IMG/VR virus record: IMGVR_UViG_3300033997_000092
Location: 62,001-126,000 of that record
Strand: one strand, 5' to 3'
DNA length: 64,000 nucleotides
In this document: positions 1 through 64,000 of the stretch, piece after piece
How the letters are laid out: each line of letters begins with the position of its first letter
How positions within the stretch are numbered: the first letter of the stretch is position 1
Position numbers and translations under genes: made by a program
The notes under the pieces: model-generated
The model's input: only the letters and a program-made list of their open reading frames with translations
Databases searched by the model: none
Told to the model about the DNA's origin: nothing

Positions 1-1061
1 TCAGACTCCTCTTCTTCCTCGTCTTCGTCTTCTTCATCACCGTCAGAAGCCTGAGCTTCTAAACGTGCCAATTCGGCATCAAGATCAAAGTCGTCTTCGT
101 CGGATGATTCAGATTCCAACTCACCGTCTTCATCTTCGTCTTCATCCAACTCCAGGCCTTCGAGGTCTTCATCATCACCATCGAGATCCAGGTCAGCGTC
201 TTCGTCGTCACCGTCTTCATCATCAGATGAAACTGAGAAAAGTTCTTCCAGTTTATCCATTTCAGCAGACAGAGAATGTAAGCAACCTGAGTCCTGTGGA
301 TCTAACAGGCCGCCGCCACATGAAGGACATACAGTCACATCAGAACTGGTACTTACGATAACATTACCGCAAGTGTCTGAATGAGAACATAAGTACAGGT
401 GGGCTTCAACTTGTTTACCATCAGAGGCTTCTGCTTGGAACGGAGTCTCTGACTCAACTTGTTCCAGGTCGTCCATACCTTCAACTGGGTCAACATTAAA
501 ATGTACCGAGTTGTGGCTAATGAAAGTACCGCTCTCTGAGGTCAGAGTAACAGTGTCTTCACCGCGACAGGCAGCAGCAAAAGAGTCACGCGCTTCTTCA
601 GCAGTAGGAGCAGCTACGATTACGATTGGCTGGTCGGTAGTACCGGCACCAGTTTCACCTTCATCAGAGCTGAGTGCTTCAATTTCAGAATCGCTTAATT
701 CAGGGATTTGGGTGCTGCACTGTGGACAATATTCTAAGTCAGAAGACTCAGAAAGTAAGTGGGCACCGCAACCATCAGCACAGATGGTGTAATTAACTGT
801 CACTTTGTCACCAACAGAGGCTAATGCTTGGAACGGCATATTACCTGTGTAAGGGGTCAAGTCATTCTGACCTGTAAGCGGGTTGTACGGCTCTGTAGCA
901 GAGGCGTGTGTCACGAAAGTGCGTTTATCGCTGTCTTGAAAAACAGCTACACTACCTTCCTGTGCATACGCTACTGCGGCAAACAGGGCCTGCGCTTCAT
1001 GTTTAGAACGACCAGCGACAACGATACCAGAGTTACCTGGTTCCTTTTTACGCTTGATCAT
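1..1061 (-). CDS. Acidic double Zn-ribbon protein, putative prohead scaffold/core protein (3' end runs off window)
   Basis: Manually translated; not in ORF track. ATG at 1061 with AAAGGAGA RBS, open to the edge: MIKRKKEPGNSGIVVAGRSKHEAQALF... Two repeats, each with Cys pairs (CADGC..CPQC; CSHSDTC..CPSC), then a D/E-rich tract. Scaffold role is inferred from composition and location. Confidence 0.7.
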   Translation of the reverse strand, partial: MIKRKKEPGNSGIVVAGRSKHEAQALFAAVAYAQEGSVAVFQDSDKRTFVTHASATEPYNPLTGQNDLTPYTGNMPFQALASVGDKVTVNYTICADGCGAHLLSESSDLEYCPQCSTQIPELSDSEIEALSSDEGETGAGTTDQPIVIVAAPTAEEARDSFAAACRGEDTVTLTSESGTFISHNSVHFNVDPVEGMDDLEQVESETPFQAEASDGKQVEAHLYLCSHSDTCGNVIVSTSSDVTVCPSCGGGLLDPQDSGCLHSLSAEMDKLEELFSVSSDDEDGDDEDADLDLDGDDEDLEGLELDEDEDEDGELESESSDEDDFDLDAELARLEAQASDGDEEDEDEEEEES

Positions 1062-1115
1062 CGGTTTCTCCTTTCGGATTGTTTAGAACACCACACAGAG
1101 TCTTCTGATTCTGCA

Positions 1116-1128
1116 TATATTAAAATTA
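1116..1128 (-). promoter_or_regulatory. Putative late promoter TAATTT-N5-T-R
   Basis: TAATTTTAATATA upstream of the scaffold-like gene; the same pattern precedes three other virion-type genes. Confidence 0.5.
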
Positions 1129-1151
1129 AGTTTCGCAGAAAAATATCTACG

Positions 1152-1192
1152 AAAATACCGGTATTTTTAGCAAATAATTTACCGGTATTTTT
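1152..1192. repeat. 16-bp palindrome AAAATACCGGTATTTT plus second copy of TACCGGTATTTTT
   Basis: Perfect palindrome at 1152-1167; 13-nt direct repeat at 1156-1168 and 1180-1192 in an AT-rich intergenic gap. Confidence 0.85.
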
Positions 1193-1226
1193 CAGCGAAT
1201 TTTCGAGACATTACAGCGTAAAATCA

Positions 1227-1697
1227 TCAGTAAGTTTCGATTGATTTGTAGAATTTTTCAAGTCCTTTTAGATTAGGAGAATATCCATGATCTCCGACCA
1301 TCTTGAAGAACTCTGCATTTTTCAAATCCTTCAAAGGATTGTTTTCGCGTAGCTCACCTTTGGGATGAATATAATCAGCGACGAACGTATCCCAATCGAC
1401 ACCATACGACCGCATTTCTTGAGCAAATATAAAGAACTTTTGCCATTGAGCTTGATCGTCTCCGTTCAGGTCAGTCAACGAATAGTGTTGAATGTCTGAA
1501 TCGGATAGTGGTTTAGGATAAACTACGATGCCGAACCTGTAGCGACTCTCAGGAAGTTTCCTTGTTATCGATTCAGGTATATCAGCAGGAGCTATAAAAC
1601 GTGAGTGACCTTTCGGCTGCGTTCCTAAGCTGAAGGGACGCAAACGCATCCCATACAGGTATTCTTTAGCTTTAGCAATACTGACTAATACGCGCAT
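1227..1697 (-). CDS. DarA C-terminal-like domain protein with leader variant
   Basis: YGMRLRPFSLGTQPKG...YRFGIVVYPKPLS...YSL resembles the DarA_C (defence against restriction A) signature; N-terminus MRVLVSIA. Confidence 0.65.
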   Translation of the reverse strand: MRVLVSIAKAKEYLYGMRLRPFSLGTQPKGHSRFIAPADIPESITRKLPESRYRFGIVVYPKPLSDSDIQHYSLTDLNGDDQAQWQKFFIFAQEMRSYGVDWDTFVADYIHPKGELRENNPLKDLKNAEFFKMVGDHGYSPNLKGLEKFYKSIETY

Positions 1698-2452
1698 TAG
1701 ATTTTATTCGCTATAGTCTTTTTGCGGGCTTTAGAGGCAGCAGCGTCTTTGATTGCTGTTTTAGGATCTGCCTTCAATGCAGCTCTGGCTTTACCTGCTT
1801 CACGTAACTTTTTACTGAAAGCCTTCAACGTACCGAAATTGATTTTAACTGCTTTACCCATAATAGAGCGCATCAGTTTAATCAAACTGTTTTTATGTTT
1901 GATAGGAACTTCTTTACCTGCTATCATTGCTTTCAGAGTATCTTTATCTTGTTTCGTTGCTTCAGGTGCTGCTTTATCTTCAGCAGCAGCTTTGGCGGCT
2001 TTCCCAGGCTTTGTCAAAATAGATGACTTAGAAGGAACTGCCTTAACTGTAACATCGGAGAGCTTCAGTTTTTTATCAGCAGGTAGTGAAAGCTTTTTGA
2101 ATTTAATGGCATCAACAATACCTTTGCGTTCGCCGACAAGTGCAGCAATTGCCTCAGCTATCTCACGGGCCTTCTCATTGTACTGGGCACGTGTGAATTT
2201 AGGTCCGATTTTCTCACGGAGTTTTTGTTTCATAGCAACCAGTTTGGCTTGCTTTTTGATAGTGTCGTTGTATGCTTTAAGTGCCGCAGCAACAACGGCT
2301 TTAGTTTTTGCGTCGGCTTGAGCTTGAACACGTGGATGTACTTTGCGTTTCGCTTTAGGCTTGATACCGCCTTTAACCATACCACTACGCATCTTAGTTT
2401 TTTGTGCTTTTGACGGTCCTGCACTCTCACTAACAAATACTTTGATTTTCAT
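1697..2452 (-). CDS. Lys/Ala-rich basic protein with MKIKVFVSESA leader (putative internal head protein)
   Basis: 251 aa, AAAGGAG RBS, very basic composition, shared leader. Confidence 0.7.
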   Translation of the reverse strand: MKIKVFVSESAGPSKAQKTKMRSGMVKGGIKPKAKRKVHPRVQAQADAKTKAVVAAALKAYNDTIKKQAKLVAMKQKLREKIGPKFTRAQYNEKAREIAEAIAALVGERKGIVDAIKFKKLSLPADKKLKLSDVTVKAVPSKSSILTKPGKAAKAAAEDKAAPEATKQDKDTLKAMIAGKEVPIKHKNSLIKLMRSIMGKAVKINFGTLKAFSKKLREAGKARAALKADPKTAIKDAAASKARKKTIANKI

Positions 2453-2476
2453 ACGAAAACTCCTTTAATATGTAGA

Positions 2477-2770
2477 TTATTTCTTGTTTGGTAAAAGGCG
2501 TAGTAATGAACGTACAGCCTCAAGCTCTGCCTTAACTGCTTGTAATTTTTTACCTTTAGGTTTTTCTTCTTCGAGAATATCGAGTAATTCATTTTCTCGG
2601 TCACTTAGCCGTACGAATCCTTTTCCTTCAAGAGAAGGGAATTTGGATAGTATAACTGCTTTCATTGATGCTTTGCGACGTTTCAACATTTCAGCATTAG
2701 TTAATGGCTTAGCTGCTATAGTTGGTTTTTTCGGAGCAGAACTTTCACTCACAAATATTTTGATTTTCAT
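2477..2770 (-). CDS. Small basic protein with MKIKIFVSESSA leader
   Basis: 97 aa, GGAG RBS, shared leader. Confidence 0.7.
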   Translation of the reverse strand: MKIKIFVSESSAPKKPTIAAKPLTNAEMLKRRKASMKAVILSKFPSLEGKGFVRLSDRENELLDILEEEKPKGKKLQAVKAELEAVRSLLRLLPNKK

Positions 2771-2783
2771 GTTATGCTCCAGT

Positions 2784-3215
2784 TCAACTAAATTTAAGAA
2801 TGTTGTTTATGTGTTCTTCGTAATTGCTGATGCCAACAATTACAAATTCTTCCAATGCGAACGCAGCTTCAGCGAAAGTTTTTACAGGTATTTCTTTGAC
2901 GAATTTCCTGTCTTCGACCAGATACGCTTTTTTGGTATCACTAATGTAAACAATAGCATTCAAAGGATAGACTATATTACCAACAAGAGATTTACCGATG
3001 TAGTATGTTCCTATGACTACTGCTTTACTTCTAATGCCTTTATTAGGACCATCAATTTGAGCCGGGTATTTATGTGCCGCAGTTACTTTGGTTGTAAATT
3101 CGTTTTTAGTATCTAGTGCTTTATCAATAGCAAACTTACGGACCATTTGCATAGCAAGTTGTATTCCTGTCTTTGAAGAACTGGAACTCTCACTCACGAA
3201 TACTTTGATTTTCAT
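2784..3215 (-). CDS. Hypothetical protein with MKIKVFVSESSS leader
   Basis: 143 aa, AGGAG RBS, shared leader. Confidence 0.7.
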   Translation of the reverse strand: MKIKVFVSESSSSSKTGIQLAMQMVRKFAIDKALDTKNEFTTKVTAAHKYPAQIDGPNKGIRSKAVVIGTYYIGKSLVGNIVYPLNAIVYISDTKKAYLVEDRKFVKEIPVKTFAEAAFALEEFVIVGISNYEEHINNILKFS

Positions 3216-3223
3216 GCAAACTC

Positions 3224-3952
3224 CTAGTCTAAATTGATAGTTGATTTAATATCAGGGTGCCAACCTTCACGACGAACCATAGCTACAGCATTTACTTCCG
3301 GGTGCCATGCGTATTCGCCTATGTCACCTGTGGTAGGATCGACGTTGTCCCACCGCAGCACTACTTGGTTACCATTAGCCTGTTTACGTACTATGTCTGC
3401 ACTGTACCTTCCAGGATTAATCTTCATCGCAGTCTTTATAGACATAGGGACTTCGATTGTCCTGACATACATTGAAGTGTTCTTACCTATAAGCATCCTT
3501 TCATGTATATAAGGTGAGCTTTCAACATAGATACGAATTGCGTAGTCCGATGCTTGATCTTTCTTGCTTAACAGCAGTTTAAAGATAGTGGCATGTGCTC
3601 CTGCTGTTTTAGGATTAAATACACGTACACCATGTTCGTTCTTACGCAAGTTCTCGACCAGCTTAGCTACGATCTTAGGCATATAGGCAGGTACACTGTG
3701 TTTTTCCACTATACGATTGTACATGGTTTCAGATACCGTGAAGCGCCAAGGAGAAGTTCCAAATAAAACAACAACACCGTATCCTTTATCATCGTTAGCT
3801 AATAAGAATGTGGAACCCTTAGATATTCCATGTACGTGTACGCTGTCTTCGATAGGAATTAGGCGTACTGCTTTGCGGAACATTAAACCGTCAAACTCGT
3901 CCGATTTACGTAATTGGACGGCGCTCTCGCTTACAAACACTTTGATTTTCAT
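3224..3952 (-). CDS. Hypothetical protein with MKIKVFVSESA leader
   Basis: 242 aa, AAGGA RBS, shared leader. Confidence 0.7.
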   Translation of the reverse strand: MKIKVFVSESAVQLRKSDEFDGLMFRKAVRLIPIEDSVHVHGISKGSTFLLANDDKGYGVVVLFGTSPWRFTVSETMYNRIVEKHSVPAYMPKIVAKLVENLRKNEHGVRVFNPKTAGAHATIFKLLLSKKDQASDYAIRIYVESSPYIHERMLIGKNTSMYVRTIEVPMSIKTAMKINPGRYSADIVRKQANGNQVVLRWDNVDPTTGDIGEYAWHPEVNAVAMVRREGWHPDIKSTINLD

Positions 3953-3962
3953 ACAAGGTTCC

Positions 3963-5018
3963 TTATTTATTCGAGGGCTTACCGTTCTTCAAATAGTTAT
4001 TCTGGAAATACTCTTGAGCTATTTCCCATCCAAGAGGAGTAACGAGTCCACGCGCAGACGTGCCGTGCACCATATACTCACAAAGAACCGCCCACGCTTC
4101 TGACGACCACGGATTGCTATATCCTGGATGTTCAAACTGGTCAGGATGCAATTCTTTATTCTCAGAATACATACGCTTGAATTTTGTTACGTCAGTTTGT
4201 TTGACAATACCTGAGTACCACATATAGTGGGCAAGTTCGTGTGTTATAGCCTGTGCCACAATCTTTGTATCTAACACACCGCCGTTAATCTGAGTAAGTT
4301 GTCCACGATTGATAATCAGGAACGACTTACTACGCATCTGGTTAGCTTGCGTTATAATACTGATCATCGTAGCATAGTCAAAACTTTCAGCTAAATACAA
4401 ACGACTTCCTTTATAAGGAACGATTGATCCAGTATGCTTTAGTGCCTCAGTTACCATATCGAGAATGTCTGGCTGTATCGGATAGATAAGGGCCGTCTTA
4501 CCTGACTTAGATCTGAATCTAGTCGGATTCGGCAGCATCTGTATTGGAATCGGAACGGACGTTTTTCCTACGATAGGGCGATTGTTAATCTTCTTTGGTA
4601 CAGATAGCTTCAATCTTTCACTTGGCGCATTGGCAGGTATTACTGATTTAGGCATAACAGGCAGCGCTGGACTATCTGCTTTATTATCCGGTGTAGCCTC
4701 AGACAACGATTCTTGTTTGATTCGTTCTGTTGTCAGTGTAGGAAGCGTCGGCATATTTGTCATAGGACGTGATTTTGCCAGAATAGATTGCAGTACATCT
4801 TCCTTTATAGGAGTAGGCACTAACTGTCCATCGAGACCTAGACAGAATGCTTTGGCCTTATACAAGGCATAGTAGATTTGTCGTGGATTAAGAGTTACTT
4901 GCCCTACTTTGATAGGCGCAGAGTCTAAATATCTGAAATAAAACATGGTTAAAGCTTCCAGAGTGTATTTGCTATAAATTACTGTTCTGTAGGCAATGGA
5001 AATGAAAACGGCTGACAA
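3963..5018 (-). CDS. Zincin-like metallopeptidase domain protein
   Basis: C-terminal ITHELAHYMW (HExxH) with downstream SEAWA third-ligand motif; Pro-rich linker; N-terminus MSAVFISIA. Confidence 0.7.
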   Translation of the reverse strand: MSAVFISIAYRTVIYSKYTLEALTMFYFRYLDSAPIKVGQVTLNPRQIYYALYKAKAFCLGLDGQLVPTPIKEDVLQSILAKSRPMTNMPTLPTLTTERIKQESLSEATPDNKADSPALPVMPKSVIPANAPSERLKLSVPKKINNRPIVGKTSVPIPIQMLPNPTRFRSKSGKTALIYPIQPDILDMVTEALKHTGSIVPYKGSRLYLAESFDYATMISIITQANQMRSKSFLIINRGQLTQINGGVLDTKIVAQAITHELAHYMWYSGIVKQTDVTKFKRMYSENKELHPDQFEHPGYSNPWSSEAWAVLCEYMVHGTSARGLVTPLGWEIAQEYFQNNYLKNGKPSNK

Positions 5019-5036
5019 AATGCCAGCCGAATCATA

Positions 5037-5933
5037 TTATGCACGTTTGGCTTTAGCAAAAGCCGATGCGTCACTTGGACTGAGTGAAACGTAAGTGTCG
5101 CCCAGTTTGACAATAACTGTAGAGCCGCCCATAACACCTTGAGCTTTAACAACTGCTTTTTCGCCAAGTGTATCAGTGAACCATTTAGCGGCGCTGTCCA
5201 GGGCTGCTTCACGGGAAGCTTTTTGGGCATCCTGAATACCGGAAATGATTTTCTGCTGGGCTGCAATAGATTTGATGTGCTGTTTGATAGCAGATTCGGC
5301 AACCATCATTTCTTTTTCAACGGCAGCCGGTAATACGCCTTTGGCATACACAGGCAGCAACAGGCGAACAGTAGCGCTAAGCTTAGAACGTAATGCAATT
5401 TTAACTGCACGACGAGCTAAGTAAGTAGTGCTTTGGCCTTTCTTGCCTGCTTGTTTTGAAGCATCAAAGTCAACAACCTTTGACTTGGCGGAAACAACAT
5501 AATACTTTTCAGGCTGAGGTTTAAGTGAGCTTGATACCAACGATGTAACTTGTTTGATAATCGCCGAAGCTGCTTTACCTACACCGTTTACAACAACAGT
5601 GATAACCAAAGTCTTTAAGTCAGGGCCAGTTTTGCGTTTCTTCGCTGTAACAGTAGGTTTAGCAGAAGCTATACCTTCAATAGCAGTGATAGCTTTGGCA
5701 ACAACACGGCCTTCTTTCAAACCTAAACCAGGAACTGTATAAACCAATTGGGTAGAAGTTTTAGCTGGCTTGACTTTTGGTTCGTGTGTAAAATCCGACG
5801 CAGCTTTTTCTATCTTTTTGGACAAAGCAGCCAGAGCAGTTTGATTAACGAAGCCGTCCTTTGCAACAACTGACGCACTCGTTGAAACCAAAGCGCCTTG
5901 CAATGGGTCCAAAGCTAATGTCACTTTCATCAT
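5037..5933 (-). CDS. Lys/Ala-rich basic protein, putative internal head protein
   Basis: Start moved to ATGATG at 5933/5930 (AGGGG RBS); MMKVTLALDPLQGALVSTSA extended leader. Confidence 0.7.
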   Translation of the reverse strand: MMKVTLALDPLQGALVSTSASVVAKDGFVNQTALAALSKKIEKAASDFTHEPKVKPAKTSTQLVYTVPGLGLKEGRVVAKAITAIEGIASAKPTVTAKKRKTGPDLKTLVITVVVNGVGKAASAIIKQVTSLVSSSLKPQPEKYYVVSAKSKVVDFDASKQAGKKGQSTTYLARRAVKIALRSKLSATVRLLLPVYAKGVLPAAVEKEMMVAESAIKQHIKSIAAQQKIISGIQDAQKASREAALDSAAKWFTDTLGEKAVVKAQGVMGGSTVIVKLGDTYVSLSPSDASAFAKAKRA

Positions 5934-5946
5934 TATTCCCCTAAGT

Positions 5947-5976
5947 AGAGAAGGGTGAGACTGATGTATCTCACCC
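5947..5976 (-). terminator. Hairpin, possible intrinsic terminator
   Basis: GGGTGAGA-8nt-TCTCACCC followed by TTCTCT (imperfect U tract). Confidence 0.5.
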
Positions 5977-5983
5977 AAACAGT

Positions 5984-6040
5984 TTAATTACCACCACCGC
6001 CACCAACACGGCAACGGCGACTATCATATACACCAGGCAT
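5984..6040 (-). CDS. Micro-ORF, 18 aa MPGVYDSRRCRVGGGGGN
   Basis: AGGAG RBS 6 nt before ATG at 6040; TAA at 5984-5986; hairpin directly downstream. Below the ORF-track size cut-off. Confidence 0.5.
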   Translation of the reverse strand: MPGVYDSRRCRVGGGGGN

Positions 6041-6135
6041 AGCCAACTCCTATAGTTGCAGTTGAATCGTTACGCTATGTAACGGAGCCCAACGCTCTCC
6101 TACAGTCTTTAACGTGGCGTAGTGTCCACGAGATA

Positions 6136-6148
6136 TGGATCACCTCCT
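6136..6148 (-). promoter_or_regulatory. Extended Shine-Dalgarno AGGAGGTGATCCA (13-nt complement of 16S rRNA 3' end)
   Basis: Plus strand TGGATCACCTCCT equals the conserved 16S 3' terminus; no ATG at normal spacing. Confidence 0.7.
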
Positions 6149-6170
6149 ACCTTGTGGAAAATTCAACAGA

Positions 6171-6947
6171 TTAGCTGTACTTCTTTTCAGCTTCTTTACT
6201 GACGAAGAACCAAGCTTTACCTTTAATCGATTGTTTGGTAATCGGATTTGTCGAAGCAAACGTCATAACGCGAGTTTTCTTTTTACCTTCAACAGCGTAA
6301 ATACTTCCAGATGACGTCAATTGAGGACGGACATTACGCGCTGCTTTCAACGAAGGCTTGACTGTCTTTTCTTCACCTGCACGTAAAGGCTTGGTGACTT
6401 CAACTGAGAAATAAATGCCTTTCTCCGCAAGCTGCATTTCTTTAGCTTTAGTTGATTGTTTTGCCGTGATAGCAGCCTGCTTATTAAGCTTACTTTGTAA
6501 AGCTTCGCGTTTAGATTGCAGCTCCGCTATTTGAGCATCAAGATCGCGGATAGATTTTCTCACATTTACGTCTTGTGCTTTTTCACCAACAGCATCACCA
6601 AAGCGTATAGCGCGTGAAGGCTTACCGTCGGTTGTTTTTGGAATAGGAGCAGCTAAGAGTTTCGCAAGCTGTGTCGGCGTAAACTTAGCTTCTTTTTTAG
6701 ATCCGACAGTTGTTTTCTCACCGCGCTGCATAACATAGGCCCACTCGGTAGAAACTGACTTAATCGAACCTGATTTAGTCAGCTCGACATCAGTTATAGT
6801 GTGTTGTATTTTACTTTTGTAGAATGGTGAGCCGCGTTTAATAAGTTGGCCTACCTTATGCTCAATTAGTTTTGCACCTATCACAATTTTCTTTGTTTGC
6901 GCAGGAGTAAACCCGGCCGATTCGCTGATCATGACATTGATTTTCAT
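6171..6947 (-). CDS. Basic protein with MKINVMISESA leader and central coiled coil
   Basis: 258 aa, AAGGA RBS, leader variant. Confidence 0.7.
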   Translation of the reverse strand: MKINVMISESAGFTPAQTKKIVIGAKLIEHKVGQLIKRGSPFYKSKIQHTITDVELTKSGSIKSVSTEWAYVMQRGEKTTVGSKKEAKFTPTQLAKLLAAPIPKTTDGKPSRAIRFGDAVGEKAQDVNVRKSIRDLDAQIAELQSKREALQSKLNKQAAITAKQSTKAKEMQLAEKGIYFSVEVTKPLRAGEEKTVKPSLKAARNVRPQLTSSGSIYAVEGKKKTRVMTFASTNPITKQSIKGKAWFFVSKEAEKKYS

Positions 6948-6963
6948 TGTTAATCCTTAAAGT

Positions 6964-7572
6964 TTATTTCAATGCAGCACTTTTAGTACCTTTTGCCGAT
7001 TTCAATGAAGCCTTCTCGCCAGTCAACAATTTCAGCAAAGCACTGGCAGACATATCCATCAATTCACGTTTACGTGATTTCGGCAAACGCTCGATAACAA
7101 CCTTCTTCAACTTACCTGCAGAAGTTACTTCGATTGAATCGATAGCATATTCATTTTTTATAAGCTGCGGAGTGGATTTATTATCTGATTTACGGACATA
7201 AGCCGACGTCATTGTGATGATAAGCTTTGTTGATTTATCCTGGAGCTTTTTACGTTGAACAGGAGTAAAGCGATCATCGGTCAATTCTGTCTTGCTAGAA
7301 CGTGCGGATTTGGATGGTTTAGATCCAGAAGAACCACGAATACCTGCTTTACGCACTAAGGTAAGTGTAACTGACATTCCTACAGTTGTCTCGCCTAATG
7401 CGCTAGTAAGTTGAGGATAATCAGTTACCTTAACATCGAACTTATCAATGTCATAGGCATCTGAATTCTTCTCAACAAGACCAGATAAAGCTTTTACGGC
7501 CTTAGCCTCAATATCTTTGTGGAGTTGGCGCTGGCCGGCAGCAGAATTTAAAGAAACTAAAACTTTCATCAC
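6964..7572 (-). CDS. Basic protein with MKVLVSLNSA leader variant
   Basis: 202 aa; C-terminal half resembles the N-terminal domain of 6171..6947. Confidence 0.7.
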   Translation of the reverse strand: MMKVLVSLNSAAGQRQLHKDIEAKAVKALSGLVEKNSDAYDIDKFDVKVTDYPQLTSALGETTVGMSVTLTLVRKAGIRGSSGSKPSKSARSSKTELTDDRFTPVQRKKLQDKSTKLIITMTSAYVRKSDNKSTPQLIKNEYAIDSIEVTSAGKLKKVVIERLPKSRKRELMDMSASALLKLLTGEKASLKSAKGTKSAALK

Positions 7573-8367
7573 CTACCTCGCCTTCATTATTTGGGAATGT
7601 AAGTGTTGGTTACTTACATAAGCTGGATTGTCCACATGGCTACACTCAAAGCCAGTCGCATCATGGCAACGGCGATACACTAACAAGTCCTGCAACGAGT
7701 AAGGGCGTTTACCCAGTCGAGTATGCTGACAGAAGTGTAATGTATCTTGGGTAGTCACATGGCCACAGAAGCTACAGGTGTATGAAGTGTAATAGAAGCC
7801 AACACTGTGAGTATTCACTTTGTCGGTCAGAATTTCATTACACAGTTTGCTGTCACGCGAACGGTCGTAACCAAGTAACATCATAAGCTTAGCATGTTTA
7901 CCATGAAATCCAGGAAGAGCTTTAACATAACTGTCAAAGATAATACCTTTTGCTTTGGTATAGTCTTTGTTGTCATGTTCTTTGTGTGTAGGTTTGCCTT
8001 TGAATGTTTTATACATCGGCATACCATAACGCGGTTTGAAATCTAGTAATTCCCGCACACTCAAGCTATCGCCGTTTGTGTTAGGAATGTCTGTTATCAG
8101 TGCTGGAACAGGAACCAATATGTAGTCACGTATATCAGGACTGATGTTGTACTTCTCAGCCGCAGAAGGAAGCCATGCGTTAATATCAAGCACGACTCCT
8201 TCACCACCGCCGACCATACTCGGTTTGACCTGAATCTCTTTTGAAGTACGAGAGAACTGGTTTAGCTCTACAGCTTTACCTTCTCCGGCACTACGGTCAT
8301 AAAAACTGCTGATGTCAAATGCAGGAGCAAACAAATCACCATCAGCACTACGAGGAAAGTTCTGCAT
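7573..8367 (-). CDS. Putative prohead maturation protease (HK97/assemblin-like fold, Cys/His insertion)
   Basis: PNTNGDS...TFKGKPTHKEH...GIIFD...SVG....CSFCG..CQH...FECSHVDNPA follows the H...SxG...ExSxVxxPA pattern of HK97-type prohead proteases. Confidence 0.7.
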   Translation of the reverse strand: MQNFPRSADGDLFAPAFDISSFYDRSAGEGKAVELNQFSRTSKEIQVKPSMVGGGEGVVLDINAWLPSAAEKYNISPDIRDYILVPVPALITDIPNTNGDSLSVRELLDFKPRYGMPMYKTFKGKPTHKEHDNKDYTKAKGIIFDSYVKALPGFHGKHAKLMMLLGYDRSRDSKLCNEILTDKVNTHSVGFYYTSYTCSFCGHVTTQDTLHFCQHTRLGKRPYSLQDLLVYRRCHDATGFECSHVDNPAYVSNQHLHSQIMKAR

Positions 8368-8369
8368 AA

Positions 8370-8876
8370 TTAGTCCGCCGTTAAATATACCTGACGTTCA
8401 GTAAGGCGCTGACGCTCTGTACGTAAACGGTTGTTAGGAGTATGGTAATTGCCATCAGTGTCTTGTATAAGAGCACCAATATCACGACCACGATATGACT
8501 GCGGGAAGTTATCACGTAAAGCGCACAGGAAATTGTAGAAGCGCTCCACTTCCGACTTCTTCTTGCCTATCCGTGCAAGGAAACGGACTTCAGGCTGCAG
8601 GTTCTCTAACAGCGTGACGATTGCCTGGTAGATATATTGGTGCTGCTGTTCATCAGGACGAGTAACGAAGCGCTCTACAGCAACTTTAAGGTAGTTTACG
8701 TCATTGTTTAAACGGCCAAACACCGTAGACCGTACGTTGTTATTGTATGCACCCGTAGTAGCAAGAATGTCCATGCACTGCTGCACACGCTGGCTTACCA
8801 AGTCCGCAAGCTGAGAATAAGGCATCACTGCGTCCTCAGTCACTACACGTGGATTGATTGTTATTTGGCATTTCAT
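8370..8876 (-). CDS. Hypothetical helical protein
   Basis: 168 aa, tightly packed between neighbours. Confidence 0.65.
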   Translation of the reverse strand: MKCQITINPRVVTEDAVMPYSQLADLVSQRVQQCMDILATTGAYNNNVRSTVFGRLNNDVNYLKVAVERFVTRPDEQQHQYIYQAIVTLLENLQPEVRFLARIGKKKSEVERFYNFLCALRDNFPQSYRGRDIGALIQDTDGNYHTPNNRLRTERQRLTERQVYLTAD

Positions 8877-10204
8877 AAGAATTTCTTCTCCACATTAGCC
8901 CGTACCCAAGAACAACATTCATTGAAAGTCATAGGGACAGGATGTATTAATTGGACACCAGATTCACGAACTAACGTGTATGGCTGATTTTCTATTCTAC
9001 CACTGTGGAAAGCAGATTCATCGAAACCATCACGCAGCAATATATGCCAAGCACGACGATTGAATCCGCCTTTATTGCCGTTAGTGTCAAGTGTGCCGAT
9101 AATACGGTCATTAAAACGTATATCGTATCTTGTACGCTGTGCAAGAGGCAGACGAGCCATAGTTGAATTTACTTTGAATGACAGGCGAGGTCTAACAGCG
9201 GATTCAGACACCATTTCATCTGATTCAACATCGTCACTTTCTTCGTCACCAGTTTCTTCTTCGTTTTCTTGTTGAGCAGCAGCAAGCACTTCATCCAAAT
9301 CTTCTTGGCTGTACTGAGAAGTATCTGGCTTCCAGCCTTCTTCTTGCATTTGATAGATTGCTTGGAAACGAGCAACACGCTCTGCAATGCCATCAAGGTC
9401 TTGGTTACCTGCCCACAAAACGAATTCATCAAGCATAACACTGACTGGGTCATTTTCAGTATCGTTAGATTCTGATACCATGTCGGGATCTGCTACTTCA
9501 TCCAACTGTCCAGTGCCTTCAAGGGCCTCTGAAGGATTTTTGTAACCGAAGAACGCTCCGGCTAACGCACCAGCAACAGGAGCAAGTCCAGCAGCAACAG
9601 CTCCGACAGCAGCAGTACCAAGAAGCGTTTTAGTTGCATAGAAGGTTATCTTGTGTGCCAGATACTTACCACGCTGGTGTTCTTCTGTTACACGGTCTTC
9701 TTTCTTAGCATCGATATAATTGCCTAAAGCTTTTATGTTCTCTGGGCTAAGGCGCTGGCTGATATATTCAGTGGCACCACGTATATTATTTGCTAAAGCT
9801 AAAACGCCTTTGGCCAGACGGCTCTTGACATCAGGCAGCATAGATTCTGCGCGACGGTCTTCTTCCTTTCTGGCCAGCTTTTCATTTATTACTGCAATGA
9901 GGCCGCCGGATATAGGCAAGCCTCCAGTTGACTTACGTTGAATCTTTTTGTCGCGTTTATCCAGAGGAACCTTGTCACGATATTGTTTATTCAGGTCCTC
10001 AAAAGAAACACTCTTGCCTGAACCTGACGGCTTATCGTCATCTTCTTCAGGCTCACCAGAAGCTCCTGGAGGCTTTTGGTAAAGCTTCATCCTAGAGCGT
10101 TTATGTCGCGCTAAGTATGCTTGTTGCTCTTTATACGATTTGCGTCTCCACCACGCAGGAACATCTTCTTGCGATAAGGAGACAAGATCAAGAGTTATTC
10201 GCAT
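8873..10204 (-). CDS. Multi-segment protein with leader, Gly/Ala hydrophobic hairpin and acidic tracts
   Basis: Start moved to ATG 10204 (MRITLDLVSLSQ); contains LLGTAAVGAVAAGLAPVAGALAGAFFG and two internal MVSES motifs. Confidence 0.7.
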   Translation of the reverse strand: MRITLDLVSLSQEDVPAWWRRKSYKEQQAYLARHKRSRMKLYQKPPGASGEPEEDDDKPSGSGKSVSFEDLNKQYRDKVPLDKRDKKIQRKSTGGLPISGGLIAVINEKLARKEEDRRAESMLPDVKSRLAKGVLALANNIRGATEYISQRLSPENIKALGNYIDAKKEDRVTEEHQRGKYLAHKITFYATKTLLGTAAVGAVAAGLAPVAGALAGAFFGYKNPSEALEGTGQLDEVADPDMVSESNDTENDPVSVMLDEFVLWAGNQDLDGIAERVARFQAIYQMQEEGWKPDTSQYSQEDLDEVLAAAQQENEEETGDEESDDVESDEMVSESAVRPRLSFKVNSTMARLPLAQRTRYDIRFNDRIIGTLDTNGNKGGFNRRAWHILLRDGFDESAFHSGRIENQPYTLVRESGVQLIHPVPMTFNECCSWVRANVEKKFL

Positions 10205-11318
10205 TTTGAATGTTTTCCTGTTTACGCAGTTCTTCCAAGAAAAACTCAAGATTCTGCTTTAAACGAGGCTCAGCAGGGTTTTTGCTGTAGGCATGATGTG
10301 CATACTTTAAGGACTCTGCCTTATAGCCAGCATACCACATACACTCGCTCATTAAATCGTGGGCTTTCCACAGGTCGATACATGGGTCTTTGAATAAGAT
10401 TAAATTATTCTCCTCCACGCTAAACAAGACGTACAACTGACCGATAGCAGCAAAATAGTTCTTGCTGTCACGATAGAAAAGGGCCAGGTCAAAGTACAAG
10501 TCCTTGAAGTTTGGATTTAGTGCCAGCGCAGCGTGGAGATAACGTATGTCGGTTGAGCAATAGAACATTGTACGATATACTTCGACCTGTTGAGCATCAA
10601 AGTAACCATGGTCAGCATCAACAGCAGTAGCTAATACATCCAATGCCTCAGAGTATTGACCAGCGTAAAACAGTTCACGGCCATAGTAAAAGACACAACG
10701 GTGATCTTTGGGATCGGCAGTGTAATCTTCCTGCAGCAAGTGCATGTACTTACGTTCTTTGGATTCGTCTTTGTGGTGAAGAAGATTCAACCCAGTTGTA
10801 ACACTCACAACAGATACATTAGCAGACAGAACCTCATGGACCGAGTAACGCCATTCAAAGCCTTCACGACTATGGCCTTTAAGTTGGTTATAGCTTGTTA
10901 CTACATTACCATTTACATCGCACAGGTTCATGGTAGCATATAGAGCGAAGTCGGGAGAGTACGTAGGTGATTGCTTGAATTTCTCCAGTGAGCTATCTAA
11001 CAACTCTCTCCAGTCTTGCTCATAGAACCGTTCGTCCATATCCAAGAATACAAATGCGTCGGCATCTGTCGTAGTTTTGGCATAGTGCATTGCATAATTA
11101 CGGGCAACATTAAAGCGGAACGGCTTGAAGATAGCTTGAACAATTTCAAACTTGTCTTCAAGCCCAAGTAAGGTAGCCTGTTCTACAAACAAATCTATTG
11201 TATTGTCTTCACTTCCAGTGTCAACAACTCTTATATAATCGGCATGTTTGGCACACTCTAAAAATGTGCGTACATTGAATGATTCGTTTTTGCAGATGGC
11301 ATATAGCGCAACTTTCAT
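10188..11318 (-). CDS. Family 2 glycosyltransferase with C-terminal TPR repeats
   Basis: AICKNE, VVDTGSEDNT, FNVARN, LDMDE (DxD), VHE motifs; TPR-like FYYGRELFYAGQYSEA. Confidence 0.9.
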   Translation of the reverse strand: MKVALYAICKNESFNVRTFLECAKHADYIRVVDTGSEDNTIDLFVEQATLLGLEDKFEIVQAIFKPFRFNVARNYAMHYAKTTTDADAFVFLDMDERFYEQDWRELLDSSLEKFKQSPTYSPDFALYATMNLCDVNGNVVTSYNQLKGHSREGFEWRYSVHEVLSANVSVVSVTTGLNLLHHKDESKERKYMHLLQEDYTADPKDHRCVFYYGRELFYAGQYSEALDVLATAVDADHGYFDAQQVEVYRTMFYCSTDIRYLHAALALNPNFKDLYFDLALFYRDSKNYFAAIGQLYVLFSVEENNLILFKDPCIDLWKAHDLMSECMWYAGYKAESLKYAHHAYSKNPAEPRLKQNLEFFLEELRKQENIQNANNS

Positions 11319-11324
11319 AACTTG

Positions 11325-12254
11325 TTATCCTATTAATATTTTACCTGAGCGTTGCCAGTTGATACCAAAATGGTTTTGAACACGGATTGTTTGACGTTCA
11401 ACATACGAACGGTCAATGTAGCTGTAATATTCGGTGCGTTTAATACGTGGATAGTTGAAATACTCTATCCACAATTCAGGGAACTTGCCTGTTGGAATAT
11501 AAGGAGCGTTTGTACGTTCATCGATACCAACAAGATGTTTGTCATTACGGAATGTACGAGCAGGCAATGTTCTACCGTTGTCGATATAGCTGACGCTGGT
11601 GTAATAAATATATGCCCGTGTCTCATGCAACAGCCGTGTTTTCTGAACAATGTAAGGAACGCCGTCGCGCATTTCCAGTTCAGGACCACGCGTGTACCAC
11701 TTGAATACTTGATAACGTCCATTAACGTAACCAGGAGCATTCGGTATCATGCGTATTGTCATGCTGCTATAGTAGTTGCTATCACGACCAGGATAATACA
11801 CATCCCTTGTAGGAGAGTATATCTTCCATTCAGGTAAAAACGGCTGCTGTATGTTAACAAGCACTTTGCCGTAGTTGGACTTCTGAGTACCGTTAGAAAA
11901 CTGATAGTTGAAACAGTCTTGCTCTGTTGTTCTATCTACGTTTGGAGTGTACACGAAACCATTCTTGTACGTTGATAGTCCAACTATGCCTTTGCGGCCA
12001 GGTATTGCTAGAATAGGATCTAGCAGCCATCCACGCTGTACAGGCATACGGGCAGGAACTATAGTTGGGTCAGGGCTAGTATGATCGGGTACTGCATCTG
12101 GGTCATGGTCGTAATCGTAACGAGCGCCTTGACGCCAATGTTCAACAACAGGTATTTCTACCTTTTGTCCTACAATAACATTGACTTCAAGGTCAGGTGC
12201 GAAGGGTACATGATGACGCCAGTAGTCAGTAGCAATTACATGACTTCCGTACAT
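11325..12254 (-). CDS. Putative virion protein with Ig/cadherin-like N-terminal domain
   Basis: GFVYTPN...DCFNYQFSNG...GKVLVNI is typical of Ig-like (Big_9-type) domains. Confidence 0.5.
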   Translation of the reverse strand: MYGSHVIATDYWRHHVPFAPDLEVNVIVGQKVEIPVVEHWRQGARYDYDHDPDAVPDHTSPDPTIVPARMPVQRGWLLDPILAIPGRKGIVGLSTYKNGFVYTPNVDRTTEQDCFNYQFSNGTQKSNYGKVLVNIQQPFLPEWKIYSPTRDVYYPGRDSNYYSSMTIRMIPNAPGYVNGRYQVFKWYTRGPELEMRDGVPYIVQKTRLLHETRAYIYYTSVSYIDNGRTLPARTFRNDKHLVGIDERTNAPYIPTGKFPELWIEYFNYPRIKRTEYYSYIDRSYVERQTIRVQNHFGINWQRSGKILIG

Positions 12255-12733
12255 TAAGCGCCTCCTAAACGTGCCTCTAACAGTTTGTGCAGTGCTTCAA
12301 GGAATGGACGCTGCTGCTTAGGAAGACGTTTCATAGCACGTTTGTAATCGAACCACATACGTTCACGCCACTGTTCTGGGAATTCCATATGTACTTCATC
12401 AACACGCATGGCATACACTGTGACTTTTTGAGCCACACCAGTAAAGCCTTTACGGTAGTTGTAGCTGCCCAGCTTGATACTGGCTTTACCTTTAAGTCCG
12501 GCTTCTTCCCAGGCTTCAACTAAGGCACTCTGCTTCTTGCTCATGCCTTTTTCTTTCTTGCCTTTTGGAATACCCCACTTACCACTGTGACTGCTGCCAA
12601 TCAACATATACATGATATGGCCATCTTCAATGCGATAAGGTATCACACCTGTTTGCTTACGCACACGTTCCATCGGGTCAATTTCAACTGCGGAAGTTGA
12701 TTCCAATGTCTTCAAATTTAATACAAGTTTCAT
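12254..12733 (-). CDS. Nudix hydrolase with N-terminal leader-like extension
   Basis: GVIPY, WGIPKG, variant Nudix box GKKEKGMSKKQSALVEAWEEAGL, FPE..RER.W; N-terminus MKLVLNLKTLESTSA. Confidence 0.9.
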   Translation of the reverse strand: MKLVLNLKTLESTSAVEIDPMERVRKQTGVIPYRIEDGHIMYMLIGSSHSGKWGIPKGKKEKGMSKKQSALVEAWEEAGLKGKASIKLGSYNYRKGFTGVAQKVTVYAMRVDEVHMEFPEQWRERMWFDYKRAMKRLPKQQRPFLEALHKLLEARLGGA

Positions 12734-12735
12734 AA

Positions 12736-14691
12736 TCAGACCTTATACTTTTTGCGGAATGCTTCCACAGTCATAACAGGGATACCTTGATCTTCTGCTT
12801 TTTCAACAGTGGAACTGGAGAAGCCGAGTTCCTTCACAAGGACAATATTTGTATCTTTACGCATCGATTGAACTACACCACCGTTCTCAGCAATACGTGC
12901 AGTTAAATCGTGGTCACGCACACCAGTGTAAGTAACACGGATGTTTTTCAACTTAGAACTAACAACAGTCTGTTTTACCTTTTTGATTTTAAAGCCGTAC
13001 TTAGTAACAAATTTCTGGAACTTGGGAAGTGACTCAGCGAACGTATTAGCTAACTCGTTGAAGCCATCTAACGCTTTGATTTTTCCACGTATCTGAGCTT
13101 TAGATAAGTCCCATCTGTGGACATCTGGGTAAGCGGCCTCTATATCAGCCAGACGATTACTGAACCCAACAAACATACCACTGGCATTAGCCAGTTTGCT
13201 GAATGTAAGCGAATCCAATGCTTTACGCAGTGAGGTCAGATACTCTTGTCCTTTGCGTTTTCCAAGACCATCGATAGCCTCGAAGTCTTCTATTTGCAGA
13301 TCAAGGAAATCTTGAAGGCGCGTGTAGCCACTATCAAAGAATTTCTTGATTGTGTTCGCTTTGAAACCGTCCACACCTATAGATGTAAAGAAATGCTCAA
13401 ACATCTTGATGCGTTTGGTGCTGTCTTTGGCATCGTCGGCATAGAACTCGACACCTTTTTGTGAATAGTTCATGTTGGGCAAATCAGGCTTTTTAGCACC
13501 TTTCAACACAGACACAACATAAGGTATTACTTGTCCACTACGCACGGCTTGAAGAACAGCGCCTTTACCTATTGGGCGTGGCTTTGTTCTCGCTTTATCT
13601 TCTTTGCTGCCTTTCAGATAGCCGTTCATGATATAGAAGGCATTGTGTCCAGTGAAGTTACTTACAGTAACACCACCGATGCGCGTAGGCTTAATGTTGA
13701 TAACAGGCTTGATTTTACCTGTACGGCTTACTTCCCAAGTCACACCTGTACAAACAACTTCTACCATACTAGCAACGCTGTTCTCTTTAAAGGAGACGGC
13801 GTGCTTTGGATTGGCTACTGTTACAGGGTAATACTTGTCCTGCTCAACAACAAGTCCATCTATTTCAAAACGACTTGCTTTGATTCGCTTGGCAAGATGT
13901 GCGCTGAGTGAAGCTTGGTCAATCGTTTTGAACGTCTTGTATGGAGGTACTTCAAATCCAAGTGACTCAAGATACTTAAACTGTTCGCTGATTGGCTTCT
14001 TGCTGTTTTTACCTTCAAGAATACGGAAAGCCATAACACTAAGATGCTTTGTATAATTGGCATACTCAGCATAATCTTTGCTGGTCGGAAGCTTTAAAAT
14101 AATACCACCGGCTGCATTTCGGACTGCTGTAAATTTGCCCCCAGCATCTTCATGCAAGTGCTTATCGAAAGTGTCAACAGCCGCAAGTATCTCGACACGG
14201 ACAATGAAGCGATCTTTAACGCTGATACGCTTTGGTATTTTTAAGTTAGCCAGCACATGCGAAATGTCTTGACCTTTAGTGCCGTCACCACGAGTGAAAA
14301 CTTGGTTGGGCTTGCCACCGGTATACACAATCTCACCAGCCATTCCATCTTCTTTATCACTGACAAAATAAGGACCTGGGTACTTTTTAGCAAACAAGGC
14401 AATCTTTTGCTCGGTCTTTATTTTAGTCAAGCTGGACATAGGAACAGGCAGAGGAACTTCAGCGCGTTTGTTGCCTACTTTAGCTCCTACTTTTTTGAGT
14501 CTTACTGACTTAGGAAAGCGTTCGCCGTATATTTCCATAACACGGTCAAACACATCATCAGTAAGGGGCTTTTCGCCACTGTTGTAGTATTTCTTGTCAA
14601 TGTAATCCAGTGCTTCATCCAATACTTTACGGGTCAGCGTCCATGCTGATTCTGGATCGCGGGTCAGTTTGTTTACAAGAGCTTTTGACAT
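12736..14691 (-). CDS. ligA: NAD-dependent DNA ligase
   Basis: YYN..P.TDxxFD domain Ia, KEDG adenylation motif, TRGDG, RNAAGG, IDGLVV, OB fold (VSRTG), HhH, C-terminal BRCT. Confidence 0.95.
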   Translation of the reverse strand: MSKALVNKLTRDPESAWTLTRKVLDEALDYIDKKYYNSGEKPLTDDVFDRVMEIYGERFPKSVRLKKVGAKVGNKRAEVPLPVPMSSLTKIKTEQKIALFAKKYPGPYFVSDKEDGMAGEIVYTGGKPNQVFTRGDGTKGQDISHVLANLKIPKRISVKDRFIVRVEILAAVDTFDKHLHEDAGGKFTAVRNAAGGIILKLPTSKDYAEYANYTKHLSVMAFRILEGKNSKKPISEQFKYLESLGFEVPPYKTFKTIDQASLSAHLAKRIKASRFEIDGLVVEQDKYYPVTVANPKHAVSFKENSVASMVEVVCTGVTWEVSRTGKIKPVINIKPTRIGGVTVSNFTGHNAFYIMNGYLKGSKEDKARTKPRPIGKGAVLQAVRSGQVIPYVVSVLKGAKKPDLPNMNYSQKGVEFYADDAKDSTKRIKMFEHFFTSIGVDGFKANTIKKFFDSGYTRLQDFLDLQIEDFEAIDGLGKRKGQEYLTSLRKALDSLTFSKLANASGMFVGFSNRLADIEAAYPDVHRWDLSKAQIRGKIKALDGFNELANTFAESLPKFQKFVTKYGFKIKKVKQTVVSSKLKNIRVTYTGVRDHDLTARIAENGGVVQSMRKDTNIVLVKELGFSSSTVEKAEDQGIPVMTVEAFRKKYKV

Positions 14692-14720
14692 CGCTTCTTT
14701 TCCAAAGGGTTCTTTAATAC

Positions 14721-14730
14721 TGATTTACAG
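14721..14730 (-). promoter_or_regulatory. Putative phage promoter CTGTAAAT
   Basis: 31 nt upstream of the ligase ATG; motif recurs before three other replication genes. Confidence 0.55.
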
Positions 14731-14734
14731 TGTC

Positions 14735-16480
14735 CTAGCTCACAATAGGATCGGAGGACCGTTTAAACTTAACTACGTCAGCCTGTACGTCTTTGAATTC
14801 CTTAGGAGTAAGTTTCCTGACGATCTTAACAGAGTCAACAAACTTAGCTTTCTTAGTCGTATCAATGCGTACAGTGTGGTACTCGCTAGGTTCATTGGTC
14901 AAGTCATAGACTTTGTACACGGTGACGTTGTTGTTTGCTGGAAGTGGATAGATGTCAAGGACCACGAACTCACGTTGCTCTGTGGTATCTTTGTTGAAGA
15001 CAACCACATCACCTTCCTCTGCTTCTGCTGATTCTTCTTCCTCTTCAGGTTCTTCCTCAACATCAGCATCCTCTAAATCCGCGCCGTCTTCATCGTCCTC
15101 GTCTGAGTCTTCGTCGCCGGCATCTTCTTCATCCGTGTCAGTATCTTCTTCAGATTCTTCATCCTGTTCGTCCGTGTCCTCGTCGGCGCTTTCTTCTTCC
15201 TCTTCCTCAGAGTCGTCAGATTCTTCGTCATCGTATTCCAATTCAGATTCATCTACTTCTTCCTCTTCTTCATCGGAAGCATCGTCCTCTAAATCTTTGA
15301 GGTTAGCCTTACGGGCTTCAGCGCGTTTCTTGTCGATAACTTGATCTAACAAGGACAATGGGTCAACTTCACCATCAGATAAACTGTCCACAGCTGGATC
15401 AAATTGGAATTGTTCAGTAGGACCGGATTGCTCCTGTGGAGTGTCCAAATCAAGGTCTGTATCAAGGGCATCGTCATCAAATTCCACTACTTCTGGAACA
15501 TCACGTTTCAGTTTCTTTTGTTGTTCTTCTTTTTGAGCCTTTAACAGCTCTTTGAGTTTTTCGTCTGTCATAACAATCGGAGTAGATCGGCGCTTGGATT
15601 CCTTGATTGCATAGGCAGCGGCCGATTCTTTTAAACGCTGTTTTTCGTCCAAGCGCTTCTTACGAGCTTCGGCACGGGCCTGTTTAGCAAGTTCGCGTTC
15701 TTTCTCCTGTTGTTTTTCTTTTGCTTCACGATCTTTAGCCGCAGCTATTTCACGTGCCTGACGTCGTTCAGATACGGCCTCACGGTGATTCTGCTTTTTG
15801 TTATTGCGGCGAATCTGTTTGAGTTCTTCGACAGTAAACTTACCTGTAGGCCATTTGGTCTTAGGTAAGACTTCTGTGTTCTCAAGCATCGGGCCCCAAG
15901 TATCAGGATTTATTACCCAACGGCGGCCTTCAGTATCCATATAAATGCCGCCCTTTGTAGGAGCAACATAACGGACACCGAACACATCTCCACGATTAAT
16001 AACGTGGAACAAATCGCGTGTTTTGCCTATCTTCAAAGGCTTGCTGCCAGTGTATTTACGCCACTGATAGTTTGCTAAATCCACACCTTTAGTGCTTTCG
16101 TCGTATAGCTTACGTGCTGGTTTGAAGTAATCAGAGTCCCACGCACGGCGCTCAACAAGTTTAGTTCCTTGTAAGTTTCTTGGAGCACGTTGTCTGCCTT
16201 CACGGACATTAACCAGTTTAGGCTTTTTGATCTCGTCACTGCGAGAAGTCAGGAATTCCATTTCCTCAGGTTCAATTGTGAAATTGACATGATACAGGTC
16301 AGGCAGTATGACGTAAAAACGACCGCCTTTGATAGGCCGAATACCGTACACACTACCATTACTGATCTCAGCAGCAGATCCGTGGGTTACCAACTTACGT
16401 TTGGTACGTCCACTGTACTGATACCAGCTAAACTTATCCAATTCTTCAAATTTGGCTGATAACGCCACGAATCTAAGCAT
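14735..16480 (-). CDS. Protein with two N-terminal repeats, charged coiled coil and long D/E tract
   Basis: 581 aa, AGGAG RBS, MLRFVALSA leader variant; repeated Y.G...I..G.V.G.R unit. Confidence 0.75.
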   Translation of the reverse strand: MLRFVALSAKFEELDKFSWYQYSGRTKRKLVTHGSAAEISNGSVYGIRPIKGGRFYVILPDLYHVNFTIEPEEMEFLTSRSDEIKKPKLVNVREGRQRAPRNLQGTKLVERRAWDSDYFKPARKLYDESTKGVDLANYQWRKYTGSKPLKIGKTRDLFHVINRGDVFGVRYVAPTKGGIYMDTEGRRWVINPDTWGPMLENTEVLPKTKWPTGKFTVEELKQIRRNNKKQNHREAVSERRQAREIAAAKDREAKEKQQEKERELAKQARAEARKKRLDEKQRLKESAAAYAIKESKRRSTPIVMTDEKLKELLKAQKEEQQKKLKRDVPEVVEFDDDALDTDLDLDTPQEQSGPTEQFQFDPAVDSLSDGEVDPLSLLDQVIDKKRAEARKANLKDLEDDASDEEEEEVDESELEYDDEESDDSEEEEEESADEDTDEQDEESEEDTDTDEEDAGDEDSDEDDEDGADLEDADVEEEPEEEEESAEAEEGDVVVFNKDTTEQREFVVLDIYPLPANNNVTVYKVYDLTNEPSEYHTVRIDTTKKAKFVDSVKIVRKLTPKEFKDVQADVVKFKRSSDPIVS

Positions 16481-16492
16481 TTCAATCTCCTA

Positions 16493-19400
16493 TTATCCGC
16501 CGTGAATATAACCTGCTGGCGGGCAATCGTTAGGGTTACACAAGTTGGCGCATTCTATTATCAATGTCCAAGCCCAGCCTTTCTCAGGTACTTGAATAGT
16601 GTAGAATGTTCCGTTAACAGCTCCCCAGGAGTAAGCATCTGCCACAGCATCAGCATGAGAAGCAAAATATCCTGGATGTAGCTGGTTAGGTTGTGGCGTT
16701 CTTTCGTATTGTTTGAGGAAATACTCAACATCAGGAACAGCTAGTTCGTAAGAAGTACCACGAGTATCGTTATCAAAGATGCCGATATTCGCAATTACTT
16801 GATTTGAACCAACAGTCAGATATTCAAGATTACGATCCGCAAATATGGCTGGATTTGGGCCAACCTCATAAACAGGGCCGTCAGCAGTATTCTGTCCAGT
16901 GTCTCCATCATATGGATATTGAGGACATTTAACTAAGTATTCCCATCGTGTACCGTCGCTGCCTGTCATGCGTACCATACAGGCAGTAGGGCGACCGTTT
17001 CCTGGACCCGGATAATAGAAAGCAAACTTGCCTTCATATGATACAGGACCACCAGTTGTTAGAACTAAATTATTGTTATAGAATACTTCCATCTGGTCCG
17101 GAGCACCAAACATATTGTACTCTATTTCAACGTATCCAGGCACTGGGCCTAATTCGTGGTATTTCTCAGTGATACCTGTTCCACCAGAAGCAGAAGATAT
17201 ACCACACGAAATGACTCCTATATCACCAGGATCTGGAAGTACGATGTCACCCTGTTCGATAATAACGAACACACTACGTACACCTTCATGGTATCCTGTA
17301 GCACCAACTTCAACATCACGGACATTGTCTGCGAAATATTCGTTGGATGTACTATGGATAGCTTGATCACGAACAACAGAAAGCTCTTTGCTACCAGCCA
17401 CTATCTCATAGTTTGCATCGTATGATACGGTGGCAGGCTGTTGCTCGTAAACGTATTCTGGTGTAAACACAACTTCCGCAGGAGGAGCAGCCCATTCGTA
17501 TTCAGGAGTATAAAGCACTTCTTTTATAGGAGGGGCAACCTCTACCTCTGGGTTATTTGTAATGAACCACGGATGCGTGTTTGTCTCATACGCAGGCATG
17601 AACGTAGGAGAAGCAGCGTAGTTGAACACTTCTTGTTCACGCATATAAACAGGAGTGTAGCTGACTTCAACAGTAGTGTTCACCAGATAATCAGGAATAT
17701 TAACAGTTACCCAACTATCGGTATAAACTATTACATCTATCGGCAGTGAAGGTACAGGGTCCATCGCAACGGATTCGTAGAATGCGAATGTATGGAACTC
17801 ATACTCACGTGGGTTATTCACAACAATTTCTGAGGACTGTCTGTTGACAATGAACTCAGGCAATTGCGAAAACACAACTTGTCCATTAACAAAAGCATTG
17901 ACTTCGTTGAAATACGTTTGTACTTCATATCCCGAAGTTGGATTTACATAAGCACCTTTGTTAAGGTCAGTGACATACTGGGCATTAGCTGAAACGCCGA
18001 ATGTGTAATTCGGTTCAACTTCAATCAAATTGGACCCAGATGTTTCTACTTCGGAATCAAGTGACGTAACCAGAATATGGGAAGTATCAGCGTATACTTC
18101 GGCTGATGCACTAGATAATACCGGAGCTGAGGTTGTTTCTGCCTGTCTTGGATTGTCTGCGTATAAATACCCAGTTGATCCCACTTCCGCACTTGGAGCT
18201 GTAGTTGTTACAACAGGAGCATTCCAGTTGTCTGCAATGTCGTAATGTTCAGGCAACGTGATTATGTTGTTGGTATAAGTGTACTCATAACCAGAAACGA
18301 TCTCACCTTGCGAATGGCGCACATCGTAACCAACATCTTCTAAGTCATAAGTTTTGATTGTCCAGAAACCTTTACGGGCTCCTATATAAACAGGGAACTT
18401 GTGTAGAGTTCCGTGGTCAGGACGACCAAAACCTTCAAGTTGGATAGTATCGCCTCTACTTACCTCAACAGTGTAATAATTGTCACGCAACAAGACATCA
18501 CGCCAATCAAGTTTATTTGAACTGAAAGGCAAACGTACACCATTTACTATAGCGCGTGTGTTATAAGGCAATCGTAAATCGATTTTGACATTGTTTCCTA
18601 TACCGTTGAACGTAACGACATCAGAAAGCAAACGGTCTTTGATACTCACACCATCGATAAATCCAAAATCAAATTCATCAGGTATGTTATCACCGTCAGT
18701 CCAAGCTATAAAACTGAAGTTGCGTAAACAACTGTGAACAGGTATGTGGTGAGGAGCATCGTAATTGTACGTTGTTTTAACTCGAATCTGTATACCTGTT
18801 GTATTAGGCAACAGGACAACAGATCTACCTAAGTTTTGGCCACTACGAAAGAATGTAGCTTCAAAGATGTCGGGTATAGTTAATTCGATTGGATCGAAGT
18901 AACCGCCAGACATAGTTATGTCACTATAGACATAAGCTCCTAGAGGACAATCAAACTTCTGACCGAACTCTAATGTAGGTAAGTACGGTGGATTCTGTGG
19001 GTCTATTACACTTGGTGTGGATACCATGAATGGAGCTTGAAAGCGTCCTTCAAAATCCAACAGTCCTACTATATTAGAGCAGTCTGTCGGAGGCGTCAAT
19101 ACTTCAAGTGATACAGTCTGTCCATTCTCAAGCAAGTGAGGTTGTGTAACAGGGAACCCATCGATGAATATAGTTGCATTCGGTGAAGTAACCTCTACAG
19201 GCCTATCAAGGCCAGATACAAGAACACCGTTACTCTGAATATAGGTATTTGTCGATCTATTTAACTGAGACTCAAACACCATGTTGAAAGGCACAATCTG
19301 CTGATTATCCGCGTATGCCTCTAAATGGAATACTTGCTGATCTACTACCAACGCTAACACAATAGGTATGTGTAAGTCGTAGTCGTATGTGTAACCTATA

Positions 19401-20836
19401 GATAATACGTCATTGGTGGTTACAGTCGTAGGCGAAGAAACAGGACTACCGTTCTTTAAAAGCGTAGCGTATGTATCTGTAGGAATTAACGATACGTTCA
19501 AAAGCTTATTAGCCGATATTACAGCGATTTCACCAGTGGCGCCAGACGACCCAATAGGAACGTCTTCGACATCAACAAACTCAGTGCTGTCCAATTCGTA
19601 AATCAATGGGTCTGTTGATATTTTGCTAGGTAAATCTGGGTAGATGTTACCTACATAAAGAGAGCCTGTAGCAGCAATACCAAGCGCAGGGAAACCAAGA
19701 TCAATATCGCGGTTTATAGGACCACGAATATGAAGTTTCTTAGTTTCTGTATCAACCAGATACGTGCGTCCATCAGGAAGCATGTACACTGTATCAATAA
19801 ACACTGCATTGGGTATAGTTATTTTAGATACTGCAAACGTGGTCATATTGATCACACTTGCATTACCGGCAATACCATGTGAGGCAAGTACAGTATTGGA
19901 AGTTAGATCATAGTGCATTGACCTGATAGGATCATCAGTAGCAGCAACAACGCTGTCGATAGTATTGACCAAACCAGACTCAGTTGCAAAATAAACATCG
20001 TTTCCTACAGGCACAATACCGAGTATTATCTCTGTTAAGGTGAACTCAGCAGGAGAACTTACCTCAAGTGTCTGTAGGTTGAAGTTGTATCGTGTGTACT
20101 TATTTGAATTCAATGCCGATACATATAAGAAATTGCCGTTATGTGCTATGTGAGCTGGATTAACGAAGTTGAAACTGGATGCGACAGAAAACGTGTCATC
20201 CAAGACAACAACTTGGTTATCTTTATTGAAAGCAATTACTTGGCCGATCTTAATAAAATCGGAGTCGTATACACTCAGCTCAGCACACGGACCACCGCCA
20301 GCAATAGTCTTCAATACTGTGTTTGTGGAAGTGTTAAAAACAGTTACGTTATCACGGTGATAATCAAGGACAACTACAGCATTAGTGGCTTTACCTGATA
20401 CAGGTGCGCTGTCAAGATCGTAAGTGCCTTCAACAACGCCATCAGCATTAAGTTTCACGATAGAGCGATTTGAGCCTGCAATCCAACCGACATCTACCGG
20501 AGGATCAAAGGCAAAACGAGAGTCGTATCGTGTATCATAACTGAAGGTTTGTGTATTCTGTGTGACTACTGCAAAATAACCAACAATCTGGCCATTGCTT
20601 CTAACGATAGCGTGTGCGCTTTGGCCATTATCATTAGGGCTGCTCAACTGTATGCAGATGTTGTCATCAGGGAATACTCTGTGCGAGGTTCCTACAGGAA
20701 CATCGTTTACATATAAAGATCCCCGATCAATAGAAATGACATCACCGTCAATGCCTGTGTTCTCAATAACAATCTTGTTAGATTTTACGGTCTGTCCAGG
20801 AAGTAAATCGGTTCTGGACTCAAAAACTAATAACAT
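16493..20836 (-). CDS. Large beta-rich virion protein (tail fibre/baseplate-associated)
   Basis: About 1447 aa from ATG 20836 (GGAG RBS); beta-propeller-like region then repeated beta-sandwich units; lies in the fibre cluster. Confidence 0.65.
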   Translation of the reverse strand: MLLVFESRTDLLPGQTVKSNKIVIENTGIDGDVISIDRGSLYVNDVPVGTSHRVFPDDNICIQLSSPNDNGQSAHAIVRSNGQIVGYFAVVTQNTQTFSYDTRYDSRFAFDPPVDVGWIAGSNRSIVKLNADGVVEGTYDLDSAPVSGKATNAVVVLDYHRDNVTVFNTSTNTVLKTIAGGGPCAELSVYDSDFIKIGQVIAFNKDNQVVVLDDTFSVASSFNFVNPAHIAHNGNFLYVSALNSNKYTRYNFNLQTLEVSSPAEFTLTEIILGIVPVGNDVYFATESGLVNTIDSVVAATDDPIRSMHYDLTSNTVLASHGIAGNASVINMTTFAVSKITIPNAVFIDTVYMLPDGRTYLVDTETKKLHIRGPINRDIDLGFPALGIAATGSLYVGNIYPDLPSKISTDPLIYELDSTEFVDVEDVPIGSSGATGEIAVISANKLLNVSLIPTDTYATLLKNGSPVSSPTTVTTNDVLSIGYTYDYDLHIPIVLALVVDQQVFHLEAYADNQQIVPFNMVFESQLNRSTNTYIQSNGVLVSGLDRPVEVTSPNATIFIDGFPVTQPHLLENGQTVSLEVLTPPTDCSNIVGLLDFEGRFQAPFMVSTPSVIDPQNPPYLPTLEFGQKFDCPLGAYVYSDITMSGGYFDPIELTIPDIFEATFFRSGQNLGRSVVLLPNTTGIQIRVKTTYNYDAPHHIPVHSCLRNFSFIAWTDGDNIPDEFDFGFIDGVSIKDRLLSDVVTFNGIGNNVKIDLRLPYNTRAIVNGVRLPFSSNKLDWRDVLLRDNYYTVEVSRGDTIQLEGFGRPDHGTLHKFPVYIGARKGFWTIKTYDLEDVGYDVRHSQGEIVSGYEYTYTNNIITLPEHYDIADNWNAPVVTTTAPSAEVGSTGYLYADNPRQAETTSAPVLSSASAEVYADTSHILVTSLDSEVETSGSNLIEVEPNYTFGVSANAQYVTDLNKGAYVNPTSGYEVQTYFNEVNAFVNGQVVFSQLPEFIVNRQSSEIVVNNPREYEFHTFAFYESVAMDPVPSLPIDVIVYTDSWVTVNIPDYLVNTTVEVSYTPVYMREQEVFNYAASPTFMPAYETNTHPWFITNNPEVEVAPPIKEVLYTPEYEWAAPPAEVVFTPEYVYEQQPATVSYDANYEIVAGSKELSVVRDQAIHSTSNEYFADNVRDVEVGATGYHEGVRSVFVIIEQGDIVLPDPGDIGVISCGISSASGGTGITEKYHELGPVPGYVEIEYNMFGAPDQMEVFYNNNLVLTTGGPVSYEGKFAFYYPGPGNGRPTACMVRMTGSDGTRWEYLVKCPQYPYDGDTGQNTADGPVYEVGPNPAIFADRNLEYLTVGSNQVIANIGIFDNDTRGTSYELAVPDVEYFLKQYERTPQPNQLHPGYFASHADAVADAYSWGAVNGTFYTIQVPEKGWAWTLIIECANLCNPNDCPPAGYIHGG

Positions 20837-20849
20837 AGGCTTCTCCAAG

Positions 20850-20883
20850 AAACAAAATAGGCGCCACTAAGGACGCCTATTTA
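20850..20883 (-). terminator. Intrinsic terminator
   Basis: ATAGGCGTC-CTTAGT-GGCGCCTAT followed by TTTGTTT. Confidence 0.8.
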
Positions 20884-20901
20884 TTGGTAACGGAGCTTGG
20901 G

Positions 20902-22143
20902 TTATGCGCCGATGCCTGCGCCTTTCTGTAACATCAAGATACGCATGCCTTTGTTCTGAGCGTGGTTAGCTTTCAGAGCTTTGAAGCTGCGGTCTTGTGC
21001 TTCACCGTACTGACGCACGTTAATGTCAGCGAACTGACTCACAACGTCGGCCGATACGTAGGCAATCATATCCAATTCGTGAGGATATGCGAAGCGCTGT
21101 GTATTCAGGCCTTTCATCATTTGGATAACCAGCTTGTTAGATTCGCTGATAGAAACCTGCTGTACCATGTTGATGATACGATTGCTATCTGCTGTATCAA
21201 CAGCAGCAGCCACCGGGAATGTAGGAGCATGGACATCGCTTTCACGTACCACGAAGTAGTAAGCATCGTGGTAGCCGGCTACGTTCAAGCTGTCAGTTTC
21301 ACCGCCAGGTAAAGTTTCTTGCGGAGAAGCACCACCACCGACCATAGAGAATACACAGAACAGAGGAGCTTTACCTTTAACGTCTTGGATTTCATTACCG
21401 ATGATAGTAGCGCCGGTGTCTTTGTTAACCATACGCTGAATGTTCCACCAGTGGAAACGGTTACCTGCACTGTCGTATGCTTCAGTCCACAGACAGAACG
21501 CAATGCCGTGGTCGCTGATAGATAAGCGATATGACAGTGGAACTGATTGACGATCCATTTTACCCGGACGCACGTCAAAGCCAAAATGCTCATAGCGCCA
21601 TGAGTAGTGGTTTGTTTCACTTGGCGGATCACCATCGGCTGTATCCATGTGCGGAGTAGTAGGGAACTTGCCCCAAATATAACTACCACGTGCGCCTTCA
21701 TATTGGCTCAATGTAGTCAAGAGGCCAGTCTTACGGACGTTATTGTAAGCAGGATCATTCGCAGGATCAAACGGCTGAAAGAAGCTCGTCGCTACCTGGA
21801 AGTCCTGACCATCAGAGATAATGTTTGTAGGAGTACAAGCATACCAACGGACGGCTTGCTTGTCGTGGTCTATTTCAATAACAAAGCGCCACGGTTGGCG
21901 TAACAAATAGTTTGCATGGCCTGTATCAGTGTCTTCTACAGCGATAGGATCGACATCTGTTGTAGGAGCCATCAATACTTTGGTGATTGTATCGTCAACA
22001 GTCACTGGACCACCTGACGGGTTAGCAGTACCATTCAAGCTAAGGACTTTAAAGCCGTTAGCTTGCATATCTGTAACCAGCGCAGCAGCCAGAGAGTTGA
22101 TTGACGTATAGTTGTGTCTTTCTACGGCGAAACCCATAGTCAT
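20902..22143 (-). CDS. Virion structural protein (tail/fibre-associated), paralog A
   Basis: 413 aa, GAGGA RBS; shares RQPWR, PLSYxLSxSDHGIAF, NTQR, LDMIxYxSADV and NKGMR with the upstream gene. Confidence 0.65.
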   Translation of the reverse strand: MTMGFAVERHNYTSINSLAAALVTDMQANGFKVLSLNGTANPSGGPVTVDDTITKVLMAPTTDVDPIAVEDTDTGHANYLLRQPWRFVIEIDHDKQAVRWYACTPTNIISDGQDFQVATSFFQPFDPANDPAYNNVRKTGLLTTLSQYEGARGSYIWGKFPTTPHMDTADGDPPSETNHYSWRYEHFGFDVRPGKMDRQSVPLSYRLSISDHGIAFCLWTEAYDSAGNRFHWWNIQRMVNKDTGATIIGNEIQDVKGKAPLFCVFSMVGGGASPQETLPGGETDSLNVAGYHDAYYFVVRESDVHAPTFPVAAAVDTADSNRIINMVQQVSISESNKLVIQMMKGLNTQRFAYPHELDMIAYVSADVVSQFADINVRQYGEAQDRSFKALKANHAQNKGMRILMLQKGAGIGA

Positions 22144-22151
22144 TTCCTCTA

Positions 22152-23291
22152 TTAATTAATACCAGAACCTTGAACCATTAACAAAACACGCATGCCTTTG
22201 TTATTAAGGCTATTCGCGTTCAACGCACGATACTGCCGCGGCTGTCCGAACATCGTGATTGATTGTACGGATTTATGCGACAACACATCAGCACTTGCAT
22301 AGCCAATCATATCCAGTTGGTACGGGAAATAATGACGTTGCGTATTGATGCCTTTAGGGAAGTGCATGATGTAGTTTCTGTTAGGCATCACACCGACTTG
22401 TTGTATCGGGTTAATGAACGGGAAACTATCAGGCGTAAGAGCAACAGCACTTAATGGAATCGTAGGAGCGTTGATGTCTTCTTCACTTACTACGAAATAC
22501 ATAATGCCGTCAGGTACAACAGTATTTGCATCAGCGGTTCCACCGCCGTTCTGGCTGAAAACACAAATCAAAGGAGACTTGTCTGTTACCAGTACAGTAC
22601 CGTCATCTTTAACCAAACGCTGAACTGCAAACCAGTTAAAGCAATCACCAGAACTGTCGAAGTTCTCCGCCCACATACTAAAAGCAATGCCATGATCTGA
22701 AACAGACAAAGCATAGCTAAGTGGGATTGCTTGTTGGTCCGCTAAAGGCGACCAGCATGACCAAACACTTGCTTCAACCTGAGTTGATGTACGCGCAAAG
22801 AAAGCATGTGGCTTAGTGACGCCTGCAGTAGTTACTTCAGCGATATTGTCTTTTGCTAAGAAGCCAGACTGACGTCCAGGACCGTACTCAGCTACGCGAA
22901 TTTCACCGGACAGGTCTTCGATTATCTGTGTTGGTGTACATACCCAAATACGGATGAAATCACGATTCTTTAATGGGTCTTGCTCGTCAGAACCTGAACC
23001 ATCGAAAGCATGAATCACAATACGCCACGGCTGACGACGGCTGTACTCGGGATGAGAAACATCAGTTGCTTCAACAGCAAGTGGGTCTACTTCATCCGTA
23101 GGAGCAAGCACATAGTAGCTGGTAGAGTTTGTGTGATTTGGTGCTGTGCTATTTGCAAAGACAGGAGACCCGTCAGTAGTAGCACTAAAGGCCTTCAGCA
23201 ATTCAAATCCGCTGGCCTTTAAATCTGTCACAAGCTGGCTTACCATCGATTGAACGTTGGTAAGCCCAGTCCTTAAATAATGACCGGGCAT
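22152..23291 (-). CDS. Virion structural protein, paralog B
   Basis: 379 aa, colinear paralog of 20902..22143. Confidence 0.65.
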   Translation of the reverse strand: MPGHYLRTGLTNVQSMVSQLVTDLKASGFELLKAFSATTDGSPVFANSTAPNHTNSTSYYVLAPTDEVDPLAVEATDVSHPEYSRRQPWRIVIHAFDGSGSDEQDPLKNRDFIRIWVCTPTQIIEDLSGEIRVAEYGPGRQSGFLAKDNIAEVTTAGVTKPHAFFARTSTQVEASVWSCWSPLADQQAIPLSYALSVSDHGIAFSMWAENFDSSGDCFNWFAVQRLVKDDGTVLVTDKSPLICVFSQNGGGTADANTVVPDGIMYFVVSEEDINAPTIPLSAVALTPDSFPFINPIQQVGVMPNRNYIMHFPKGINTQRHYFPYQLDMIGYASADVLSHKSVQSITMFGQPRQYRALNANSLNNKGMRVLLMVQGSGIN

Positions 23292-23303
23292 TGTTACTCC
23301 CCT

Positions 23304-24095
23304 TTACTGTAACGACAAGTACATTATATCCACAGTCGGATTAATGTCTATCGGGCTGAGGTTAGTTATACGGAAATGCTGCAAGCTCGATACAGGTTCT
23401 TCCAAGTTTGCAAGTATAGAAAAGCGACGGAACTTAGTTTCATCACCGTTCTGATACTTGATACCTTCATCGATCAAATGAATTTCATCACTGATAAAAG
23501 TATATGGGTTGTTGTCTGTACGAACAGAAGTAGAAAATCCCTCAAGTTTCATATCAGGAGTATTCACTTCTACATGCAATAAAATTACAGAAGGTGACAT
23601 ATCTAACGAAAAGTCATGTGTGCCACCTGGTGCAATTGGATTGGCTGTTGTATATTGTACAGTCGACCGAGTACCTTGCTTTAAGGGCAGATCTTGCCAT
23701 AAAGGTGTAAGGCTAATCGACGTAGTAAGAACCTGTCCTGCTTTCGTAGGAGGCGGTACTATAAAACGTGGGTCAATCCTCAACAGATTCCCTATAAGTT
23801 GCAGTGGGTTCTCAGGTACAAAATCTATACCACCACCAAAATCTAACTCACTCCAAGTTTCACGATCATCCTCAAGCTTATAAAGCAGTCCAGTTTCAGC
23901 AACAGAACATACCATACCAGGCTTGCGACTATCGTAATCTTCAAAGAAAGCTAGATCTTTTGCAAATTGAGTATAAGCATCACGGTCGGCCAGGGTCGAA
24001 AAGACCCTGAAGCCGCCTTTTAAATACTTATCATCAAGGATATAAGGAATCCACTCAGACGAAGGATTTATAAAATCATCGACTATGAGTGGCAT
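23304..24095 (-). CDS. Putative tail/fibre-associated protein
   Basis: 263 aa, AGGAG RBS; KGGFRVFSTLADRDA..RKPGM motif of a type seen in phage fibre proteins; gene context. Confidence 0.5.
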   Translation of the reverse strand: MPLIVDDFINPSSEWIPYILDDKYLKGGFRVFSTLADRDAYTQFAKDLAFFEDYDSRKPGMVCSVAETGLLYKLEDDRETWSELDFGGGIDFVPENPLQLIGNLLRIDPRFIVPPPTKAGQVLTTSISLTPLWQDLPLKQGTRSTVQYTTANPIAPGGTHDFSLDMSPSVILLHVEVNTPDMKLEGFSTSVRTDNNPYTFISDEIHLIDEGIKYQNGDETKFRRFSILANLEEPVSSLQHFRITNLSPIDINPTVDIMYLSLQ

Positions 24096-24106
24096 AAATA
24101 CTCCTA

Positions 24107-27100
24107 TTATTGTACGCCAGAGCGTGGATCAGAAGAACCATAGTTAACAGTGTATGTGCGAGTTCCAGTAAACGGGTTACTCTGACGATACACATAATAC
24201 TCGATTCCACCTACCCATGCAGATATTACAGGCTGACCTGTAGCATCGCTTATAGAGATACCTGCACCATCGAACTGGCCAGCTTGACCAGATTGGTTAA
24301 CGATATACAGCCAACCCCACGATGCTGGATACATCATATAAGCATACAGAGTTGTCGGATCATTAGGAGCACCGTTAACTGTAGTAGCGGTAAATTGCTC
24401 ACCGTTTACACCAGTCAGTGGCTTATCCAACAAGTCGTAGAACGATGCGTCTTGGTAGTCAGTAAGTAAATTGACTTTAGGCGCATAACCCCAACGTGGT
24501 GTAATACCAGCAGGAGGAGTAGTGTCTGTGATATTAATCACATACGTTGCATTCACTGTGGTGCCGTTCATTGTCAATGACGCAGCCAAGTTAGTAGTCT
24601 TATTACCTGAGACATCAGGCAACGTGATTGTAACTTTATCAGCGGCCATTGTCACGCCATTAGTAGGAGCAACAACAGAAGCAGTTAGGCCAGAATCAGC
24701 ACTCACGTTGACCCAAGTACCAACAGCATTGCTTAGGCGAGCTTGGTAGATCATTGTGATATTCTGATTCTCGTCGTGTGTACTTGTGTTAGTCCCAGCA
24801 CTTGGGTTAGCTGCCAGACGAATACGCAATTCAAGAGGCGTGATAACAATATTCGTAATGTTGAATATGTAATCTGCCTGCAGTGTTGTGCTACCGAACG
24901 TGAAAGAACCACGCAATGTAGAGCTTACGTTTGCACTTACATCAGGCAACTGGACCTGAGTCTTAGTAGGTAATGTTACACCGTTAGTAGGAGCGACTAT
25001 GGCCGCTGTTACTGCCGGGTTAGCACTAACATCTACCCAAGTGCTTGGAGCATCACTGAACTGTGCTTGATATACAACGGCAATCGTTTGATTCTCGTTG
25101 TGTGTACTTGTGTTAGTCGTAGCGTTAGGAGCCGAAGCTAAACGGATACGGAACGCATTCAAGTAGATTGTTGTGTCACGCATTGTAACTACATAGCTGC
25201 CTGTTTTGGTTACACCGTTGACAGTATAGCTTGCGTTCACAGTTACGTTCTGGTTACCAGTCACATCTGGCAGATTTAACAAGTCTTTGCCTGTCAGTGT
25301 AGCACCATTAGCTGGAGTACCAAGCGATACAATAAGGCCTGTATCTGATACAGCGATAGGAACGAATGTACCTACAGAATCAGTGTAGTCTGCGGTAAAC
25401 ACTAAGCCCAAGCTTTGATTTTCATCTTCCATACTGGCGTTTGTCGCCGCGTTAGGAGCTTTGGCTAAACGTACCTTGATAGAATTCAAGTACACTGTTG
25501 TATCACGGATAGTGATAGTGTATGAGCCAGTTTTGGTCACACCGTTTTCAGTGTAAGTTGCATTCACAGAAACCGTTTTGTTGCCAGTTACATCAGGCAG
25601 AACGATTTGTTTGTTGTTGCTTTGTAATGTAGCGCCATTAGGAGTACCCAACGTCACACCAAGAGCAGAGCCGACTGTATCAGGATCCACAGCTACCCAT
25701 GTACCAACAGCGTTAGTGTAGTCTACGAAGTAAACCAGACCAAGCGTTTGGTTTTCGTCTTCAGTGCTGGACGAGCCTGCTGAACTTGGATCTTTAGCAA
25801 GGCGCACACGCAACGAATTGATATACGGTGTAGTATCAAGAATAGTTACTGTGTAACTAGCGTTCACTGTAGCACCAGCATTGGTTAAAGATGCTGTTAT
25901 GCCCATAGCTTGGTTACCAGTAACAGAACCTAATTGTAAGTCAGCTACACCAGTTAACACTGAACCATGATTAGGAGTACCTAACGCTGCTACTAAGCCA
26001 GGATGGTTAGTGACATTGACCCACGTAGTAGGTGCGTCACTAAACTGAGCTTCATAGTACAGTTCAATATCGGTTTCTTCATTGTGTGAAGAACTGTTGG
26101 CGTTTGGACCGCCTGCAACACGAATGCGTAATGCAGTAGGCTGAGCTTCAACTTGTTTAACAGTGAACTTCAACTCAACTGTAATATCGACAGTGTTCGG
26201 ATCAGCTACAATACCAGATGCTGGATTGTGTTTGATATTCAGACGAAGGAAACCAGCAGTGTCAGCACTCACATTACCTACAACAACAGGAATAGTACCT
26301 GGCATTGTTGAAGGTGTAGTTCCAACAGGAACTGTAGTGGTAGCTGTCTGCAAAGTTATTGAACGCTCAAACAAGTTGATTGTTCCCCAAGCAGCAGGTA
26401 CGTTAGGCGCTGAGATAGGAGCATGTTGCACCCATTCCTGAGTAGCTGCACTGGTAACAGAATCGATTGTCTCTATCTGGAACCAAACACCGACGTTAAC
26501 AGTTGTGTTCTCGTTGTAGTTCAGTGTAGTTGCATCAGCAGGCATAACGAATGTTGCTGGGTCTTGTCCAGCAGGAACAAGTTTAACATCTAACAAACGA
26601 GGCGGATTCACGTAGACATCACGGCTTCCTGTTAAATTGCCTATACCAGGAACTGACTTGGTCGCAGTAACTTGTACGCTACGTCTGTATGGCCAACGAG
26701 CTTTGTGCTGTTCTGTAGTGTAACGTATGTTCGATGCAGGCAACACGTCACCGCGATAAGCAGCATCAATGTTACCGAAGGAACTAGCAGTACCCCAAGA
26801 TACGTCTGTACCAGGAACTGTATCACTTGGATCAACAAGTGTGCCGTCCTCTAACACAATCCATGCGCCAGAATCTGGGTCACCTGTCTCAGCAGGGTCC
26901 TGTGCAACAGCAAGTGTAGATTCACGTACTGCAAGACTGGCTGCAAGATTCAAGTTGACCAAAGTGACTGGATGTGTATCAGTAACAGTAGCTTCGTTCT
27001 CTGTATAAGAGGCGAACAATACACCAGAAGCATCTGCGGTCAGAGCACCAACAGTAGCAACAGATCCAGCAACAGTTAATGAAGCAGGACCAGATTGTTT

Positions 27101-28489
27101 GTTGAATACGTTGACAGAGGTCTTAGTATCTTCGCTATTATCATTGTACACTACGCGGAACGTGTAGGTCTCAGAAGTACGTTCGTTGATAGACGAAGCA
27201 CCGATGATTTCAAGCAACATTGGCTTAGGAAGTTCTTTAGCCAAAGCAACGTCCAGAGTGGCTGAAAGTGTTACGCCATTTATGGTAAACGTGGCAGCTA
27301 ACTGAGTTGTACTGTCCACGAATATTTGGTCCACAACAAGAATCTTCGACGTATCTGTCGATGTGTCTGGATTGCTTGATGTGAAAGTAGCTGGCGTTAC
27401 GTTAACGAAACTACCATCAGAGAAACCTGCCAACACTTGGTACGGAGTAGTTGAACCGCTGGCAACCGAAGTAGGACCTACGATTTCAAGAGAAGTCAGT
27501 TCTGCGATAGCAATAACCTGAACATCCAAGAAAGCACTACGGGTAATACCTTTCTCAGTGTAGCTTGCTTCCATACGAATAGTTGTGCTTGTTTCCACGT
27601 TTGCAGAAGTTAACACACCAGACACTGGGTTCAAACTGGCAGCTTCTGTGTTTTGAGTAACAGCCCAGACCTGTGGATCTACTTTACGTGATTCTCCATC
27701 AGCAAAGATACCCCAAACTTCATAGGTCTTGGTATTCTGTTCCAAGATAGAAGTGTCGCCACGTATTTCAATGTATACCAGTGAACGGTCTACAAATTGA
27801 ATTGAATCCTGTTTAGGATAGCGCCATGATGCAATCCATTCATCTGGATTGTTTGGGTTAACGAAGTCTAAGTGCAGCGTCTGACCAGGCAATAACGGGA
27901 ATGCTCGGTCAACACGCGCCCATTGAGTATCGTTAATCTTGATCATGGTACGTGCATAATCAGGATGTTCGTGGTAGTTCGGATAACGATCATTTGTCAT
28001 GCGGACATCGTCTTCCAGTACACCGATAGGCTGAACTGGGTCAACAACACCTTCATCATCAGGATCGTTTGGCTGCAAATACGCAATACCGATAGCTGAC
28101 GTTGTAGCAACAGGCAGATTCTGATTAGGAGACTCAATGCCTATAACAGACAGGTCTTCCAATACGCTTTGCCAGTACTGCGGCTGCGTGAACAGTCCAT
28201 CATAATCAGCAATTACTTCCCACTCACTGCGGTACGTGAACGATGAATTTTCATGCGATACGCGGCGTAATACTTTACCGTGGTTAACATCAGCTAAGTC
28301 CATCGGTATCCACAGAACATTGTAAGGAATACGCGAGAACGTAGGCTCTGTATAAGAAGCTACCAGCGTCCAGACTTCAGGATTGTCTGTGTCAGGCTGA
28401 ACAACAAAGTCTACTGGGTTAGCAGGGTCGATGCCACGATAAAAGCTGAGCTGAGTATAATTGCTAATAAAATTTTGCAATTCTTCCAT
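24107..28489 (-). CDS. Ig-like repeat fibre protein
   Basis: 1460 aa, Thr/Val-rich; Big_2-like units (LEIVGPTSVASG..Y.V.A.FSDG) then five tandem repeats of about 107 aa. Confidence 0.8.
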   Translation of the reverse strand: MEELQNFISNYTQLSFYRGIDPANPVDFVVQPDTDNPEVWTLVASYTEPTFSRIPYNVLWIPMDLADVNHGKVLRRVSHENSSFTYRSEWEVIADYDGLFTQPQYWQSVLEDLSVIGIESPNQNLPVATTSAIGIAYLQPNDPDDEGVVDPVQPIGVLEDDVRMTNDRYPNYHEHPDYARTMIKINDTQWARVDRAFPLLPGQTLHLDFVNPNNPDEWIASWRYPKQDSIQFVDRSLVYIEIRGDTSILEQNTKTYEVWGIFADGESRKVDPQVWAVTQNTEAASLNPVSGVLTSANVETSTTIRMEASYTEKGITRSAFLDVQVIAIAELTSLEIVGPTSVASGSTTPYQVLAGFSDGSFVNVTPATFTSSNPDTSTDTSKILVVDQIFVDSTTQLAATFTINGVTLSATLDVALAKELPKPMLLEIIGASSINERTSETYTFRVVYNDNSEDTKTSVNVFNKQSGPASLTVAGSVATVGALTADASGVLFASYTENEATVTDTHPVTLVNLNLAASLAVRESTLAVAQDPAETGDPDSGAWIVLEDGTLVDPSDTVPGTDVSWGTASSFGNIDAAYRGDVLPASNIRYTTEQHKARWPYRRSVQVTATKSVPGIGNLTGSRDVYVNPPRLLDVKLVPAGQDPATFVMPADATTLNYNENTTVNVGVWFQIETIDSVTSAATQEWVQHAPISAPNVPAAWGTINLFERSITLQTATTTVPVGTTPSTMPGTIPVVVGNVSADTAGFLRLNIKHNPASGIVADPNTVDITVELKFTVKQVEAQPTALRIRVAGGPNANSSSHNEETDIELYYEAQFSDAPTTWVNVTNHPGLVAALGTPNHGSVLTGVADLQLGSVTGNQAMGITASLTNAGATVNASYTVTILDTTPYINSLRVRLAKDPSSAGSSSTEDENQTLGLVYFVDYTNAVGTWVAVDPDTVGSALGVTLGTPNGATLQSNNKQIVLPDVTGNKTVSVNATYTENGVTKTGSYTITIRDTTVYLNSIKVRLAKAPNAATNASMEDENQSLGLVFTADYTDSVGTFVPIAVSDTGLIVSLGTPANGATLTGKDLLNLPDVTGNQNVTVNASYTVNGVTKTGSYVVTMRDTTIYLNAFRIRLASAPNATTNTSTHNENQTIAVVYQAQFSDAPSTWVDVSANPAVTAAIVAPTNGVTLPTKTQVQLPDVSANVSSTLRGSFTFGSTTLQADYIFNITNIVITPLELRIRLAANPSAGTNTSTHDENQNITMIYQARLSNAVGTWVNVSADSGLTASVVAPTNGVTMAADKVTITLPDVSGNKTTNLAASLTMNGTTVNATYVINITDTTPPAGITPRWGYAPKVNLLTDYQDASFYDLLDKPLTGVNGEQFTATTVNGAPNDPTTLYAYMMYPASWGWLYIVNQSGQAGQFDGAGISISDATGQPVISAWVGGIEYYVYRQSNPFTGTRTYTVNYGSSDPRSGVQ
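24520..26140 (-). repeat. Five tandem ~320-bp Ig-like coding repeats
   Basis: Each begins near [LIF]R[IV]RLA..P.A..N.S..[DN]ENQ and ends near ASYT.NG.T...Y.I.I.DTT; boundaries approximate. Confidence 0.85.
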
Positions 28490-28492
28490 CTG

Positions 28493-29494
28493 TTATACTC
28501 CTACCAACGTGCCGCGTACAGTTACTGTGGCAGTGCCTGCAGCATCACGCAAGTCAGCAAAAATTTGATGTGAACCAACAGCACCAACAGTATAAGTGTA
28601 ACCTGTCAATGTCTGAGTCTCACCATCACGTTGAACACGGACAGTGTTAGGGCGATAATAACCCAAGAAATTACGGAAGCCTGTGTCAGTATCTACAACA
28701 CCGTAAGCACGTACCAGAATCGTAAACTCTTTAGGACCAACTGAAACACCGTTTATGTATTCCATATTCGTTAGTTCAGGAATAAACAGTTCACAAGTCT
28801 CAGGTTCGTAATCGAGTGTTGCTGGGTCACGTGGAGGACCTACGTAAGCTGGAGCTGTCTCATGTATTTCACTTGCAGACAGTTTACGATACTCGCTTTC
28901 TTCCAGTGAACGGCCAATAGGTAAATAACCGTCAACAACATCACCGAAATTCATAGTCACGTTAGGGCCGCGGGTCTTCACAGACACAAGAGGCTTCTCT
29001 GGGTGCATACTATCATGCAGCAAAGGATAACGTGGATCGGTGTTACGTGGGTCTTCTGCAACTACTACAGTAGGCAAATCAGGATCATCACTGTCGTTAG
29101 AGATAGTCATAATACCGCGACGTTCTACTGATGCGATCGGAGGAGCAGCACTCGGGTCAGGCTCTTGGCCTGGCTCGTACACTTGGTCTTCCCAAATGTC
29201 TTCAATATGATTCACACGTACCCAAGTGTTCTGTGTTCCATTAGCTGGATCTGTGTCGCGTGTAGTACGCTTGTACAGCTTGCGATACATATGACTTGAC
29301 TTAGTAAAACAGGCCCACAGAACATTCAGTGGTATATTCTGTACATCATGTGGTTCTTCGTGGCTAACGATAATCAATACCGTTTTACCTAAGACTGAAT
29401 TTGTGCGGCGTACAAAAGTAGCCGACTGAGGAACTATGTCCTCAATACGCGAAGCAGTAGCAAGTGCTTCTACGAAATCATAGATTGTACTCAT
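28493..29494 (-). CDS. Fibre-associated protein sharing an N-terminal domain with its neighbours
   Basis: EP..IPLNVLW, W..EDIW..Q.Y and P..H..HPEKP motifs are shared with 29494..30159 and the N-terminus of 24107..28489. Confidence 0.65.
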   Translation of the reverse strand: MSTIYDFVEALATASRIEDIVPQSATFVRRTNSVLGKTVLIIVSHEEPHDVQNIPLNVLWACFTKSSHMYRKLYKRTTRDTDPANGTQNTWVRVNHIEDIWEDQVYEPGQEPDPSAAPPIASVERRGIMTISNDSDDPDLPTVVVAEDPRNTDPRYPLLHDSMHPEKPLVSVKTRGPNVTMNFGDVVDGYLPIGRSLEESEYRKLSASEIHETAPAYVGPPRDPATLDYEPETCELFIPELTNMEYINGVSVGPKEFTILVRAYGVVDTDTGFRNFLGYYRPNTVRVQRDGETQTLTGYTYTVGAVGSHQIFADLRDAAGTATVTVRGTLVGV

Positions 29495-30159
29495 TACGCC
29501 TCCATATCAATATCGGCTTCAGTAAGCTTGCGCCACTGGGCAGTTCCATCAGAATTCAATAGCAGCATCATGTCCTTAAGAGGATTAGGCTGATCGATGA
29601 TACTAACAACAGTTCCTTCTACATCCAAAATCGTAGCAGGCTTTTCAGGGTGCTGCTCCAAGTGAGGTAGTGGATCACGGTTGTTAATCAGGCTCTTGTG
29701 TCCTTCGCTTATCACACGAGGTGACATAGCGGAAGCAGGTGCAAGATTCAAACGAACCATACCTAGCTCTGGGACAGTAGCAGGCCCTACTGGGTCACCC
29801 AAGTTGCCTAAATCTTCAGGGTCATAATACTGAGACTCGAAAACGTCCTCGTAAAAATACAACAGACGCCAGGACTGATTAAATTCTGGCGTCTCCACGT
29901 TGCTTTCTTTTGAGGTGCGTTTTAAAGCCTGCTTATAGAACTCACTGGAGCGGTTGAAGTTGATCCACACTACGTTTGCAGGTAATACCATGCGAGTAGG
30001 TTCAACTGTAGCACATACCACAGTGATTGTTTCGTTATTGGCTTGGCTACGTAAACGCATAACAATAGGCGTTTCGTCGTTAAGGTCATCAATACCTGCA
30101 AGAATATGCAACGAATCAATGAATTCTTCCAAGCGCAGTTCCATAGTTGGTGTAGGCAT
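29494..30159 (-). CDS. Stand-alone copy of the shared fibre N-terminal domain
   Basis: 221 aa; EP..LPANVVW, EDVF..QYY and HPEKP motifs. Confidence 0.65.
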   Translation of the reverse strand: MPTPTMELRLEEFIDSLHILAGIDDLNDETPIVMRLRSQANNETITVVCATVEPTRMVLPANVVWINFNRSSEFYKQALKRTSKESNVETPEFNQSWRLLYFYEDVFESQYYDPEDLGNLGDPVGPATVPELGMVRLNLAPASAMSPRVISEGHKSLINNRDPLPHLEQHPEKPATILDVEGTVVSIIDQPNPLKDMMLLLNSDGTAQWRKLTEADIDMEA

Positions 30160-30172
30160 AAAACGCTCCCAG

Positions 30173-31822
30173 TTATGCTGCGGTTACATCCGTCATACGG
30201 CTGCCTTTCGGATTCAAGTTAAAGCGAACATGAATACGCTTGGTAGCTATAACAGGATCGTAAATCATATCAAGGACCAAATCGTTGTTGGCGATAATGT
30301 CCGGGGTATTATTACGCTCGTCGCAGATGTTGCTGTACTCATAAACACCACGATTGTTCTGAATCGGCGTCATAAAGTCATCTGCGGCTGTTTTAACCTG
30401 TGCCCGTAAGAAACGGTCCTGCGGGTCAAACAGCTTGTTGGTAGTGAACCGCTTGCTGGCTTTGAGAATGTACAGTGACAAACGAACCACGTTACAATCC
30501 TGGAACGAACTGGCACGGTTATACAGTGTGTACTGTGACCAAACGCAGTAGCCCAATCCTTGAGGCAGTTTACGCACATGGTTAACCTGAGCTTCGGATA
30601 AGGCATCACGCGCACCTTGGTCGTAGCTGTGGCGTAAGCCAAGTACATTGAGGATACCCACGTTGATACCAGCAGGAGCAAACCACAGGAATTTAGTATT
30701 GTCAGTGTACGCCATAACAGTAGCAATGTAGCCGCTGATAGGAACATAAATCTGACGATCCGTAAATTCATCGTAGATAAGTACGTCAGGAGCATAAATG
30801 CCGCCGTAGAAAGTATTGGCATTCAATGTCTGACGACGGTAAGTGATTGCATCTGCAACTTGTTGCTTGTCGCTTGGCATATCCAGAATAGCGTAAGCAT
30901 CGCCACGCTGTTCAGCTACCTGCAGCATCTTGTGGTGGATGTTGTGGTTAGTGTAGCCAGAGTTTACCAAAATACTAACTTCAATACGCTCAGGGTCATT
31001 AAACTTATCCCAAGCTTGGATGATTTGTGCGTCAGTAGCACGGGCACCATCTAAACCGCCGTTCATTGTCTCACTGGCACTTGTAACGATGTCGAATACA
31101 GGACACAGTTCGTTGTTTTTGAAGCGGATATAACGAGAACGTGAATTGATTACGTCTTCGATATACATTTGATTGCCGTTTTCATCAACTTCGTAGTTAC
31201 GAGATACTACAAAGCGTTCGGTTGCACCAACGCCAGCGATTAACGCACCGTACCATACACTCACAACAAAGTGGCGAGGATTGTGGCCGTTACCGCGCAG
31301 AGCAACACCTTGAGGATTAGATGGAGCAACAGATATAGTGATATTGTTGTTCCATTTACCAGGGTTAGCTGCACAGAAATAGCCCATGATGTTTGCAACA
31401 CCTGGCTGAGTAGGCAAGAAGCCAACTGTATTCAGTGGATCGTCAACACCTTGAGGAGTATTGGTTCCCTGGATAGTGTTGTTTACAAGTCGAATAACAG
31501 GATTTTGTGCAGCGGTATCGTCAACAGTAAGGTAACTTAGTGCTGTTTTTGCACCGTTGACAACACGTAAGAAGTAAGCACGGTTCGCTACTTTCAAAAA
31601 CTGATTTAAGCTGTAACCAGCGAAGCCGTAGCGTTGTGGATTCAATGTTCCAAACTTGGCCTGCCTGTCACCGGTGTCAGTAACCAGAACAGGTACCCCG
31701 ACTTCACCCATTTCCGCTTCACCCACAAAGGCAGCCACAGAACTGCTCACGTTGGGTATACGTTCGCTCAAATCAATTATTTTACCGTAGACGCCCGCGG
31801 AGGGATTGGATGGATTAAGCAT
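30173..31822 (-). CDS. Contractile tail sheath protein
   Basis: ATG 31822 with AGGAG RBS; AGVY..IDLS, AAFVGEA.MG, ANPGKWNN.I, AEQRGDAYAILD, WFAPAG, NVVRL and CDERNNTPDII sheath motifs. Confidence 0.93.
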   Translation of the reverse strand: MLNPSNPSAGVYGKIIDLSERIPNVSSSVAAFVGEAEMGEVGVPVLVTDTGDRQAKFGTLNPQRYGFAGYSLNQFLKVANRAYFLRVVNGAKTALSYLTVDDTAAQNPVIRLVNNTIQGTNTPQGVDDPLNTVGFLPTQPGVANIMGYFCAANPGKWNNNITISVAPSNPQGVALRGNGHNPRHFVVSVWYGALIAGVGATERFVVSRNYEVDENGNQMYIEDVINSRSRYIRFKNNELCPVFDIVTSASETMNGGLDGARATDAQIIQAWDKFNDPERIEVSILVNSGYTNHNIHHKMLQVAEQRGDAYAILDMPSDKQQVADAITYRRQTLNANTFYGGIYAPDVLIYDEFTDRQIYVPISGYIATVMAYTDNTKFLWFAPAGINVGILNVLGLRHSYDQGARDALSEAQVNHVRKLPQGLGYCVWSQYTLYNRASSFQDCNVVRLSLYILKASKRFTTNKLFDPQDRFLRAQVKTAADDFMTPIQNNRGVYEYSNICDERNNTPDIIANNDLVLDMIYDPVIATKRIHVRFNLNPKGSRMTDVTAA

Positions 31823-31874
31823 CGATAGTCTCCTAAAGGTCAGTGAAACAGTATTTGAAACTGTCAAATACCAT

Positions 31875-31887
31875 TACACAAAAATTA
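31875..31887 (-). promoter_or_regulatory. Putative late promoter TAATTT-N5-T-R
   Basis: TAATTTTTGTGTA lies downstream of a terminator and upstream of the sheath gene; followed by a GTATTTGA/TCAAATAC hairpin. Confidence 0.55.
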
Positions 31888-31917
31888 TCGATGCAAGATG
31901 TTTAAGATGGGCATTAG

Positions 31918-31946
31918 AAAAGGAAAAGGCGCCCATAAGGACGCCT
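31918..31946 (-). terminator. Intrinsic terminator
   Basis: AGGCGTCC-TTAT-GGGCGCCT followed by TTTCCTTTT. Confidence 0.8.
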
Positions 31947-31950
31947 AATA

Positions 31951-32763
31951 TCAATCAAAATCGTGCATAGTGAAAAACGAGTAACCGCCGTTCCTGCTTG
32001 ATTTCATATGGTTGATTTCCATTTTTACTTTATGCAATGTTTGGTACATATTATGACAAGCATTGCGGACAGCAGCATCCATCGAAGAACACATATGCCG
32101 TAGCATCATCAACTGGAATCCACCTTGAGATTGGATAGCCTCAATTTCTTGCTGTAACTGGGCTACACGCAATTTGGCGCTGTTGATAGCGTTAATTAAA
32201 TGGGCACGGGCATCTTCACGGCGAGACTTGACCTTTGAGTTGACATCTTTAATACTCTCATACAGGTCGACTAGGCCTTGATAGTCCGACGCTTCGTACA
32301 TTTGTACAATTGTAGGCATAAGCTCAATCAAGTACGGATTGCGAGTTCTGTCCGGATGACACAACAGAGACAGCTTTTTGAACAAAGCCTTTAAGGCGCG
32401 TTTGGTTGCAGTTGTCTCAGGCTGTTCCATCGCAACAGGTTCTTCTTCAGGAAGATCCTCATGTTCAAAATCCATTTCATCTTCGCCTGCACCAGCATTG
32501 AGACTATCCATCTCCTGCTGTTCTTTAAGTATGGCAAGTTCAGACAAAGCAAGCTGGAGTTGAGCATCAGCATCGATAAATTCAGGATATTCCCTGTATG
32601 CCTCTATGGTCTTCGTCACCGCTTCTTTTAGATTTTCAGTGTGCGCCTTCAATTGCTTTTCTTCGTTTAGGAGACGCTGTAATGTTTCCTGTGTATATTC
32701 ATCGTTGGTTTCACCTTCGAACAAAACTGGAAGGTATTTCACAGGAATGAGTTGAGTCATCAT
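31951..32763 (-). CDS. J-domain (DnaJ-like, HPD) coiled-coil protein
   Basis: LKALFKKLSLLCHPDR matches helix II plus HPD; no G/F region or Zn domain; start moved to ATG 32763. Confidence 0.8.
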   Translation of the reverse strand: MMTQLIPVKYLPVLFEGETNDEYTQETLQRLLNEEKQLKAHTENLKEAVTKTIEAYREYPEFIDADAQLQLALSELAILKEQQEMDSLNAGAGEDEMDFEHEDLPEEEPVAMEQPETTATKRALKALFKKLSLLCHPDRTRNPYLIELMPTIVQMYEASDYQGLVDLYESIKDVNSKVKSRREDARAHLINAINSAKLRVAQLQQEIEAIQSQGGFQLMMLRHMCSSMDAAVRNACHNMYQTLHKVKMEINHMKSSRNGGYSFFTMHDFD

Positions 32764-32786
32764 AGGACACCTTTGTAATAGGGGCA

Positions 32787-32981
32787 CTAGGCCCCTGCAT
32801 ATGGTTCTTTCAGTTGCGCCACGTTCATGTCAAGAAGGTAGTGCATACGTTGGTCAATAGCAGTACGGTCAACATGCTTTTTAACCCAGCTTAAATTGCG
32901 CCCGTTAAGTTCAACTACTTTACGGTGATTAGGCAAATTTAATTTTGCAAGTAAGCTGTTCAGTGCTTCGATATTAGTCAT
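32787..32981 (-). CDS. Small hypothetical protein
   Basis: 64 aa from ATG 32981 with AAGGA RBS. Confidence 0.6.
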   Translation of the reverse strand: MTNIEALNSLLAKLNLPNHRKVVELNGRNLSWVKKHVDRTAIDQRMHYLLDMNVAQLKEPYAGA

Positions 32982-33693
32982 TGTTTTCCTTAACTTCGAT
33001 ACGATAAGTTTCACCTAAGTAGTCGATCCAGATACCATCAGCATTCAACGTCACTTTGATATTGTTGGTTTCCCACATTTCATTGAAAGCAAGCACACAG
33101 GTCTTCAGTGTCTGTGGACCTACATTACCAAGTGTGCCAAAGTCACGGACATGCTGTAGCAGTGTACGACCAGACAAAGCAGTTACAGGGAAAGCTGTAG
33201 CTATCCAAGAATGCAAAGCGTCTTCTACTAAAGAAAGGTCAAAGTCAGATGCAGCACCTTCTACCTGTCCTTTGTTGTATTTGAGATTGATAGGACCGTA
33301 AGCTGCCACTAACTCAACACAAATATCTTTTATCGATTTACCAGAAAGAACTTCCAGTACCTGAACAGGAGTACGGCTTTTGTTGAACAAGCGCTTGGCC
33401 GTGTCTTTTGACGCATCAGGCATAGTGAACACATCAACGTCATATTTAAAGCTAAGCAGACCACTAAGCTCAGCGTAGAACTCTGAAAAGCGTTGGTCAC
33501 TTGTTTGGATAATCGTAGTGATTTCGCGGCGCTGGTTAGTAATCTGCATTTCCCAGTAATGCTCAAACCAAATTTTAGTGCGCTTGGTGTGCTTAACGCC
33601 GCGAATTACTTCAGGCTGTTCTTCACGATATACAGGAAGCCATGCAAACTTACGTTTCCAACTACCGATCGGAGTCAATATTGTTGTAATCAA
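32974..33693 (-). CDS. Hypothetical protein
   Basis: 239 aa, TTG start with GAGGA RBS; FAWLPV...W motif at the N-terminus. Confidence 0.6.
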   Translation of the reverse strand: MITTILTPIGSWKRKFAWLPVYREEQPEVIRGVKHTKRTKIWFEHYWEMQITNQRREITTIIQTSDQRFSEFYAELSGLLSFKYDVDVFTMPDASKDTAKRLFNKSRTPVQVLEVLSGKSIKDICVELVAAYGPINLKYNKGQVEGAASDFDLSLVEDALHSWIATAFPVTALSGRTLLQHVRDFGTLGNVGPQTLKTCVLAFNEMWETNNIKVTLNADGIWIDYLGETYRIEVKENND

Positions 33694-33703
33694 AACTATG
33701 TCC

Positions 33704-34207
33704 TCATGTTGTTAATACTTGGAACCTAGATTCTACAGTTGATTCGCCTACCATATTTCTTATGGCGTCCAATATAGAATGATCGGTATATTGAAAGAAA
33801 TAGAATGCCATCAGTAGAGGATTGTGGCATCCACGATTTAAACATTTGCGTACATGATTGTAAATCTGCTGGCGCAATTCACCTGAAGCAAGTTCATCTT
33901 TGAAAGCGAACATTTCATCAGGACCAAGAGCGTGGTTAGATACAAACAGCACGTACAAGGAACAGCTACGTGTCAGCATACGAAGCAGAGCATGATAATC
34001 AACATCATGCTGTCCAGCAAAGAAAGTTGTTATGCGTGGGAGTCGTTGCGAATATTCCGTGATAGCGCACGACTCAATTGCGTGGTGTGAAGAATACACA
34101 TTGACTATACCAAAATCCAAAGCGGACTGCACAAGAAGATGAGGCTGCGCGGGCATTCCAATCTTCTTGAATGTACGTGAAAGTGTCACGTTTGAATAAC
34201 CAAACAT
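33704..34207 (-). CDS. Hypothetical protein
   Basis: 167 aa from ATG 34207, directly after the upstream stop. Confidence 0.6.
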   Translation of the reverse strand: MFGYSNVTLSRTFKKIGMPAQPHLLVQSALDFGIVNVYSSHHAIESCAITEYSQRLPRITTFFAGQHDVDYHALLRMLTRSCSLYVLFVSNHALGPDEMFAFKDELASGELRQQIYNHVRKCLNRGCHNPLLMAFYFFQYTDHSILDAIRNMVGESTVESRFQVLTT

Positions 34208-34208
34208 A

Positions 34209-34895
34209 TTACATTTCCATAATGTTGATGCGATTATCGGAACCCAAACGCACAGCTCCATCAATAGGATAAAACACGCGGCGCATCATAAATGATATTG
34301 GGTCCTCACCAGCAGTAACTACAATACGAGGTATGTTATCAAACACATCCAAAATATCACGAAGCCTTTCAGCTTTATGCTGTGACGATTCATCATTTAT
34401 GTTTGATATGACGAGCATACACGGATTGGAGTCTTTTATTGTTTTGATTTGGTCGAAATCGCCAGAGCCAAGTATTCGTACCCACAAAGGTAATGAACGA
34501 CCACGGCGTTGTTGAGCTGTTAAATCAGACCAATCGATAGATGCTTGTGCCATGAGGCCGGCTGCATACATCTTGGCGCGAGTGTCAGTAGGAAACGAAT
34601 TTACTACAAACACTCCATTTTTCTTCAACGGATTCTTAAACAGCTTGTGAGTCACATCAATTTGTTTTTGAGTACCATGGCGCCGGGTAACAACGTCTTT
34701 TACTGTAGGTTTGAAATGGGTAACCACTTCATCCACAAGGAAAGTGGCACGCTTGTTAGCAAGCACAAGTCTGTCCATACCACGTGTAAGAAGCAGCTTC
34801 TCCAAATCTTTGTCGAAATTGGTCGATATTTCTATAGGAGGACGGCCTTTACTATCTAAGCCATCCTCTTCTATTTCTTTGGCTTTCTTTGTCAT
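34209..34895 (-). CDS. Degenerate DnaC/IstB-like P-loop fold protein
   Basis: Strand-helix order of DnaC-like ATPases (GVFVVNS...AKMYAAGLM; CMLVISNI; LRDILD...PRIVVT) without Walker A GKT or Walker B DD. Confidence 0.4.
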   Translation of the reverse strand: MTKKAKEIEEDGLDSKGRPPIEISTNFDKDLEKLLLTRGMDRLVLANKRATFLVDEVVTHFKPTVKDVVTRRHGTQKQIDVTHKLFKNPLKKNGVFVVNSFPTDTRAKMYAAGLMAQASIDWSDLTAQQRRGRSLPLWVRILGSGDFDQIKTIKDSNPCMLVISNINDESSQHKAERLRDILDVFDNIPRIVVTAGEDPISFMMRRVFYPIDGAVRLGSDNRINIMEM

Positions 34896-34920
34896 AGTGC
34901 ATATCCAGTTGATATACTAT

Positions 34921-34930
34921 GTATTTACAG
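34921..34930 (-). promoter_or_regulatory. Putative phage promoter CTGTAAATAC
   Basis: In the 36-nt gap; core motif 27 nt upstream of ATG 34895. Confidence 0.6.
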
Positions 34931-34931
34931 T

Positions 34932-36569
34932 TTAACCCCACCCACTAGCAAATATGCCTTTTGGACGATTGGCCTTAGGCTTAGCTTTCTTGCTTCGGTC
35001 ATTGCGTTCAGAGCGATAAATATCACTATCATCGTCATCACGATCACGTGGACTAGAACCTGTAGCACCAAGAGCAACTGCCTTCAAGTGTGATTTCTCT
35101 GTAGGTTGATGGCCTTCTGCAAGACTGAATTTCCACGTATTACGGAAACATCCCATACTGAGTCCCATACTGGGGTCAACAAAGAATCTGATAAGTGGAT
35201 CGTTTTTGTCATCGCTTGGGGTACAAATACGTCGGGATTCCTGTTGCCAGTTAGGCTCATTACTCATAGGCATGATGTAATAGAGAGTGTCCCACTTAGG
35301 CACGTTAAGACCCAACTGCATCAAACTCTTGATACCAACTACAACACGTACTTTACCAGCACGTGCATCATCGATTATCTGTTTACGGATAGCTTTATTC
35401 TTTTTAGTGCCGCCGCCTGTAAAGGCAACAGCTACCTTTTTACCAAATCGCTGATTAACTTGGTCTACAAGGAAAGCAACGTGTTCACGGTAATAAGTAG
35501 TTAAGAGAATAGAGCGTCCTTTCTTCAAATCCTTGATGATGTGATCGAGAATGAGCTTGTTGCGTTTGTTGTCCTTAGACAGTGCTTTAGTGGCGTACAC
35601 AAAGCCTGCAGGACCACTGTATTTGGCACGCGATTTGAACTCAGTCTCATGCACAACCATCTTAGGAACCATAGATGGAGCTTCGACTTCGGCTACAACA
35701 GGACCGATCAAATGTGCTGCTCTATAGTGCATCCCGTCTTTACGTTTATCGGTTGCAGTACATCCGCCTTTGAATTTCATTCGACAACGATGAATCAACT
35801 TAGAGAATTCTCGTGCGGAACTCCTATGTACTTCATCAATCCAGAGCGTCCCAAAGTTCTTTTGCAGCAACTTTAGTCGGCGTTTGCCATTTGTGTCACT
35901 GATGAATGATTGGTAGGTAGCAAAGCCGATCTGGAAGTTCTCGTAGTCTTCTGGCTTGTTCAGGAAACCAAACAACTTTTTACCGTACTTCTCTTCCAGT
36001 TTTGGTAAATTGGTATGAGCAGCAATTTCTTCCATGAAGTTTTCAAGGAAGTCTACTTGGTTAGCCATAATAACTACACGCTGGCCAAGTTCGATACAGA
36101 TTGCAATACTTGTTATCGTTTTACCTGTACGTGGAGGCGCTTTAATCAAGCCATGCTTGAATTTAACCCACTTCTTGAGTAGGTCAACTTGGTAATCACG
36201 CAGTTTACCAATAAATTTCACTTTATAATCGAACGGTGCTTTTGTACGCATGTCTTTGATTTTAAAATCGGACAAATCGATACGTAGCCTGCGTTCGATA
36301 TTAAGACGGTCACCTATAGGGAAAGCCAAATGCTTCTTACCGTCGATAATCTTCTCTTTTGCGAAAACAGTAGCGCCTTTATATCCACCTTTCTCACATT
36401 CTCCACAAATATCAGAGTAACGGTCGCGCTTGTAGTCACACATGCGGCAGATTTTTTCATCGTAATCGTGGACAGTATATTCCGCTACTGCATCCTCTGG
36501 ATCCATCGGAAGCATCTTAATAGGAATATACATCTTGTCACGCACGTAAAGCGTAGGTTTTTTAGCCAT
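34932..36569 (-). CDS. SF2 DNA helicase, UvsW/ResIII-like
   Basis: LRDYQ, APPRTGKT, DEVH, TAT, GLNVP and QESRRI motifs; N-terminal CxxC..CxxC. Confidence 0.9.
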   Translation of the reverse strand: MAKKPTLYVRDKMYIPIKMLPMDPEDAVAEYTVHDYDEKICRMCDYKRDRYSDICGECEKGGYKGATVFAKEKIIDGKKHLAFPIGDRLNIERRLRIDLSDFKIKDMRTKAPFDYKVKFIGKLRDYQVDLLKKWVKFKHGLIKAPPRTGKTITSIAICIELGQRVVIMANQVDFLENFMEEIAAHTNLPKLEEKYGKKLFGFLNKPEDYENFQIGFATYQSFISDTNGKRRLKLLQKNFGTLWIDEVHRSSAREFSKLIHRCRMKFKGGCTATDKRKDGMHYRAAHLIGPVVAEVEAPSMVPKMVVHETEFKSRAKYSGPAGFVYATKALSKDNKRNKLILDHIIKDLKKGRSILLTTYYREHVAFLVDQVNQRFGKKVAVAFTGGGTKKNKAIRKQIIDDARAGKVRVVVGIKSLMQLGLNVPKWDTLYYIMPMSNEPNWQQESRRICTPSDDKNDPLIRFFVDPSMGLSMGCFRNTWKFSLAEGHQPTEKSHLKAVALGATGSSPRDRDDDDSDIYRSERNDRSKKAKPKANRPKGIFASGWG

Positions 36570-36570
36570 G

Positions 36571-37104
36571 TTATGTAGGATCGAATTTTGAGATTATTTT
36601 TAAGGATTCCACAAGTTCACGGACTGCGTATCCACCCTTATCTATATTATCGATATACAGGCGACAGATTTCAACCATCTCCTCAGCATCGGCCAGATAT
36701 GTATAGAATGGATCTAAAGCAACACGGACAAATGTTTTACGTTCGTCTTTGGTCCTGAGTGACTTCATATCGTTAGAGTATTCGTGGGTGACGTAGTTCT
36801 CAAATGCTTCAAGCATCTTACTCAAAGAACTACGAACCTTAGCACACTCAGTTAATATTTCAGTTGCTCTGGAACGGAAAGCGTGGTCGTTGATTATTGA
36901 TGTGTGGAGCTTTTTAACAAAGTTAGGTGAACCAGCTTTTAGGGTACCTAAAGTACGCTGTTTGTGCATTAAAGCCAGTTCGTCCTTGAATTCATCAAAA
37001 GGAAGACGGAAATGCGGAAACTTACGGAACGCCTCAGCTATCCTGATATACCGTTCATCTTTAACAAGTTTACGATTTAAGCGATCACGTAATTGCTTTT
37101 CCAT
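36571..37104 (-). CDS. Helical protein, possibly UvsY-like recombination mediator
   Basis: 177 aa, coiled/helical, adjacent to the UvsW-like helicase as in T4-type genomes; no diagnostic motif. Confidence 0.35.
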   Translation of the reverse strand: MEKQLRDRLNRKLVKDERYIRIAEAFRKFPHFRLPFDEFKDELALMHKQRTLGTLKAGSPNFVKKLHTSIINDHAFRSRATEILTECAKVRSSLSKMLEAFENYVTHEYSNDMKSLRTKDERKTFVRVALDPFYTYLADAEEMVEICRLYIDNIDKGGYAVRELVESLKIISKFDPT

Positions 37105-37106
37105 AT

Positions 37107-37517
37107 CTACTCCACGACAACAAGATTTGTTAAAGGAGGATGTGCAGGTATAACTACAATACCACCTTCATCATCAGAATAAATGAATACACCACCAAGC
37201 CCTTCGGTTTGATGGCCACACATCGTTTCAAGTTTGACATTCTCACGCACATAGAAATGCGTAGGATTGAAGTTCATCTTCTTATTATTTACAATAAACA
37301 GGCTACCAATAACATCACCTACAAGGTTGTTTAAAAGGTAGTGATGGCATTCAGCGCTGTAGGCTTTTAAACTATCTTTGTCCACATGCACTTCGCCCAC
37401 AGGAGAAGAACGCAAGAACAGAATAGCGCTTCTGTTCTTGGTATGATCACGTAGGACAAATTGTCCTACGGTCATGTTGTTAGGCAGATTGAAGTCTGCT
37501 CCGTTGATTGGTATCAT
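37107..37517 (-). CDS. Hypothetical protein
   Basis: 136 aa, overlaps the upstream stop (ATGA). Confidence 0.6.
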   Translation of the reverse strand: MIPINGADFNLPNNMTVGQFVLRDHTKNRSAILFLRSSPVGEVHVDKDSLKAYSAECHHYLLNNLVGDVIGSLFIVNNKKMNFNPTHFYVRENVKLETMCGHQTEGLGGVFIYSDDEGGIVVIPAHPPLTNLVVVE

Positions 37518-38710
37518 GCTGTAATGAATCCCACAACAGTAATGTCACCACTATCACAGGAACCTACCATGCGGTAAATCGATGGAGAACCTGCTTCGTT
37601 ATTGAACACAGAGAACTGAGAAGTGGGTGCATTCTTGATACACTGGAAAGTATCAAAGAATATACGTGGGTCCAACTTGACAGACAATTCTTTGCCGCGG
37701 AAGTTCTTTGCTTTGAACTTCTCTGACAATGTTCCACGGTCAGACGAGTGACCGAATTTGATTTTCTCACTGGTGATACCCAGGTCAATAACAGCATTGT
37801 CCTTGCCTTTAGTTACCGCAATCAGGTTCGTAAGAATATCACGAATGGCATCAGATGCAGTAAACTCTACAACAGGCTTTTTGAGACTTTCCAGTAACTG
37901 GAACACGTGGTCAGTAGCAGTGTCCTGTAAGGGAGGTAAGCTAACAACGATGTCGTCACCGATTATATAAAAGTTCTCACTGTCCATAGCAAAGGCCAAG
38001 TCGCCGTTTATAACACGATCCAACATACTGAAAACAGAAGTTGAAACACTGATTGAAAACGGTTTGATGTCACGACGTTCTTCTTTCGTAGGTTTGTAAC
38101 TTGAGACAACATGATGAATATGCCAGTCATCAGAAGACACAACACGTAAACAAGAACCGTCGTAGGTAATAGTAGCAACACTGACAAAGTTGTCAACGAA
38201 GGCACACTTAAGGCGTGTGATACGGACACTTTCTGCGATAGCTCCAAACAACGTATCGTTTACCTTGATACCAGAAGCGGCACGTGCCTCACGATTAGAG
38301 TCAATGCTTTCCATAGTAGAAAGGAAACGAGTAGAGTGTCGGTCGGCCATATCCTGCGATACTTTAATCTCACCAGAGAAACGACCAGACTTAAATTTCA
38401 ACGCGGCTGGAACAGGAGTGAATGTAAGTTCACCACGACCTTTAACCATTGACTTAAGGAAGTCCAAGTCGTCAAAAGTGAAGATTTCGTTAGTGCCTGT
38501 ACCTGCACCTAAGTCAATACGACAGAAAGAATCGTCACCTTGAGCAGCAAGTGAAAGTGTCTTGCCATTGAACAATACATAGCGACAGCCACTCTGTTTA
38601 ACTGGTACTACTTGCAACACACGATCTATTGCTTTAACCAGCTTGGCAGCATCAACAATAAATCCGTCACCGGAAGCGGGCTTCTTGGCCTTTTCTTTAT
38701 TCTTTGCCAT
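37514..38710 (-). CDS. dnaN: DNA polymerase III beta-like sliding clamp
   Basis: 398 aa with three-domain periodicity; LRVVSSDDWHI resembles VATDGHRL and LDPRIFFDTFQCI resembles FNxxYLxDxLxxI; near the polymerase. Confidence 0.7.
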   Translation of the reverse strand: MAKNKEKAKKPASGDGFIVDAAKLVKAIDRVLQVVPVKQSGCRYVLFNGKTLSLAAQGDDSFCRIDLGAGTGTNEIFTFDDLDFLKSMVKGRGELTFTPVPAALKFKSGRFSGEIKVSQDMADRHSTRFLSTMESIDSNREARAASGIKVNDTLFGAIAESVRITRLKCAFVDNFVSVATITYDGSCLRVVSSDDWHIHHVVSSYKPTKEERRDIKPFSISVSTSVFSMLDRVINGDLAFAMDSENFYIIGDDIVVSLPPLQDTATDHVFQLLESLKKPVVEFTASDAIRDILTNLIAVTKGKDNAVIDLGITSEKIKFGHSSDRGTLSEKFKAKNFRGKELSVKLDPRIFFDTFQCIKNAPTSQFSVFNNEAGSPSIYRMVGSCDSGDITVVGFITA

Positions 38711-39131
38711 TTGCTTTTCCTAAAACTACGTTGTCTGTATCTTTCTTTACAGCAATGGTATAACCAACAAGAGGCAAAGAATAAACCTTTCCTGCTGCTG
38801 TAATATTGTTGTTGCTGTCTAAGATTGGAATGATACGTACCTGCGATTCTGGAAACAATCCGTTGATTACTCCAAGTAAGCCTATGTAGCTTAATTTGCC
38901 GCTGAGTGCAATTACCTCAGCCGACGATTGTGCCAAAGCGGGACTACACATGAGAAGGTCAGTTGTCAAGGCTGACATTGTAGCTGGGTCAGCCTCGTAC
39001 ATTACGTTGAGTAAGTTTGCAGCCGTGTAAGTTTGTGTATTAACGGTACTGCGTAAATCAGCTTTGAACGCATCACGCAAATGCTCAGGCAAATGCGTGG
39101 CGTACTTGTCGAATATTTCCTGTAAAAGCAT
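38697..39131 (-). CDS. Hypothetical protein
   Basis: 144 aa between the polymerase and the clamp. Confidence 0.6.
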   Translation of the reverse strand: MLLQEIFDKYATHLPEHLRDAFKADLRSTVNTQTYTAANLLNVMYEADPATMSALTTDLLMCSPALAQSSAEVIALSGKLSYIGLLGVINGLFPESQVRIIPILDSNNNITAAGKVYSLPLVGYTIAVKKDTDNVVLGKANGKE

Positions 39132-39134
39132 AAA

Positions 39135-42100
39135 TTACCTCGCAGCCAATGCGGCTTTTTTAGCTTTCTCTACCTTAGAGCTTTTTGAGGATTTCTCTTG
39201 TGCTTCACGTTCACGCTGGGCAAGTTCTTCCTTATAAGCAGCTAAGGATTTGAGATTCTTAGGCTTCTCACTGTGGTAACGGTCGATGACTTTCAATTCC
39301 TGTTTAGACAGAGGGTTCTTCTTCATGCCAGGAATTTCAATATCGTTTGCCCACAATTGTTTTTGTAACCACTCAGGCATCAGATGGTACTGTTTACGCA
39401 TAATGAGTTTGGTTACCTTATCCTCATTAACGTCGTAGCCAAGTTCCTCTTTCTGCATTTTAAGAGCAGCGCGAACCAGAGGTTCCATATCGTTGTATGC
39501 CCAGCTCCACTTCTCAACATCACGTTCGGTAGCACCGACTTCAATATCGATTTCAGGAGCACTCATAATGTGGTAGCCGTAGGTCTTCTCAACGAATTCC
39601 TTACAACCAACAGTCATAGCGTGTTCAATAAACTGAACAGCTAACCAGAACCATTCGTAGTCCACTTCAACTGTCAAGCTGTCGTGTACAGATACGTTTA
39701 GGTTCATCTGTGGATATACACCTGTCTTCAGGAAATAGTCGTATTTGTATTTGTCGATTAGACGAATAGCCAACATCATCAAATCAGAACCAAAGCCTTG
39801 TACAGGACTGTTAACAGACTGACGCAAGCACTTATTGATTACACTGCGAATCTGTTTGTCCAGCATAGACATACTGGTAATCTGCTTCAGGTGACCTTCG
39901 AACATCAACGGCCATAATGTACGACGACGACCTACAGGAGATTCAACATAATAGTTATCACGGGCACCGTTCTTAACAATATCGAACCACTTCAAGCCTA
40001 CTGGGAAACGATCAAGGAACTGGCCTTTAATCTTGCCGATTTCTTTCACACTACGGCCAGTAGAGTTTGCGAGACCTTCATCGCCCTGCTGGTAAATCAA
40101 TCCGAATATTACCGTCTTAACGGCATCACGAATCGATTTGGTTACTTGCTCGATTGGAAGACCGAAGAAGTATGCAGCGTTGATTTTGTGAACGTCACCA
40201 TCTAACTCAATACGTTGCGCTATCCAAGGATCAGGAACAATCTTGAACCTGTCACGCAGTTGTTTACCTACATCAAATACGTCAGCAACGCCTTTGTCAC
40301 CAGAAATAATTGACCAGCCACGGACTTCGTGTGCAGAGTAGTCGACCTTGATTAACAGTGAACCAGGACGGCTTATCAACAAACGCTTGATGTATTTGGA
40401 CAATGCACCACGGCTAGGAATCTGCTGTAGATTTGGATCCGATGCAGATGTACGACCAGTAACAACGTCCTGATATGAATATGTCGGACGCATACGGAAC
40501 GTAGTTTTAAAGTCAAGGTCTTCGCTGTACTTAGTGATAAAGCTGTTCACATAAGCATTGCGAATCTTGTAGGCTTTCTGCAAGTCAGTGTAAGCTGCAA
40601 CTACTTCGTTGTCGGCATACTTCTTCTGGAAAGCTTTATCAATCTTGCCTTCAGGTAAACCGTTCTTGCGAATCTTCTTGCCTTCTTCGACAGGCTTCAG
40701 GCCAAGAACATCAAAGAACAGTATTTGCTTGTGTTCACTCTGGCTCAGGTCAAAGTGTTTGATGTTAACACTGCCGTAAAGGCCTGACTGAGGAACAGAA
40801 CGACCTGCACTGATAACTTTGTTGGCCTTAGCTACAGCAGAACTGCTAAGAATCTTGTGTTCTTTCTCGTCGATGATTTTATTGATAGGACTATCAGGCA
40901 TCTTGAGTGAGAACAGGTAATCGATGTCACACAATGCTCCAGTCGTTTCAAGAATGGAGAACGAATGTATCTGGTTACCTACCATATCACGGACCATCTT
41001 GACGTATTTGTCGTAATGGATGTCTTTGGCGCGCTTCTTCTGTTTAAAGAAGATTGCTAACGGTATCAGGACGTCGAGACTACAGTATTGCAGTACAGGT
41101 TCCGTTAAAGGATTGTCTGCTATGAATGCACGGTTCTCTTTACCGAATGGGTTGTCGTAGAAGGCAAAACAGCCGTACTGGACAGCAAGGTTACCTAAGT
41201 TGTAATAACCACTACCAGTAGCAGTATGGAGCAGCTTCATGTTTTCATCGAGAGCAAACTCGCCAGCACACACGTCCCAAACAGGCGCCTTGTAGTACCT
41301 GATGTTGAAATTGGTACGCATTACGTTCAAGTCGAACTTAGCGTTGGTATAGATTTGGCATTTATTATTGTTTGCTTGCTCGAAGTAATCACGCAACATA
41401 TCCGAAATCTTCAACAACTCACTGCCAGTAAATGGGCTGTCTTTGTGAAAGATTGGAATAATGTATGCCTCAGACAAGTCACAGGCAAATTGTATTGTCT
41501 GTATCTTGTTGTTTATCCTGTACAGGTTTTGCGTTTCCGTATCTATCGACACGTACTTTTGTTTCGACATATACTTCAGGAGCTTGCGTACTTCTTTGAG
41601 CTCCGTAATGTAGTGCGTTTCATAGAAAGGCTTGTAAGCACCTTTTTTAGATACTTTGTACAGGTCAGGTATTTTGTAACGCATCTGGCCACGCTCGAAA
41701 GCAGTGACCAAGTTACGTGCTACGTAACCAGACAGATAAATGCCTTCCTTTGCTTTACCAAACAGCGAATTCAGTGAGAGCGTAGGGACAACGGTGCACG
41801 TATGCTCTTTATCTTTGTAGGAAAAAGTAGTCTCTACTGATGTACCCAAGTAGTTGGTAAAGTTGCCTTTAGTACGCATCAAAGCCGATGAACACATACT
41901 CTGGAACGGCTGCTTGCCAAACATAACTACAACAGTTGGTTTGTAATCAAGGACTGTTTTACGCAAGTGTTTGGCAAAGCTTTCGTTGGCATCAGCACGA
42001 ATTGAATCAAGCTCTTTGCCGTATGTTTTGAATTGGTTGAAAGGTACTGCCATCCAATCCAAATCTTCTTCACCGAACTCAGCACCGTAATACTGTTTAG

Positions 42101-42311
42101 CCAGATTACACAGTAAGAAGAAACGCTCACCGTTGCTATCGTGGAACAGCTTCTTGGCAGCTAGATCTTCTGTCGAAATGTGATCCAAAACAAACAAAAC
42201 CCTGAATGGGGCTTTTTTGTTGCGTTGGACCACAGAGCGTACCCCATAAAGAGGTATTCTCTTGAATTGCTTTGGTGGACGATATGTATTGTCGAGATAG
42301 GTAAGACCCAT
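39135..42311 (-). CDS. polA: Family A DNA polymerase with 3'-5' exonuclease and N-terminal UDG-like domain
   Basis: ExoI IDTET, ExoII NAKFD, ExoIII YCSLD; TGRTSASDPNLQQIP, motif A DYSAHEVR, motif B RDAVKTVIFGLIY, motif C VHDS. Confidence 0.95.
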   Translation of the reverse strand: MGLTYLDNTYRPPKQFKRIPLYGVRSVVQRNKKAPFRVLFVLDHISTEDLAAKKLFHDSNGERFFLLCNLAKQYYGAEFGEEDLDWMAVPFNQFKTYGKELDSIRADANESFAKHLRKTVLDYKPTVVVMFGKQPFQSMCSSALMRTKGNFTNYLGTSVETTFSYKDKEHTCTVVPTLSLNSLFGKAKEGIYLSGYVARNLVTAFERGQMRYKIPDLYKVSKKGAYKPFYETHYITELKEVRKLLKYMSKQKYVSIDTETQNLYRINNKIQTIQFACDLSEAYIIPIFHKDSPFTGSELLKISDMLRDYFEQANNNKCQIYTNAKFDLNVMRTNFNIRYYKAPVWDVCAGEFALDENMKLLHTATGSGYYNLGNLAVQYGCFAFYDNPFGKENRAFIADNPLTEPVLQYCSLDVLIPLAIFFKQKKRAKDIHYDKYVKMVRDMVGNQIHSFSILETTGALCDIDYLFSLKMPDSPINKIIDEKEHKILSSSAVAKANKVISAGRSVPQSGLYGSVNIKHFDLSQSEHKQILFFDVLGLKPVEEGKKIRKNGLPEGKIDKAFQKKYADNEVVAAYTDLQKAYKIRNAYVNSFITKYSEDLDFKTTFRMRPTYSYQDVVTGRTSASDPNLQQIPSRGALSKYIKRLLISRPGSLLIKVDYSAHEVRGWSIISGDKGVADVFDVGKQLRDRFKIVPDPWIAQRIELDGDVHKINAAYFFGLPIEQVTKSIRDAVKTVIFGLIYQQGDEGLANSTGRSVKEIGKIKGQFLDRFPVGLKWFDIVKNGARDNYYVESPVGRRRTLWPLMFEGHLKQITSMSMLDKQIRSVINKCLRQSVNSPVQGFGSDLMMLAIRLIDKYKYDYFLKTGVYPQMNLNVSVHDSLTVEVDYEWFWLAVQFIEHAMTVGCKEFVEKTYGYHIMSAPEIDIEVGATERDVEKWSWAYNDMEPLVRAALKMQKEELGYDVNEDKVTKLIMRKQYHLMPEWLQKQLWANDIEIPGMKKNPLSKQELKVIDRYHSEKPKNLKSLAAYKEELAQREREAQEKSSKSSKVEKAKKAALAAR

Positions 42312-42341
42312 GCCCTAATACTCCTGTTGACGAACTACATA

Positions 42342-42351
42342 GTATTTACAG
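42342..42351 (-). promoter_or_regulatory. Putative phage promoter CTGTAAATAC
   Basis: Between a terminator and the polymerase RBS; core motif 32 nt from the ATG. Confidence 0.6.
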
Positions 42352-42357
42352 AAATAG

Positions 42358-42384
42358 AAAAGGCAGCTTGTTAGGCTGCCTTTT
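42358..42384. terminator. Intrinsic terminator (bidirectional form)
   Basis: AAAAGGCAGC-TTGTTAG-GCTGCCTTTT. Confidence 0.85.
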
Positions 42385-42390
42385 GGGTTC

Positions 42391-42906
42391 TTACGTCGGA
42401 CGCTTGTGTCCATTTTGGTGGTGATTACGATGTTGATTTTGTTGTTGGTTCTGCTGATTGGTAGTCTGGGCAGGAGCAGGTTCTTTGTTTTCAACCTTGG
42501 CTTCTTGTACAGGCTGTTCAACAGCAGGTGCAGCAGGTGCGACCTCTTTAACAGGTTCTTGCTGAGCAGGCTTAACTTCTTCCTGCACAGGGTGAGGATC
42601 GTAAGTGTCTTTACACACTGACAATTCACCAATCTTACCTTTGATGTAATCTTCAGTAAGATCAACGTGTGTGATATAACCACGTTTATTCCAGTCACGC
42701 ATAATGCCATCAGGGAACGGACCGTCGTAGCTAAAGGGCATCCCATTATTGGGATACCCAGGATTGAATTTACCACTACATTCAAACCGTTGTTTAGCTT
42801 TGACAGTTGCCGGACCCCAAATGCCATCACACTTGCCGTTGTAGTAGCCTAACAGAGCCAGAATTATCTGCTGGCGTTGCAAGACTTCAGGGCTAAATGA
42901 GTGCAT
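42391..42906 (-). CDS. Peptidoglycan-binding (PG_binding_1-like) domain protein with low-complexity tail
   Basis: QQIILALLGYYNGKCDGIWGPATVKA..RF; C-terminus rich in P/A/E/Q/N. Confidence 0.8.
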   Translation of the reverse strand: MHSFSPEVLQRQQIILALLGYYNGKCDGIWGPATVKAKQRFECSGKFNPGYPNNGMPFSYDGPFPDGIMRDWNKRGYITHVDLTEDYIKGKIGELSVCKDTYDPHPVQEEVKPAQQEPVKEVAPAAPAVEQPVQEAKVENKEPAPAQTTNQQNQQQNQHRNHHQNGHKRPT

Positions 42907-42918
42907 TTGGTTTCTCCG

Positions 42919-45900
42919 TTAACGAATTGAATCAAGCGCTTCAACTACAGACTCGACGTTCGTAATAACGTAGCCGGCTTTAGTCAGTTCACGCAGTTTG
43001 TCTTTGGCTTGGCGCTTGGTAGCAGCAAAGAACACTGTCATACCTGGATGCAACTGCCACTTAGCAGTAGTGCCAGGAATAGTGTTACCCAATACCTTAC
43101 GTACAACTGGGTTAGTTGCCAAATCAACTACTATACGCAGGCGGTCATGTAACACGACAGGATATGCCTTGAAGGATTTCTTGTCGGTTGCTTCTTGCTT
43201 GCGAGTACGGAAGAAGTTAGGCAGCTTGCTTTGTACTTCCAGAGCCTGTTTAGCATCGAAGCCCATACGACCTGAATCTTCAAACACGTCCATAACCTTT
43301 TCTATGCGTTTTTCCGTGTCAGGAGTGACTTGGAATTTAGCTTCGATAAAGTCGATGAACTTGTCGAAGTGACGGTAGTTCTTGAAGTCACAGTAAGCGA
43401 ACTCACCGTGTGGGATAAACCCAAACTTCTTGAGGTCTAACGAATCAGGATCGTTGTTGGTAGCATGAATACTAATGAAGCCGTTGTATACAGACGGATG
43501 TAACTTGAGTTTCATGTCTTTGGTAGGCACAGTTTTGGTTGCGCCTTTTTGTCCAGCAACAGGAACTACTTTATTCACAGCTACAGTACCATCTTTAACA
43601 GGTTTCACACGTTTTACTTTTTCGACTCCATCATTCACAGGCTTGCCTGCAACTTTATTGGACTTACGAATTGTCTTACGTTGTGAAGTACGTACAACTT
43701 GTTCGCCTGTCTCTTTGTTTGACTTGCGTTTGGTTGCACGGGCCTCGGCCATATCCGTGACTTCCTTCTCCTCACGTTCAGCGGACTTCTCGATACGTTT
43801 CTTGGACTTGTCATCCTTGTACGGATCTTCCGCAGTGAAGAAGCGGTCGTAATTTGACGGATTGGCTTTAGTAGCCACAAATACGTTGTCGATACGGTGA
43901 CGTAATTCTTCATCGTTGGCACGGTAACGTATCTTCACGTTGCTGATTGGGTCAACAGGATCAGGAACACGCTCACCATCAATAGTGACGTAGTTGATAG
44001 TGTAACCTGTAACGACACCTGTACCAAAGCCTGTACGCACAGGAAGCAAGTTCATCAACTCGTCCATACGCTCTACAAAGCCTTTAGTGTTTTTAACCCA
44101 TTCACGGAAACGCACAAGACCCCAACCATCAGGATCAGGAATACGTTGGTTAGGCATAATCGGGAACTGTTCCATGCGTTTGAAGTCACTTGGAATAGCT
44201 GGTACGTTCAGATCAATCATCTGCGCTACCGTAGTACGGCGCATTTCAGTGAATTCCTGACGTTCGATAGTTGCCAATGTAGCCTTCGCTTGGAAGTAAT
44301 CCATGAAGTCGCCCATTGTGTTTAAGTCACGCAGAGTTTCCAAGCTCATTGGGATACGATCAAGTACAATGCCGTTAATAGGCTCGTAGCGTGGATTACC
44401 CTTTTCATCGAACTTGGTCTTGTCTACTGTCTTCCACATCAGACGCGCAACTTTCGCTACTTCAGTTGTGTTGTTTGTCATCAGCCAATCGTTGTAGATT
44501 ACTTCACGTGCCATGTCACCAGGCTTGCCGTTTTCTACCTTAGCTGCTTTAGGATCTGGACGGAAAATACGTGCACCAGATTGCTCTAAGTCACCAGGAG
44601 ACCACGGAGTATCACTACGAATAATACGGCTACCCATCTGCAGGTTGTGACCTTCAGCGATTGCCTGTTCGTTGGCGACAAGAATATCCACATTCGGATC
44701 GTTAGCGAAGTCATCTAAATTCTGCCACTTGTTCTCACCGTAACGACCTACTTCACCGTGGAAGCGGCGAGCGCGGGCTTTGTACTTCGGAGGCAAGTGT
44801 TCAAAGATTGCATCCACACAACGAGTGTAACGGCAGAAAACGATAACTTTGCCGCGCATTTCAGGCTTCCAGTTCTCAGTATCTTTATCTGGAGATACAT
44901 CAGAAGGAGGAGTTTCCTTACGTGCAAGTTGTGCAGTTTCATCGGCAGCTATCGGTAGAGGACGACGCATGTAGTAAGCACCGTTATACCGTACAACATC
45001 GTACTCACGGGCAATCATACCGCGTTCCCAATCCACAACAGCACCAGGAGCAATGTTTGTTCCAGCAGTGTACTTACCAACAGTAAAATGTGTATCAAGA
45101 CGCTCAATCACTTTGCCGATCTTAGCAGGCATGAAGTCAAACTTCTTAATGCCGGCAGCGTCAGCAGCAATCCGGAATGCAGATTCACCCCAAGGGTCAG
45201 TAACAAGTTGTTCTACTGCTTGTAAGTAGGTTTGCAGACCAATAGAACCCAATGATGCAAGTTCATCATTGTCATCCATGTCAAGGTCACCGCCACCTTC
45301 TTCACCATCAGAAGTTTCGTCATCAGTTTCATCATCACCATCTTCAGAAGAAGTCTTACGCTTGTTCTTAACAGCGTTTTCCAAGTCTTCCAATGTCTGC
45401 TTTAACAGAGCTTGGTAAACTTCGCTATGAAGCAAGTTACCTGCGTGACCACCTTCATCCAAATCAAAATCAATAAAGATGTCGATTGGATTAGGCAACA
45501 TGAATGCCCACTCTTTACGCTTCAGAGTAATAACCGCAGCATATTTGGACAGCTTACTACGAACCACAAGTGGACCGTCTTCGGCTTTCATATCGATGCC
45601 TGATGTCTTCGGTGTTTTGTAGATATACGATGTCAACAGTGCGGATTGGCCAACAACGTCAGTTAATACGTCATGTACCAATGTACCTGTTGCCAGACGT
45701 GCAAACTGAATGCCGTCCATCGTAAAGACTTCTTTGACTGCTTTGTGTACAACTGATACGTGGTTGGACTCTGGGTCAAACTTCTTAGCTTTGTGCGATT
45801 CGTCCATCAAAACATAGTTCGGGTTGAACTGTTTGATAAACTCTACACCGCCAAGTGCTTTAACACGACGAGGTCCGTACATTACACTGTAAGGTTTCGA

Positions 45901-48705
45901 CTTCAGGAAGTTTATACCAACAGCAAGGAATGTGTTACGTGGTGCATTCTTGATCAGGTCTGTCAGACGTTCAGGACCCCATTCTTCAAAGGTCACTGTG
46001 GTAATAGGAATTACGTTCCAATTACCGTTAGTCAACATAGCAGTATCTTCTGCCCAGTTTTTACACAGCTTGTCAGGAGCAACTACAACAGCAAACAGGC
46101 GTTGACCCATTGCATGTAATTCTTCCGAACAGGCTAAGATGTCAAGAATACCTGTCGCTGTTTTACCGCCACCAGGATGTACGTCAAGGATAGCGTACTT
46201 AGGACGACGGCGCAGTGATTTGTGAGCTTTGACTTGGTGAGGGAACACTTTAGCGCCTGACACGATACCAGGAGCAACAATGTTATCCACATCAATAGAT
46301 TCGTCAGGCATATTGCTTTCGTAAATCTGCTCAGCACGGCTAAAATATTCCAAGTAATTCGGAATGTATTTGCTAAACATTACTGCCAACGGCATGACGT
46401 CCTGTGACAGTGAACTGAACGAAGGCAACAAGTTGTTTTCCACATCAGCAGCAGAACGCTTAGGGAAGAACAGGCTCTTTGTATCGACAGTCAAGATAGC
46501 CGCGCACATATTACGGAACAGACGACCACCGAAGTAGTTGTACACGTTACCGAAGTCTGCCATACGCGATGTCTTATCATTGATATACAGGTAAGCTGGG
46601 TGATCTTGTACCTCAGCGCCAGCATTATCAGCACCGACGTTTTCAGCTACTACACGGAACAAGTTTGAACCGCGATGACCTGTAGCATCAGACAAAGCAG
46701 CAAGCAAGGCACCCATAACAACGTGGCCTTCATGCAAACCGCCATCGAAGCCGCCAATCAGACCAGGAAGCAAAGCCATCTGTTCATCGAACATTGTACG
46801 GTAGATGCCGACATCAAGAGGACCAAGCAACGAGCCTGATTCGTTCTCTTGTTTTTGTTGCTCAAGTGTCTGACCAACCAACTCACCAAGTGAAGGCAAT
46901 TTGCCTTTACGTGCATAGTAGGCATATGTGTCGAACAGTTTTAAGAAGCGACGACCGGCGATCATGCTTACTGGAGCAAAACGTGCTGTTCCTGTAGGCA
47001 GTATCATATCAAGCACACGGCCTATCAGCGACTCGGATGATATTTCATCACGGCCATCCATACCACTTTCGTGCATGAATTGTTTGATTGTCTTCTGTTG
47101 GCTGCGCTCGCCTTCTTCTTTGAAGTCAAAGCCTAAAGCATCTGCGATAATCAAATCGTCAGGAGGCGTTGCACCTAACAAGTCATCGAAGGCAACGGAT
47201 GTACCACTACACGACAGGATAGTGTTGTAGTCCCAGCTGAATGATAACAAGGCACCAGAGTAGGCAGCAACTTCATCTTTGAACAGCTTGACATCAGAGT
47301 CAACTGTCAGGTTTTCGTTGTGCATGATCAGGTACTTACTGTTCAGCGTGTCGGTGTCCAACAGCGGAGCATCGGCTTCGTAGATTTTACGCAATAAGGC
47401 ATCGACAGCGTTTTCGTAATCCTTAGCAACGTCCAAGTTCTCAGACTCAGGACCTGTAGGCATGTAGATAATACGGCCTTTAGGATCTACAGTCAAGCCA
47501 GCATCATTGACACGGCCTTCATCAACGTGCATACCTGAATCCAAGCGGGCACGCTTTAAAGCTGCTACTTTGTGTGTAGGGATAACGAAGCGAGGCATAC
47601 GTGCGTAGTTACCACGACCTTTCTTCTCAGACCCACGCAAGCCTTTAGGACGAACGTAGATACGGGCCCACTGACGAATCATCGTGTCGATGCAGTAATG
47701 GATCAGTTCCAGTTGTTCGCTTTGGCAGATGTACTGACAAACTTCTTTGCGGAAGTTAAGAGCGAATGAGAACGATACTGATGTACCTAAGTACAGGCCT
47801 TCAGGACTGATCAATTCTTCATTGTTTGGCTTATCAGCATTCGGATTGTCTTTCTTGGCTACCAAGTAACGGCGCCATGCAGCGTAAAGATCCTGCATAG
47901 GTTCGATGCAGATCAACACGCTATAGAATTCACCGATAACACTTACGTTATTTGGAAGATTCTTGAAGCCAAGATCGATATTAAGACCTGACTCGGTCTT
48001 AAATATGGTATTCAGTTCTTCAAAATTGAACAACAGAGGTAACTGAACAAACTGACGCTTGTGGGCAGTTTTGTAGGATATTTTGTTGTCCAGCAATTTA
48101 GACATAACGGCACGTACAGCTTTCATCAAACGAAGCGATAAAGGTGTCTGGTAATTAGACATAGCCTCTTCTTCATATAATGAGTTTGTACGATCAATAA
48201 CGATTGAAGCATTGCGGATTGGACGGATGCTTGCACCGCCAGCATGGGGCAGGCCACAGAACATCACATCATAACCGCCTTTGTAGCGAGTAGATGGTTT
48301 AATAACGTGTTCGGTACCTGCACACATGGCACCCATAGCGTTATCTAAAATCGTCTGGACATCATTACCCAGTGCAACAGACTCTTGAATCTGTTTGAAG
48401 ATTGATTTGATTTCTGCCTGTTGTGCGTCTTCAGGCATATCTTCCAGACGAGCGCCCCGGTCCAACAGTATGCGAGTAAGGCTCAACATAGCATTTACAG
48501 GACCCGACAGCATCATTATGTTTTGGATTACCTGCTTGAGACCGTTAGCGCCGCCTACGCCCTGCTTGCTTGTAGTTGGAAATACAGAAGTTTGGTACGC
48601 ATCGTGGATCTCTTTTTTCAAAGAGATAGGAGCAATACGACTCGTCATAAAATTTTCTGTATCTTCAACCACAGATGACGCAGAATATAATTGTGGTGTT
48701 TTCAT
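42919..48705 (-). CDS. Giant SNF2-family helicase/ATPase (1928 aa)
   Basis: VFPHQ, DVHPGGGKT, MDESH, ATGT, VIVFCRY, AEGHNLQ, PWSPGDLEQSGARIFRP; long N- and C-terminal extensions. Confidence 0.88.
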   Translation of the reverse strand: MKTPQLYSASSVVEDTENFMTSRIAPISLKKEIHDAYQTSVFPTTSKQGVGGANGLKQVIQNIMMLSGPVNAMLSLTRILLDRGARLEDMPEDAQQAEIKSIFKQIQESVALGNDVQTILDNAMGAMCAGTEHVIKPSTRYKGGYDVMFCGLPHAGGASIRPIRNASIVIDRTNSLYEEEAMSNYQTPLSLRLMKAVRAVMSKLLDNKISYKTAHKRQFVQLPLLFNFEELNTIFKTESGLNIDLGFKNLPNNVSVIGEFYSVLICIEPMQDLYAAWRRYLVAKKDNPNADKPNNEELISPEGLYLGTSVSFSFALNFRKEVCQYICQSEQLELIHYCIDTMIRQWARIYVRPKGLRGSEKKGRGNYARMPRFVIPTHKVAALKRARLDSGMHVDEGRVNDAGLTVDPKGRIIYMPTGPESENLDVAKDYENAVDALLRKIYEADAPLLDTDTLNSKYLIMHNENLTVDSDVKLFKDEVAAYSGALLSFSWDYNTILSCSGTSVAFDDLLGATPPDDLIIADALGFDFKEEGERSQQKTIKQFMHESGMDGRDEISSESLIGRVLDMILPTGTARFAPVSMIAGRRFLKLFDTYAYYARKGKLPSLGELVGQTLEQQKQENESGSLLGPLDVGIYRTMFDEQMALLPGLIGGFDGGLHEGHVVMGALLAALSDATGHRGSNLFRVVAENVGADNAGAEVQDHPAYLYINDKTSRMADFGNVYNYFGGRLFRNMCAAILTVDTKSLFFPKRSAADVENNLLPSFSSLSQDVMPLAVMFSKYIPNYLEYFSRAEQIYESNMPDESIDVDNIVAPGIVSGAKVFPHQVKAHKSLRRRPKYAILDVHPGGGKTATGILDILACSEELHAMGQRLFAVVVAPDKLCKNWAEDTAMLTNGNWNVIPITTVTFEEWGPERLTDLIKNAPRNTFLAVGINFLKSKPYSVMYGPRRVKALGGVEFIKQFNPNYVLMDESHKAKKFDPESNHVSVVHKAVKEVFTMDGIQFARLATGTLVHDVLTDVVGQSALLTSYIYKTPKTSGIDMKAEDGPLVVRSKLSKYAAVITLKRKEWAFMLPNPIDIFIDFDLDEGGHAGNLLHSEVYQALLKQTLEDLENAVKNKRKTSSEDGDDETDDETSDGEEGGGDLDMDDNDELASLGSIGLQTYLQAVEQLVTDPWGESAFRIAADAAGIKKFDFMPAKIGKVIERLDTHFTVGKYTAGTNIAPGAVVDWERGMIAREYDVVRYNGAYYMRRPLPIAADETAQLARKETPPSDVSPDKDTENWKPEMRGKVIVFCRYTRCVDAIFEHLPPKYKARARRFHGEVGRYGENKWQNLDDFANDPNVDILVANEQAIAEGHNLQMGSRIIRSDTPWSPGDLEQSGARIFRPDPKAAKVENGKPGDMAREVIYNDWLMTNNTTEVAKVARLMWKTVDKTKFDEKGNPRYEPINGIVLDRIPMSLETLRDLNTMGDFMDYFQAKATLATIERQEFTEMRRTTVAQMIDLNVPAIPSDFKRMEQFPIMPNQRIPDPDGWGLVRFREWVKNTKGFVERMDELMNLLPVRTGFGTGVVTGYTINYVTIDGERVPDPVDPISNVKIRYRANDEELRHRIDNVFVATKANPSNYDRFFTAEDPYKDDKSKKRIEKSAEREEKEVTDMAEARATKRKSNKETGEQVVRTSQRKTIRKSNKVAGKPVNDGVEKVKRVKPVKDGTVAVNKVVPVAGQKGATKTVPTKDMKLKLHPSVYNGFISIHATNNDPDSLDLKKFGFIPHGEFAYCDFKNYRHFDKFIDFIEAKFQVTPDTEKRIEKVMDVFEDSGRMGFDAKQALEVQSKLPNFFRTRKQEATDKKSFKAYPVVLHDRLRIVVDLATNPVVRKVLGNTIPGTTAKWQLHPGMTVFFAATKRQAKDKLRELTKAGYVITNVESVVEALDSIR

Positions 48706-48715
48706 TTGCTTCCCT

Positions 48716-49231
48716 TTACATATAATGCTGAGACCAGAGTGGAATAGGCGTCAATTCATTGGACGTAGCCCAATCGATAAGATGGCGTCCATAGATACGG
48801 CGCTTCTGGACAGAGTACGTTGACCAACGATCACTGTCTCCGTAGAAAGACAAGACTGTCGCACTATCCATCTTATCTAATGTATTTACAATTTCCTCGC
48901 GGATACGGTTTTCAGCATCAGCTTCAGATATTGTAACCATAGGGTCAGCAGGCACATCCACTTCAGAATTGCCTCTGTCTAATAGTTCAGCAATAACCTC
49001 TACTAAGCTATCTACAGTAGTTAGGTCTTCATACGACCTGCCTAAACGGACAGGCGAAACACCGTGCTTAACAAGAGCAGCAACAATGTCCTGAGACTCA
49101 CTGCTTTCACTTACCATGCTGGGACTGTCGAGTGCCTGACGTGCCAGCATTCCAGCAAGTCCAGGTTTCTCAGACAGAGTTTGCAAAGCAGAGACAGGAG
49201 CCGTACCTAATGTAATGGTCGTCTTCTTCAT
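48716..49231 (-). CDS. Acidic hypothetical protein containing MVSESS
   Basis: 171 aa, GGAG RBS. Confidence 0.65.
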   Translation of the reverse strand: MKKTTITLGTAPVSALQTLSEKPGLAGMLARQALDSPSMVSESSESQDIVAALVKHGVSPVRLGRSYEDLTTVDSLVEVIAELLDRGNSEVDVPADPMVTISEADAENRIREEIVNTLDKMDSATVLSFYGDSDRWSTYSVQKRRIYGRHLIDWATSNELTPIPLWSQHYM

Positions 49232-49232
49232 G

Positions 49233-49973
49233 CTACACTCCGAATTTAATGTTCTTCAACATTTTGATAATACGCAATTCCATAACCCGCTTAGGTTCAT
49301 TGCCTTGTGTGAGGATGAACGGCAGGTCGAATTCAAGACGCAATGCAAGCACATTTTTATCGTAACGATATAAGAAGAACTTGATGCCTGATATTGTCGT
49401 GAAGTATGTCCAATTGTATATAGGCAACGTAGTTAGGTTTTTCGCTGCTACTTTAAAATTAGATGTTTTCAGCTTAGATGGGTCCAACTTTGAATAATGT
49501 TTAATCGCAGATAAGGCCTGATCTAAATTGCCGTTGACCGTAAGCATCTGTACCACAGTCACGTTTGGATAAATGTGACTATTTAAAAACTTATTGTAAC
49601 CTGATGTGACGCGGACAAATCGGTTGCCAAACAATAGCTTATTGAAAAGCATTTTCTTCAATGTAGGACCAAGCAACTTAGGGAAGGTAGTTGCAAAGTA
49701 TTTCAGAAGTAAGATAGAGAATTCTTCAGGCCTGTATGGAGGCAATGAGGAAGTCGGATTGGACTTCAACGTATGCAGGTGACTTATAAATAAGGCAGCA
49801 GTTACTACTTGTGCCTGCATAGGATCCTTGTACACGGATTTAATCGATTTAGCTACAAGGGTTTTTATAAATGCGTCCCATAGTGGGTAATACTCAGGCT
49901 TGACGATAGTTGGCATACCAAGTTTATCAAGTTTGAGTATCTTTTTGAATTTCTTGTAGATTGGATTATTCAT
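49233..49973 (-). CDS. Hypothetical basic protein
   Basis: Start moved to ATG 49973 (GGAG RBS). Confidence 0.65.
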   Translation of the reverse strand: MNNPIYKKFKKILKLDKLGMPTIVKPEYYPLWDAFIKTLVAKSIKSVYKDPMQAQVVTAALFISHLHTLKSNPTSSLPPYRPEEFSILLLKYFATTFPKLLGPTLKKMLFNKLLFGNRFVRVTSGYNKFLNSHIYPNVTVVQMLTVNGNLDQALSAIKHYSKLDPSKLKTSNFKVAAKNLTTLPIYNWTYFTTISGIKFFLYRYDKNVLALRLEFDLPFILTQGNEPKRVMELRIIKMLKNIKFGV

Positions 49974-50373
49974 GTTTTCTCCATGAGTCACCCCAACCAG
50001 ACTTACTGGATGAAGAAGCGTTTCCTTTCATCGAGCGTAGACCTGCTGCACCACGTTGATGCACTTTGCCTATTACCTTTGAATGGCAATCCGAACAAAG
50101 CGTTGTCAAATTGCTTAGGATATTTTTACCTCCCTTAGCAATCGCTATTATGTGGTGTACAGTCAAAACTACATCTGTTGGGTTGGACGGATGGTTGTGG
50201 TTACCGCATTTCTGACAACAATAGTTATCTCGTTTAAGTACAATTGGACGTAATCTGGCGAATTCGTCTCCACGCAGATCATTGTCCTTTTTATTTATAG
50301 TGCCACGTAATCTCTGTTGGGTAGATGGTCTGCCACCGAACTTGTTTTTCTTTCCCAGCTTAGCGAGTCCCAT
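49966..50373 (-). CDS. HNH endonuclease
   Basis: VLKRDNYCCQKCG...VHHIIAIAKGGKNILSNLTTLCSDCH. Confidence 0.92.
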   Translation of the reverse strand: MGLAKLGKKNKFGGRPSTQQRLRGTINKKDNDLRGDEFARLRPIVLKRDNYCCQKCGNHNHPSNPTDVVLTVHHIIAIAKGGKNILSNLTTLCSDCHSKVIGKVHQRGAAGLRSMKGNASSSSKSGWGDSWRKHE

Positions 50374-50376
50374 ACG

Positions 50377-51087
50377 TTACCCCACAAGAATCATGCGTGT
50401 GTTTTCAAGGCTAGTTTTGTAAGCCAAGTCAGCTTCTATACCAGCAGTTGAACCTTGAGACCTGATATATCGCTCTAATGAATCCGCGACTTCAGGTGTG
50501 AATGTTTTACGTGAGTGGTCGATTACACCACGAACCAAGTTCATAAGTATCTGAGCAAAAGTCATACTCAATGGACGAAGTACGTTTATATCAATTTGGT
50601 CGATATACTCACCCACATCCTGCAATGCCTTCATATCAGCAATTACTTCCCGCAAGGATTCGTATGTCTTGAGTAAAGGGTAGATGTCTTTACTTGAATG
50701 CGAATCACGGTACTTCTTCATGGCCTCACGGGATATGTACACAAGGCTATCGAACATAGCTGTGTATTCATCGATGTGTTCGCGGTTCTTATCAAATGCG
50801 GAATCTTGCAAGCGTTCGATTTGGGCACGACCAGCTTGAATCAATTGCTGTGCTTGTACATCCATATTATCCCGTGTTACTTTAGCAGGCAATGTGTCTG
50901 TTTTCTTTTTCTTTTTCTTAACGACTTTTCTAACTGGAGGACTGTCTTTCACTGCTTTAGATTTCTTTGCAGGTTCAACGGTCTTTGCTTTAGGCTTAAC
51001 TGTTTTTGTGTCAGGTGTAGGCGCTGACTTTAGTTTTTTCTTAGCAGGCTTCTTTTTTGTGAAGTCCGATATTTCTCTTGCTGCCAT
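50377..51087 (-). CDS. Hypothetical protein with Lys-rich N-terminus and helical C-terminal domain
   Basis: 236 aa, AGGGG RBS. Confidence 0.65.
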   Translation of the reverse strand: MAAREISDFTKKKPAKKKLKSAPTPDTKTVKPKAKTVEPAKKSKAVKDSPPVRKVVKKKKKKTDTLPAKVTRDNMDVQAQQLIQAGRAQIERLQDSAFDKNREHIDEYTAMFDSLVYISREAMKKYRDSHSSKDIYPLLKTYESLREVIADMKALQDVGEYIDQIDINVLRPLSMTFAQILMNLVRGVIDHSRKTFTPEVADSLERYIRSQGSTAGIEADLAYKTSLENTRMILVG

Positions 51088-51104
51088 AAAAACCCCTGGA
51101 AATG

Positions 51105-51130
51105 AAAAAGGGAGACCCTTAGGCCTCCCT
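51105..51130 (-). terminator. Intrinsic terminator
   Basis: AGGGAGGCC-TAAG-GGTCTCCCT followed by TTTT. Confidence 0.85.
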
Positions 51131-51138
51131 CGTTGGTT

Positions 51139-51954
51139 TTACGCGAAAGAATGGCCGCGGATTATTGCTTCCAGCTTACCGAAGTAAGTAGGATTGAAGC
51201 CATAGACTTTCTGCCAGAATGTTAACAGGTCTTGGGCCAGGTTACTGCTGGACAGAGAAGCGAGTTCATCTGGAACAACAAGTTCAACGCCTTCGACTTT
51301 TGTTGTGCCGATAGTTACACCATCGATCAACTGGTCGCGGCCAATCGCATCAACATTGTCATTACCAGCAACTACATACAGTGTTTCGTTTTCGTTTTCG
51401 TCGATAACAGAGGCCGCAGCCACACCAAAACGCAGTTCGCCGCCTTGTACATAAGAGACATAATCGCCAGACTGGATGTTGTCGATAGTCTCAGCAGTGC
51501 GTGATAGCGACTGGAAGTAATGGTTGTCAGAACCAACACGTACAGTCGAGCAGCAGGCTTTCATCAATTCCTGAATTTCAGCAGGATTGTCAACGCCGTT
51601 AGCACGGACCAGGAAGTTGCCGTCTTCGCTCTGACGCAGAGACCACAGATTGTCTTCGTCGTCACGGTACATATTACGGCTAACGCTTACCATACCGTCA
51701 ATGTTACCTGACTGAGGAACAGGGATCGCATCGCGTGTAGGAGTAACGTGACCCACTAACAATGTGCGGATAGGGCTCATGTCGATAGTACGGAACGAAC
51801 CAGCAACAGCAATCATTTTGTTTTTAAACGCATTACGCACGCCAGTATGTACATGCTCAGCGCTTACTTTTTCAGTTACACCGTGAGTTACTGAAACTAC
51901 AACACGGGCGCCGCCAGGAATACCAGTGGCTTGAGTTATCTTAGTGTTGATCAT
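51139..51954 (-). CDS. Putative abundant virion structural protein
   Basis: 271 aa from ATG 51954 (GGAG RBS); has its own promoter-like motif and terminator. Confidence 0.6.
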   Translation of the reverse strand: MINTKITQATGIPGGARVVVSVTHGVTEKVSAEHVHTGVRNAFKNKMIAVAGSFRTIDMSPIRTLLVGHVTPTRDAIPVPQSGNIDGMVSVSRNMYRDDEDNLWSLRQSEDGNFLVRANGVDNPAEIQELMKACCSTVRVGSDNHYFQSLSRTAETIDNIQSGDYVSYVQGGELRFGVAAASVIDENENETLYVVAGNDNVDAIGRDQLIDGVTIGTTKVEGVELVVPDELASLSSSNLAQDLLTFWQKVYGFNPTYFGKLEAIIRGHSFA

Positions 51955-51979
51955 CGATCTTCTCCAAAAAGTGTTTACA

Positions 51980-51992
51980 CATGAATAAATTA
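51980..51992 (-). promoter_or_regulatory. Putative late promoter TAATTT-N5-T-R
   Basis: TAATTTATTCATG; overlaps the upstream TAA stop codon. Confidence 0.4.
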
Positions 51993-53165
51993 TCGTACCT
52001 GACCACGAATACCAACAGAACGTATCCATGGGCCAGGTCCACGGAATACTTTTGTTGTAGGAGCAAGCAGTACGCGAGTAGCACCAAATGCAGCACCACG
52101 CGTAGGAGCTTTCGATCCGATAGAGCCGTCACCTGTCGTGTTACCAGTAGCGGCTAGTTGTTTTTTGTAGGGTTTGACTGTGTTCTCTAAGTCTGTTTCC
52201 AGACGACCCAAAGCAGCTTCGATTGATGGAGTACGGTCTACGTTTAAGTTGACGTCCTGACCAGCAAAGTCAAAAGCATGTGCACCTTCTGCAAGCAACT
52301 GTGCGCTTAGGATACTATGTGAAGCACAAATCAGCCAACACTCTAACAGTGTACCTTGCATATTCGTGCCGGTGAAAGCAGATAAATGCGGAGGATAACT
52401 GTTGAATTTCTGGAGTCCTCTATACAGATAGTTAACCATGTCACCTGCCGTGTATTGCAATGCAGGTATCACGTTGTCTAACTTGGCTCTGTCTATAAAC
52501 TGCTCAAGCATGTTCATAGCAACACCTATCTGCGGAGTGATTATCCACAAGTTGTAATTGAGTAGTTTGGGAATCATACGATTGCCATCAAAATACTCAA
52601 CTGATATAAGAACAGGCTCCAACCGAATCACAGATGAATCAACAGCAATCTGCATTTTAACCACAACTTGAGTGTTCGTGATTGTTAACGTAGCGTTGTT
52701 TGCATCATTCAGATTGACATTTTCAAGTATTGGTTCGTTGGATAACGACATATCTAAATGCAATGTGTCGGTCGTAGGATTAAAGCGTACAGGCAACACA
52801 AAAGTTATTGTTGTGTTTGCTCCACGAGCCATAGTAACAATGTCGGACTGTCGGTTCTCTGTAGATGGAAGTGCCGCAATCGATGAAGTATGGACATGGT
52901 GAATGCCCTCTTCGTCAAACAATTCCCAACGCAAATCCAGATATACTTCATCAGCAAGGTTCATGTACGGGATAGGCAAATTGATTTGCCACTCACCAGG
53001 AACCGTAGTGGGACTTCCTACTGCTTGGTATATGATAGATTTATCTGCATCGTACAATGAAACAAGTGGTCCTGTAGAACCGCTATCGGGCACAAGAGGA
53101 ACGCCGTATTCATCAACAATAGAAGCCGTAACAGGACGTGATGTACCTTCAACAATACGAAACAT
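51990..53165 (-). CDS. Putative virion structural protein (possible neck/adaptor)
   Basis: 391 aa; beta-sandwich-like N-terminus and helical C-terminus; function by weak resemblance only. Confidence 0.45.
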   Translation of the reverse strand: MFRIVEGTSRPVTASIVDEYGVPLVPDSGSTGPLVSLYDADKSIIYQAVGSPTTVPGEWQINLPIPYMNLADEVYLDLRWELFDEEGIHHVHTSSIAALPSTENRQSDIVTMARGANTTITFVLPVRFNPTTDTLHLDMSLSNEPILENVNLNDANNATLTITNTQVVVKMQIAVDSSVIRLEPVLISVEYFDGNRMIPKLLNYNLWIITPQIGVAMNMLEQFIDRAKLDNVIPALQYTAGDMVNYLYRGLQKFNSYPPHLSAFTGTNMQGTLLECWLICASHSILSAQLLAEGAHAFDFAGQDVNLNVDRTPSIEAALGRLETDLENTVKPYKKQLAATGNTTGDGSIGSKAPTRGAAFGATRVLLAPTTKVFRGPGPWIRSVGIRGQVR

Positions 53166-53175
53166 CTTTCTTTCC

Positions 53176-54315
53176 TTACGGTGCGTAAATCATACTGGTA
53201 CCCCACTGAATGACTTTAGCTGTCTGTTGATCTTGCCTTAAAAGCATAAGAGCCAAACGCTGTGGGTCATTAAAGAGTTCCAACATAACTTTGAATTGTG
53301 GATATTCGGTCTTGTCAACGGACTTTGTATACTGTACGTTTAAGTGCATCAAAAAATCGTCAGCACCAGAAGATTTTGGATTCAGTCCAAACGAACCAGG
53401 CTCAATTGCTCCGTACAACAAATACAAAGCACAGAATAACTGGTTATCTTCAACACGTAAAGTGCCGTTGCTGAAAGTCCGAATTAAATGGATTGCTTTA
53501 CGTAGACCTGTAGCAACATATTGAACCAAACCTTCAGGCTCCTCAGGGTCGTACATCCAAGATACGTTCGAGTCGGAGGGGTCAACATACGTCAACAGAT
53601 TCATTATGAAGTACAGGTAAAAGTCAGGAGTAACCAAACGTGGAACAATCAAGTTACTGTAGTCTGTCCACACGTACTTGTTGTATATCCAATATCCGAT
53701 TGGTACATCACGGAACAATATTGTCGGAGCTTTCATCATGTACAGAGAACGAAGCAGCGTAACCGACCGATCATAATAAATATCGGAATTGTACCAGCCT
53801 CGTGGATGCAAAACAAAACTCTTTGTACACATACCGACAATGTTATAAAGCTTAGTCAAGTCCCGTGTAGTGTTGAAGTCCAGACCAAAATCAGAAGCTT
53901 GTTGGAATGTAAGTGAAATAGTCATGTAGTCTCCATCGACTTCACGGCTACCCCATATAAAATCATAACCAAGCAACTTCATCATTCCGGACGGAGAACG
54001 CAATCTTGCTTTAACATTTGGTCGAGGCGTTATACTGAACGTAAATACAATAACTGCCGCACTCGGTATATTTGCCTTACTAACATCGACATCAGAATAA
54101 CCAACGCTAAAGCCTTGCTTCACACTTGTAATGTTGACAAGGCTAAACATCTGATTACGGACAATAGCAAAGCTGTAGTCTTCCAGAAGATTATACAGGT
54201 AGTCAAGCAAGCGCCCGGTACCTGTACTCTGAGAAGCAAACGTACTGGGTTTCACCCCTCCAACAAGTCCTGCGGTGGGGTTAACCTTGAAATTTGTTCC
54301 GAAGGACTGGTGCAT
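53176..54315 (-). CDS. Hypothetical protein
   Basis: 379 aa, TAATG overlap with the upstream gene. Confidence 0.65.
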   Translation of the reverse strand: MHQSFGTNFKVNPTAGLVGGVKPSTFASQSTGTGRLLDYLYNLLEDYSFAIVRNQMFSLVNITSVKQGFSVGYSDVDVSKANIPSAAVIVFTFSITPRPNVKARLRSPSGMMKLLGYDFIWGSREVDGDYMTISLTFQQASDFGLDFNTTRDLTKLYNIVGMCTKSFVLHPRGWYNSDIYYDRSVTLLRSLYMMKAPTILFRDVPIGYWIYNKYVWTDYSNLIVPRLVTPDFYLYFIMNLLTYVDPSDSNVSWMYDPEEPEGLVQYVATGLRKAIHLIRTFSNGTLRVEDNQLFCALYLLYGAIEPGSFGLNPKSSGADDFLMHLNVQYTKSVDKTEYPQFKVMLELFNDPQRLALMLLRQDQQTAKVIQWGTSMIYAP

Positions 54316-55598
54316 TACAAACTCTGCTTAATAGAAGCGATTTGCTGTGGAGTAAGTTCCAATACGTCAGCAATTTGACGCAACTTGTTCGCATTGATTT
54401 CTGCTTTGTCACGTTTGCCTTGTGCCGTAATATAGAAGCGATAAACAGGACGACCGTCACGGCGACTGATAGCACGGATGCGCTGGATGCTGTTACGCGA
54501 ACCTTGTAACTTGCTGCGGAATATAGTAGACAAAGAACCCATAATAGATTCCAGTGCAGACTTTTCTTCGGCATCAGTTAAACCAGGAACTAAACTTACC
54601 CAAACTTCATCGTTACGGACACCAACGCTCTTGATTGAAGAGGATGATTCTGGCAAAGAAGAATTTTTCAGGTGCTTAGTCGTGTGCTTCAACACTTTGC
54701 GATCCTGATGTGCACGGAAGCTATCCACAGCCAACAACGTATTAATACGGCGTTTGAGTTCTGAGGAATTCTCAACAGTCTTACCGACAGCGAATGATCC
54801 AGGAACCATGTGGTCTTTAACAGCGGTAAGTGCGTGGTGCAACTCACCTGTGTCCATGTCCAGAATACCTGTAAGCACGAAAGCATAGCTGTCGTACACA
54901 TGGCCTTCTTCATTCATAAAATCGTTGATGAAGATGTAAGTCTGGTAATGGATAACTGAACTATCAGCGCCAGCAGGGTAGATGAATGTTTTAGATTCGA
55001 TGCCACTATAGCTTCCTTTATCCAAAATAGATTCAAGGTGCTTAATACAAGCTGCAACAATACCTGTATGTGGCTTCGGCTTTGTCTTCTTAGCAATTTT
55101 AGCCATAGCAGCAAGCTGCTTGTCTAGCGCATCTTTTGCCTGTTTCTTCAAGGCTTGAATAGATTTCAATGCGGCAGAACGGCCAGACATATCTGATAGA
55201 CTACCAGACATCAGGACCTGCTCAGCTACTTCAAGCTCAGCTATATCCTGAGACAAACGATCAAGTGCTTTACTATCACGTTGTAAGTGTTTCAGATCAG
55301 GAGCTTCAAAGTTTTCAAGTACGGCACGCATAGATGGAATACGTGCACCAGAACGGCGTGAAGTAGGAGCTGCATCATCTAACAGATCACCAAGCTCACG
55401 CGCATTTGAAAGAGATTGCATGTCCAGTTTAATGCTGACAGTACGGACACTGGAAACACTCTTTAAAAGGGCTTCAGCATTTTCTTCAATTTCTTCAACG
55501 GAATCAGCCACAGGAGCCAATATATCCAAAAGCTGTTTGATACTGCGGGCTTCTCTCAGCTTTTTGATTACGGTAGAGTTTTTATTTGGTTTAGCCAT
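54315..55598 (-). CDS. Hypothetical protein, possibly virion-associated
   Basis: 427 aa, AGGA RBS; contains VSIKLDMQSLSN, which resembles an internal copy of the leader. Confidence 0.65.
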   Translation of the reverse strand: MAKPNKNSTVIKKLREARSIKQLLDILAPVADSVEEIEENAEALLKSVSSVRTVSIKLDMQSLSNARELGDLLDDAAPTSRRSGARIPSMRAVLENFEAPDLKHLQRDSKALDRLSQDIAELEVAEQVLMSGSLSDMSGRSAALKSIQALKKQAKDALDKQLAAMAKIAKKTKPKPHTGIVAACIKHLESILDKGSYSGIESKTFIYPAGADSSVIHYQTYIFINDFMNEEGHVYDSYAFVLTGILDMDTGELHHALTAVKDHMVPGSFAVGKTVENSSELKRRINTLLAVDSFRAHQDRKVLKHTTKHLKNSSLPESSSSIKSVGVRNDEVWVSLVPGLTDAEEKSALESIMGSLSTIFRSKLQGSRNSIQRIRAISRRDGRPVYRFYITAQGKRDKAEINANKLRQIADVLELTPQQIASIKQSL

Positions 55599-55616
55599 GA
55601 TTGGGTCCTAGAAAAC

Positions 55617-55647
55617 AAAAAAGGGCCAGTAGTTAGCTGGCCCTTTT
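55617..55647. terminator. Intrinsic terminator
   Basis: AAAAGGGCCAG-TAGTTAG-CTGGCCCTTTT; U7 tract on the minus strand. Confidence 0.88.
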
Positions 55648-55702
55648 AGGGATAATAACTACAATTCACTTGCAGTTAAATTATCAAATCGGCTGACTAA
55701 TA

Positions 55703-56410
55703 TTAGGCAGCTTTAGCTTTCTTTGTTCTGCGAGGTTTCTTCGCAGCAGGAGCAGCGGCTGGAGCAGCGGCAGCAACTGGTTTAGCTTTCTTCACGCGGG
55801 TCTTTTTCGCAGCAGGAGCGGCACCACCGGCAGAAGCAGCTTTAGCTTTCTTTTTGCGAACTGGCGCTTTGTAGCCCTTAGGAGCTTTTGCCATTTTCGC
55901 TTTCAGAGCAGCGGCCTGTTTCTTCTTCAGTGCAACACCAGCTTTAGCAACTGCGGAAGCAGCTTTCTTCTTAGCAGCAGCCATTGCTTTCTGGTAAGCA
56001 GCACGTTGCTTAACCTTCAGTGCTTTCAGGCCAGCTTTAAACGCAGCAACTTTTTTCTTCAGTGCAGCGGTCTGAGCCGGGGTACGTTTAACAGTACCTG
56101 CTTTGCCTTCACGTTTTTCACGCAGGAACTTAGCACGGGCTGCGCGTTTTTTCTTTTCAGCCGGGGTCATTGTGCGTTCGCGGGCTTTGCGCTCTTTGTT
56201 TGCCTTTGCTTTTTCAGCGGCCGTCATTTTTTTCTTTGGACGACCAGCATCGGCAGCTTTCTGAGCAGCGGTACGTTTTTTCACAGGGTCTTTAACACCG
56301 ACCGGCTTTTTGGTTTTCTTTGCAACTGGTGCCTTAGCAGCAGTTGATTTTTTCGCTTTGGTTTTCTTTGCAGCAGGTTTAGCCGCGGAAGTTTTTTTCT
56401 TGATAGCCAT
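55703..56410 (-). CDS. Histone H1-like Lys/Ala/Pro-rich DNA-binding protein
   Basis: 235 aa dominated by K/A with AAKPAAKK and PAAKK repeats; AGGAG RBS; monocistronic layout. Confidence 0.8.
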   Translation of the reverse strand: MAIKKKTSAAKPAAKKTKAKKSTAAKAPVAKKTKKPVGVKDPVKKRTAAQKAADAGRPKKKMTAAEKAKANKERKARERTMTPAEKKKRAARAKFLREKREGKAGTVKRTPAQTAALKKKVAAFKAGLKALKVKQRAAYQKAMAAAKKKAASAVAKAGVALKKKQAAALKAKMAKAPKGYKAPVRKKKAKAASAGGAAPAAKKTRVKKAKPVAAAAPAAAPAAKKPRRTKKAKAA

Positions 56411-56483
56411 GATGGGCTCTCCTAAACAAGTGACAATTGAACTTTAGTCTGCCTCTCCAGATGAAGTCCTCTCACAAACTTCA

Positions 56484-56496
56484 TACTAAAAAATTA
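56484..56496 (-). promoter_or_regulatory. Putative late promoter TAATTT-N5-T-R
   Basis: TAATTTTTTAGTA, overlapped by palindrome ATTACTATAGTAAT (56493-56506) and followed by an ATGAAGT/ACTTCAT hairpin. Confidence 0.55.
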
Positions 56497-56524
56497 CTAT
56501 AGTAATCGTAGCAAATAAAAAATT

Positions 56525-57577
56525 CTATACTTGTTGTGAAAAAATTTTATCTAAAGATTTGTTAACAATTTTTGTTGCTTGCTTACGGAGATCTTTACTT
56601 AAACCTTTTTGTTTTAGGAAAGCACTTAGTCCTTCAACAGGATTTATTTTTGGAATTTCCGAAATAGTTTCACGGAAAGAATCAACGTCATCGGTGACAA
56701 CACGATTGTCTTTTGTCTCAACAATCTTATCGATGTTAGGAATATCCTTGCGGAGATTCTTTGGAACTATTACATCTTTGTCGATGAACAAACGGTAACG
56801 GACTCGCTTGTCTGCTTTGAGATCGGCAAACTGTTTTTGTTTTGTGATAATAACTGTTTCAAGAACAAAGTTAGGAAATGACTCGATGTAATCCCATTTA
56901 ACTTTTAACTTACCGTCTTTATACTTAGCGCGGAACTCAACGAATCCTTTAGGACCTGACTCGCCGAAATTCTTTTGATACAAATTGCCGACTAACACAA
57001 CACGGCGCGACTTCAAGTATTGATGCTTATGAATATGACCGCCGAATGTGAAACTTCCTTCAGCCAGCTCGACATCTTCACGTACTTTAAGTGGTCGCCC
57101 GTTGTCACCAACAGCACCAGACACGTTAGCATGGATGAAGTTGATACAAGGCTTAGACTGAGAATCTGGACTACGAAATGGAAATGGGCAGAAGTTTAGT
57201 AAGACACCGCCAAGCTTCATAGTTGTCTTAGAGCTAACGATCTTAACGGTTTTCAACATTGAGAATTCAGCGAAGGATTCAAACAGGTCCATAGAAGACA
57301 TTTTGTTATCGCCGAAGTCGTGATTGCCTTTCATATAGATTGTTGTTATCAGGCCATCGTAGTGTGCCCAAATAGAAAGTAGTTCACGACAGCTTTCAGC
57401 GGTCATCTTATAGCTATCGGATATATCACCAGGAACTATAACGTACTTGATGCCGCTCTTAACAGCGTACTCATAAACTTTACGGACTTCGGCACCGACC
57501 ATCTTAGCATGATCGTCAGGGAAATGATTTATCAATCCGTCGAAATGCCAATCACTTGTAACAAGGGCGTGTAACAT
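56525..57577 (-). CDS. sbcD: SbcD/Mre11-like metallophosphoesterase nuclease
   Basis: SDWH, GDISD, GNHD, GHIH and YQKNFGE motifs; start at ATG 57577. Confidence 0.9.
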   Translation of the reverse strand: MLHALVTSDWHFDGLINHFPDDHAKMVGAEVRKVYEYAVKSGIKYVIVPGDISDSYKMTAESCRELLSIWAHYDGLITTIYMKGNHDFGDNKMSSMDLFESFAEFSMLKTVKIVSSKTTMKLGGVLLNFCPFPFRSPDSQSKPCINFIHANVSGAVGDNGRPLKVREDVELAEGSFTFGGHIHKHQYLKSRRVVLVGNLYQKNFGESGPKGFVEFRAKYKDGKLKVKWDYIESFPNFVLETVIITKQKQFADLKADKRVRYRLFIDKDVIVPKNLRKDIPNIDKIVETKDNRVVTDDVDSFRETISEIPKINPVEGLSAFLKQKGLSKDLRKQATKIVNKSLDKIFSQQV

Positions 57578-57585
57578 AGAGGTCC

Positions 57586-57861
57586 TCAAACAAAAACAAT
57601 ACAGGAGATCAGTTCATCAATAGCTTGTTGTTTAATCCTAGATGGAACTTTGATGTCAGGACGTTTTATAGTAGCAAGACATTCCGTAGCAGGATCCCAC
57701 TGTGCGACATTCTGCCACTTACCATCAACAAGTTTACGAAGACGATAGGAGACCAGTGTCATTTCAACACGGTCTCCGTAACGAAGTAAGCAGAACTCAA
57801 ACATCCGCTCTTTAGTTTTCTTCTTCGACAGTTCTTTGATTACTATTGTCATTTGAATCAA
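57586..57861 (-). CDS. Small hypothetical protein
   Basis: About 90 aa, fills the gap; start uncertain. Confidence 0.55.
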   Translation of the reverse strand: MIQMTIVIKELSKKKTKERMFEFCLLRYGDRVEMTLVSYRLRKLVDGKWQNVAQWDPATECLATIKRPDIKVPSRIKQQAIDELISCIVFV

Positions 57862-58480
57862 TGATCTCCAACATCACTTTGCCTAAGTGTGTTAAAAACG
57901 TAGGAGTAAAACGAATTGCCGTAGTATTGCCTGTTCCCATATTATAGGATTGCAGGTCAACAATGTGTTTTGATATTATTCCGGCTTGCTCAAACGGAAG
58001 AATCAAATTGCGTAACGCTCTGATAGTGGACTGCTTGTCATTGCATGGAAGAAACGCAGGCGTATCTTTGAACTTTTTGAAAGTAGGCAACTGCCCGTAG
58101 TTTTGTCTAACAGACAGATACATCTTGGCCAGCTCAACAAGTACAGAACATGAATCACCTGCATCCGCTGGAATGCGGCGATTGTCACGAACAAAATAGG
58201 CGAAGTCAAACATATCTTTAAGATTGTTGACACACAACAAATAAATAAAATCGCGCATGTGCTTTGTGATAGTTGCTTTAGTTGACAGCTCCTGAGAGAT
58301 CAGGCTAACAAACAAAGGTTCACAAACAACATTACCTTCTTCGGTACTTACACGTTGAGCATGATGCAAAACAGCAATAACATTCGCAGCAATTTCTTCA
58401 CGCAGATTTAGGTTTACGCTTTCTTGATTTATCATTTGATTTATCCATGTATTGGTCAACGTCGATTTTCTTCTCGACAT
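57812..58480 (-). CDS. Hypothetical protein, possible C-terminal winged HTH
   Basis: KQSTIRALRNL..FEQAGII...AIRFTP resembles a MarR-type wHTH. Confidence 0.45.
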   Translation of the reverse strand: MSRRKSTLTNTWINQMINQESVNLNLREEIAANVIAVLHHAQRVSTEEGNVVCEPLFVSLISQELSTKATITKHMRDFIYLLCVNNLKDMFDFAYFVRDNRRIPADAGDSCSVLVELAKMYLSVRQNYGQLPTFKKFKDTPAFLPCNDKQSTIRALRNLILPFEQAGIISKHIVDLQSYNMGTGNTTAIRFTPTFLTHLGKVMLEIIDSNDNSNQRTVEEEN

Positions 58481-59231
58481 CGTTTTTCAATGACTGTAGT
58501 AAGTAGCGCATTTCATAGGCGCTGACTTCATGTTTCTTGGCAACAACATCAGCATCTTCCATTGATTTGGATTCTGCGAAAGCTTGCTGGAGCCTTAGTG
58601 AAACAGGATTTGATAAGATAGGTAACAGGTTGTCACGCATCTTTTTAGTAATGGTTAAAGTCTCGTTCAAGGCGTCAAGTTTAGCGAGGAGCTTTTTACT
58701 GGACCATCCTTCGATGAAGAACCGTGCACACAAAATACGTACTGGCTTTTGGTGTGTCTTAGGAGGAAGCATGTATATGAATGTCATTAAGGCATTCAGA
58801 ACAGATCCTTTGCGTGTGTCTTCTATAAGACTATTTACATAATTGGTCTTCCTGCGTTTTACAGGCCGTTCTTTAGCACGGTCTATAACAGTCAAATCCA
58901 AGAAATCCAGAAATTCCAATTCGGTTAAATCGTTAGCTGTCTTTGTACGGACCAAATCAAGATAACGAATACCTGTATAGTCAAGGAGAGTAGGATGACC
59001 GTCAAACAGGAAAATATTCTTGTTGCGGGTAATCGGATGATTGAAAGCTCTCCAGTTCTTTGAAATGTCTGGAGAGCCAACTATCAATATATTTGGTTTG
59101 CGGATTTTCTTATCTAATGAAATCAAAGCACCTGGAGCAAGGATATGAAAATCTGCCTTGCGTCCTGAGGCATGCAGGTCACGGATTAATTCATCGGGGC
59201 TATGACAGCACACCCCAAAAATTCTAGCCAT
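58398..59231 (-). CDS. Hypothetical protein, possible C-terminal HTH
   Basis: 277 aa; ADVVAKKHEVSAYEMRYLL. Confidence 0.5.
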   Translation of the reverse strand: MARIFGVCCHSPDELIRDLHASGRKADFHILAPGALISLDKKIRKPNILIVGSPDISKNWRAFNHPITRNKNIFLFDGHPTLLDYTGIRYLDLVRTKTANDLTELEFLDFLDLTVIDRAKERPVKRRKTNYVNSLIEDTRKGSVLNALMTFIYMLPPKTHQKPVRILCARFFIEGWSSKKLLAKLDALNETLTITKKMRDNLLPILSNPVSLRLQQAFAESKSMEDADVVAKKHEVSAYEMRYLLQSLKNDVEKKIDVDQYMDKSNDKSRKRKPKSA

Positions 59232-60123
59232 TCAATCTCTCCATTATGTCAGAGAATGTAATGTCCTCTGTCGTGATAAATCCAGCTATCCTGTCATTAC
59301 CGAAACCGCCAAAACGATCTGCTATACGGCTGGCGGCTACAGCAGTACCGTAGTTTGTAAGCACAGACCAAGTACGTATTGGTTTAGGAGAACAAGCAGG
59401 ACGGGTTATATCAAACAACACGTAAATATCGTGTTCCTGTTTGTTCGCACAATTGTAGAAACTGGCATTCAATTTACGTGGACAGTTTACAACACCTACA
59501 CTGAACGTATTGTTGTCCAGCGTCAGTGTGTAGGTAGCCATGTCTTGGCCTAACAAAGAGCCGAATATGTTCTTGAAGTTGAAGTAGTGGAAACCATCAG
59601 TAACAATGTTAGGCAACTGAGCCGGATCCAAGAACAACTGAGCATGATTAAAGATGTCTTCGTCACTGAGTCCAACAACAACACTAGCTATACCGTAATA
59701 AGCATACAGACTGTTTTGGATAATGGACTTTGACTTAATAACATCCTCGATGTACTCGAACACAGTCGGTATAATACGCGCAGGATGAAACAAGCCCCAC
59801 GTAGAGACACAACAACTGCGGTCCTCTATTGTCTTACATTGAAACTTTGTTCCACTATATTCAAAATCATCGAAACGGTTAAGTCCTATAACAATAACAG
59901 TGGACGCATAGAGTGCCAACTGCCTTAACTGATCGATTGAAAAGTCCAGGCCCAAAATATATAGGCGATCAAGCTTCTCTGGTATAGTAGATCCCAACAA
60001 ACAAATAGTTGGATAATCTATTTCGCGGTAGACTGCACGGCTACGCAAAGCAGTACGTGCAGCAACGGCAGCAGCAACACCATCTAAAGTGTGGCGGTTA
60101 AATAAAACAAGTGTAGATTCCAT
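59224..60123 (-). CDS. Degenerate DHH/DHHA1 phosphoesterase-like protein
   Basis: HTLDGVAAA (motif I), LDFS (II), VIVIGLN at the DHH position, FGGFGN..IAGF at the GGGH position. Confidence 0.65.
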   Translation of the reverse strand: MESTLVLFNRHTLDGVAAAVAARTALRSRAVYREIDYPTICLLGSTIPEKLDRLYILGLDFSIDQLRQLALYASTVIVIGLNRFDDFEYSGTKFQCKTIEDRSCCVSTWGLFHPARIIPTVFEYIEDVIKSKSIIQNSLYAYYGIASVVVGLSDEDIFNHAQLFLDPAQLPNIVTDGFHYFNFKNIFGSLLGQDMATYTLTLDNNTFSVGVVNCPRKLNASFYNCANKQEHDIYVLFDITRPACSPKPIRTWSVLTNYGTAVAASRIADRFGGFGNDRIAGFITTEDITFSDIMERLNG

Positions 60124-60128
60124 GCAAT

Positions 60129-62513
60129 TTACTCCTCATTGGAAATAATGCTTACGTTACTTACACCTGATCGTTTTTCAATCTTAATGAATGTACAATC
60201 ATCGAATCCATCAATAGTCTTCGGTGTAATCCAAAAGATATGAGGAACGACTGTGCGTAACTTAGGCAAAAATTCACGAATCAAATGATCGCGAACTGGA
60301 TCACTACAGTTACTATCAGGTTCGTCCAACACAAGGAAATTAGTGCGGCGATTTTCAGGAAGCAGTGGAAGTAAACTCATTGCAAATAGCAAACGGAAAC
60401 AGTTTGTCTCTGCACCAGATAAGTGGACTATATCACTACGTTCACCATTAGAACGAATCACCTCGGCACGTATACCATCTTTCTGGGTACGAATCTCAAA
60501 ACGCATAGGCTCCAAGAAAGCCAAATGACTGAAAGCGTTTAGGCTATCTTCCAAGAATCCAACAATGCGGTCGGCTGCTTGCAACTTCAAGTTGTTTGGA
60601 TTGTACGCTTCTTGAAGTGCTTTATATAAATCCTGTTCGGCAAGTAACGGTCCTATTGCTTCAAGCTTTTTACTCAGCTTGGCAATGTTGGAATTTAATA
60701 TGTCGGTTTCGTACTCACGCAGTTTGAGTTTACGAATCTTGTTGTCAAGAGTCTTCGTCTCCTCAACAAGGTTAGCAATCTCAGACTTGATTTTCTTCAA
60801 CCGTTTCTTTGCATCGCCAACACCATCGACATTACCCAAGTCAGATATACGTGATTTGATCTCCAATACACTTTGTATGTTTTCAATCATTGATTCACAT
60901 TCATCATAACCAAGCGTAGGCTTGTCGCAAGGTTTCTTGGGTTTATCAAGAGACTGTAAGGATTCTTCAAGGTCGATGTACTTGGAAAGAACAGAGTGCC
61001 GTTCTTCGAGGGATTCCATTTTGGATTTTATTTTAGATATGCGTTTATCCAATTTAGATATGTTGCCATCTGGCTGCTCAGGCTCCTCGGCATTTGAGAA
61101 GTCACGCAAAGCAAAAGCATATTCTTCAATAACTTCACGGTCAGCAATCAAACTACGTGCGTTAGCAAGGTTGCGTTTCAGTGACTTACTGTTAAAGCTT
61201 CCACTATTACAAACAGGACAAACGCCATCTGTGTCATGACCATCGAGCCTGTCACAGAGATCCACAGTAACGCGGGCCAAGTCAGTAACAGGTCTGATGG
61301 TAGAATTGATTTCTTTGTAGCCATGTGATTTTTTAAGTCCAACTGTTTTAGCTAGGCCAGTACCAAGAGCTTTGTCCCGTAGTTTTTGTACACGGTCTTT
61401 AAGCTTGGTAAACTTGGCTAACTGGTTTTCATAATCACGTAACGCAGATTGCAATGCGCTACGTTTTGATTTTAAGGAATCGAACTCGTCCGACAAGGAG
61501 TCATGTTCTTTTTCAACAGACTTTAATTCGTGTGCAGGACTAGCAATAGAGCCAAGTTCTTCCAACCGAGCAACGATTTTTGCTTTCTGCTTCTTATACG
61601 AATCCAAGGCGGCTGTATACTTTTCCCACAAGCGAATGTCTTTGAGTTTGCGTTTAAGCTTGTCCAGAGTCTTTTCGTTTGCAGATAGGTCACCAATTTG
61701 CCCTAATGCAGCATCCAGTTTTGACTGCAACTGTTCCAAACGATCAGCTTTGCCTACGATAGAACTTAAATCGGCTTGACTTGCATAAAGTTCCTGCAGC
61801 CTGTCCGATACTTTAATCAGGGACTTGGTTAACTTACGCAGCTTAGATTTATCTTTTGCTGTAAATGCCAATTCCTTTAATTTGGTTTCGGCTTCTACAA
61901 GTTCGTTGGCAAGTACACCGTGCTCTGTTTTAGCATTGGCTAGTGTACGCAGGTGAGCGCTGTATTCCTTACGGAGAAGATCGTACACATGCAGATCAAA
62001 CAACTCCGTTATAAAATCAAGCCGCTCTTTTGGTTTAGCGCGTTGGAAAGAACAGTCACGCTGCATCTGAATGTAACAGGTAGCATAGAACATATTTTCC
62101 CTTATAGGAAACATCTGCGCTATGCGTGAACGTGCTACCTCCAGTTTAATAGCTTTAGTGTCCTCGAAGTCACCTTTAGCATTAGCATCGTAGATAAAGA
62201 TCTTGGACGCAGTTTGCTTTATACGGACAACTTTACCTGAATGCGTGGCAATGTCAAGAAATGTCGAGCTGGTAGCTGTCTTCAACAGCTCCTTTTTATT
62301 TTTCTTAACAAGTGACATCGGATCGTTTTCATAGATCGTTGTTGCAATCGGAGAAAACAAACGTGTTTTACCAACAGCGTTAGTGTTGTCACGGACCGAA
62401 CTATCAAAGTTCTCACCAGTAACAACATACAAGCCGTGGCTATTGCTAAGATTAATCGCGGTGTCGCTGAATGTAGCGAAGTCACTAACACCCCAACCTT
62501 TCAATTGAATCAT
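60129..62513 (-). CDS. sbcC: SbcC/Rad50-like ATPase
   Basis: TGEN...NAVGKT Walker A, Q-loop, long coiled coils with CPVC hook, LSGAE signature, LVLDEP Walker B. Confidence 0.93.
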   Translation of the reverse strand: MIQLKGWGVSDFATFSDTAINLSNSHGLYVVTGENFDSSVRDNTNAVGKTRLFSPIATTIYENDPMSLVKKNKKELLKTATSSTFLDIATHSGKVVRIKQTASKIFIYDANAKGDFEDTKAIKLEVARSRIAQMFPIRENMFYATCYIQMQRDCSFQRAKPKERLDFITELFDLHVYDLLRKEYSAHLRTLANAKTEHGVLANELVEAETKLKELAFTAKDKSKLRKLTKSLIKVSDRLQELYASQADLSSIVGKADRLEQLQSKLDAALGQIGDLSANEKTLDKLKRKLKDIRLWEKYTAALDSYKKQKAKIVARLEELGSIASPAHELKSVEKEHDSLSDEFDSLKSKRSALQSALRDYENQLAKFTKLKDRVQKLRDKALGTGLAKTVGLKKSHGYKEINSTIRPVTDLARVTVDLCDRLDGHDTDGVCPVCNSGSFNSKSLKRNLANARSLIADREVIEEYAFALRDFSNAEEPEQPDGNISKLDKRISKIKSKMESLEERHSVLSKYIDLEESLQSLDKPKKPCDKPTLGYDECESMIENIQSVLEIKSRISDLGNVDGVGDAKKRLKKIKSEIANLVEETKTLDNKIRKLKLREYETDILNSNIAKLSKKLEAIGPLLAEQDLYKALQEAYNPNNLKLQAADRIVGFLEDSLNAFSHLAFLEPMRFEIRTQKDGIRAEVIRSNGERSDIVHLSGAETNCFRLLFAMSLLPLLPENRRTNFLVLDEPDSNCSDPVRDHLIREFLPKLRTVVPHIFWITPKTIDGFDDCTFIKIEKRSGVSNVSIISNEE

Positions 62514-62515
62514 CG

Positions 62516-63748
62516 TTACGCCTTATCTTTTTTCTTACTTTTGGATCCTGCACTGTCAGGGTCTTTACCTTGCACAGTAAGGAAATAACGGTCAATACTT
62601 AAATCAGCCAGTGCAACATAAAGTGCAGTGTTGCCTGAGAACGCAGGTGTTGTCAGAATACGGTAATCGACTTCTTGCAATGTAGAAAGGATTTTAATCA
62701 GTGAAGCAGTAGATACTTCAATTGGCTGATTTGCTTTTTCCTGTTTAGCAAGTGCAGTGTTCCAGATCTTACCAATAGCAGGAGTGTATGGTACAATACC
62801 CAAATTGCTTTCGATAATCCAGTCAATCAGGTAACTGATCTTCATAATGAGTTTGCGGGGATCGTTTGCCTTCTTAACGAAAGACACAGTGTTATTCAGA
62901 TTGTTGCGTAATATCGCAGCCAATACCTGAACAGCATAAGTGTCAAAGTCTTTGTCGGTTAACGAAGAAGCAACCATCTGTACAGTAGAAGAGGAGAATT
63001 TGTTACCATCAGCAACAAGGCTCAACAAAGAATCCAACTGGCTTAATGCACTACGCATTTGGCCTTCGGATTGGGCTGCAATTGCCTTCAATGCTTTCTG
63101 GGCCTTTTCATCGTCTTTGACTTTGTGGCCTTCAAGCTTACATACCTGAGTCAGGCGTTTGACAATAACGTCTTCAGGAATAGGACGAATGGCAATCTGC
63201 GTACAGCGGTTACGCATAGTGTCTTTCATCTTCTGCGGGTCAGTAGTACAGAATATAAATATGGTGTCCTTGCTAGGACTTTCGGTAGGCATCAGCAAGT
63301 TGCTTTCTGCCTTGTCGGTAAGCAAATGCGATTCGTCGATCAATATGATACGACGGCGGAAACGTGGTTTTTGTTTAGCGGCACGTAACACATCATCAAT
63401 GTTCTCTACTTTACCGTGAGTACCAGCATTGACTTCAACTACATCAGGCAAGTCTTCGGTATCATGCGAACAATAGCTACACTTGCCGCAGGCGTTCATC
63501 GTTTCACAGTTAACAACACGGGCAATCAAACGGCCGAATGTTGTTTTACCGCTACCAGTAGTTCCATGCAGTAGTATTGTCTGAGGGAAGCGTTTTTGTT
63601 TGATGAATCCACGGACAACACCAACAGCGGCTTCTTGTCCTACGAAATCGTCAAGTGTTACAGGACGATATTTGGCTGCCAAGTTGTAAGATGATAAATC
63701 ATCAGGTGACATAACGGGTTGTTTTTTGGTTTTTGATTTGGAGGACAT
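62516..63748 (-). CDS. dnaX: DnaX (gamma/tau)-like clamp loader ATPase
   Basis: LAAKYRP..DDFVGQE, GTTGSGKTT, C4 Zn motif, IDESH, NRC arginine finger, GQMRSALSQLD. Confidence 0.92.
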   Translation of the reverse strand: MSSKSKTKKQPVMSPDDLSSYNLAAKYRPVTLDDFVGQEAAVGVVRGFIKQKRFPQTILLHGTTGSGKTTFGRLIARVVNCETMNACGKCSYCSHDTEDLPDVVEVNAGTHGKVENIDDVLRAAKQKPRFRRRIILIDESHLLTDKAESNLLMPTESPSKDTIFIFCTTDPQKMKDTMRNRCTQIAIRPIPEDVIVKRLTQVCKLEGHKVKDDEKAQKALKAIAAQSEGQMRSALSQLDSLLSLVADGNKFSSSTVQMVASSLTDKDFDTYAVQVLAAILRNNLNNTVSFVKKANDPRKLIMKISYLIDWIIESNLGIVPYTPAIGKIWNTALAKQEKANQPIEVSTASLIKILSTLQEVDYRILTTPAFSGNTALYVALADLSIDRYFLTVQGKDPDSAGSKSKKKDKA

Positions 63749-63778
63749 AAGAGTATTCCAGTTAAGAACATTACTCTT

Positions 63779-63788
63779 GTATTTACAG
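63779..63788 (-). promoter_or_regulatory. Putative phage promoter CTGTAAATAC
   Basis: Downstream of a terminator; core motif 32 nt upstream of the clamp-loader ATG. Confidence 0.6.
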
Positions 63789-63803
63789 AAATGGGGTCGA
63801 TGA

Positions 63804-63844
63804 GGAAAAAGAAAAGGCAGTGGACTGTTAAATCACACTGCCTT
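63804..63844 (-). terminator. Intrinsic terminator
   Basis: AAGGCAGTG...CACTGCCTT followed by TTCTTTTT. Confidence 0.75.
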
Positions 63845-63854
63845 CGAGAATAGA

Positions 63855-64000
63855 AAAATTGGCAACGTCGGTAAACAGTTGCGCCTGACAAGAAACCCGA
63901 CGTTGCCTTGTGACAAACCCTTAACCAGGTTACATAAAGGTATGCGTCACTACTAGGGACATTTCCACATCCATTGGAAAGGTGGAGAGTGGGGAACATT
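63855..64000 (-). ncRNA. Candidate structured non-coding RNA, 3' part (truncated by window edge)
   Basis: Consecutive stems TCCAC/GTGGA, GTGAC/GTCAC (63910-63950) and an 11-bp GGCAACGTCGG/CCGACGTTGCC (63861-63907); no credible ORF. Confidence 0.35.

What the first reader, a model, noticed from the sequence alone, without database searches (positions are those of the whole stretch)
1..1061. Unlisted scaffold-like gene with about 10 copies of the same [S/A]-x-[S/A]-[S/A/G] motif and a duplicated Zn ribbon
Seen: in about 353 aa the protein contains ALAS, SESS, ALSS, SESG, AEAS, STSS, SLSA, SVSS, SESS and AQAS. These fall at equivalent positions in its two repeats (PFQALAS/PFQAEAS; LLSESS/IVSTSS; EALSS/HSLSA) and punctuate the acidic tail. 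Known: scaffold/core proteins are cut at many sites by the prohead protease. Inference: this independently supports the leader motif being the protease site. An acidic Zn-ribbon scaffold could also recruit the basic cargo electrostatically.
Basis: partly seen in the sequence, partly recalled or inferred. Interest (0 to 1): 0.62.

Follow-up and report, generated by a model that had tools for sequence, protein, structure and literature searches.

The report
Multi-cut zinc-ribbon scaffold of jumbo phage
The window's first gene is the front half of a 700-residue, very acidic jumbo-phage head-assembly (scaffold-like) protein carrying about 20 copies of a small-x-small motif that is most likely where the phage's own head protease cuts it up; this is a new variant of a known mechanism, not yet shown experimentally.

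Summary
The ORF runs off the window: the full protein has 700 aa. It consists of two homologous Zn-ribbon domains, a 165-aa polyacidic linker and a conserved helical C-terminal domain.

- **Motif count.** It occurs 22 times in the full protein, against 7.7. All the excess is in same-type forms, AxA or SxS followed by S/A/G (17 vs 4). Mixed forms are at chance.
- **Standing in the genome.** The protein is the strongest motif outlier of the 261-kb phage genome.
- **Family.** 119 homologues on jumbo-phage contigs (PaBG, Lu11 and Erwinia/Dickeya Alexandravirus relatives) share the architecture and the motif excess, with lineage-specific flavours.
- **Other motif sites.** The motif ends the 10-residue leaders of neighbouring basic proteins. 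It marks one or two conserved places in the capsid protein's N-terminal 60-85 residues. It also lies 7-32 residues before the C-terminus in every homologue.
- **Gene order.** Protease, leader proteins, this gene, a virion protein, then the major capsid gene.

Best reading: a T4 gp22-like scaffold/core protein dismantled by the prohead protease. Cleavage itself, zinc binding and capsid binding are untested. The database label 'ATPase' has no support.

The parts
1..1061 (-). N-terminal 353 codons of the 700-aa scaffold-like gene. The ORF continues 1041 bases beyond the window start; the full ORF is L001:10959-13061 (minus strand).
   Evidence: phrog_20988 E = 6e-92; 120+ homologues
687..1040 (-). 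Repeat domain 1 (residues 8-125): beta-alpha-beta-beta unit plus Zn ribbon
   Evidence: BLASTP self-alignment E = 1e-17; AlphaFold2 model, mean pLDDT 87.8
717..782 (-). Zn ribbon 1: C94, C98, C112 and C115 (C-x3-C ... C-P-x-C), all invariant in 48 homologues
   Evidence: weak Pfam Zn-ribbon hits, below cut-off
288..635 (-). Repeat domain 2 (residues 143-258)
318..389 (-). Zn ribbon 2: C225, C231, C245 and C248
   Evidence: Atlas structural match of residues 172-258 to a double zinc-ribbon cluster, TM 0.55 by the matched row
3..287 (-). Start of the polyacidic linker (residues 259-424, 55% D+E, net charge -90). It contains diverged copies of a 60-nt repeat unit, three of which encode GELESESS.
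1697..2452 (-). Basic protein (251 aa, pI 10.5) with the 10-residue leader MKIKVFVSES followed by A
2477..2770 (-). Basic protein (97 aa) with the leader MKIKIFVSES followed by S
2784..3215 (-). Protein (143 aa) with the leader MKIKVFVSES followed by S
3224..3952 (-). Protein (242 aa) with the leader MKIKVFVSES followed by A
6171..6947 (-). Basic protein (258 aa) with the leader MKINVMISES followed by A
6964..7572 (-). Basic protein (202 aa) with the looser leader MMKVLVSLNSAAG
7573..8367 (-). Prohead (head maturation) protease, 264 aa. His131 and Ser188 (NTxSxG) are invariant, followed by a conserved Cys/His cluster.
   Evidence: phrog_18299 E = 1.4e-86; Atlas 'prohead core protein protease' clusters; alignment of 18 proteases
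8873..10249 (-). 458-aa head-module protein with two MVSES sites (MVSESN and MVSESA)

Best explanation
This is the prohead scaffold/core protein of a PaBG/Lu11-like jumbo phage, the functional counterpart of T4 gp22.

**Proposed mechanism (inferred).**
1. The conserved C-terminal helical domain, with its short basic C-terminal tail, attaches the protein to the inside of the assembling capsid shell.
2. The 165-residue polyacidic linker and the two Zn-ribbon domains fill the interior. There they may help hold the very basic, leader-tagged internal proteins encoded just upstream.
3. Once the shell is closed, the phage's serine prohead protease (window 7573-8367) cuts after the third residue of sites of the form hydrophobic-x-[A/S]-x-[A/S] followed by S/A/G.
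4. These cuts remove the 10-residue leaders, trim about 60-85 residues from the capsid protein, detach the scaffold's C-terminal tail, and chop the scaffold into pieces that leave or stay as small peptides. This makes room for DNA.

**Shown here:** the architecture, the motif excess and its distribution, synteny, and family-wide conservation.

**Inferred:** cleavage, the exact scissile bond, zinc binding, capsid binding and cargo recruitment.
For: **Position**
- The gene order is protease, leader proteins, this gene, a 230-aa virion protein, then the major capsid protein, followed by tail sheath and tube.
- The trio of this gene, a ~235-aa gene and the capsid gene is kept in 41 of 41 related loci and in PaBG (gp082-081-080) and Dickeya AD1.

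**Motif**
- 17 same-type sites against 4.0 expected. This is the top outlier of 313 ORFs in the genome, z = 7.3.
- Across 119 homologues there are 1933 sites against 608 expected. Mixed forms run 702 against 587. 113 of 119 homologues have z > 3. F/I/M/L are enriched at P5.

**Link to the protease**
- The same motif ends five near-identical N-terminal leaders next to the protease gene.
- It occurs twice in the 458-aa head protein.
- In 26 capsid proteins it is concentrated in the N-terminal 100 alignment columns (42 vs 14 expected), at three columns. The rest of the capsid protein has 18 against 24 expected.
- PaBG capsid protein loses about 20% of its mass on maturation. gp80 and gp81 run as several bands, while the text names no gp82 (PMC7412058).

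**Covariation**
- Lu11-like lineages have scaffolds with 17-22 AxA and no SxS, and leaders ending ALAA.
- This phage and loci L004, L005 and L011 are SxS-rich and have S-type leaders. Spearman 0.57, p = 0.001, n = 29.

**Release site**
- Every one of 119 homologues has a motif 7-32 residues from the C-terminus, followed by a basic tail.
- 91% have it within two alignment columns of the same position.

**Physical character**
- pI 4.1, net charge -127.
- The C-terminal domain is modelled with a 48-residue helix and helical bundles, pLDDT 82.6.

**Protease**
- His131 and Ser188 are invariant, in the His-then-Ser order. From memory, the spacing resembles that of T4 gp21 and HK97 gp4.
- Atlas neighbours are 'prohead core protein protease' clusters.
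Against: - No experiment shows cleavage, presence in proheads or absence from virions. The PaBG proteome listed only 14 abundant proteins, so gp82's absence is weak evidence.
- There is no sequence or fold similarity to any known scaffolding protein.
- The complex prediction of capsid protein with the C-terminal domain gave no answer.
- Some motif positions lie in confidently folded strands or helices (the Zn-ribbon strand; the AALATA helix at residue 562). There conservation may be structural and the site inaccessible.
- The covariation test is not corrected for shared ancestry; only about four independent lineages contribute. L044 is a partial exception: an AxA-only scaffold with one S-type leader.
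- Folded Zn-ribbon domains are unusual for a scaffold.
Confidence: 0.68

Rival explanations
1. It is an internal head or ejection protein (cargo) rather than a scaffold. It would be packaged, trimmed by the protease at some of the sites, retained in the mature head and perhaps injected. The Zn-ribbon domains would then act on host or phage nucleic acid.
For: - It has two well-folded, conserved Zn-ribbon domains.
- The neighbouring genes encode probable internal proteins. The 156-aa neighbour hits a PHROG described as 'released from the phage upon host infection'.
- Giant phages such as phiKZ and SPN3US package many processed proteins (PMC5694885 and PMC10052503, listed).
Against: - It has no N-terminal leader like those of the neighbouring cargo proteins.
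- It is extremely acidic, whereas those proteins are basic.
- It has about 20 sites spread over its whole length, including one before the C-terminal tail in all homologues.
- Its place just ahead of the capsid gene is universal.
- It is not among the virion proteins named in the PaBG text.
Confidence: 0.17
2. The motif is a compositional or structural habit of an Ala/Ser-rich protein family (small-x-small packing motifs in helices and strands) and has nothing to do with proteolysis. The protein's role is then open.
For: - Several conserved motif positions lie in confidently modelled secondary structure, for example the AALATA helix and the Zn-ribbon strands.
- Small-x-small patterns are common in helix packing (general knowledge).
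Against: - Mixed AxS/SxA forms, which would pack as well, are at chance, while AxA/SxS are about 3-fold enriched.
- The sites also need a hydrophobic residue at P5 and S/A/G after them.
- Many sites lie in the disordered acidic linker.
- The same extended motif ends unrelated proteins' leaders and marks the capsid propeptide, with matching flavour per lineage.
Confidence: 0.08
3. It is an ATPase, or a ribosomal-protein-like factor, as homologues are labelled in RefSeq/PHROGs ('ATPase') and in GenBank PaBG ('60S ribosomal-like protein L2-A').
For: Only the database labels.
Against: - It has no Walker A motif and no Pfam ATPase domain.
- No ATPase fold appears in either model.
- PDB profile hits are only to acidic low-complexity stretches of unrelated proteins. 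That probably explains the ribosomal label.
Confidence: 0.02

Closest known systems
T4 gp22 prohead core scaffold protein, with gp21 protease and the capsid-targeting leaders of the internal proteins IPI-III (from general knowledge)
   Same: - The gene order is protease, then scaffold, then major capsid gene.
- The scaffold is acidic and helical and carries many protease sites.
- Short (about 10-residue) N-terminal leaders on basic internal proteins end in the protease site.
- The capsid protein loses an N-terminal piece.
   Different: - No detectable sequence or fold similarity.
- The protein has 700 aa, against about 270 for gp22.
- It has two Zn-ribbon domains and a 165-aa polyacidic linker.
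- The motif is small-x-small followed by S/A/G, not (L/I)-x-Glu.
- A virion protein gene lies between the scaffold and capsid genes.
Herpesvirus scaffold protein (pre-VP22a/UL26.5) and assemblin, with maturational (M) site cleavage at Ala|Ser about 25 residues from the C-terminus (from general knowledge)
   Same: - There is a conserved site with a small residue before and Ser after the presumed cut.
- It lies 7-32 residues from the scaffold's C-terminus, ahead of a tail that could hold the capsid protein.
- The protease belongs to the same broad class of capsid-maturation serine proteases.
   Different: - Here there are about 20 sites rather than one or two.
- The protease is a separate gene, not fused to the scaffold.
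- There is no sequence similarity.
- Binding of the tail to the capsid protein is not shown (one search gave no answer).
phiKZ gp175 and SPN3US gp245 prohead proteases and their many processed head proteins (PMC5694885, PMC10052503, PMC7411985, listed)
   Same: These are jumbo myophages in which one protease trims many head and internal proteins at a short consensus motif, removing N-terminal propeptides.
   Different: - Their motifs end in Glu ((S/A/G)-x-E; A-x-E).
- The capsid proteins and scaffold candidates are unrelated in sequence.
- This clade's motif was not found in the papers searched.
PaBG gp082 / phrog_20988 family ('ATPase', 'hypothetical protein') in Baikalvirus, Lu11, Alexandravirus and related Erwinia/Dickeya phages
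   Same: - True homologues: 36% identity to PaBG gp082 and a PHROG hit at E = 6e-92.
- They share the architecture and the synteny.
   Different: This phage's copy uses mostly S-E-S and A-x-A sites and has a longer linker. No function has been assigned to the family apart from a label that the sequence does not support.

Membership tests
phrog_20988 / PaBG gp082-like family | Significant profile match over the N-terminal domains and the C-terminal domain | tested here: met
   phrog_20988 E = 6.3e-92; 129 homologues at E <= 1e-3; BFVD fold hits only to family members, including PaBG S5WKA5
phrog_20988 / PaBG gp082-like family | Architecture: two or more Zn-ribbon repeats, an acidic linker and a conserved C-terminal domain; location two genes upstream of the major capsid gene | tested here: met
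Phage scaffold / prohead core proteins (functional class, e.g. T4 gp22) | Encoded in the head module beside the protease and major capsid genes | tested here: met
Phage scaffold / prohead core proteins (functional class, e.g. T4 gp22) | Present in proheads, removed (by proteolysis or exit) before or during DNA packaging, absent as an intact protein from virions | not testable with these tools
   The only hint is indirect: the text of the PaBG virion proteome names gp80 and gp81 but not gp82.
Phage scaffold / prohead core proteins (functional class, e.g. T4 gp22) | Carries cleavage sites of the phage's prohead protease | tested here: inconclusive
   A strong, specific excess of a motif shared with leaders and capsid propeptides. 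That the motif is the cleavage site is inferred, not observed.
Phage scaffold / prohead core proteins (functional class, e.g. T4 gp22) | Binds the major capsid protein | tested here: inconclusive
   Complex prediction of the capsid protein with residues 425-700 gave no verdict.
Phage scaffold / prohead core proteins (functional class, e.g. T4 gp22) | Sequence or fold homology to a characterised scaffold (T4 gp22, P22 gp8, phi29 gp7, HK97 delta domain) | tested here: not met
   No Pfam hit, no PDB sequence hit and no fold hit beyond generic long helices.
Zinc-ribbon domains | Two Cys pairs (knuckles) on a small beta structure, conserved in relatives | tested here: met
   C94/C98/C112/C115 and C225/C245/C248 are invariant. 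Beta strands flank the knuckles in the model. The Atlas match to a double zinc-ribbon cluster has TM 0.55 by the matched row. Pfam Zn-ribbon hits are below cut-off. Metal binding itself is untested.
P-loop or other ATPases (database label of homologues) | Walker A/B motifs or an ATPase fold | tested here: not met
   No Walker A pattern, no Pfam ATPase domain and no ATPase fold match.

The most novel reading that the evidence does not exclude
A whole clade of jumbo phages (PaBG, Lu11, Alexandravirus and many uncultured relatives) uses a prohead protease with signal-peptidase/assemblin-like 'small-x-small | small' specificity, rather than the Glu-specific cutting of T4 and phiKZ. Its scaffold is a new kind of modular protein in three parts.
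- Zn-ribbon domains dock the beta-strand leaders of basic cargo proteins.
- A DNA-like polyacidic linker neutralises that cargo.
- A C-terminal tail, released by a herpesvirus-like M-site cut, holds the shell.

Together this would be a cargo-loading scaffold that is swapped for DNA.
Probability: 0.25. Interest if true: 0.75.

Novelty: new variant of a known kind. Interest (0 to 1): 0.58.

Why it matters
- **A predicted cleavage rule.** If right, this gives the PaBG/Lu11/Alexandravirus group of jumbo phages its missing scaffold gene and a predicted cleavage rule for its head protease. Mature ends of head and internal proteins could then be predicted from sequence, for more than a hundred isolate and metagenomic genomes.
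- **An annotation fix.** It corrects a propagated 'ATPase' annotation.
- **A new scaffold design.** The scaffold's make-up is unlike known scaffolds: duplicated zinc ribbons, a 165-residue polyacidic spacer, and a cleavable basic tail. It offers a testable model for how highly basic internal proteins are loaded into a large capsid and then exchanged for DNA.
- **A comparative link.** A phage protease preferring Ala/Ser before Ser/Ala/Gly would bring phage maturation closer to the herpesvirus assemblin system.

Tried and rejected
- **Megablast** of window 1-6000 against GenBank phages found no match.
- **Pfam** gave only sub-threshold Zn-ribbon hits for the protein, and nothing for the capsid protein or the protease.
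- **PDB sequence searches** of the protease and of the family profile gave only chance or acidic low-complexity hits.
- **Fold searches of the N-terminal model.** Foldseek against the PDB found nothing at E <= 0.001. VIA-align wide gave a best Z of 4.1, to MCM Zn-ribbon regions. The Atlas gave weak rows only.
- **Fold searches of the C-terminal model.** Foldseek against the PDB found nothing. VIA-align gave only generic long-helix matches, Z <= 6.6. BFVD returned only family members. I therefore do not claim a known fold, nor that the fold is new.
- **Complex prediction** of the capsid protein with scaffold residues 425-700 gave no verdict (score 0.00). This is not evidence either way.
- **The search for related loci** with the scaffold alignment failed for lack of a conserved stretch. 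The capsid alignment was used instead.
- **Plain SES as the motif:** across the genome it is only mildly above expectation (36 vs 24.8). The informative unit is the extended same-type motif.
- **Leaders as Sec signal peptides cut by host signal peptidase:** rejected, because they have only 10 residues and about three hydrophobic positions, and the substrates are cytoplasmic head proteins (reasoning from general knowledge).
- **Literature searches** found no description of this clade's scaffold or cleavage motif. The Dickeya AD1 paper holds no virion proteome.
- **Not used:** reads tools and the large representative search, because the family was already well populated.

Full report
**Where the window lies.** The window is bases 62001-126000 of a single 261,032-bp contig. 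By protein similarity the contig is a jumbo myophage related to Pseudomonas phages PaBG and Lu11, phage NCTB, and the Erwinia/Dickeya Alexandravirus group. The capsid protein is 44-51% identical to theirs, and the protein under study is 29-36% identical. No near-identical GenBank phage was found. IMG/VR holds 100% identical fragments (L006 and L007).

**The observation.** It is open at the window edge. With the flanking DNA (L001 = contig 50001-63200) the complete ORF is L001:10959-13061, 700 aa.
It occurs 22 times in the whole protein, against 7.7 (p < 2e-4). This holds with both global and 50-aa block shuffles.
- The excess is entirely in 'same-type' sites, A-x-A or S-x-S followed by S/A/G (17 vs 4.0). 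Mixed A-x-S and S-x-A sites are at chance (5 vs 3.8).
- All 17 same-type sites have a hydrophobic, Ala or Tyr residue two positions before the motif.
- Three sites (GELESESS) sit in diverged copies of a repeated 60-nt acidic module and are not independent. This does not change the conclusion.
- Among 313 crude ORFs of the genome this protein is the top outlier, z = 7.3.

**Anatomy.**
- Residues 5-130 and 140-262 are homologous: 35% identity, E = 1e-17. PFQALAS aligns with PFQAEAS, and LLSESS with IVSTSS.
- Each repeat ends in a four-Cys ribbon. C94, C98, C112, C115, C225, C245 and C248 are invariant in 48 homologues.
- AlphaFold2 models residues 1-258 with mean pLDDT 87.8, as two compact beta-alpha-beta-beta plus ribbon domains joined by a disordered stretch.
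- Residues 259-424 are 55% Asp+Glu, net charge -90.
- Residues 425-700 are the most conserved part. They model at pLDDT 82.6 as a three-stranded sheet, short helices, a 48-residue helix and further helices. A disordered stretch and a last short helix follow.
- The whole protein has net charge -127 and pI 4.1.
- Neither model has a convincing counterpart in the PDB, BFVD or the Atlas beyond the protein's own family, a small zinc-ribbon match and generic long helices.
- There is no Walker A motif and no Pfam ATPase domain.

**Surroundings.** All genes are on the minus strand. In order of transcription they are:
- a 458-aa protein with two MVSES sites;
- a 168-aa protein;
- the head maturation protease (phrog_18299, E = 1.4e-86);
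- about nine mostly basic proteins. Five begin with the nearly identical ten residues MKIKVFVSES followed by A or S, and two have looser versions;
- the 700-aa protein;
- a 230-aa virion structural protein (phrog_16710);
- the 370-aa major head protein (phrog_2522, E = 9e-87);
- three small genes, then tail sheath and tube.

The protease family keeps His131 and Ser188 (in NTxSxG) invariant, in the His-then-Ser order. From memory, the order and spacing resemble those of the T4 gp21 and HK97 gp4 serine proteases. Its nearest Atlas clusters are 'prohead core protein protease'.

**The family.** A word-based search returned 129 homologues of 470-860 aa, many on contigs of 200-330 kb.
- They share the architecture: CxxC near residues 110 and 243, sometimes a third repeat; an acidic region; and the C-terminal domain.
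- Same-type motifs number 1933 against 608 expected over 119 homologues, while mixed forms number 702 against 587. 113 of 119 homologues have z > 3.
- F, I, M and L are enriched at P5, and S, G and A after the motif.
- The flavour is lineage-specific. Lu11-like phages use ATAS/AVAS/ALAS, some uncultured lineages use SLSA/SLSG, Erwinia phages use DFDSESS, and this phage uses a mix.

**Link to proteolysis.** There are four lines of evidence.
1. *Leaders.* The ten-residue leaders of neighbouring proteins end in the motif. In related loci the leader has the same flavour as the scaffold. Scaffolds with 17-22 AxA and no SxS go with leaders ending ALAA. SxS-rich scaffolds go with SVSA, SESA and STSA leaders. 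The rank correlation of scaffold flavour with the flavour in the other ORFs of each locus is 0.57, p = 0.001, n = 29. It is not corrected for shared ancestry; about four independent lineages contribute, and L044 is a partial exception.
2. *Capsid protein.* In 26 capsid proteins the motif is concentrated in the N-terminal 100 alignment columns (42 vs 14 expected), at three columns. The remaining 280 residues have 18 against 24 expected. This phage has ALAS at residues 62-65, and a weaker S-M-S-N about 20 residues later. Lu11-like phages have lost the first site and keep ATAS at the second.
3. *PaBG experiment.* The mature capsid protein of PaBG is reported to be about 20% lighter than predicted, and gp80 and gp81 run as several bands (PMC7412058). 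That fits a cut 60-85 residues in.
4. *C-terminal site.* Every homologue has a site 7-32 residues from its C-terminus, followed by a short basic tail. 91% have it within two alignment columns of the same position.

**Interpretation.** The gene's place, its charge, its long helices, its many sites and the pre-C-terminal site match what is known of scaffold or core proteins that are destroyed by the prohead protease. From general knowledge, T4 gp22 with gp21 is the closest functional model, including the ten-residue capsid-targeting leaders of the T4 internal proteins. The herpesvirus scaffold, cut at Ala|Ser about 25 residues from its C-terminus to release the capsid protein, is the closest model for the terminal site.

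I therefore read the protein as the scaffold/core protein of this phage group. I read the motif hydrophobic-x-[A/S]-x-[A/S], followed by S/A/G, as the protease's recognition site. The cut is most likely after the second small residue; this placement rests on analogy and on the leader layout only.

It has no further support.

**Caveats.**
- Nothing here shows cleavage, zinc binding or capsid binding.
- The one complex prediction gave no verdict.
- Some conserved motif positions are inside confidently folded elements and may be structural: the ribbon strand, where SDS/SxS is kept even in AxA lineages, and the AALATA helix.
- A role as a processed internal protein that stays in the head cannot be excluded.
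- The labels 'ATPase' and '60S ribosomal-like protein L2-A' borne by homologues have no support in the sequence. PDB profile hits are only to acidic low-complexity stretches of unrelated proteins, which probably explains the ribosomal label.

**Novelty and literature.** Multi-site processing of a scaffold by a prohead protease is a known kind of system. This family's architecture and the small-x-small motif were not found in the papers searched. I rate it a new variant of a known kind.

Noticed in passing
window 1697-7572 (minus strand): A block of about nine genes lies between the protease and the scaffold-like gene. Most encode lysine-rich proteins (pI 9.4-10.5). Five have the near-identical 10-residue leader MKIKVFVSES followed by A or S, and two have looser leaders (MMKVLVSLNSAAG; MMKVTLALD...LVSTSAS). 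They look like T4-type leader-targeted internal head proteins.
   Followed up: partly
window 3963-5018 (minus strand): This 351-aa protein carries an HExxH motif (HELAH) near its C-terminus and hits phrog_37079. A similar HEFAH-containing C-terminus ends a 1412-aa protein at the same place in locus L005, and PaBG has a SprT-like protein nearby. It may be a packaged metallopeptidase.
   Followed up: no
window 1227-1697 (minus strand): This 156-aa protein, directly upstream of the scaffold-like gene, matches part of phrog_1926, described as 'released from the phage upon host infection' (E = 3e-7). It begins MRVLVSIAK, a degenerate leader.
   Followed up: no
window 7573-8367 (minus strand): The prohead protease has a conserved Cys/His cluster (Y.C..C ... 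C.H ... YR.C) immediately after the presumed catalytic Ser188. It may be a zinc-binding insertion, which I do not recall in T4 gp21 or HK97 gp4. The protease of this head module may therefore also bind zinc.
   Followed up: partly
window 8873-10249 (minus strand): This 458-aa protein upstream of the protease has two MVSES sites flanking acidic stretches, and a hydrophobic Gly/Ala-rich segment. It is probably another protease substrate of the head. Only its C-terminus matches PHROGs, which are of unknown function.
   Followed up: no
L001:8713-9015 (minus strand), just outside the window: This 100-aa acidic protein lies right after the capsid gene and has ALAA near its N-terminus. Its counterparts in L005 (147 aa, five SxS sites plus an acidic tail) and L003 (178 aa, AVAS and two ATAS) also carry lineage-matched motifs. 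It may be a second small protease-processed head-assembly protein.
   Followed up: partly
contig 181052-182860 (plus strand), outside the window: This 602-aa protein has six same-type motifs, all with a hydrophobic residue at P5 (including FVSESN), against 1.4 expected. It is a further candidate protease substrate far from the head module.
   Followed up: no
window 10188-11318 (minus strand): A beta-1,4-glycosyltransferase-like gene (phrog_13126, E = 6e-65) sits inside the head gene block. A 'putative glycosyl transferase' lies at the same place in Dickeya phage AD1.
   Followed up: no
PaBG NC_022096 gp082, RefSeq Erwinia phage homologues (L002:14001-15932): Homologues are annotated 'ATPase' (RefSeq, PHROG) or '60S ribosomal-like protein L2-A' (GenBank PaBG). 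Neither label is supported by motifs, Pfam or predicted fold. The labels seem to stem from the acidic low-complexity linker.
   Followed up: yes

What the first reader, a model, noticed from the sequence alone, without database searches (positions are those of the whole stretch)
1227..16480. Candidate capsid-targeting leader + protease + cargo system: about 12 unrelated proteins share an N-terminal tag ending in [S/A]-x-[S/A]
Seen: otherwise unrelated ORFs begin MKIKVFVSESA (2452), MKIKIFVSESS (2770), MKIKVFVSESS (3215), MKIKVFVSESA (3952), MKINVMISESA (6947), MRVLVSIA (1697), MSAVFISIA (5018), MKVTLALDPLQGALVSTSA (5930), MKVLVSLNSA (7569), MRITLDLVSLS (10204), MKLVLNLKTLESTSA (12733) and MLRFVALSA (16480). 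The pattern is an alternating hydrophobic beta-strand followed by [S/A]-x-[S/A]. These genes flank a prohead-protease-like gene, and the replication proteins in the window lack the tag. Known: T4 internal proteins IPI/II/III carry a 10-aa capsid-targeting sequence removed by gp21. Inference: this is an independent, portable packaging tag that loads a varied payload (basic DNA binders, DarA_C, metallopeptidase, Nudix) into the head for co-injection. It could be usable for protein delivery.
Basis: partly seen in the sequence, partly recalled or inferred. Interest (0 to 1): 0.88.

Follow-up and report, generated by a model that had tools for sequence, protein, structure and literature searches.

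The report
Head-protein leader tag in jumbo phage
In an uncultured 261-kb jumbo phage, about a dozen unrelated proteins encoded next to the head-maturation protease begin with the same short peptide ending in Ser-x-Ser/Ala, which is most likely a clipped-off propeptide marking proteins loaded into the phage head, as phage T4 does with a different tag.

Summary
Eleven of the twelve quoted N-termini stand. The twelfth (TTG 5018, MSAVFISIA) is an intrinsic terminator read in frame; that gene starts at ATG 4946.

The leaders are selected as peptide, not as DNA. The proteins behind them are unrelated to each other. The leaders are confined to the head-gene neighbourhood (8/17 genes vs 0/38 elsewhere, p=2e-5).

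The window belongs to the 'Lupandier' jumbo-phage group (PaBG, Lu11, NCTB, Dickeya and Erwinia jumbo phages). Relatives with only 43-77% protease identity carry the same kind of leader, often on non-homologous cassette genes.

The motif hydrophobic-[S/A]-x-[S/A] also sits at three canonical protease-substrate positions:
- the end of the major head protein's propeptide (…LSxS|TGE(I/V)NA);
- many places in the acidic scaffold-like protein;
- just before the protease's own conserved core.

The protease models confidently as an HK97-gp4-type prohead serine protease.

Best reading: this is a functional analogue of the T4 capsid-targeting-sequence/internal-protein system, unrelated in sequence and with Ser/Ala instead of Glu at P1. 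It loads a hypervariable, mostly basic payload (DarA_C, KMPT-N, Nudix and others). Cleavage, targeting and ejection are inferred, not shown. I found no earlier description for this clade.

The parts
7573..8367 (-). Prohead (head-maturation) serine protease, 264 aa. A putative N-terminal self-processing site ...FAPA|FDISS lies at about residue 16.
   Evidence: phrog_18299 'head maturation protease', E 1.4e-86. AlphaFold2 with 94 homologs gives pLDDT 89 and pTM 0.85. Foldseek against BFVD matches prohead serine proteases, COG3740, XkdF and DUF2213 at E 1e-7 to 1e-4. Invariant residues are H131, S188, S243 and a CxxC..CxH insert. [SA]-x-[SA]|FD is conserved in relatives.
6964..7569 (-). Cargo protein, 201 aa, basic, with leader MKVLVSLNS|A (a weaker fit to the motif).
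   Evidence: The L006 ortholog (54% identity) has the leader MKIKVFVSQS|S. Net charge +17.
6171..6947 (-). Cargo protein, 258 aa, basic, with leader MKINVMISES|A.
   Evidence: Orthologs keep a leader whose sequence has drifted: L041 MEILVSTS|AEFTPAQ and L006 MKIQVMLSES|A.
5037..5930 (-). Cargo protein, 297 aa, basic, with a long leader MKVTLALDPLQGALVSTS|A.
   Evidence: No homolog in the loci of nine relatives.
5009..5029 (-). Intrinsic terminator inside the cassette. This is the source of the false leader 'MSAVFISIA'.
   Evidence: L041 has the equivalent terminator followed by a stop codon and an AGGAGG.
3963..4946 (-). HExxH metallopeptidase-like cassette protein (327 aa from ATG 4946) with NO N-terminal leader in this phage.
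   Evidence: phrog_37079. The HELAH motif is visible in the translation. Orthologs start at the equivalent Met in L041, L006 and the Dickeya-type loci, while NCTB, L008 and L009 have an MK(I/V)(D/N)VL.. extension.
3224..3952 (-). Cargo protein, 242 aa, with leader MKIKVFVSES|A.
2784..3215 (-). Cargo protein, 143 aa, with leader MKIKVFVSES|S.
   Evidence: No homolog in the relatives' loci.
2477..2770 (-). Cargo protein, 97 aa, basic, with leader MKIKIFVSES|S.
   Evidence: No homolog in the relatives' loci.
1697..2452 (-). Cargo protein, 251 aa, very basic (26% K+R, net +44), with leader MKIKVFVSES|A.
   Evidence: No homolog in the relatives' loci.
1227..1697 (-). DarA_C-domain cargo protein, 156 aa, with leader MRVLVSIA|K.
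   Evidence: Pfam DarA_C, E 2.8e-12. phrog_1926 'released from the phage upon host infection'. Orthologs in NCTB, L008 and L009 have MLISIS|, MKLLISLS| and MEIFISLS| in register.
1..1061 (-). N-terminal 353 aa of a 700-aa acidic scaffold-like protein (annotated 'ATPase' in relatives). It carries several motif sites (LLSES|S, LTSES|G, GELESES|S, ...). It continues beyond the window in L004 17307-19409, where it is followed by a virion protein and the major head protein.
   Evidence: The orthologs in every relative that was scanned carry 6-20 Phi-x-S-x-S sites.
8873..10204 (-). Acidic 443-aa head/core-type protein with leader MRITLDLVSLS|Q and two internal sites (DMVSES|N at about 246, EMVSES|A at about 335). 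The C-terminal domain matches phrog_31537.
   Evidence: Orthologs keep a site just before a conserved WW(K/R)K: NCTB ..ELVSLS|N, L006 ..LFVSES|A, L008 MTLISLS|A, L041 ..HLISES|A.
12254..12733 (-). Nudix hydrolase, 159 aa, with leader MKLVLNLKTLESTS|A.
   Evidence: Pfam NUDIX, E 6e-8, and phrog_10313, E 1e-31. The L041 ortholog (58% identity) has the leader MAKVTLSLS|A.
14735..16480 (-). KMPT-N-domain protein, 581 aa, with a long acidic tail and leader MLRFVALS|A.
   Evidence: Pfam KMPT-N, E 8.6e-13. Orthologs: L006 ..LLSLS|AKYDELDDFSW, NCTB ..LLSIS|A, Alexandra MILSVS|A, JA29 MLSQS|A, PaBG gp217 MLMIAEA|K.
42919..48705 (-).
   Evidence: phrog_21391. The PaBG ortholog gp202 starts MGSLFTLNSLS|A and is virion band 1 in PMC7412058 Table 1. 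The NCTB ortholog starts MSNENSAANGLESLS|A.
48716..49231 (-). A 171-aa protein with a longer putative propeptide ending ...SPSMVSES|SES at about residue 43.
   Evidence: The syntenic NCTB protein has ...KLLRSES|ASADE at about residue 34.

Best explanation
The window comes from an uncultured Lupandier-group jumbo myovirus.

Its prohead serine protease has an HK97-gp4-type fold. It most likely cuts after hydrophobic-[Ser/Ala]-x-[Ser/Ala], with P5 and P4 hydrophobic and P1' often Ala or Ser.

At least 11 proteins near the protease gene, plus two further upstream, are made with a 6-19-residue N-terminal propeptide. It typically reads M-K-(I/V)-x-(V/I/L)-x-(V/I/L)-S-x-S, has the alternating pattern of a beta-strand, and ends in that motif.

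By analogy with the T4 capsid-targeting sequence, the leader would bring the protein into the assembling prohead core. The protease would then remove the leader when it also trims the major head protein, chops the acidic scaffold and trims itself.

The mature proteins are mostly basic. They would stay with the DNA in the head and probably enter the host on infection. They include a DarA_C protein, a KMPT-N protein, a Nudix hydrolase and several orphan basic proteins.

The stretch between the protease gene and the scaffold gene is a hypervariable cassette whose genes share only the leader.

Shown here: the motif, its enrichment and position, its conservation, peptide-level selection, its recurrence at canonical substrate positions, and the protease fold.

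Inferred: the cleavage itself and the exact scissile bond (S-x-S| versus S-x-S-A|), the targeting role of the leader, and ejection into the host.
For: Enrichment and location:
- 8 of 17 genes in the region against 0 of 38 elsewhere in the window.
- Phi-(x)-SES sites are almost confined to head and cargo proteins.

Selection on the peptide:
- The five MKIKVFVSES genes are alike only from the ATG for about 33 nt, with synonymous differences including AGT versus TCG serine codons, and with no shared upstream DNA.

Unrelated cargo:
- No similarity remains once the leaders are removed; most mature proteins have net charge +5 to +44.

Same motif in canonical substrates:
- The major head protein's propeptide ends ..L-S-x-S|TGE(I/V)NA in this phage and in nearly all of the relatives' major head proteins listed (18 in all). 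P2 varies (E/S/Q) while the serines stay fixed; NCTB (..ALSS|NGEINA) and L011 (..ALDGK|TGEFNA) depart from the pattern.
- The scaffold-like acidic proteins have 6-20 sites each.
- The protease has [SA]-x-[SA]|FD before its core.

Conservation across the clade at 43-77% protease identity:
- Orthologs keep a leader whose sequence and length drift.
- Non-homologous cassette genes in L006, L008, L009, NCTB and L041 carry the same kind of leader.
- P5 was not imposed by the search pattern, yet it is F/L/I in 33 of 46 sites.

Hypervariable cassette:
- Four of the nine cassette proteins have no homolog in nine relatives' loci, yet they carry the leader.
- Cassette size ranges from 1 gene (Dickeya/Erwinia types) to 10 or more.

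Protease identity.

Cargo types known elsewhere as virion-delivered: DarA_C, phrog_1926 and KMPT-N.

Experimental support in a relative:
- PaBG gp83 (MLIKINLLEAVA|A, directly upstream of the scaffold-like gp82) and gp202 are virion proteins.
- The PaBG authors noted proteolytic processing of virion proteins (PMC7412058).

The known precedent for such a system is T4 (PMC3012670, PMC5694885).
Against: There is no proteomic or biochemical evidence for this phage, so neither cleavage nor encapsidation has been observed.

The core motif is short and degenerate, and occurs about once per 270 residues by chance. Individual weak cases could therefore be coincidental, for example 7569 VSLNS|A, 16480 VALS|A and 48705 LYSAS|S.

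Some leaders in relatives are only 6 residues long (MLISIS|). That is short for an address signal, so targeting may need other parts of the protein.

One cassette protein, the metallopeptidase-like 3963-4946, has no leader. The leader is therefore not obligatory for being encoded in the cassette.

Three of PaBG's 'unknown' virion proteins (gp191, gp261, gp263) show no leader.

The protease has no detectable sequence relationship to T4 gp21 and no PDB structural match. Its assignment rests on the PHROG label, synteny and similarity to predicted structures.
Confidence: 0.66

Rival explanations
1. The leader is only a cleavable propeptide, not an address. It would be a protease site that keeps the proteins inactive or unfolded until they are inside the prohead, or that simply marks them as substrates. 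Incorporation into the head would depend on other features, such as basic charge, binding to scaffold or DNA, or domains like KMPT-N.
For: The only universally conserved part is the 4-5-residue cleavage motif. Some leaders are just 6 residues long. The leaderless metallopeptidase-like protein sits in the same cassette. Several PaBG virion proteins lack a leader. In SPN3US about 80% of head proteins are not cleaved at all (PMC10052503).
Against: A cleavage site placed 6-11 residues from the N-terminus removes too little to act as an inhibitory prodomain. Positions upstream of P4 are non-random: K/R at residue 2 in 54% of tagged against 23% of untagged proteins, and hydrophobic residues at positions 3, 5 and 7. 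In the closest known system, T4, exactly such a 10-residue cleaved leader is the targeting signal (PMC3012670, PMC5694885).
Confidence: 0.22
2. The peptides are export signals. They would be short Sec-type signal peptides cut by host signal peptidase I, whose -3/-1 rule also prefers small residues (A-x-A or S-x-A). On this view the proteins are secreted or periplasmic, not packaged.
For: The layout is superficially similar: a basic N-terminus (MK..), a hydrophobic stretch, then small-x-small.
Against: The hydrophobic stretch is only 3-5 residues and the whole leader is usually 6-11 residues, far shorter than functional Sec signals (established knowledge; no predictor was run). The same motif occurs about 35 residues into the major head protein, repeatedly inside an acidic scaffold-like protein and inside the protease, none of which are exported. 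The cargo proteins are cytoplasmic or DNA-associated types such as Nudix, DarA_C and highly basic proteins.
Confidence: 0.02
3. The shared start is a nucleic-acid or genome-architecture feature: a translation-initiation enhancer, or a short homology used to swap cassettes by recombination. The encoded peptide would have no role.
For: The five identical leaders sit in adjacent genes of a hypervariable cassette. A-rich codons straight after the ATG are common in well-translated genes.
Against: Identity starts at the ATG and the codons differ synonymously, including AGT/AGC versus TCG for Ser. No upstream DNA is shared. Relatives keep the peptide pattern with quite different sequences. The exact DNA pattern occurs only in this lineage. 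This idea cannot explain why the motif also occurs in the major head protein, the scaffold and the protease.
Confidence: 0.03

Closest known systems
Phage T4 capsid-targeting sequence (CTS) on internal proteins IPI/II/III, Alt, gp67 and gp68, removed by the prohead protease gp21
   Same: A leader of about 10 residues is shared by otherwise unrelated, mostly basic, highly diverse proteins. It ends at the prohead protease's cleavage motif. The same motif is used in the major head protein and the scaffold. The cargo is anti-defence or host-takeover proteins delivered with the DNA (PMC3012670, PMC5694885).
   Different: There is no sequence relationship: T4's leader is MKTYQEFIAE-type (from my own knowledge) and is cut after L/I-x-Glu. 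Here the leader reads MK(I/V)x(V)x(V)-S-x-S and P1 is Ser or Ala. The protease is not detectably related to gp21 by sequence and looks HK97-gp4-like by fold. Most cargo genes here are clustered directly between the protease and scaffold genes. Function is untested here.
Giant phage phiKZ / 201phi2-1 / SPN3US head-protein propeptides, cut by S80-family proteases (gp175, gp245)
   Same: These are jumbo phages with many head-internal or ejection proteins processed at a short motif that has a small residue at P3 (S/A/G-x-E or A-x-E). SPN3US prefers Val at P4 and Ser at P1' (PMC10052503). Propeptides and scaffold-like regions carry multiple sites.
   Different: Those proteases all cut after Glu, and most of their propeptides are long (111-254 residues), with only two short ones (20 and 24 residues). 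Here P1 is Ser or Ala and most leaders are 6-19 residues. The phage lineage is different: the Lupandier group lies far from the phiKZ-like phages in the trees of PMC7412058.
[quoted passage not shown]
   Same: One cargo protein here has the DarA_C domain. In P1 the Dar proteins are head-internal and injected, and the first 30 residues of DarB suffice to target a reporter to the capsid (PMC9024508).
   Different: The P1 signal is not known to be a shared leader on many proteins. DarA's processing site is undefined in that paper. No shared leader-plus-cleavage-motif logic has been described there.
Polyvalent proteins of phages and conjugative elements (Iyer et al. 2017, cited in PMC7824862)
   Same: DarA_C and KMPT-N are domains characteristic of large multidomain proteins thought to be injected with the DNA.
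   Different: Here the domains sit on separate small proteins, each with its own leader, rather than being fused into one giant polypeptide.
HK97 gp4 / COG3740 (MEROPS S78-type) prohead serine proteases
   Same: Fold-level similarity of the confident model to many proteins annotated this way. A His...Ser pair is invariant in the same order. The gene sits upstream of the scaffold and major head protein genes.
   Different: No Pfam model hits this protein or any of the listed homologs from a family of 344. It carries an extra CxxC..CxH insert. In HK97-type systems the protease mainly digests the capsid protein's own scaffolding domain; a set of leader-tagged cargo proteins is not a described feature (my own knowledge).

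Membership tests
T4-type capsid-targeting-sequence / internal-protein system (functional class) | One short N-terminal leader shared by otherwise unrelated proteins | tested here: met
   There are 11 credible leaders. The mature parts show no similarity. Enrichment is p=2e-5.
T4-type capsid-targeting-sequence / internal-protein system (functional class) | The leader ends at the prohead protease's cleavage motif, which is also used in the major head protein and the scaffold | tested here: met
   The motif recurs at the end of the major head protein's propeptide, at many sites in the scaffold-like protein and at the protease's N-terminus, in this phage and its relatives. Cleavage itself is inferred.
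T4-type capsid-targeting-sequence / internal-protein system (functional class) | The leader is necessary and sufficient for encapsidation | not testable with these tools
   This needs leader-reporter fusions and leader deletions in a cultured relative.
T4-type capsid-targeting-sequence / internal-protein system (functional class) | The tagged proteins are present in virions in processed form and are ejected into the host | tested here: inconclusive
   There is only indirect evidence. PaBG gp83 and gp202 (leader-like N-termini) are virion bands, and processing was noted without sites being mapped (PMC7412058). Nothing is available for this phage.
T4 CTS/gp21 family (homology) | A leader homologous to the T4 CTS, cleavage at L/I-x-Glu, and a protease homologous to gp21 | tested here: not met
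   P1 is Ser or Ala, never Glu. hhalign of the protease profile against T4 gp21 gives probability 0.3%.
phiKZ/SPN3US S80 protease processing | Cleavage C-terminal to Glu at S/A/G-x-E | tested here: not met
   P3 is small, as in that family, but P1 is Ser or Ala. The literature motif is quoted from PMC10052503 and PMC5694885.
HK97-gp4 / COG3740-type prohead serine protease | The characteristic fold | tested here: met
   The model has pLDDT 89. BFVD matches to 'prohead serine protease', 'COG3740 phage head maturation protease', XkdF and DUF2213 proteins have E 1e-7 to 1e-4 and TMq 0.4-0.5. The comparison is with predicted structures only. No PDB match was found.
HK97-gp4 / COG3740-type prohead serine protease | Conserved catalytic His and Ser | tested here: inconclusive
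   H131 and S188 (also S243) are invariant in 94 sequences. I did not superpose them on a known active site.
HK97-gp4 / COG3740-type prohead serine protease | A match to the curated family profile (Pfam Peptidase_S78 or relatives) | tested here: not met
   Pfam gives no hit at E<=0.01. No Pfam domain is on record for any of the listed homologs, from a family of 344.
Sec-type signal peptide | An n-region, a hydrophobic core of roughly 7-15 residues and a c-region, usually 18 residues or more in total | tested here: not met
   Most leaders are 6-11 residues with 3-5 consecutive hydrophobic residues. This was judged by inspection; no predictor was available.
Lupandier group of jumbo phages (PaBG, Lu11, NCTB, Dickeya JA/AD, Erwinia Y3/Yoloswag/Alexandra) | Shared gene order and protein similarity around the head module; two tail-sheath genes | tested here: met
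   The best protease matches are NCTB, fHe-Yen9-02, JA29, AD1 and Alexandra. Synteny is conserved from the large protein, KMPT-N protein, ligase and glycosyltransferase through the protease to the scaffold-like and major head protein genes. The window holds several tail-sheath-family genes. The group is defined in PMC7412058.

The most novel reading that the evidence does not exclude
The leader is a minimal, self-sufficient beta-strand address of 6-11 residues that docks in the prohead protease's own substrate groove. The protease would then double as the cargo receptor.

The clade would use this cheap, easily acquired tag to recruit enzymes not previously known as virion cargo for co-injection. 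Candidates are a Nudix hydrolase, a protein of about 220 kDa from the helicase family, and in some relatives the NAD-dependent DNA ligase. The protease-to-scaffold cassette would act as a fast-evolving arsenal of injected anti-defence effectors.
Probability: 0.2. Interest if true: 0.75.

Novelty: new variant of a known kind. Interest (0 to 1): 0.55.

Why it matters
If correct, the head-internal and probably injected proteome of a whole jumbo-phage clade can be read directly from sequence, by looking for a short leader followed by Phi-[S/A]-x-[S/A]. The clade includes PaBG, Lu11, NCTB, the Dickeya and Erwinia jumbo phages and many uncultured relatives.

That would flag dozens of orphan basic proteins and some enzymes (DarA_C, KMPT-N, Nudix, a giant helicase-like protein, possibly a ligase) as candidates for early-acting anti-defence or takeover factors.

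It also points to a prohead protease specificity (Ser/Ala at P1) different from the Glu-specific proteases of T4 and the phiKZ-like phages.

It would add a third natural encapsidation tag, beside those of T4 and P1, that could be tried for loading proteins into phage heads.

The concept is established, so the gain is breadth and a concrete, testable motif rather than a new principle.

Tried and rejected
- Megablast of the region against deposited phages found nothing. The phage is known only from metagenomes: IMG/VR contig 3300033997_000092, 261 kb.
- A scan of all viral contigs for DNA encoding MKIKVFVSES found only this lineage. The exact leader is lineage-specific and only the pattern is shared.
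- Pfam has no model for the protease.
- A profile search of PDB sequences found nothing.
- AlphaFold2 with 8 sequences gave a poor model (pLDDT 55), and its Foldseek search was meaningless.
- hhalign against T4 gp21 was not significant.
- The good model (94 sequences) still matched nothing in the PDB. Only the viral predicted-structure library placed the fold.
- The TTG-5018 leader was rejected as a terminator artefact.
- The signal-peptide, DNA-repeat/translation-enhancer and chance explanations were considered and rejected; see the rival explanations.
- A very loose pattern, [LIVMFAT][SA].[SA], also hits four untagged genes elsewhere in the window. It is too permissive to use alone.
- I ran no read mapping, because it would not bear on proteolysis.

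Full report
WHAT IS THERE.
Every sizeable ORF in the window lies on the minus strand.

Read in the direction of transcription, the window holds:
- replication genes: DNA polymerase, clamp, helicases, SbcD;
- head-tail connector and tail-sheath genes;
- then, inside the finding's range: a 1447-aa protein, a KMPT-N-domain protein, an NAD-dependent ligase, a Nudix hydrolase, a conserved 309-aa protein, a GT2/TPR glycosyltransferase, an acidic 443-aa protein, a 168-aa protein and a head-maturation protease at 7573-8367;
- a cassette of nine small genes (7569 down to 1227);
- the start of an acidic 700-aa protein that runs off the window.

The window is part of a 261-kb IMG/VR contig. The fetched locus L004 extends 2.4 kb further. 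It shows that the acidic protein is followed by a 230-aa virion-type protein and then the major head protein.

CHECK OF THE OBSERVATION.
All twelve peptides are present. Eleven are credible starts.

The twelfth (TTG 5018, MSAVFISIA) is not a leader:
- The codons are the descending stem and T-tract of the strongest terminator-like hairpin on that strand (5029-5009).
- The ortholog in the nearest relative starts at the Met that corresponds to ATG 4946, preceded by a stop codon, the same kind of terminator and an AGGAGG.

The pattern is far from chance:
- Using [LIVMF]-S-x-[SA] ending at residues 5-22, 8 of 17 genes in the range score against 0 of 38 elsewhere (p=2e-5).
- Phi-(x)-SES occurs at 13 distinct sites in about 20,400 residues, 11 of them in the proteins discussed here.

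The proteins really are unrelated once the leader is removed (all BLASTP E>0.29). Most are strongly basic.

The five near-identical MKIKVFVSES leaders are alike at the DNA level only from the ATG for about 33 nt. Their codons differ synonymously (Ser AGT/AGC/TCG; Val GTA/GTG/GTT). So the peptide is what is conserved, not a DNA repeat, promoter or ribosome-binding site.

WHAT PHAGE THIS IS.
No deposited phage is close at the DNA level.

By protein similarity and gene order, the window belongs with NCTB, Yersinia fHe-Yen9-02, Dickeya JA29/AD1 and Erwinia Alexandra-like phages. This is the 'Lupandier group' of PaBG-like jumbo myoviruses defined in PMC7412058.

That paper reports that some PaBG virion proteins are proteolytically processed. 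It never mentions a protease, a cleavage motif or a leader. The Dickeya jumbo-phage paper has no virion proteomics. Further full-text searches found no description of such a motif for this clade.

THE MOTIF IS THE PROTEASE'S CLEAVAGE MOTIF (INFERRED).
Three canonical substrates of prohead proteases carry it at the expected places.

1. The major head protein. In this phage it begins with a 35-residue segment ending ...GMKALSSS, directly followed by TGEINA. Nearly all of the relatives' versions listed, PaBG included, end the segment in L-S-x-S just before an invariant TGE(I/V)NA. P2 varies (E, S, Q) while the two serines stay fixed. NCTB (..ALSS|NGEINA) and L011 (..ALDGK|TGEFNA) depart from this.

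2. The acidic protein of 640-700 aa between the cassette and the head protein, mis-annotated as 'ATPase' or 'ribosomal-like'. It has 6-20 Phi-x-S-x-S sites in every relative scanned. Here these include three GELESES|S repeats. That is what one expects of a scaffold that is chopped up.

3. The protease itself, which has [S/A]-x-[S/A] immediately before its invariant FD(I/L)S: APA|FD here, and SSS|, SKS|, SES| or SRS| elsewhere.

Aligning the DarA_C orthologs puts VSIA, ISIS and ISLS in register, so P1 can be Ser or Ala.

A profile of 46 sites shows:
- P5 is F/L/I in 33 of 46 sites, although the search pattern did not require it;
- P4 is V/I/L;
- P3 is S, less often A;
- P2 is variable, with E favoured;
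- P1 is S, less often A;
- P1' is most often A or S.

Whether the cut is S-x-S| or S-x-S-A| cannot be decided from sequence alone. The head-protein and protease sites favour S-x-S|.

THE PROTEASE.
- PHROGs calls it a head-maturation protease (E 1e-86).
- Pfam has no model for it or for any of the listed homologs, from a family of 344.
- It shows no significant similarity to T4 gp21 or to any PDB sequence.
- A first AlphaFold2 model from 8 sequences was poor.
- With 94 homologs the model is confident (pLDDT 89, pTM 0.85).
- That model matches no solved structure.
- In the viral predicted-structure library, after the clade's own members (PaBG, phiRSL1, Bacillus phage G gp19), it matches dozens of proteins annotated as prohead serine protease, COG3740 head-maturation protease, XkdF or DUF2213 (E 1e-7 to 1e-4).
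- H131, S188 and S243 are invariant, as is a CxxC...CxH insert.

I therefore treat it as an HK97-gp4-type prohead serine protease with an unusual insert.

THE LEADER ACROSS THE CLADE.
Thirty-three IMG/VR loci, NCTB, PaBG and a 251-kb NCBI contig (L041) were examined.

Leaders found in the closer relatives:
- L006 (62% protease identity): MKIKVFVSQS|S, MKIQVMLSES|A, MKIKVFISSS|N, MKVNILISES|A, MKIRVFISES|S, MIISLS|VSA and others.
- L041 (77%): MKSLS|A, MKIFISVA|, MKILVSTS|A, MEILVSTS|A, MKIFISVS|S.
- NCTB: MKVFLSES|, MKIISIS|A, MKIVSIS|A, MLISIS|.
- L008 and L009: similar sets.
- PaBG: mostly Ala (MLMIAEA|, MAAIKINLAEA|A, MLIKINLLEAVA|A, MQLLIAMASA|).

Orthologs keep a leader while its sequence and length drift:
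- Nudix: MKLVLNLKTLESTS|A here, MAKVTLSLS|A in L041.
- The 201-aa protein: MKVLVSLNS|A here, MKIKVFVSQS|S in L006.

Four of the nine cassette proteins here have no homolog in nine relatives' loci, yet they carry the leader. The cassette ranges from a single gene in the Dickeya and Erwinia phages to ten or more in L006. This is the signature of a portable tag on a fast-changing payload.

The 1928-aa helicase-family protein (42919-48705) begins MKTPQLYSAS|S. Its PaBG ortholog gp202 begins MGSLFTLNSLS|A, and the NCTB ortholog begins MSNENSAANGLESLS|A. gp202 is the largest band in the PaBG virion proteome.

The 171-aa protein just upstream (48716-49231) has ...SMVSES|SES about 43 residues in. Its NCTB counterpart has ...KLLRSES|A at about residue 34.

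PaBG gp83 is another virion band. It lies directly upstream of the scaffold-like gp82 and has a leader-like start.

These are the only experimental anchors, and they are indirect.

HOW IT MOST LIKELY WORKS.
The closest known system is T4. [quoted passage not shown]

The anatomy here matches point for point:
- a short shared leader;
- unrelated, basic cargo;
- the leader ending at the motif used in the head protein and the scaffold;
- cargo domains that are known elsewhere from virion-delivered proteins (DarA_C of the P1 Dar system, PMC9024508; KMPT-N of polyvalent proteins; phrog_1926).

It is not a member of the T4 family:
- the leader sequence is unrelated;
- P1 is Ser or Ala, whereas T4, phiKZ, 201phi2-1 and SPN3US all cut after Glu;
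- the protease is of a different sequence family.

The main open alternative is that the leader is only a cleavable propeptide and that entry into the head depends on something else. Export-signal, nucleic-acid-level and chance explanations do not fit the data.

VERDICT.
This is a real feature, well supported computationally. It is a new variant of a known kind of system, and I found no earlier description of it for this clade. One reader case is rejected and two or three cases are added. Function remains inferred. I give confidence 0.66 for the overall mechanism, with less confidence in the targeting role specifically.

Noticed in passing
window 42919-48705 (-); PaBG gp202 = L045 13541-19450; NCTB = L047 1432 onward: The 1928-aa helicase-family protein (phrog_21391) has a leader-like N-terminus in three relatives. 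Its PaBG ortholog is the largest virion protein band. A helicase-like protein of about 220 kDa packaged in the virion is unusual.
   Followed up: partly
L030 4604-6583; L011 4842-6863; L015 4535-6538; L009 3348-5369; L008 3031-5046; window 12736-14691: The NAD-dependent DNA ligase carries a leader-like N-terminus in several relatives (MKVQLSIS|A, MLTLNLSLS|S, ..KSES|ASISLKRL, MNYKLRISRA|K). It does not in this window, L041 or L006. This suggests either gain and loss of the tag on an enzyme or chance matches.
   Followed up: partly
window 7573-8367 (-), residues 198-215: The protease family has an invariant CxxC...CxH insert that looks like a zinc ribbon. It is not a usual feature of prohead proteases. 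No Pfam model covers the family, which has 344 homologs.
   Followed up: partly
L019 and other Dickeya/Erwinia-type loci, e.g. L015 19690-20358, L018 19761-20426, L003 21901-22572: A protein of about 222 aa encoded among the tail-tube genes starts MLFFVSVS|A, MLFFISTS|A or MLILLSES|A, followed by a CDWYRFEG motif resembling the KMPT-N proteins. It is a tagged gene located far from the protease.
   Followed up: no
window 5009-5029 (-); L041 11520-11560: An intrinsic terminator sits in the middle of the cargo cassette and is conserved in position in the closest relative. The cassette may therefore be split into two transcription units.
   Followed up: partly
window 24107-30159 (-): Three consecutive genes (1460, 333 and 221 aa) share the same N-terminal domain (phrog_13325, also scoring as phrog_24148 'HNH endonuclease'). 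They look like tandem paralogs of a tail protein's N-terminus.
   Followed up: no
window 20902-23291 and 30173-31822 (-): There are several tail-sheath-family genes: two adjacent phrog_12249 paralogs plus a phrog_23 sheath. This is consistent with the duplicated sheath genes reported for the Lupandier group.
   Followed up: no
L001 11947-12729 (NCTB); Yoloswag and JA33 records: The protease ortholog is annotated 'Phage endolysin' or 'putative endolysin' in several deposited genomes. The acidic scaffold-like protein is annotated 'ATPase' or '60S ribosomal-like protein L2-A'. These are probably mis-annotations.
   Followed up: partly
L041 (NCBI GCA_050043615.1, contig JBNHEI010000006.1, 251 kb): The closest relative (77% protease identity) sits in an NCBI genome assembly as a 251-kb contig, presumably a complete phage genome binned with or assembled alongside a bacterial genome. 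It could hint at the host.
   Followed up: no
window 3963-4946 (-) and its orthologs L001 15455, L008 13354, L009 11942: The HExxH metallopeptidase-like protein has no leader here, in L041 or in L006. It has an MK(I/V)(D/N)VL.. extension in NCTB, L008 and L009 that lacks a clear S-x-S. Its N-terminal (F/W)(Y/F)R(Y/H)LG motif resembles the KMPT-N region.
   Followed up: partly

What the first reader, a model, noticed from the sequence alone, without database searches (positions are those of the whole stretch)
5947..6170. Intergenic module: 13-nt anti-16S sequence, three periodic TAGGAG sites, hairpins and an 18-aa micro-ORF
Seen on the minus strand: AGGAGGTGATCCA (6136-6148) pairs with 13 nt of the 16S 3' end, far more than the RBSs I inspected elsewhere in the window, yet no ATG follows. 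Only a distant GTG gives a 6-codon ORF. TAGGAG recurs at 6144, 6097 and 6047 (47-50 nt spacing), separated by short stems (GTGG/CCAC, GGAG/CTCC, CGTTAC/GTAACG). The last copy serves MPGVYDSRRCRVGGGGGN, which is followed by an 8-bp hairpin. Inference: a ribosome-binding structured RNA (stabiliser SD, 30S sponge or CsrA-type GGA decoy) and/or a functional micropeptide, placed within the head-cargo cluster.
Basis: partly seen in the sequence, partly recalled or inferred. Interest (0 to 1): 0.65.

Follow-up and report, generated by a model that had tools for sequence, protein, structure and literature searches.

The report
Masked ribosome-binding site plus pseudoknot RNA
The spacer holds a conserved, folded RNA element, found once per genome in many phages, whose fixed 11 letters match the ribosome's mRNA-docking tail but start no protein; it most likely parks a ribosome at a gene junction.

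Summary
The 13-nt anti-16S sequence is real. It is the longest such match in the 261-kb phage genome (next best 10 nt).

It heads a ~100-nt block (window 6165-6063, minus strand). This block is 100% identical, bar one loop base, in relatives whose flanks are only 78-85% identical.

A covariance model finds exactly one copy in 16 of 20 related jumbo-phage records, including Erwinia phages Y3 and Alexandra. A shorter version occurs in about 40 unrelated smaller phage contigs.

Conserved parts:
- GGAGGUGAUCC, half-masked by an invariant AUCUC(C) (hairpin P0).
- Hairpin P1, with a richly covarying stem.
- A pseudoknot between the P1 loop and a downstream segment, whose sequence differs between lineages.
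- In the jumbo-phage form, two further hairpins (P2, P3).

An intrinsic terminator usually follows, then the next gene's ribosome-binding site.

The second and third TAGGAG sites and the 18-aa micro-ORF are lineage-specific, not core. There is no Rfam match.

Best reading, which is inferred: a masked Shine-Dalgarno trap that captures a 30S subunit or terminating ribosome without initiation, and so gates or stabilises the downstream message. Ribosome binding and its consequence are untested.

The parts
6063..6165 (-). Conserved core of the RNA element (P0, P1, pseudoknot, P2, P3).
   Evidence: Identical in L006, L010, L012 and L013; L007 has one change, in the P3 loop. Flanks are 78-85% identical. 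A ~12% diverged drinking-water relative shows no change across 6047-6164. Covariance-model hits: 116.9 bits with R1 and 93.3 bits with R2.
6136..6148 (-). AGGAGGTGATCCA, a 13-nt complement of the 16S rRNA 3' tail. The family-wide invariant part is GGAGGTGATCC (6147-6137).
   Evidence: Unique in the genome. Invariant in 19 of 20 model-aligned members; L182 keeps AAGGAGGTG. Also present in Alexandra-type phages that were found through flank homology. Predicted duplex -21.7 to -26.1 kcal/mol.
6130..6146 (-). P0, the masking hairpin. GAGGU (6146-6142) pairs with AUCUC (6134-6130); the loop is GAUCCAU.
   Evidence: AUCUC is invariant (GUCUC in L182). All five pairs form in all 20 sequences with no covariation, as expected if one arm is fixed by 16S pairing. 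Folding energy is -4.9 to -13.1 kcal/mol.
6113..6130 (-). P1 hairpin. CGUGG (6130-6126) pairs with CCACG (6117-6113); the loop is ACACUACG.
   Evidence: 100% of cells pair, and all five pairs show changes on both sides. Stem variants include CTCGC/GCGAG, CGAGT/ACTCG, TTCT/AGAA and CCAGA/TCTGG.
6100..6122 (-). Pseudoknot. The P1-loop bases CUACG (6122-6118) pair with UGUAG (6104-6100), across an A-rich linker. The second TAGGAG (6102-6097) overlaps this strand.
   Evidence: The pairing sequence differs between lineages: CUGC:GCAG, ACCA:UGGU, UACUGCC:GGCAGUA, UACCGCC:GGCGGUA, CUACUAC:GUAGUAG, and unrelated sequences in small phages. Combined shuffle test p about 6e-12 over 32 rows that are not fully independent.
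6085..6097 (-). P2 hairpin, GAGC/GCUC.
   Evidence: 94.8% of cells pair, and all four pairs show double-sided changes.
6068..6084 (-). P3 hairpin, CGUUAC/GUAACG, with loop AUAGC.
   Evidence: 91% of cells pair, and four of five pairs show double-sided changes. The AUAGC loop is nearly invariant in the jumbo-phage clade.
5984..6052 (-). Lineage-specific add-on: TAGGAG (6052-6047) plus an 18-codon micro-ORF (6040-5987, stop 5986-5984).
   Evidence: The frame is kept in close relatives despite 3-nt and 6-nt indels. The peptide is unrelated in L016 and L018 and absent in Y3, Alexandra, JA29 and L148. The same stretch can also fold as a GGU/GGC-rich hairpin.
5943..5976 (-). 8-bp hairpin (5976-5969 with 5960-5953) plus a U-rich tail; a weak terminator-like structure.
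   Evidence: The simple terminator scan does not flag it. Y3 and Alexandra-type members carry a canonical terminator at the equivalent place.
5037..5933 (-). Downstream gene (298 aa, no family match), followed by a good terminator at 5029-5009.
6171..6947 (-). Upstream gene (258 aa, begins MKINVMIS). Its stop codon lies 22 nt before AGGAGG.
   Evidence: This gene is replaced by other genes in close relatives, while the element stays.

Best explanation
The spacer encodes a cis-acting, pseudoknotted RNA of a previously uncatalogued phage family. It sits just past the stop codon of one gene and ahead of a terminator and/or the next gene's ribosome-binding site.

Its 5' module is an 11-15-nt perfect complement of the 16S rRNA 3' tail. 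This module is partly masked by an in-cis look-alike of that tail (AUCUCC, with a conserved G-U wobble), while GAUCC stays exposed in the loop.

Proposed mechanism (inferred): a ribosome finishing the upstream gene, or a free 30S subunit nucleating on the loop, opens the mask and becomes tethered by a very stable SD:anti-SD duplex. No start codon lies at initiation distance, so translation does not begin.

Opening P0 frees the C residues it shares with P1. This changes how the adjacent P1/pseudoknot domain folds, and in many members that domain contains or abuts the terminator. Ribosome occupancy would therefore be converted into control of the downstream message: terminator read-through, hand-over to the next ribosome-binding site, and/or protection from RNases.

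Shown here: the family, its fold, the invariant 16S complement, and its position. Not shown: ribosome binding, or which of these outputs applies.
For: 1. Selection on nucleotide sequence. About 100 nt are 100% identical, bar one loop base, while flanks are 78-85% identical and the upstream gene is swapped.
2. Structure. P1, P2 and P3 pair in 91-100% of cells, with 13 of 14 pairs changed on both sides; 0 of 500 shuffles reach the observed score. The pseudoknot is complementary with a different sequence in about 25 lineages. Conserved G-U pairs show that the gene-sense strand is the folded one.
3. The 16S complement is the longest in the genome. It is retained in members found without using it: Alexandra-type phages via flank homology and L182 via the model (9 nt kept). 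It is also identical in phage contigs of widely different base composition, which fits a universally conserved partner.
4. The mask AUCUC(C) is equally invariant. It is far weaker than the 16S duplex: -5 to -13 against -22 to -26 kcal/mol.
5. There is one copy per genome in 16 of 20 related jumbo-phage records.
6. Position. The upstream stop codon lies within 3 nt of GGAGG in about half of the lineages. A terminator follows in most. In some small phages the pseudoknot helix plus a U-run is itself the terminator.
7. No reading frame through the element is conserved.
Against: - There is no direct evidence of transcription ends, ribosome binding or any regulatory output. The only RNA-library evidence is two 151-nt contigs from a wastewater metatranscriptome.
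- The invariance of the 18-19-mer in L088, L148 and the small-phage members is partly by ascertainment, because they were found with that pattern.
- Stop-codon adjacency could reflect genome compaction alone.
- No clear antiterminator pairing was found in the jumbo-phage form.
- In the window lineage the upstream stop is 22 nt away, too far for a terminating ribosome to reach P0 directly.
- L182 has lost GAUCC.
- Some complete relatives lack the element.
Confidence: 0.45

Rival explanations
1. A ribosome-independent cis-regulatory leader. In this reading the element is a riboswitch-like or protein-binding attenuator, or a processive-antitermination RNA, that governs the terminator behind it. 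The SD-like block would be part of the fold or a factor's binding site.
For: A conserved pseudoknotted domain directly upstream of a canonical terminator and ribosome-binding site in Y3, Alexandra, AD1-type and JA29-type phages. H-type pseudoknot with an A-rich linker, as in several small riboswitches.
Against: An exact 11-nt match to the 16S tail would be a coincidence. No alternative antiterminator pairing was found. Downstream genes are unrelated between lineages (terminase, scaffold, methylase, injected proteins), which argues against a metabolite signal. Several members have no terminator. No Rfam family matches.
Confidence: 0.2
2. A trans-acting small RNA of about 130-190 nt, ended by the terminator and derived from a 3' UTR or its own promoter. 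Its 5' block would titrate or modify 16S tails (a ribosome sponge) or pair with another target.
For: The element plus terminator behaves as a unit while genes on either side are exchanged. Many members end in a hairpin with a U-run. One metatranscriptome contig ends 6 nt past the hairpin stem (anecdotal).
Against: L148, L221, L182 and the L094 group have no terminator and run into the next gene. The phage's own genes use SD sequences, so a sponge would also hurt the phage. A single gene copy would have to match ribosome numbers.
Confidence: 0.1
3. A self-cleaving or RNase-processing element. The hairpin, A-rich linker and loop pseudoknot recall the topology of the pistol ribozyme. Cleavage would create a new 5' end for the downstream message.
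For: The topology and the phage intergenic setting. The window's P1 (CGUGG/CCACG followed by UUAAA) resembles the published env25 pistol sequence as I recall it from memory; this was not tested.
Against: No hit to pistol or any other ribozyme model, even at E up to 5-10. The order of elements differs. This reading gives the 16S complement no role.
Confidence: 0.07
4. One reading: three periodically spaced ribosome- or CsrA-binding TAGGAG sites plus a functional 18-aa micropeptide.
For: Three TAGGAG sites lie within 103 nt in this genome. The micro-ORF has a good ribosome-binding site, and its frame survives indels in close relatives. Short ORFs ending 8-10 nt before the hairpin recur in L016 and L018.
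Against: Sites 2 and 3 are not conserved. Site 2 is explained by the pseudoknot strand and P2. The peptides are unrelated between lineages and absent from most members.
Confidence: 0.04
5. A decayed gene junction (stop, SD, lost start codon) or a DNA-level signal such as a promoter, packaging site or recombination site.
For: The same GGAGGTGATCC followed by ATG serves real gene starts in other phages. The element marks mosaic boundaries.
Against: The compensatory changes and G-U pairs are RNA-level and strand-specific. A relic would not be kept identical across relatives. The genome's promoter-like motif CTGTAAATA is absent here.
Confidence: 0.04

Closest known systems
STAB-SD and polypurine 5' stabilisers (Bacillus thuringiensis cry3A leader; Bacillus phage SP82 early RNA). 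Cited from my own knowledge; reviews mentioning STAB-SD turned up.
   Same: An SD sequence with strong complementarity to the 16S tail, with no start codon at initiation distance. It is thought to hold a 30S subunit on the mRNA.
   Different: Those are short, unstructured sites near a 5' end in Gram-positive hosts and act against 5'-exonuclease. This element is masked by a hairpin, fused to a conserved pseudoknot, lies just after a stop codon, is often followed by a terminator, and occurs in phages of Enterobacterales.
Ribosome 'entrapment' operators such as the E. coli rpsO (S15) pseudoknot, and ribosome standby sites (PMC5934652).
   Same: SD plus pseudoknot docking on the 30S platform without productive accommodation; ribosome loading upstream of a structured region.
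   Different: Those contain the gene's own start codon and a protein repressor, or are unstructured tails. Here there is no start codon and no known protein partner.
Calicivirus TURBS termination-reinitiation signal (from my own knowledge).
   Same: An rRNA-complementary motif next to a stop codon that could tether the small subunit after termination.
   Different: TURBS is eukaryotic, pairs with 18S helix 26, and the restart codon overlaps the stop. Here the next start codon lies 20-210 nt downstream, often beyond a terminator.
Small H-type pseudoknot riboswitches (preQ1-I, SAM-II/V; PMC11625349, PMC6061858) and the pistol ribozyme.
   Same: A hairpin whose loop pairs with a downstream segment across an A-rich linker, often next to an SD or a terminator.
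   Different: No covariance-model match. The SD-like block lies at the 5' side, outside the pseudoknot. Downstream genes show no common metabolic theme.

Membership tests
Any Rfam 15 family (including preQ1, SAM-II/V, fluoride, pistol, twister, hammerhead, EAR/epsC, leaders) | Covariance-model score at or near the family's gathering threshold | tested here: not met
   cmscan at E up to 5-10 on the window region, on seven jumbo-phage members and on eight small-phage members. No consistent hit appears at the element.
Ordinary translation initiation region | A start codon (ATG, GTG or TTG) 5-10 nt after the SD core, opening a conserved reading frame | tested here: not met
   No such codon follows. 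Frames from ATA or ATC meet stops after 3-9 codons in L018, Y3 and L182, and shift between relatives.
STAB-SD-type 5' stabiliser | A non-initiating SD with extended 16S complementarity | tested here: met
   11-15 nt of complementarity and no start codon.
STAB-SD-type 5' stabiliser | Position within a few nucleotides of the mRNA 5' end, with a measurable stabilising effect | not testable with these tools
   No transcript-end data. A promoter-like TATAAATAG lies 12-14 nt upstream only in L221 and L148. No sigma-70-like site precedes the window copy.
Transcriptional attenuator or riboswitch | A structured domain followed by an intrinsic terminator, with a mutually exclusive antiterminator | tested here: inconclusive
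   A terminator follows in most lineages, and in some small phages it coincides with the pseudoknot helix. No antiterminator is evident in the jumbo-phage form. Terminators are absent in L148, L221, L182 and L094.
CsrA/RsmA decoy RNA | Several GGA motifs presented in hairpin loops, conserved across homologues | tested here: not met
   Only the first GGA-bearing site is conserved, and it lies in a stem of P0.
Conserved micropeptide gene | The peptide sequence is conserved among homologous loci | tested here: not met
   MPGVYDS... is confined to the window lineage. Other lineages have unrelated 1-12-codon ORFs or none.

The most novel reading that the evidence does not exclude
Phages widely use an rRNA-complementary, self-masked 'ribosome latch' at gene and operon junctions. 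A ribosome that has just terminated, or a free 30S subunit, is captured by an 11-nt SD:anti-SD duplex. This refolds an adjoining pseudoknot that decides whether transcription or translation continues. It would be a ribosome-sensing riboswitch, or a bacterial counterpart of the calicivirus TURBS tether.
Probability: 0.25. Interest if true: 0.85.

Novelty: new variant of a known kind. Interest (0 to 1): 0.72.

Why it matters
Non-initiating Shine-Dalgarno sites are known only as scattered, mostly Gram-positive mRNA stabilisers. This work defines a sequence family with a fold supported by covariation. It has one copy per genome in cultured Erwinia and Dickeya jumbo phages (Y3, Alexandra, AD1-type, JA29-type) and a short form in dozens of unrelated phage contigs.

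Its most conserved feature is a masked, perfect complement of the ribosome's docking tail. If the tail really is the partner, the element is a natural device that reads ribosome occupancy at gene junctions. That is relevant to transcription-translation coupling, to the timing of phage late genes and injected proteins, and as a compact part for synthetic biology.

The idea can be tested directly, because Y3 and Alexandra grow on laboratory Erwinia amylovora strains. It also corrects annotation: Y3 carries a 45-codon 'gene' (gp207) on the opposite strand across the element.

Tried and rejected
- **blastn against GenBank phages.** No match with 900 nt or with the core alone. The element is too short and diverged for blastn.
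- **Single-protein locus searches with the flanking proteins and the protease.** These returned only an identical contig. A protease alignment was needed.
- **An ATA-started 28-codon ORF behind the strong SD.** Rejected: stops appear after 8-9 codons in L018 and Y3, and there is a frameshift in close relatives.
- **TTTTCCACAAGG as a general promoter motif.** Rejected: it is single-copy in the genome. The genome's enriched intergenic motif is CTGTAAATA, which is absent here.
- **Antisense (+ strand) reading as a 16S 3'-end mimic.** Rejected: conserved G-U pairs fit only the minus strand.
- **Alternative long hairpin pairing GUAG with the 5' arm of P3.** It fits the window, L016 and L018 but not Y3 or L148, so it was dropped in favour of the pseudoknot plus P3.
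- **Bacterial genomes.** Nine pattern hits in unrelated phyla all score below 18 bits with model R2, which is chance level.
- **Model R2 on NCTB and four other relatives.** Nothing found.
- **Sequencing runs.** Only contigs were available. They confirm the island of conservation, and two RNA-library contigs lie over 5947-6096 and 5800-5940, but they cannot show transcript ends or strand.
- **Literature searches.** No description of the motif was found.

Full report
**Setting**

The window is bases 62,001-126,000 of a 261,032-bp phage genome with direct terminal repeats and 43% G+C. All genes around the finding are on the minus strand.

The finding is the 237-nt spacer between a 258-aa gene (6947-6171) and a 298-aa gene (5933-5037). 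It lies 1.4 kb downstream of a prohead protease (7573-8367, phrog_18299, E 1e-86). A DarA_C protein is nearby.

By protease similarity, the nearest named relatives are phage NCTB and jumbo phages of Yersinia, Dickeya and Erwinia, such as JA29, AD1 and Alexandra.

**The observation**

- AGGAGGTGATCCA (6148-6136) is the only match of 11 nt or more to the complement of the 16S 3' end on either strand of the genome.
- Among 315 crude gene calls, upstream matches are mostly 4-5 nt and never exceed 10 nt.
- The predicted duplex energy is -24 kcal/mol, against -6 to -9 for ordinary sites.

**Close relatives**

Word search with the downstream protein found homologues at 89-92% and 48-55% identity, and their contigs were fetched.

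- In the five close variants the flanks are 78-85% identical in DNA, and the upstream gene is a different one in each.
- From GAATTTTCC to GATTCA (6165-6063) there is a single change, and it lies in a hairpin loop.
- A ~12% diverged contig from drinking water likewise shows no difference across 6047-6164.
- The third TAGGAG reads TGGGAG in these relatives.
- The micro-ORF keeps its frame through 3-nt and 6-nt indels.
- The distant homologues of the gene have only a 50-nt spacer and no element.

**Distant members and the fold**

Exact-word scans brought in copies from other jumbo-phage contigs and from a 2.6-kb metagenome contig. One of these proved to be Erwinia phage vB_EamM_Y3. Flank homology then showed the element in Alexandra and in pEa_SNUABM_2 and _35.

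A covariance model built from five sequences (R1) found exactly one hit per record in 16 of 20 related jumbo-phage records. These include records whose lengths equal those of Dickeya phages JA29, JA33 and AD1. It also found a diverged member, L182, close to that phage's protease. The window's own genome has one copy.

On the 20-sequence alignment:

| Helix | Cells paired | Pairs changed on both sides |
|---|---|---|
| P1 | 100% | 5 of 5 |
| P2 | 94.8% | 4 of 4 |
| P3 | 91% | 4 of 5 |

None of 500 shuffles reached the observed covariation score, and sliding the partner columns collapsed the pairing.

This alignment was fitted to P1-P3, so it leans towards them. It was not fitted to P0 or to the pseudoknot.

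The 8-nt loop of P1 is complementary to a segment 9-11 nt downstream. The pairing changes together in different lineages:
- CUAC:GUAG in most members
- CUGC:GCAG
- ACCA:UGGU
- UACUGCC:GGCAGUA against UACCGCC:GGCGGUA in two sister phages
- CUACUAC:GUAGUAG in L182

This makes an H-type pseudoknot with an A-rich linker. The conserved G-U pairs fit only the gene-sense strand.

**The 16S-complementary block**

GGAGGUGAUCC is invariant in every true member except L182, which keeps AAGGAGGUG. Two or three variable bases follow, then an invariant AUCUC(C).

AUCUC(C) pairs with GGAGGU, including a conserved G-U, to form hairpin P0. The bases GAUCC stay in the loop.

P0 never covaries. That is expected if one arm is fixed by an outside partner and the other arm must match it. 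P0 is worth -5 to -13 kcal/mol, against -22 to -26 for the duplex with 16S.

Some members extend the match to 14-15 nt (UAAGGAGGUGAUCC[A] in JA29 and L016).

Part of this invariance is by ascertainment, since several members were found with the word itself. The Alexandra group and L182 are free of that bias. The model-found members are only partly free of it, because R1 includes the block.

**A wider family**

The last viral scan, with GGAGGTGATCCNNATCTCC, returned 61 loci where about 7 are expected by chance. About 40 of them are smaller phage contigs of very different base composition.

Nearly all show the same compact plan:
- P0
- P1, usually CC(C)...GGG, sharing its first C residues with the 3' arm of P0
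- a UUAW linker
- a segment complementary to the P1 loop, with a different sequence in each lineage

In several (the L273 group, L277, L031) that last helix plus a U-run is itself an intrinsic terminator. In L157 the terminator starts inside the 3' arm of P0.

Flanking genes are varied: holin, DNA-binding protein, terminase large subunit, scaffold, methyltransferase. The upstream stop codon lies within 3 nt of GGAGG in about half of the lineages.

Pattern hits in bacterial genomes are at chance level. No Rfam family matches any form. I found no description of the motif in the searchable literature.

**What is not core**

- The second TAGGAG is the pseudoknot strand plus the start of P2; it reads UAGUAG or UAGAAG elsewhere.
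- The third TAGGAG is the ribosome-binding site of a lineage-specific micro-ORF.
- Unrelated short ORFs ending 8-10 nt before a hairpin occur in L016 and L018. L182 has a start-stop or a 12-codon ORF. Y3, Alexandra, JA29, L148 and L221 have none.
- In Y3 and Alexandra-type phages the element lies 65 kb from the protease, between paralogous genes whose products begin MKI/MEI..ISLS. A canonical terminator and the next ribosome-binding site follow it directly.
- In JA29 the next gene encodes an ART-PolyVal ADP-ribosyltransferase.
- In the window's clade the element stays with its downstream gene. In the Alexandra clade it stays with its upstream gene. So the element, with or without a terminator, behaves as a unit of its own.

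**Interpretation**

The simplest account of an 11-nt block that is identical across such different phages, together with an equally fixed partial mask, is pairing with the near-universal 16S tail. I put about 0.7 on that.

There is no start codon at initiation distance, and complementarity this long is known, from my own knowledge, to impede initiation. So the likely role is capture rather than initiation.

I favour a cis-acting latch. The mask keeps the site closed until a terminating ribosome or a 30S subunit opens it. Capture then changes P0/P1/pseudoknot folding next to the terminator or the next ribosome-binding site.

Which output follows (read-through, hand-over or stabilisation) is not decided by my data.

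**Limits**

- The host of the window phage is unknown.
- There are no transcript-end or footprint data.
- Gene calls used for the statistics are crude.
- Rows in the combined pseudoknot test are not independent.
- Identification of some IMG/VR records with named phages rests on record length, except for Y3 and the Alexandra-type phages, which were confirmed by BLAST.

Noticed in passing
window 42351, 63788, 34930 (minus strand); many more genome-wide: The motif (T)CTGTAAATA occurs in 14 intergenic gaps where 0.7 are expected. It often sits directly after terminators and 30-45 nt before start codons, so it is probably a phage promoter element. It is absent in front of the finding.
   Followed up: partly
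window 21200-26500, + strand: TAGGAG occurs 37 times on the + strand of the window against about 15 expected. The copies are concentrated at 21-26 kb.
   Followed up: no
window 6171-6947 and 5037-5933; L017 4501-8898; L018 75-4675; L215 3088-4983: Arrays of paralogous genes whose products begin MKI.V.IS.S, MEI..SLS or similar. This is probably a capsid-targeting or propeptide signal of packaged (injected) proteins. The element always precedes one of them in the jumbo-phage clade.
   Followed up: partly
window 1227-1697 (minus strand); L225 798-1475 (minus strand): A DarA_C domain protein (E 3e-12) lies in the window. An ART-PolyVal ADP-ribosyltransferase (E 2e-27) lies directly downstream of the element in the record matching Dickeya phage JA29.
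   Followed up: partly
L215 3669-3806 (Erwinia phage Y3, gp207): The deposited annotation places a 45-codon hypothetical gene on the opposite strand, across the element and its terminator. It is probably spurious.
   Followed up: no
window 5947-6096 and 5800-5940: Two 151-nt contigs from a wastewater metatranscriptome (relatives, 93-95% alike) abut the hairpin and ribosome-binding-site boundary. One ends 6 nt past the hairpin stem and the other starts 7 nt before the ATG. This is anecdotal and cannot show true RNA ends.
   Followed up: partly
genome C1:134156 (outside the window): A real gene start uses GAGGTGATCC followed by T and ATG. This is the second-longest anti-16S match in the genome. 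Other phages likewise have GGAGGTGATCCATATG gene starts.
   Followed up: no
L246 1001-1219: A sub-threshold group I intron match (31.6 bits, E 3e-4) in an unrelated 20-kb phage contig that also carries the short form of the motif.
   Followed up: no
L157 and L168, about 30 nt upstream of the motif: Both carry CGCCTCCACCA about 20 nt before GAAAGGAGG. This looks like the 3' end of a tRNA gene, so in these contigs the motif follows a tRNA-like end.
   Followed up: no
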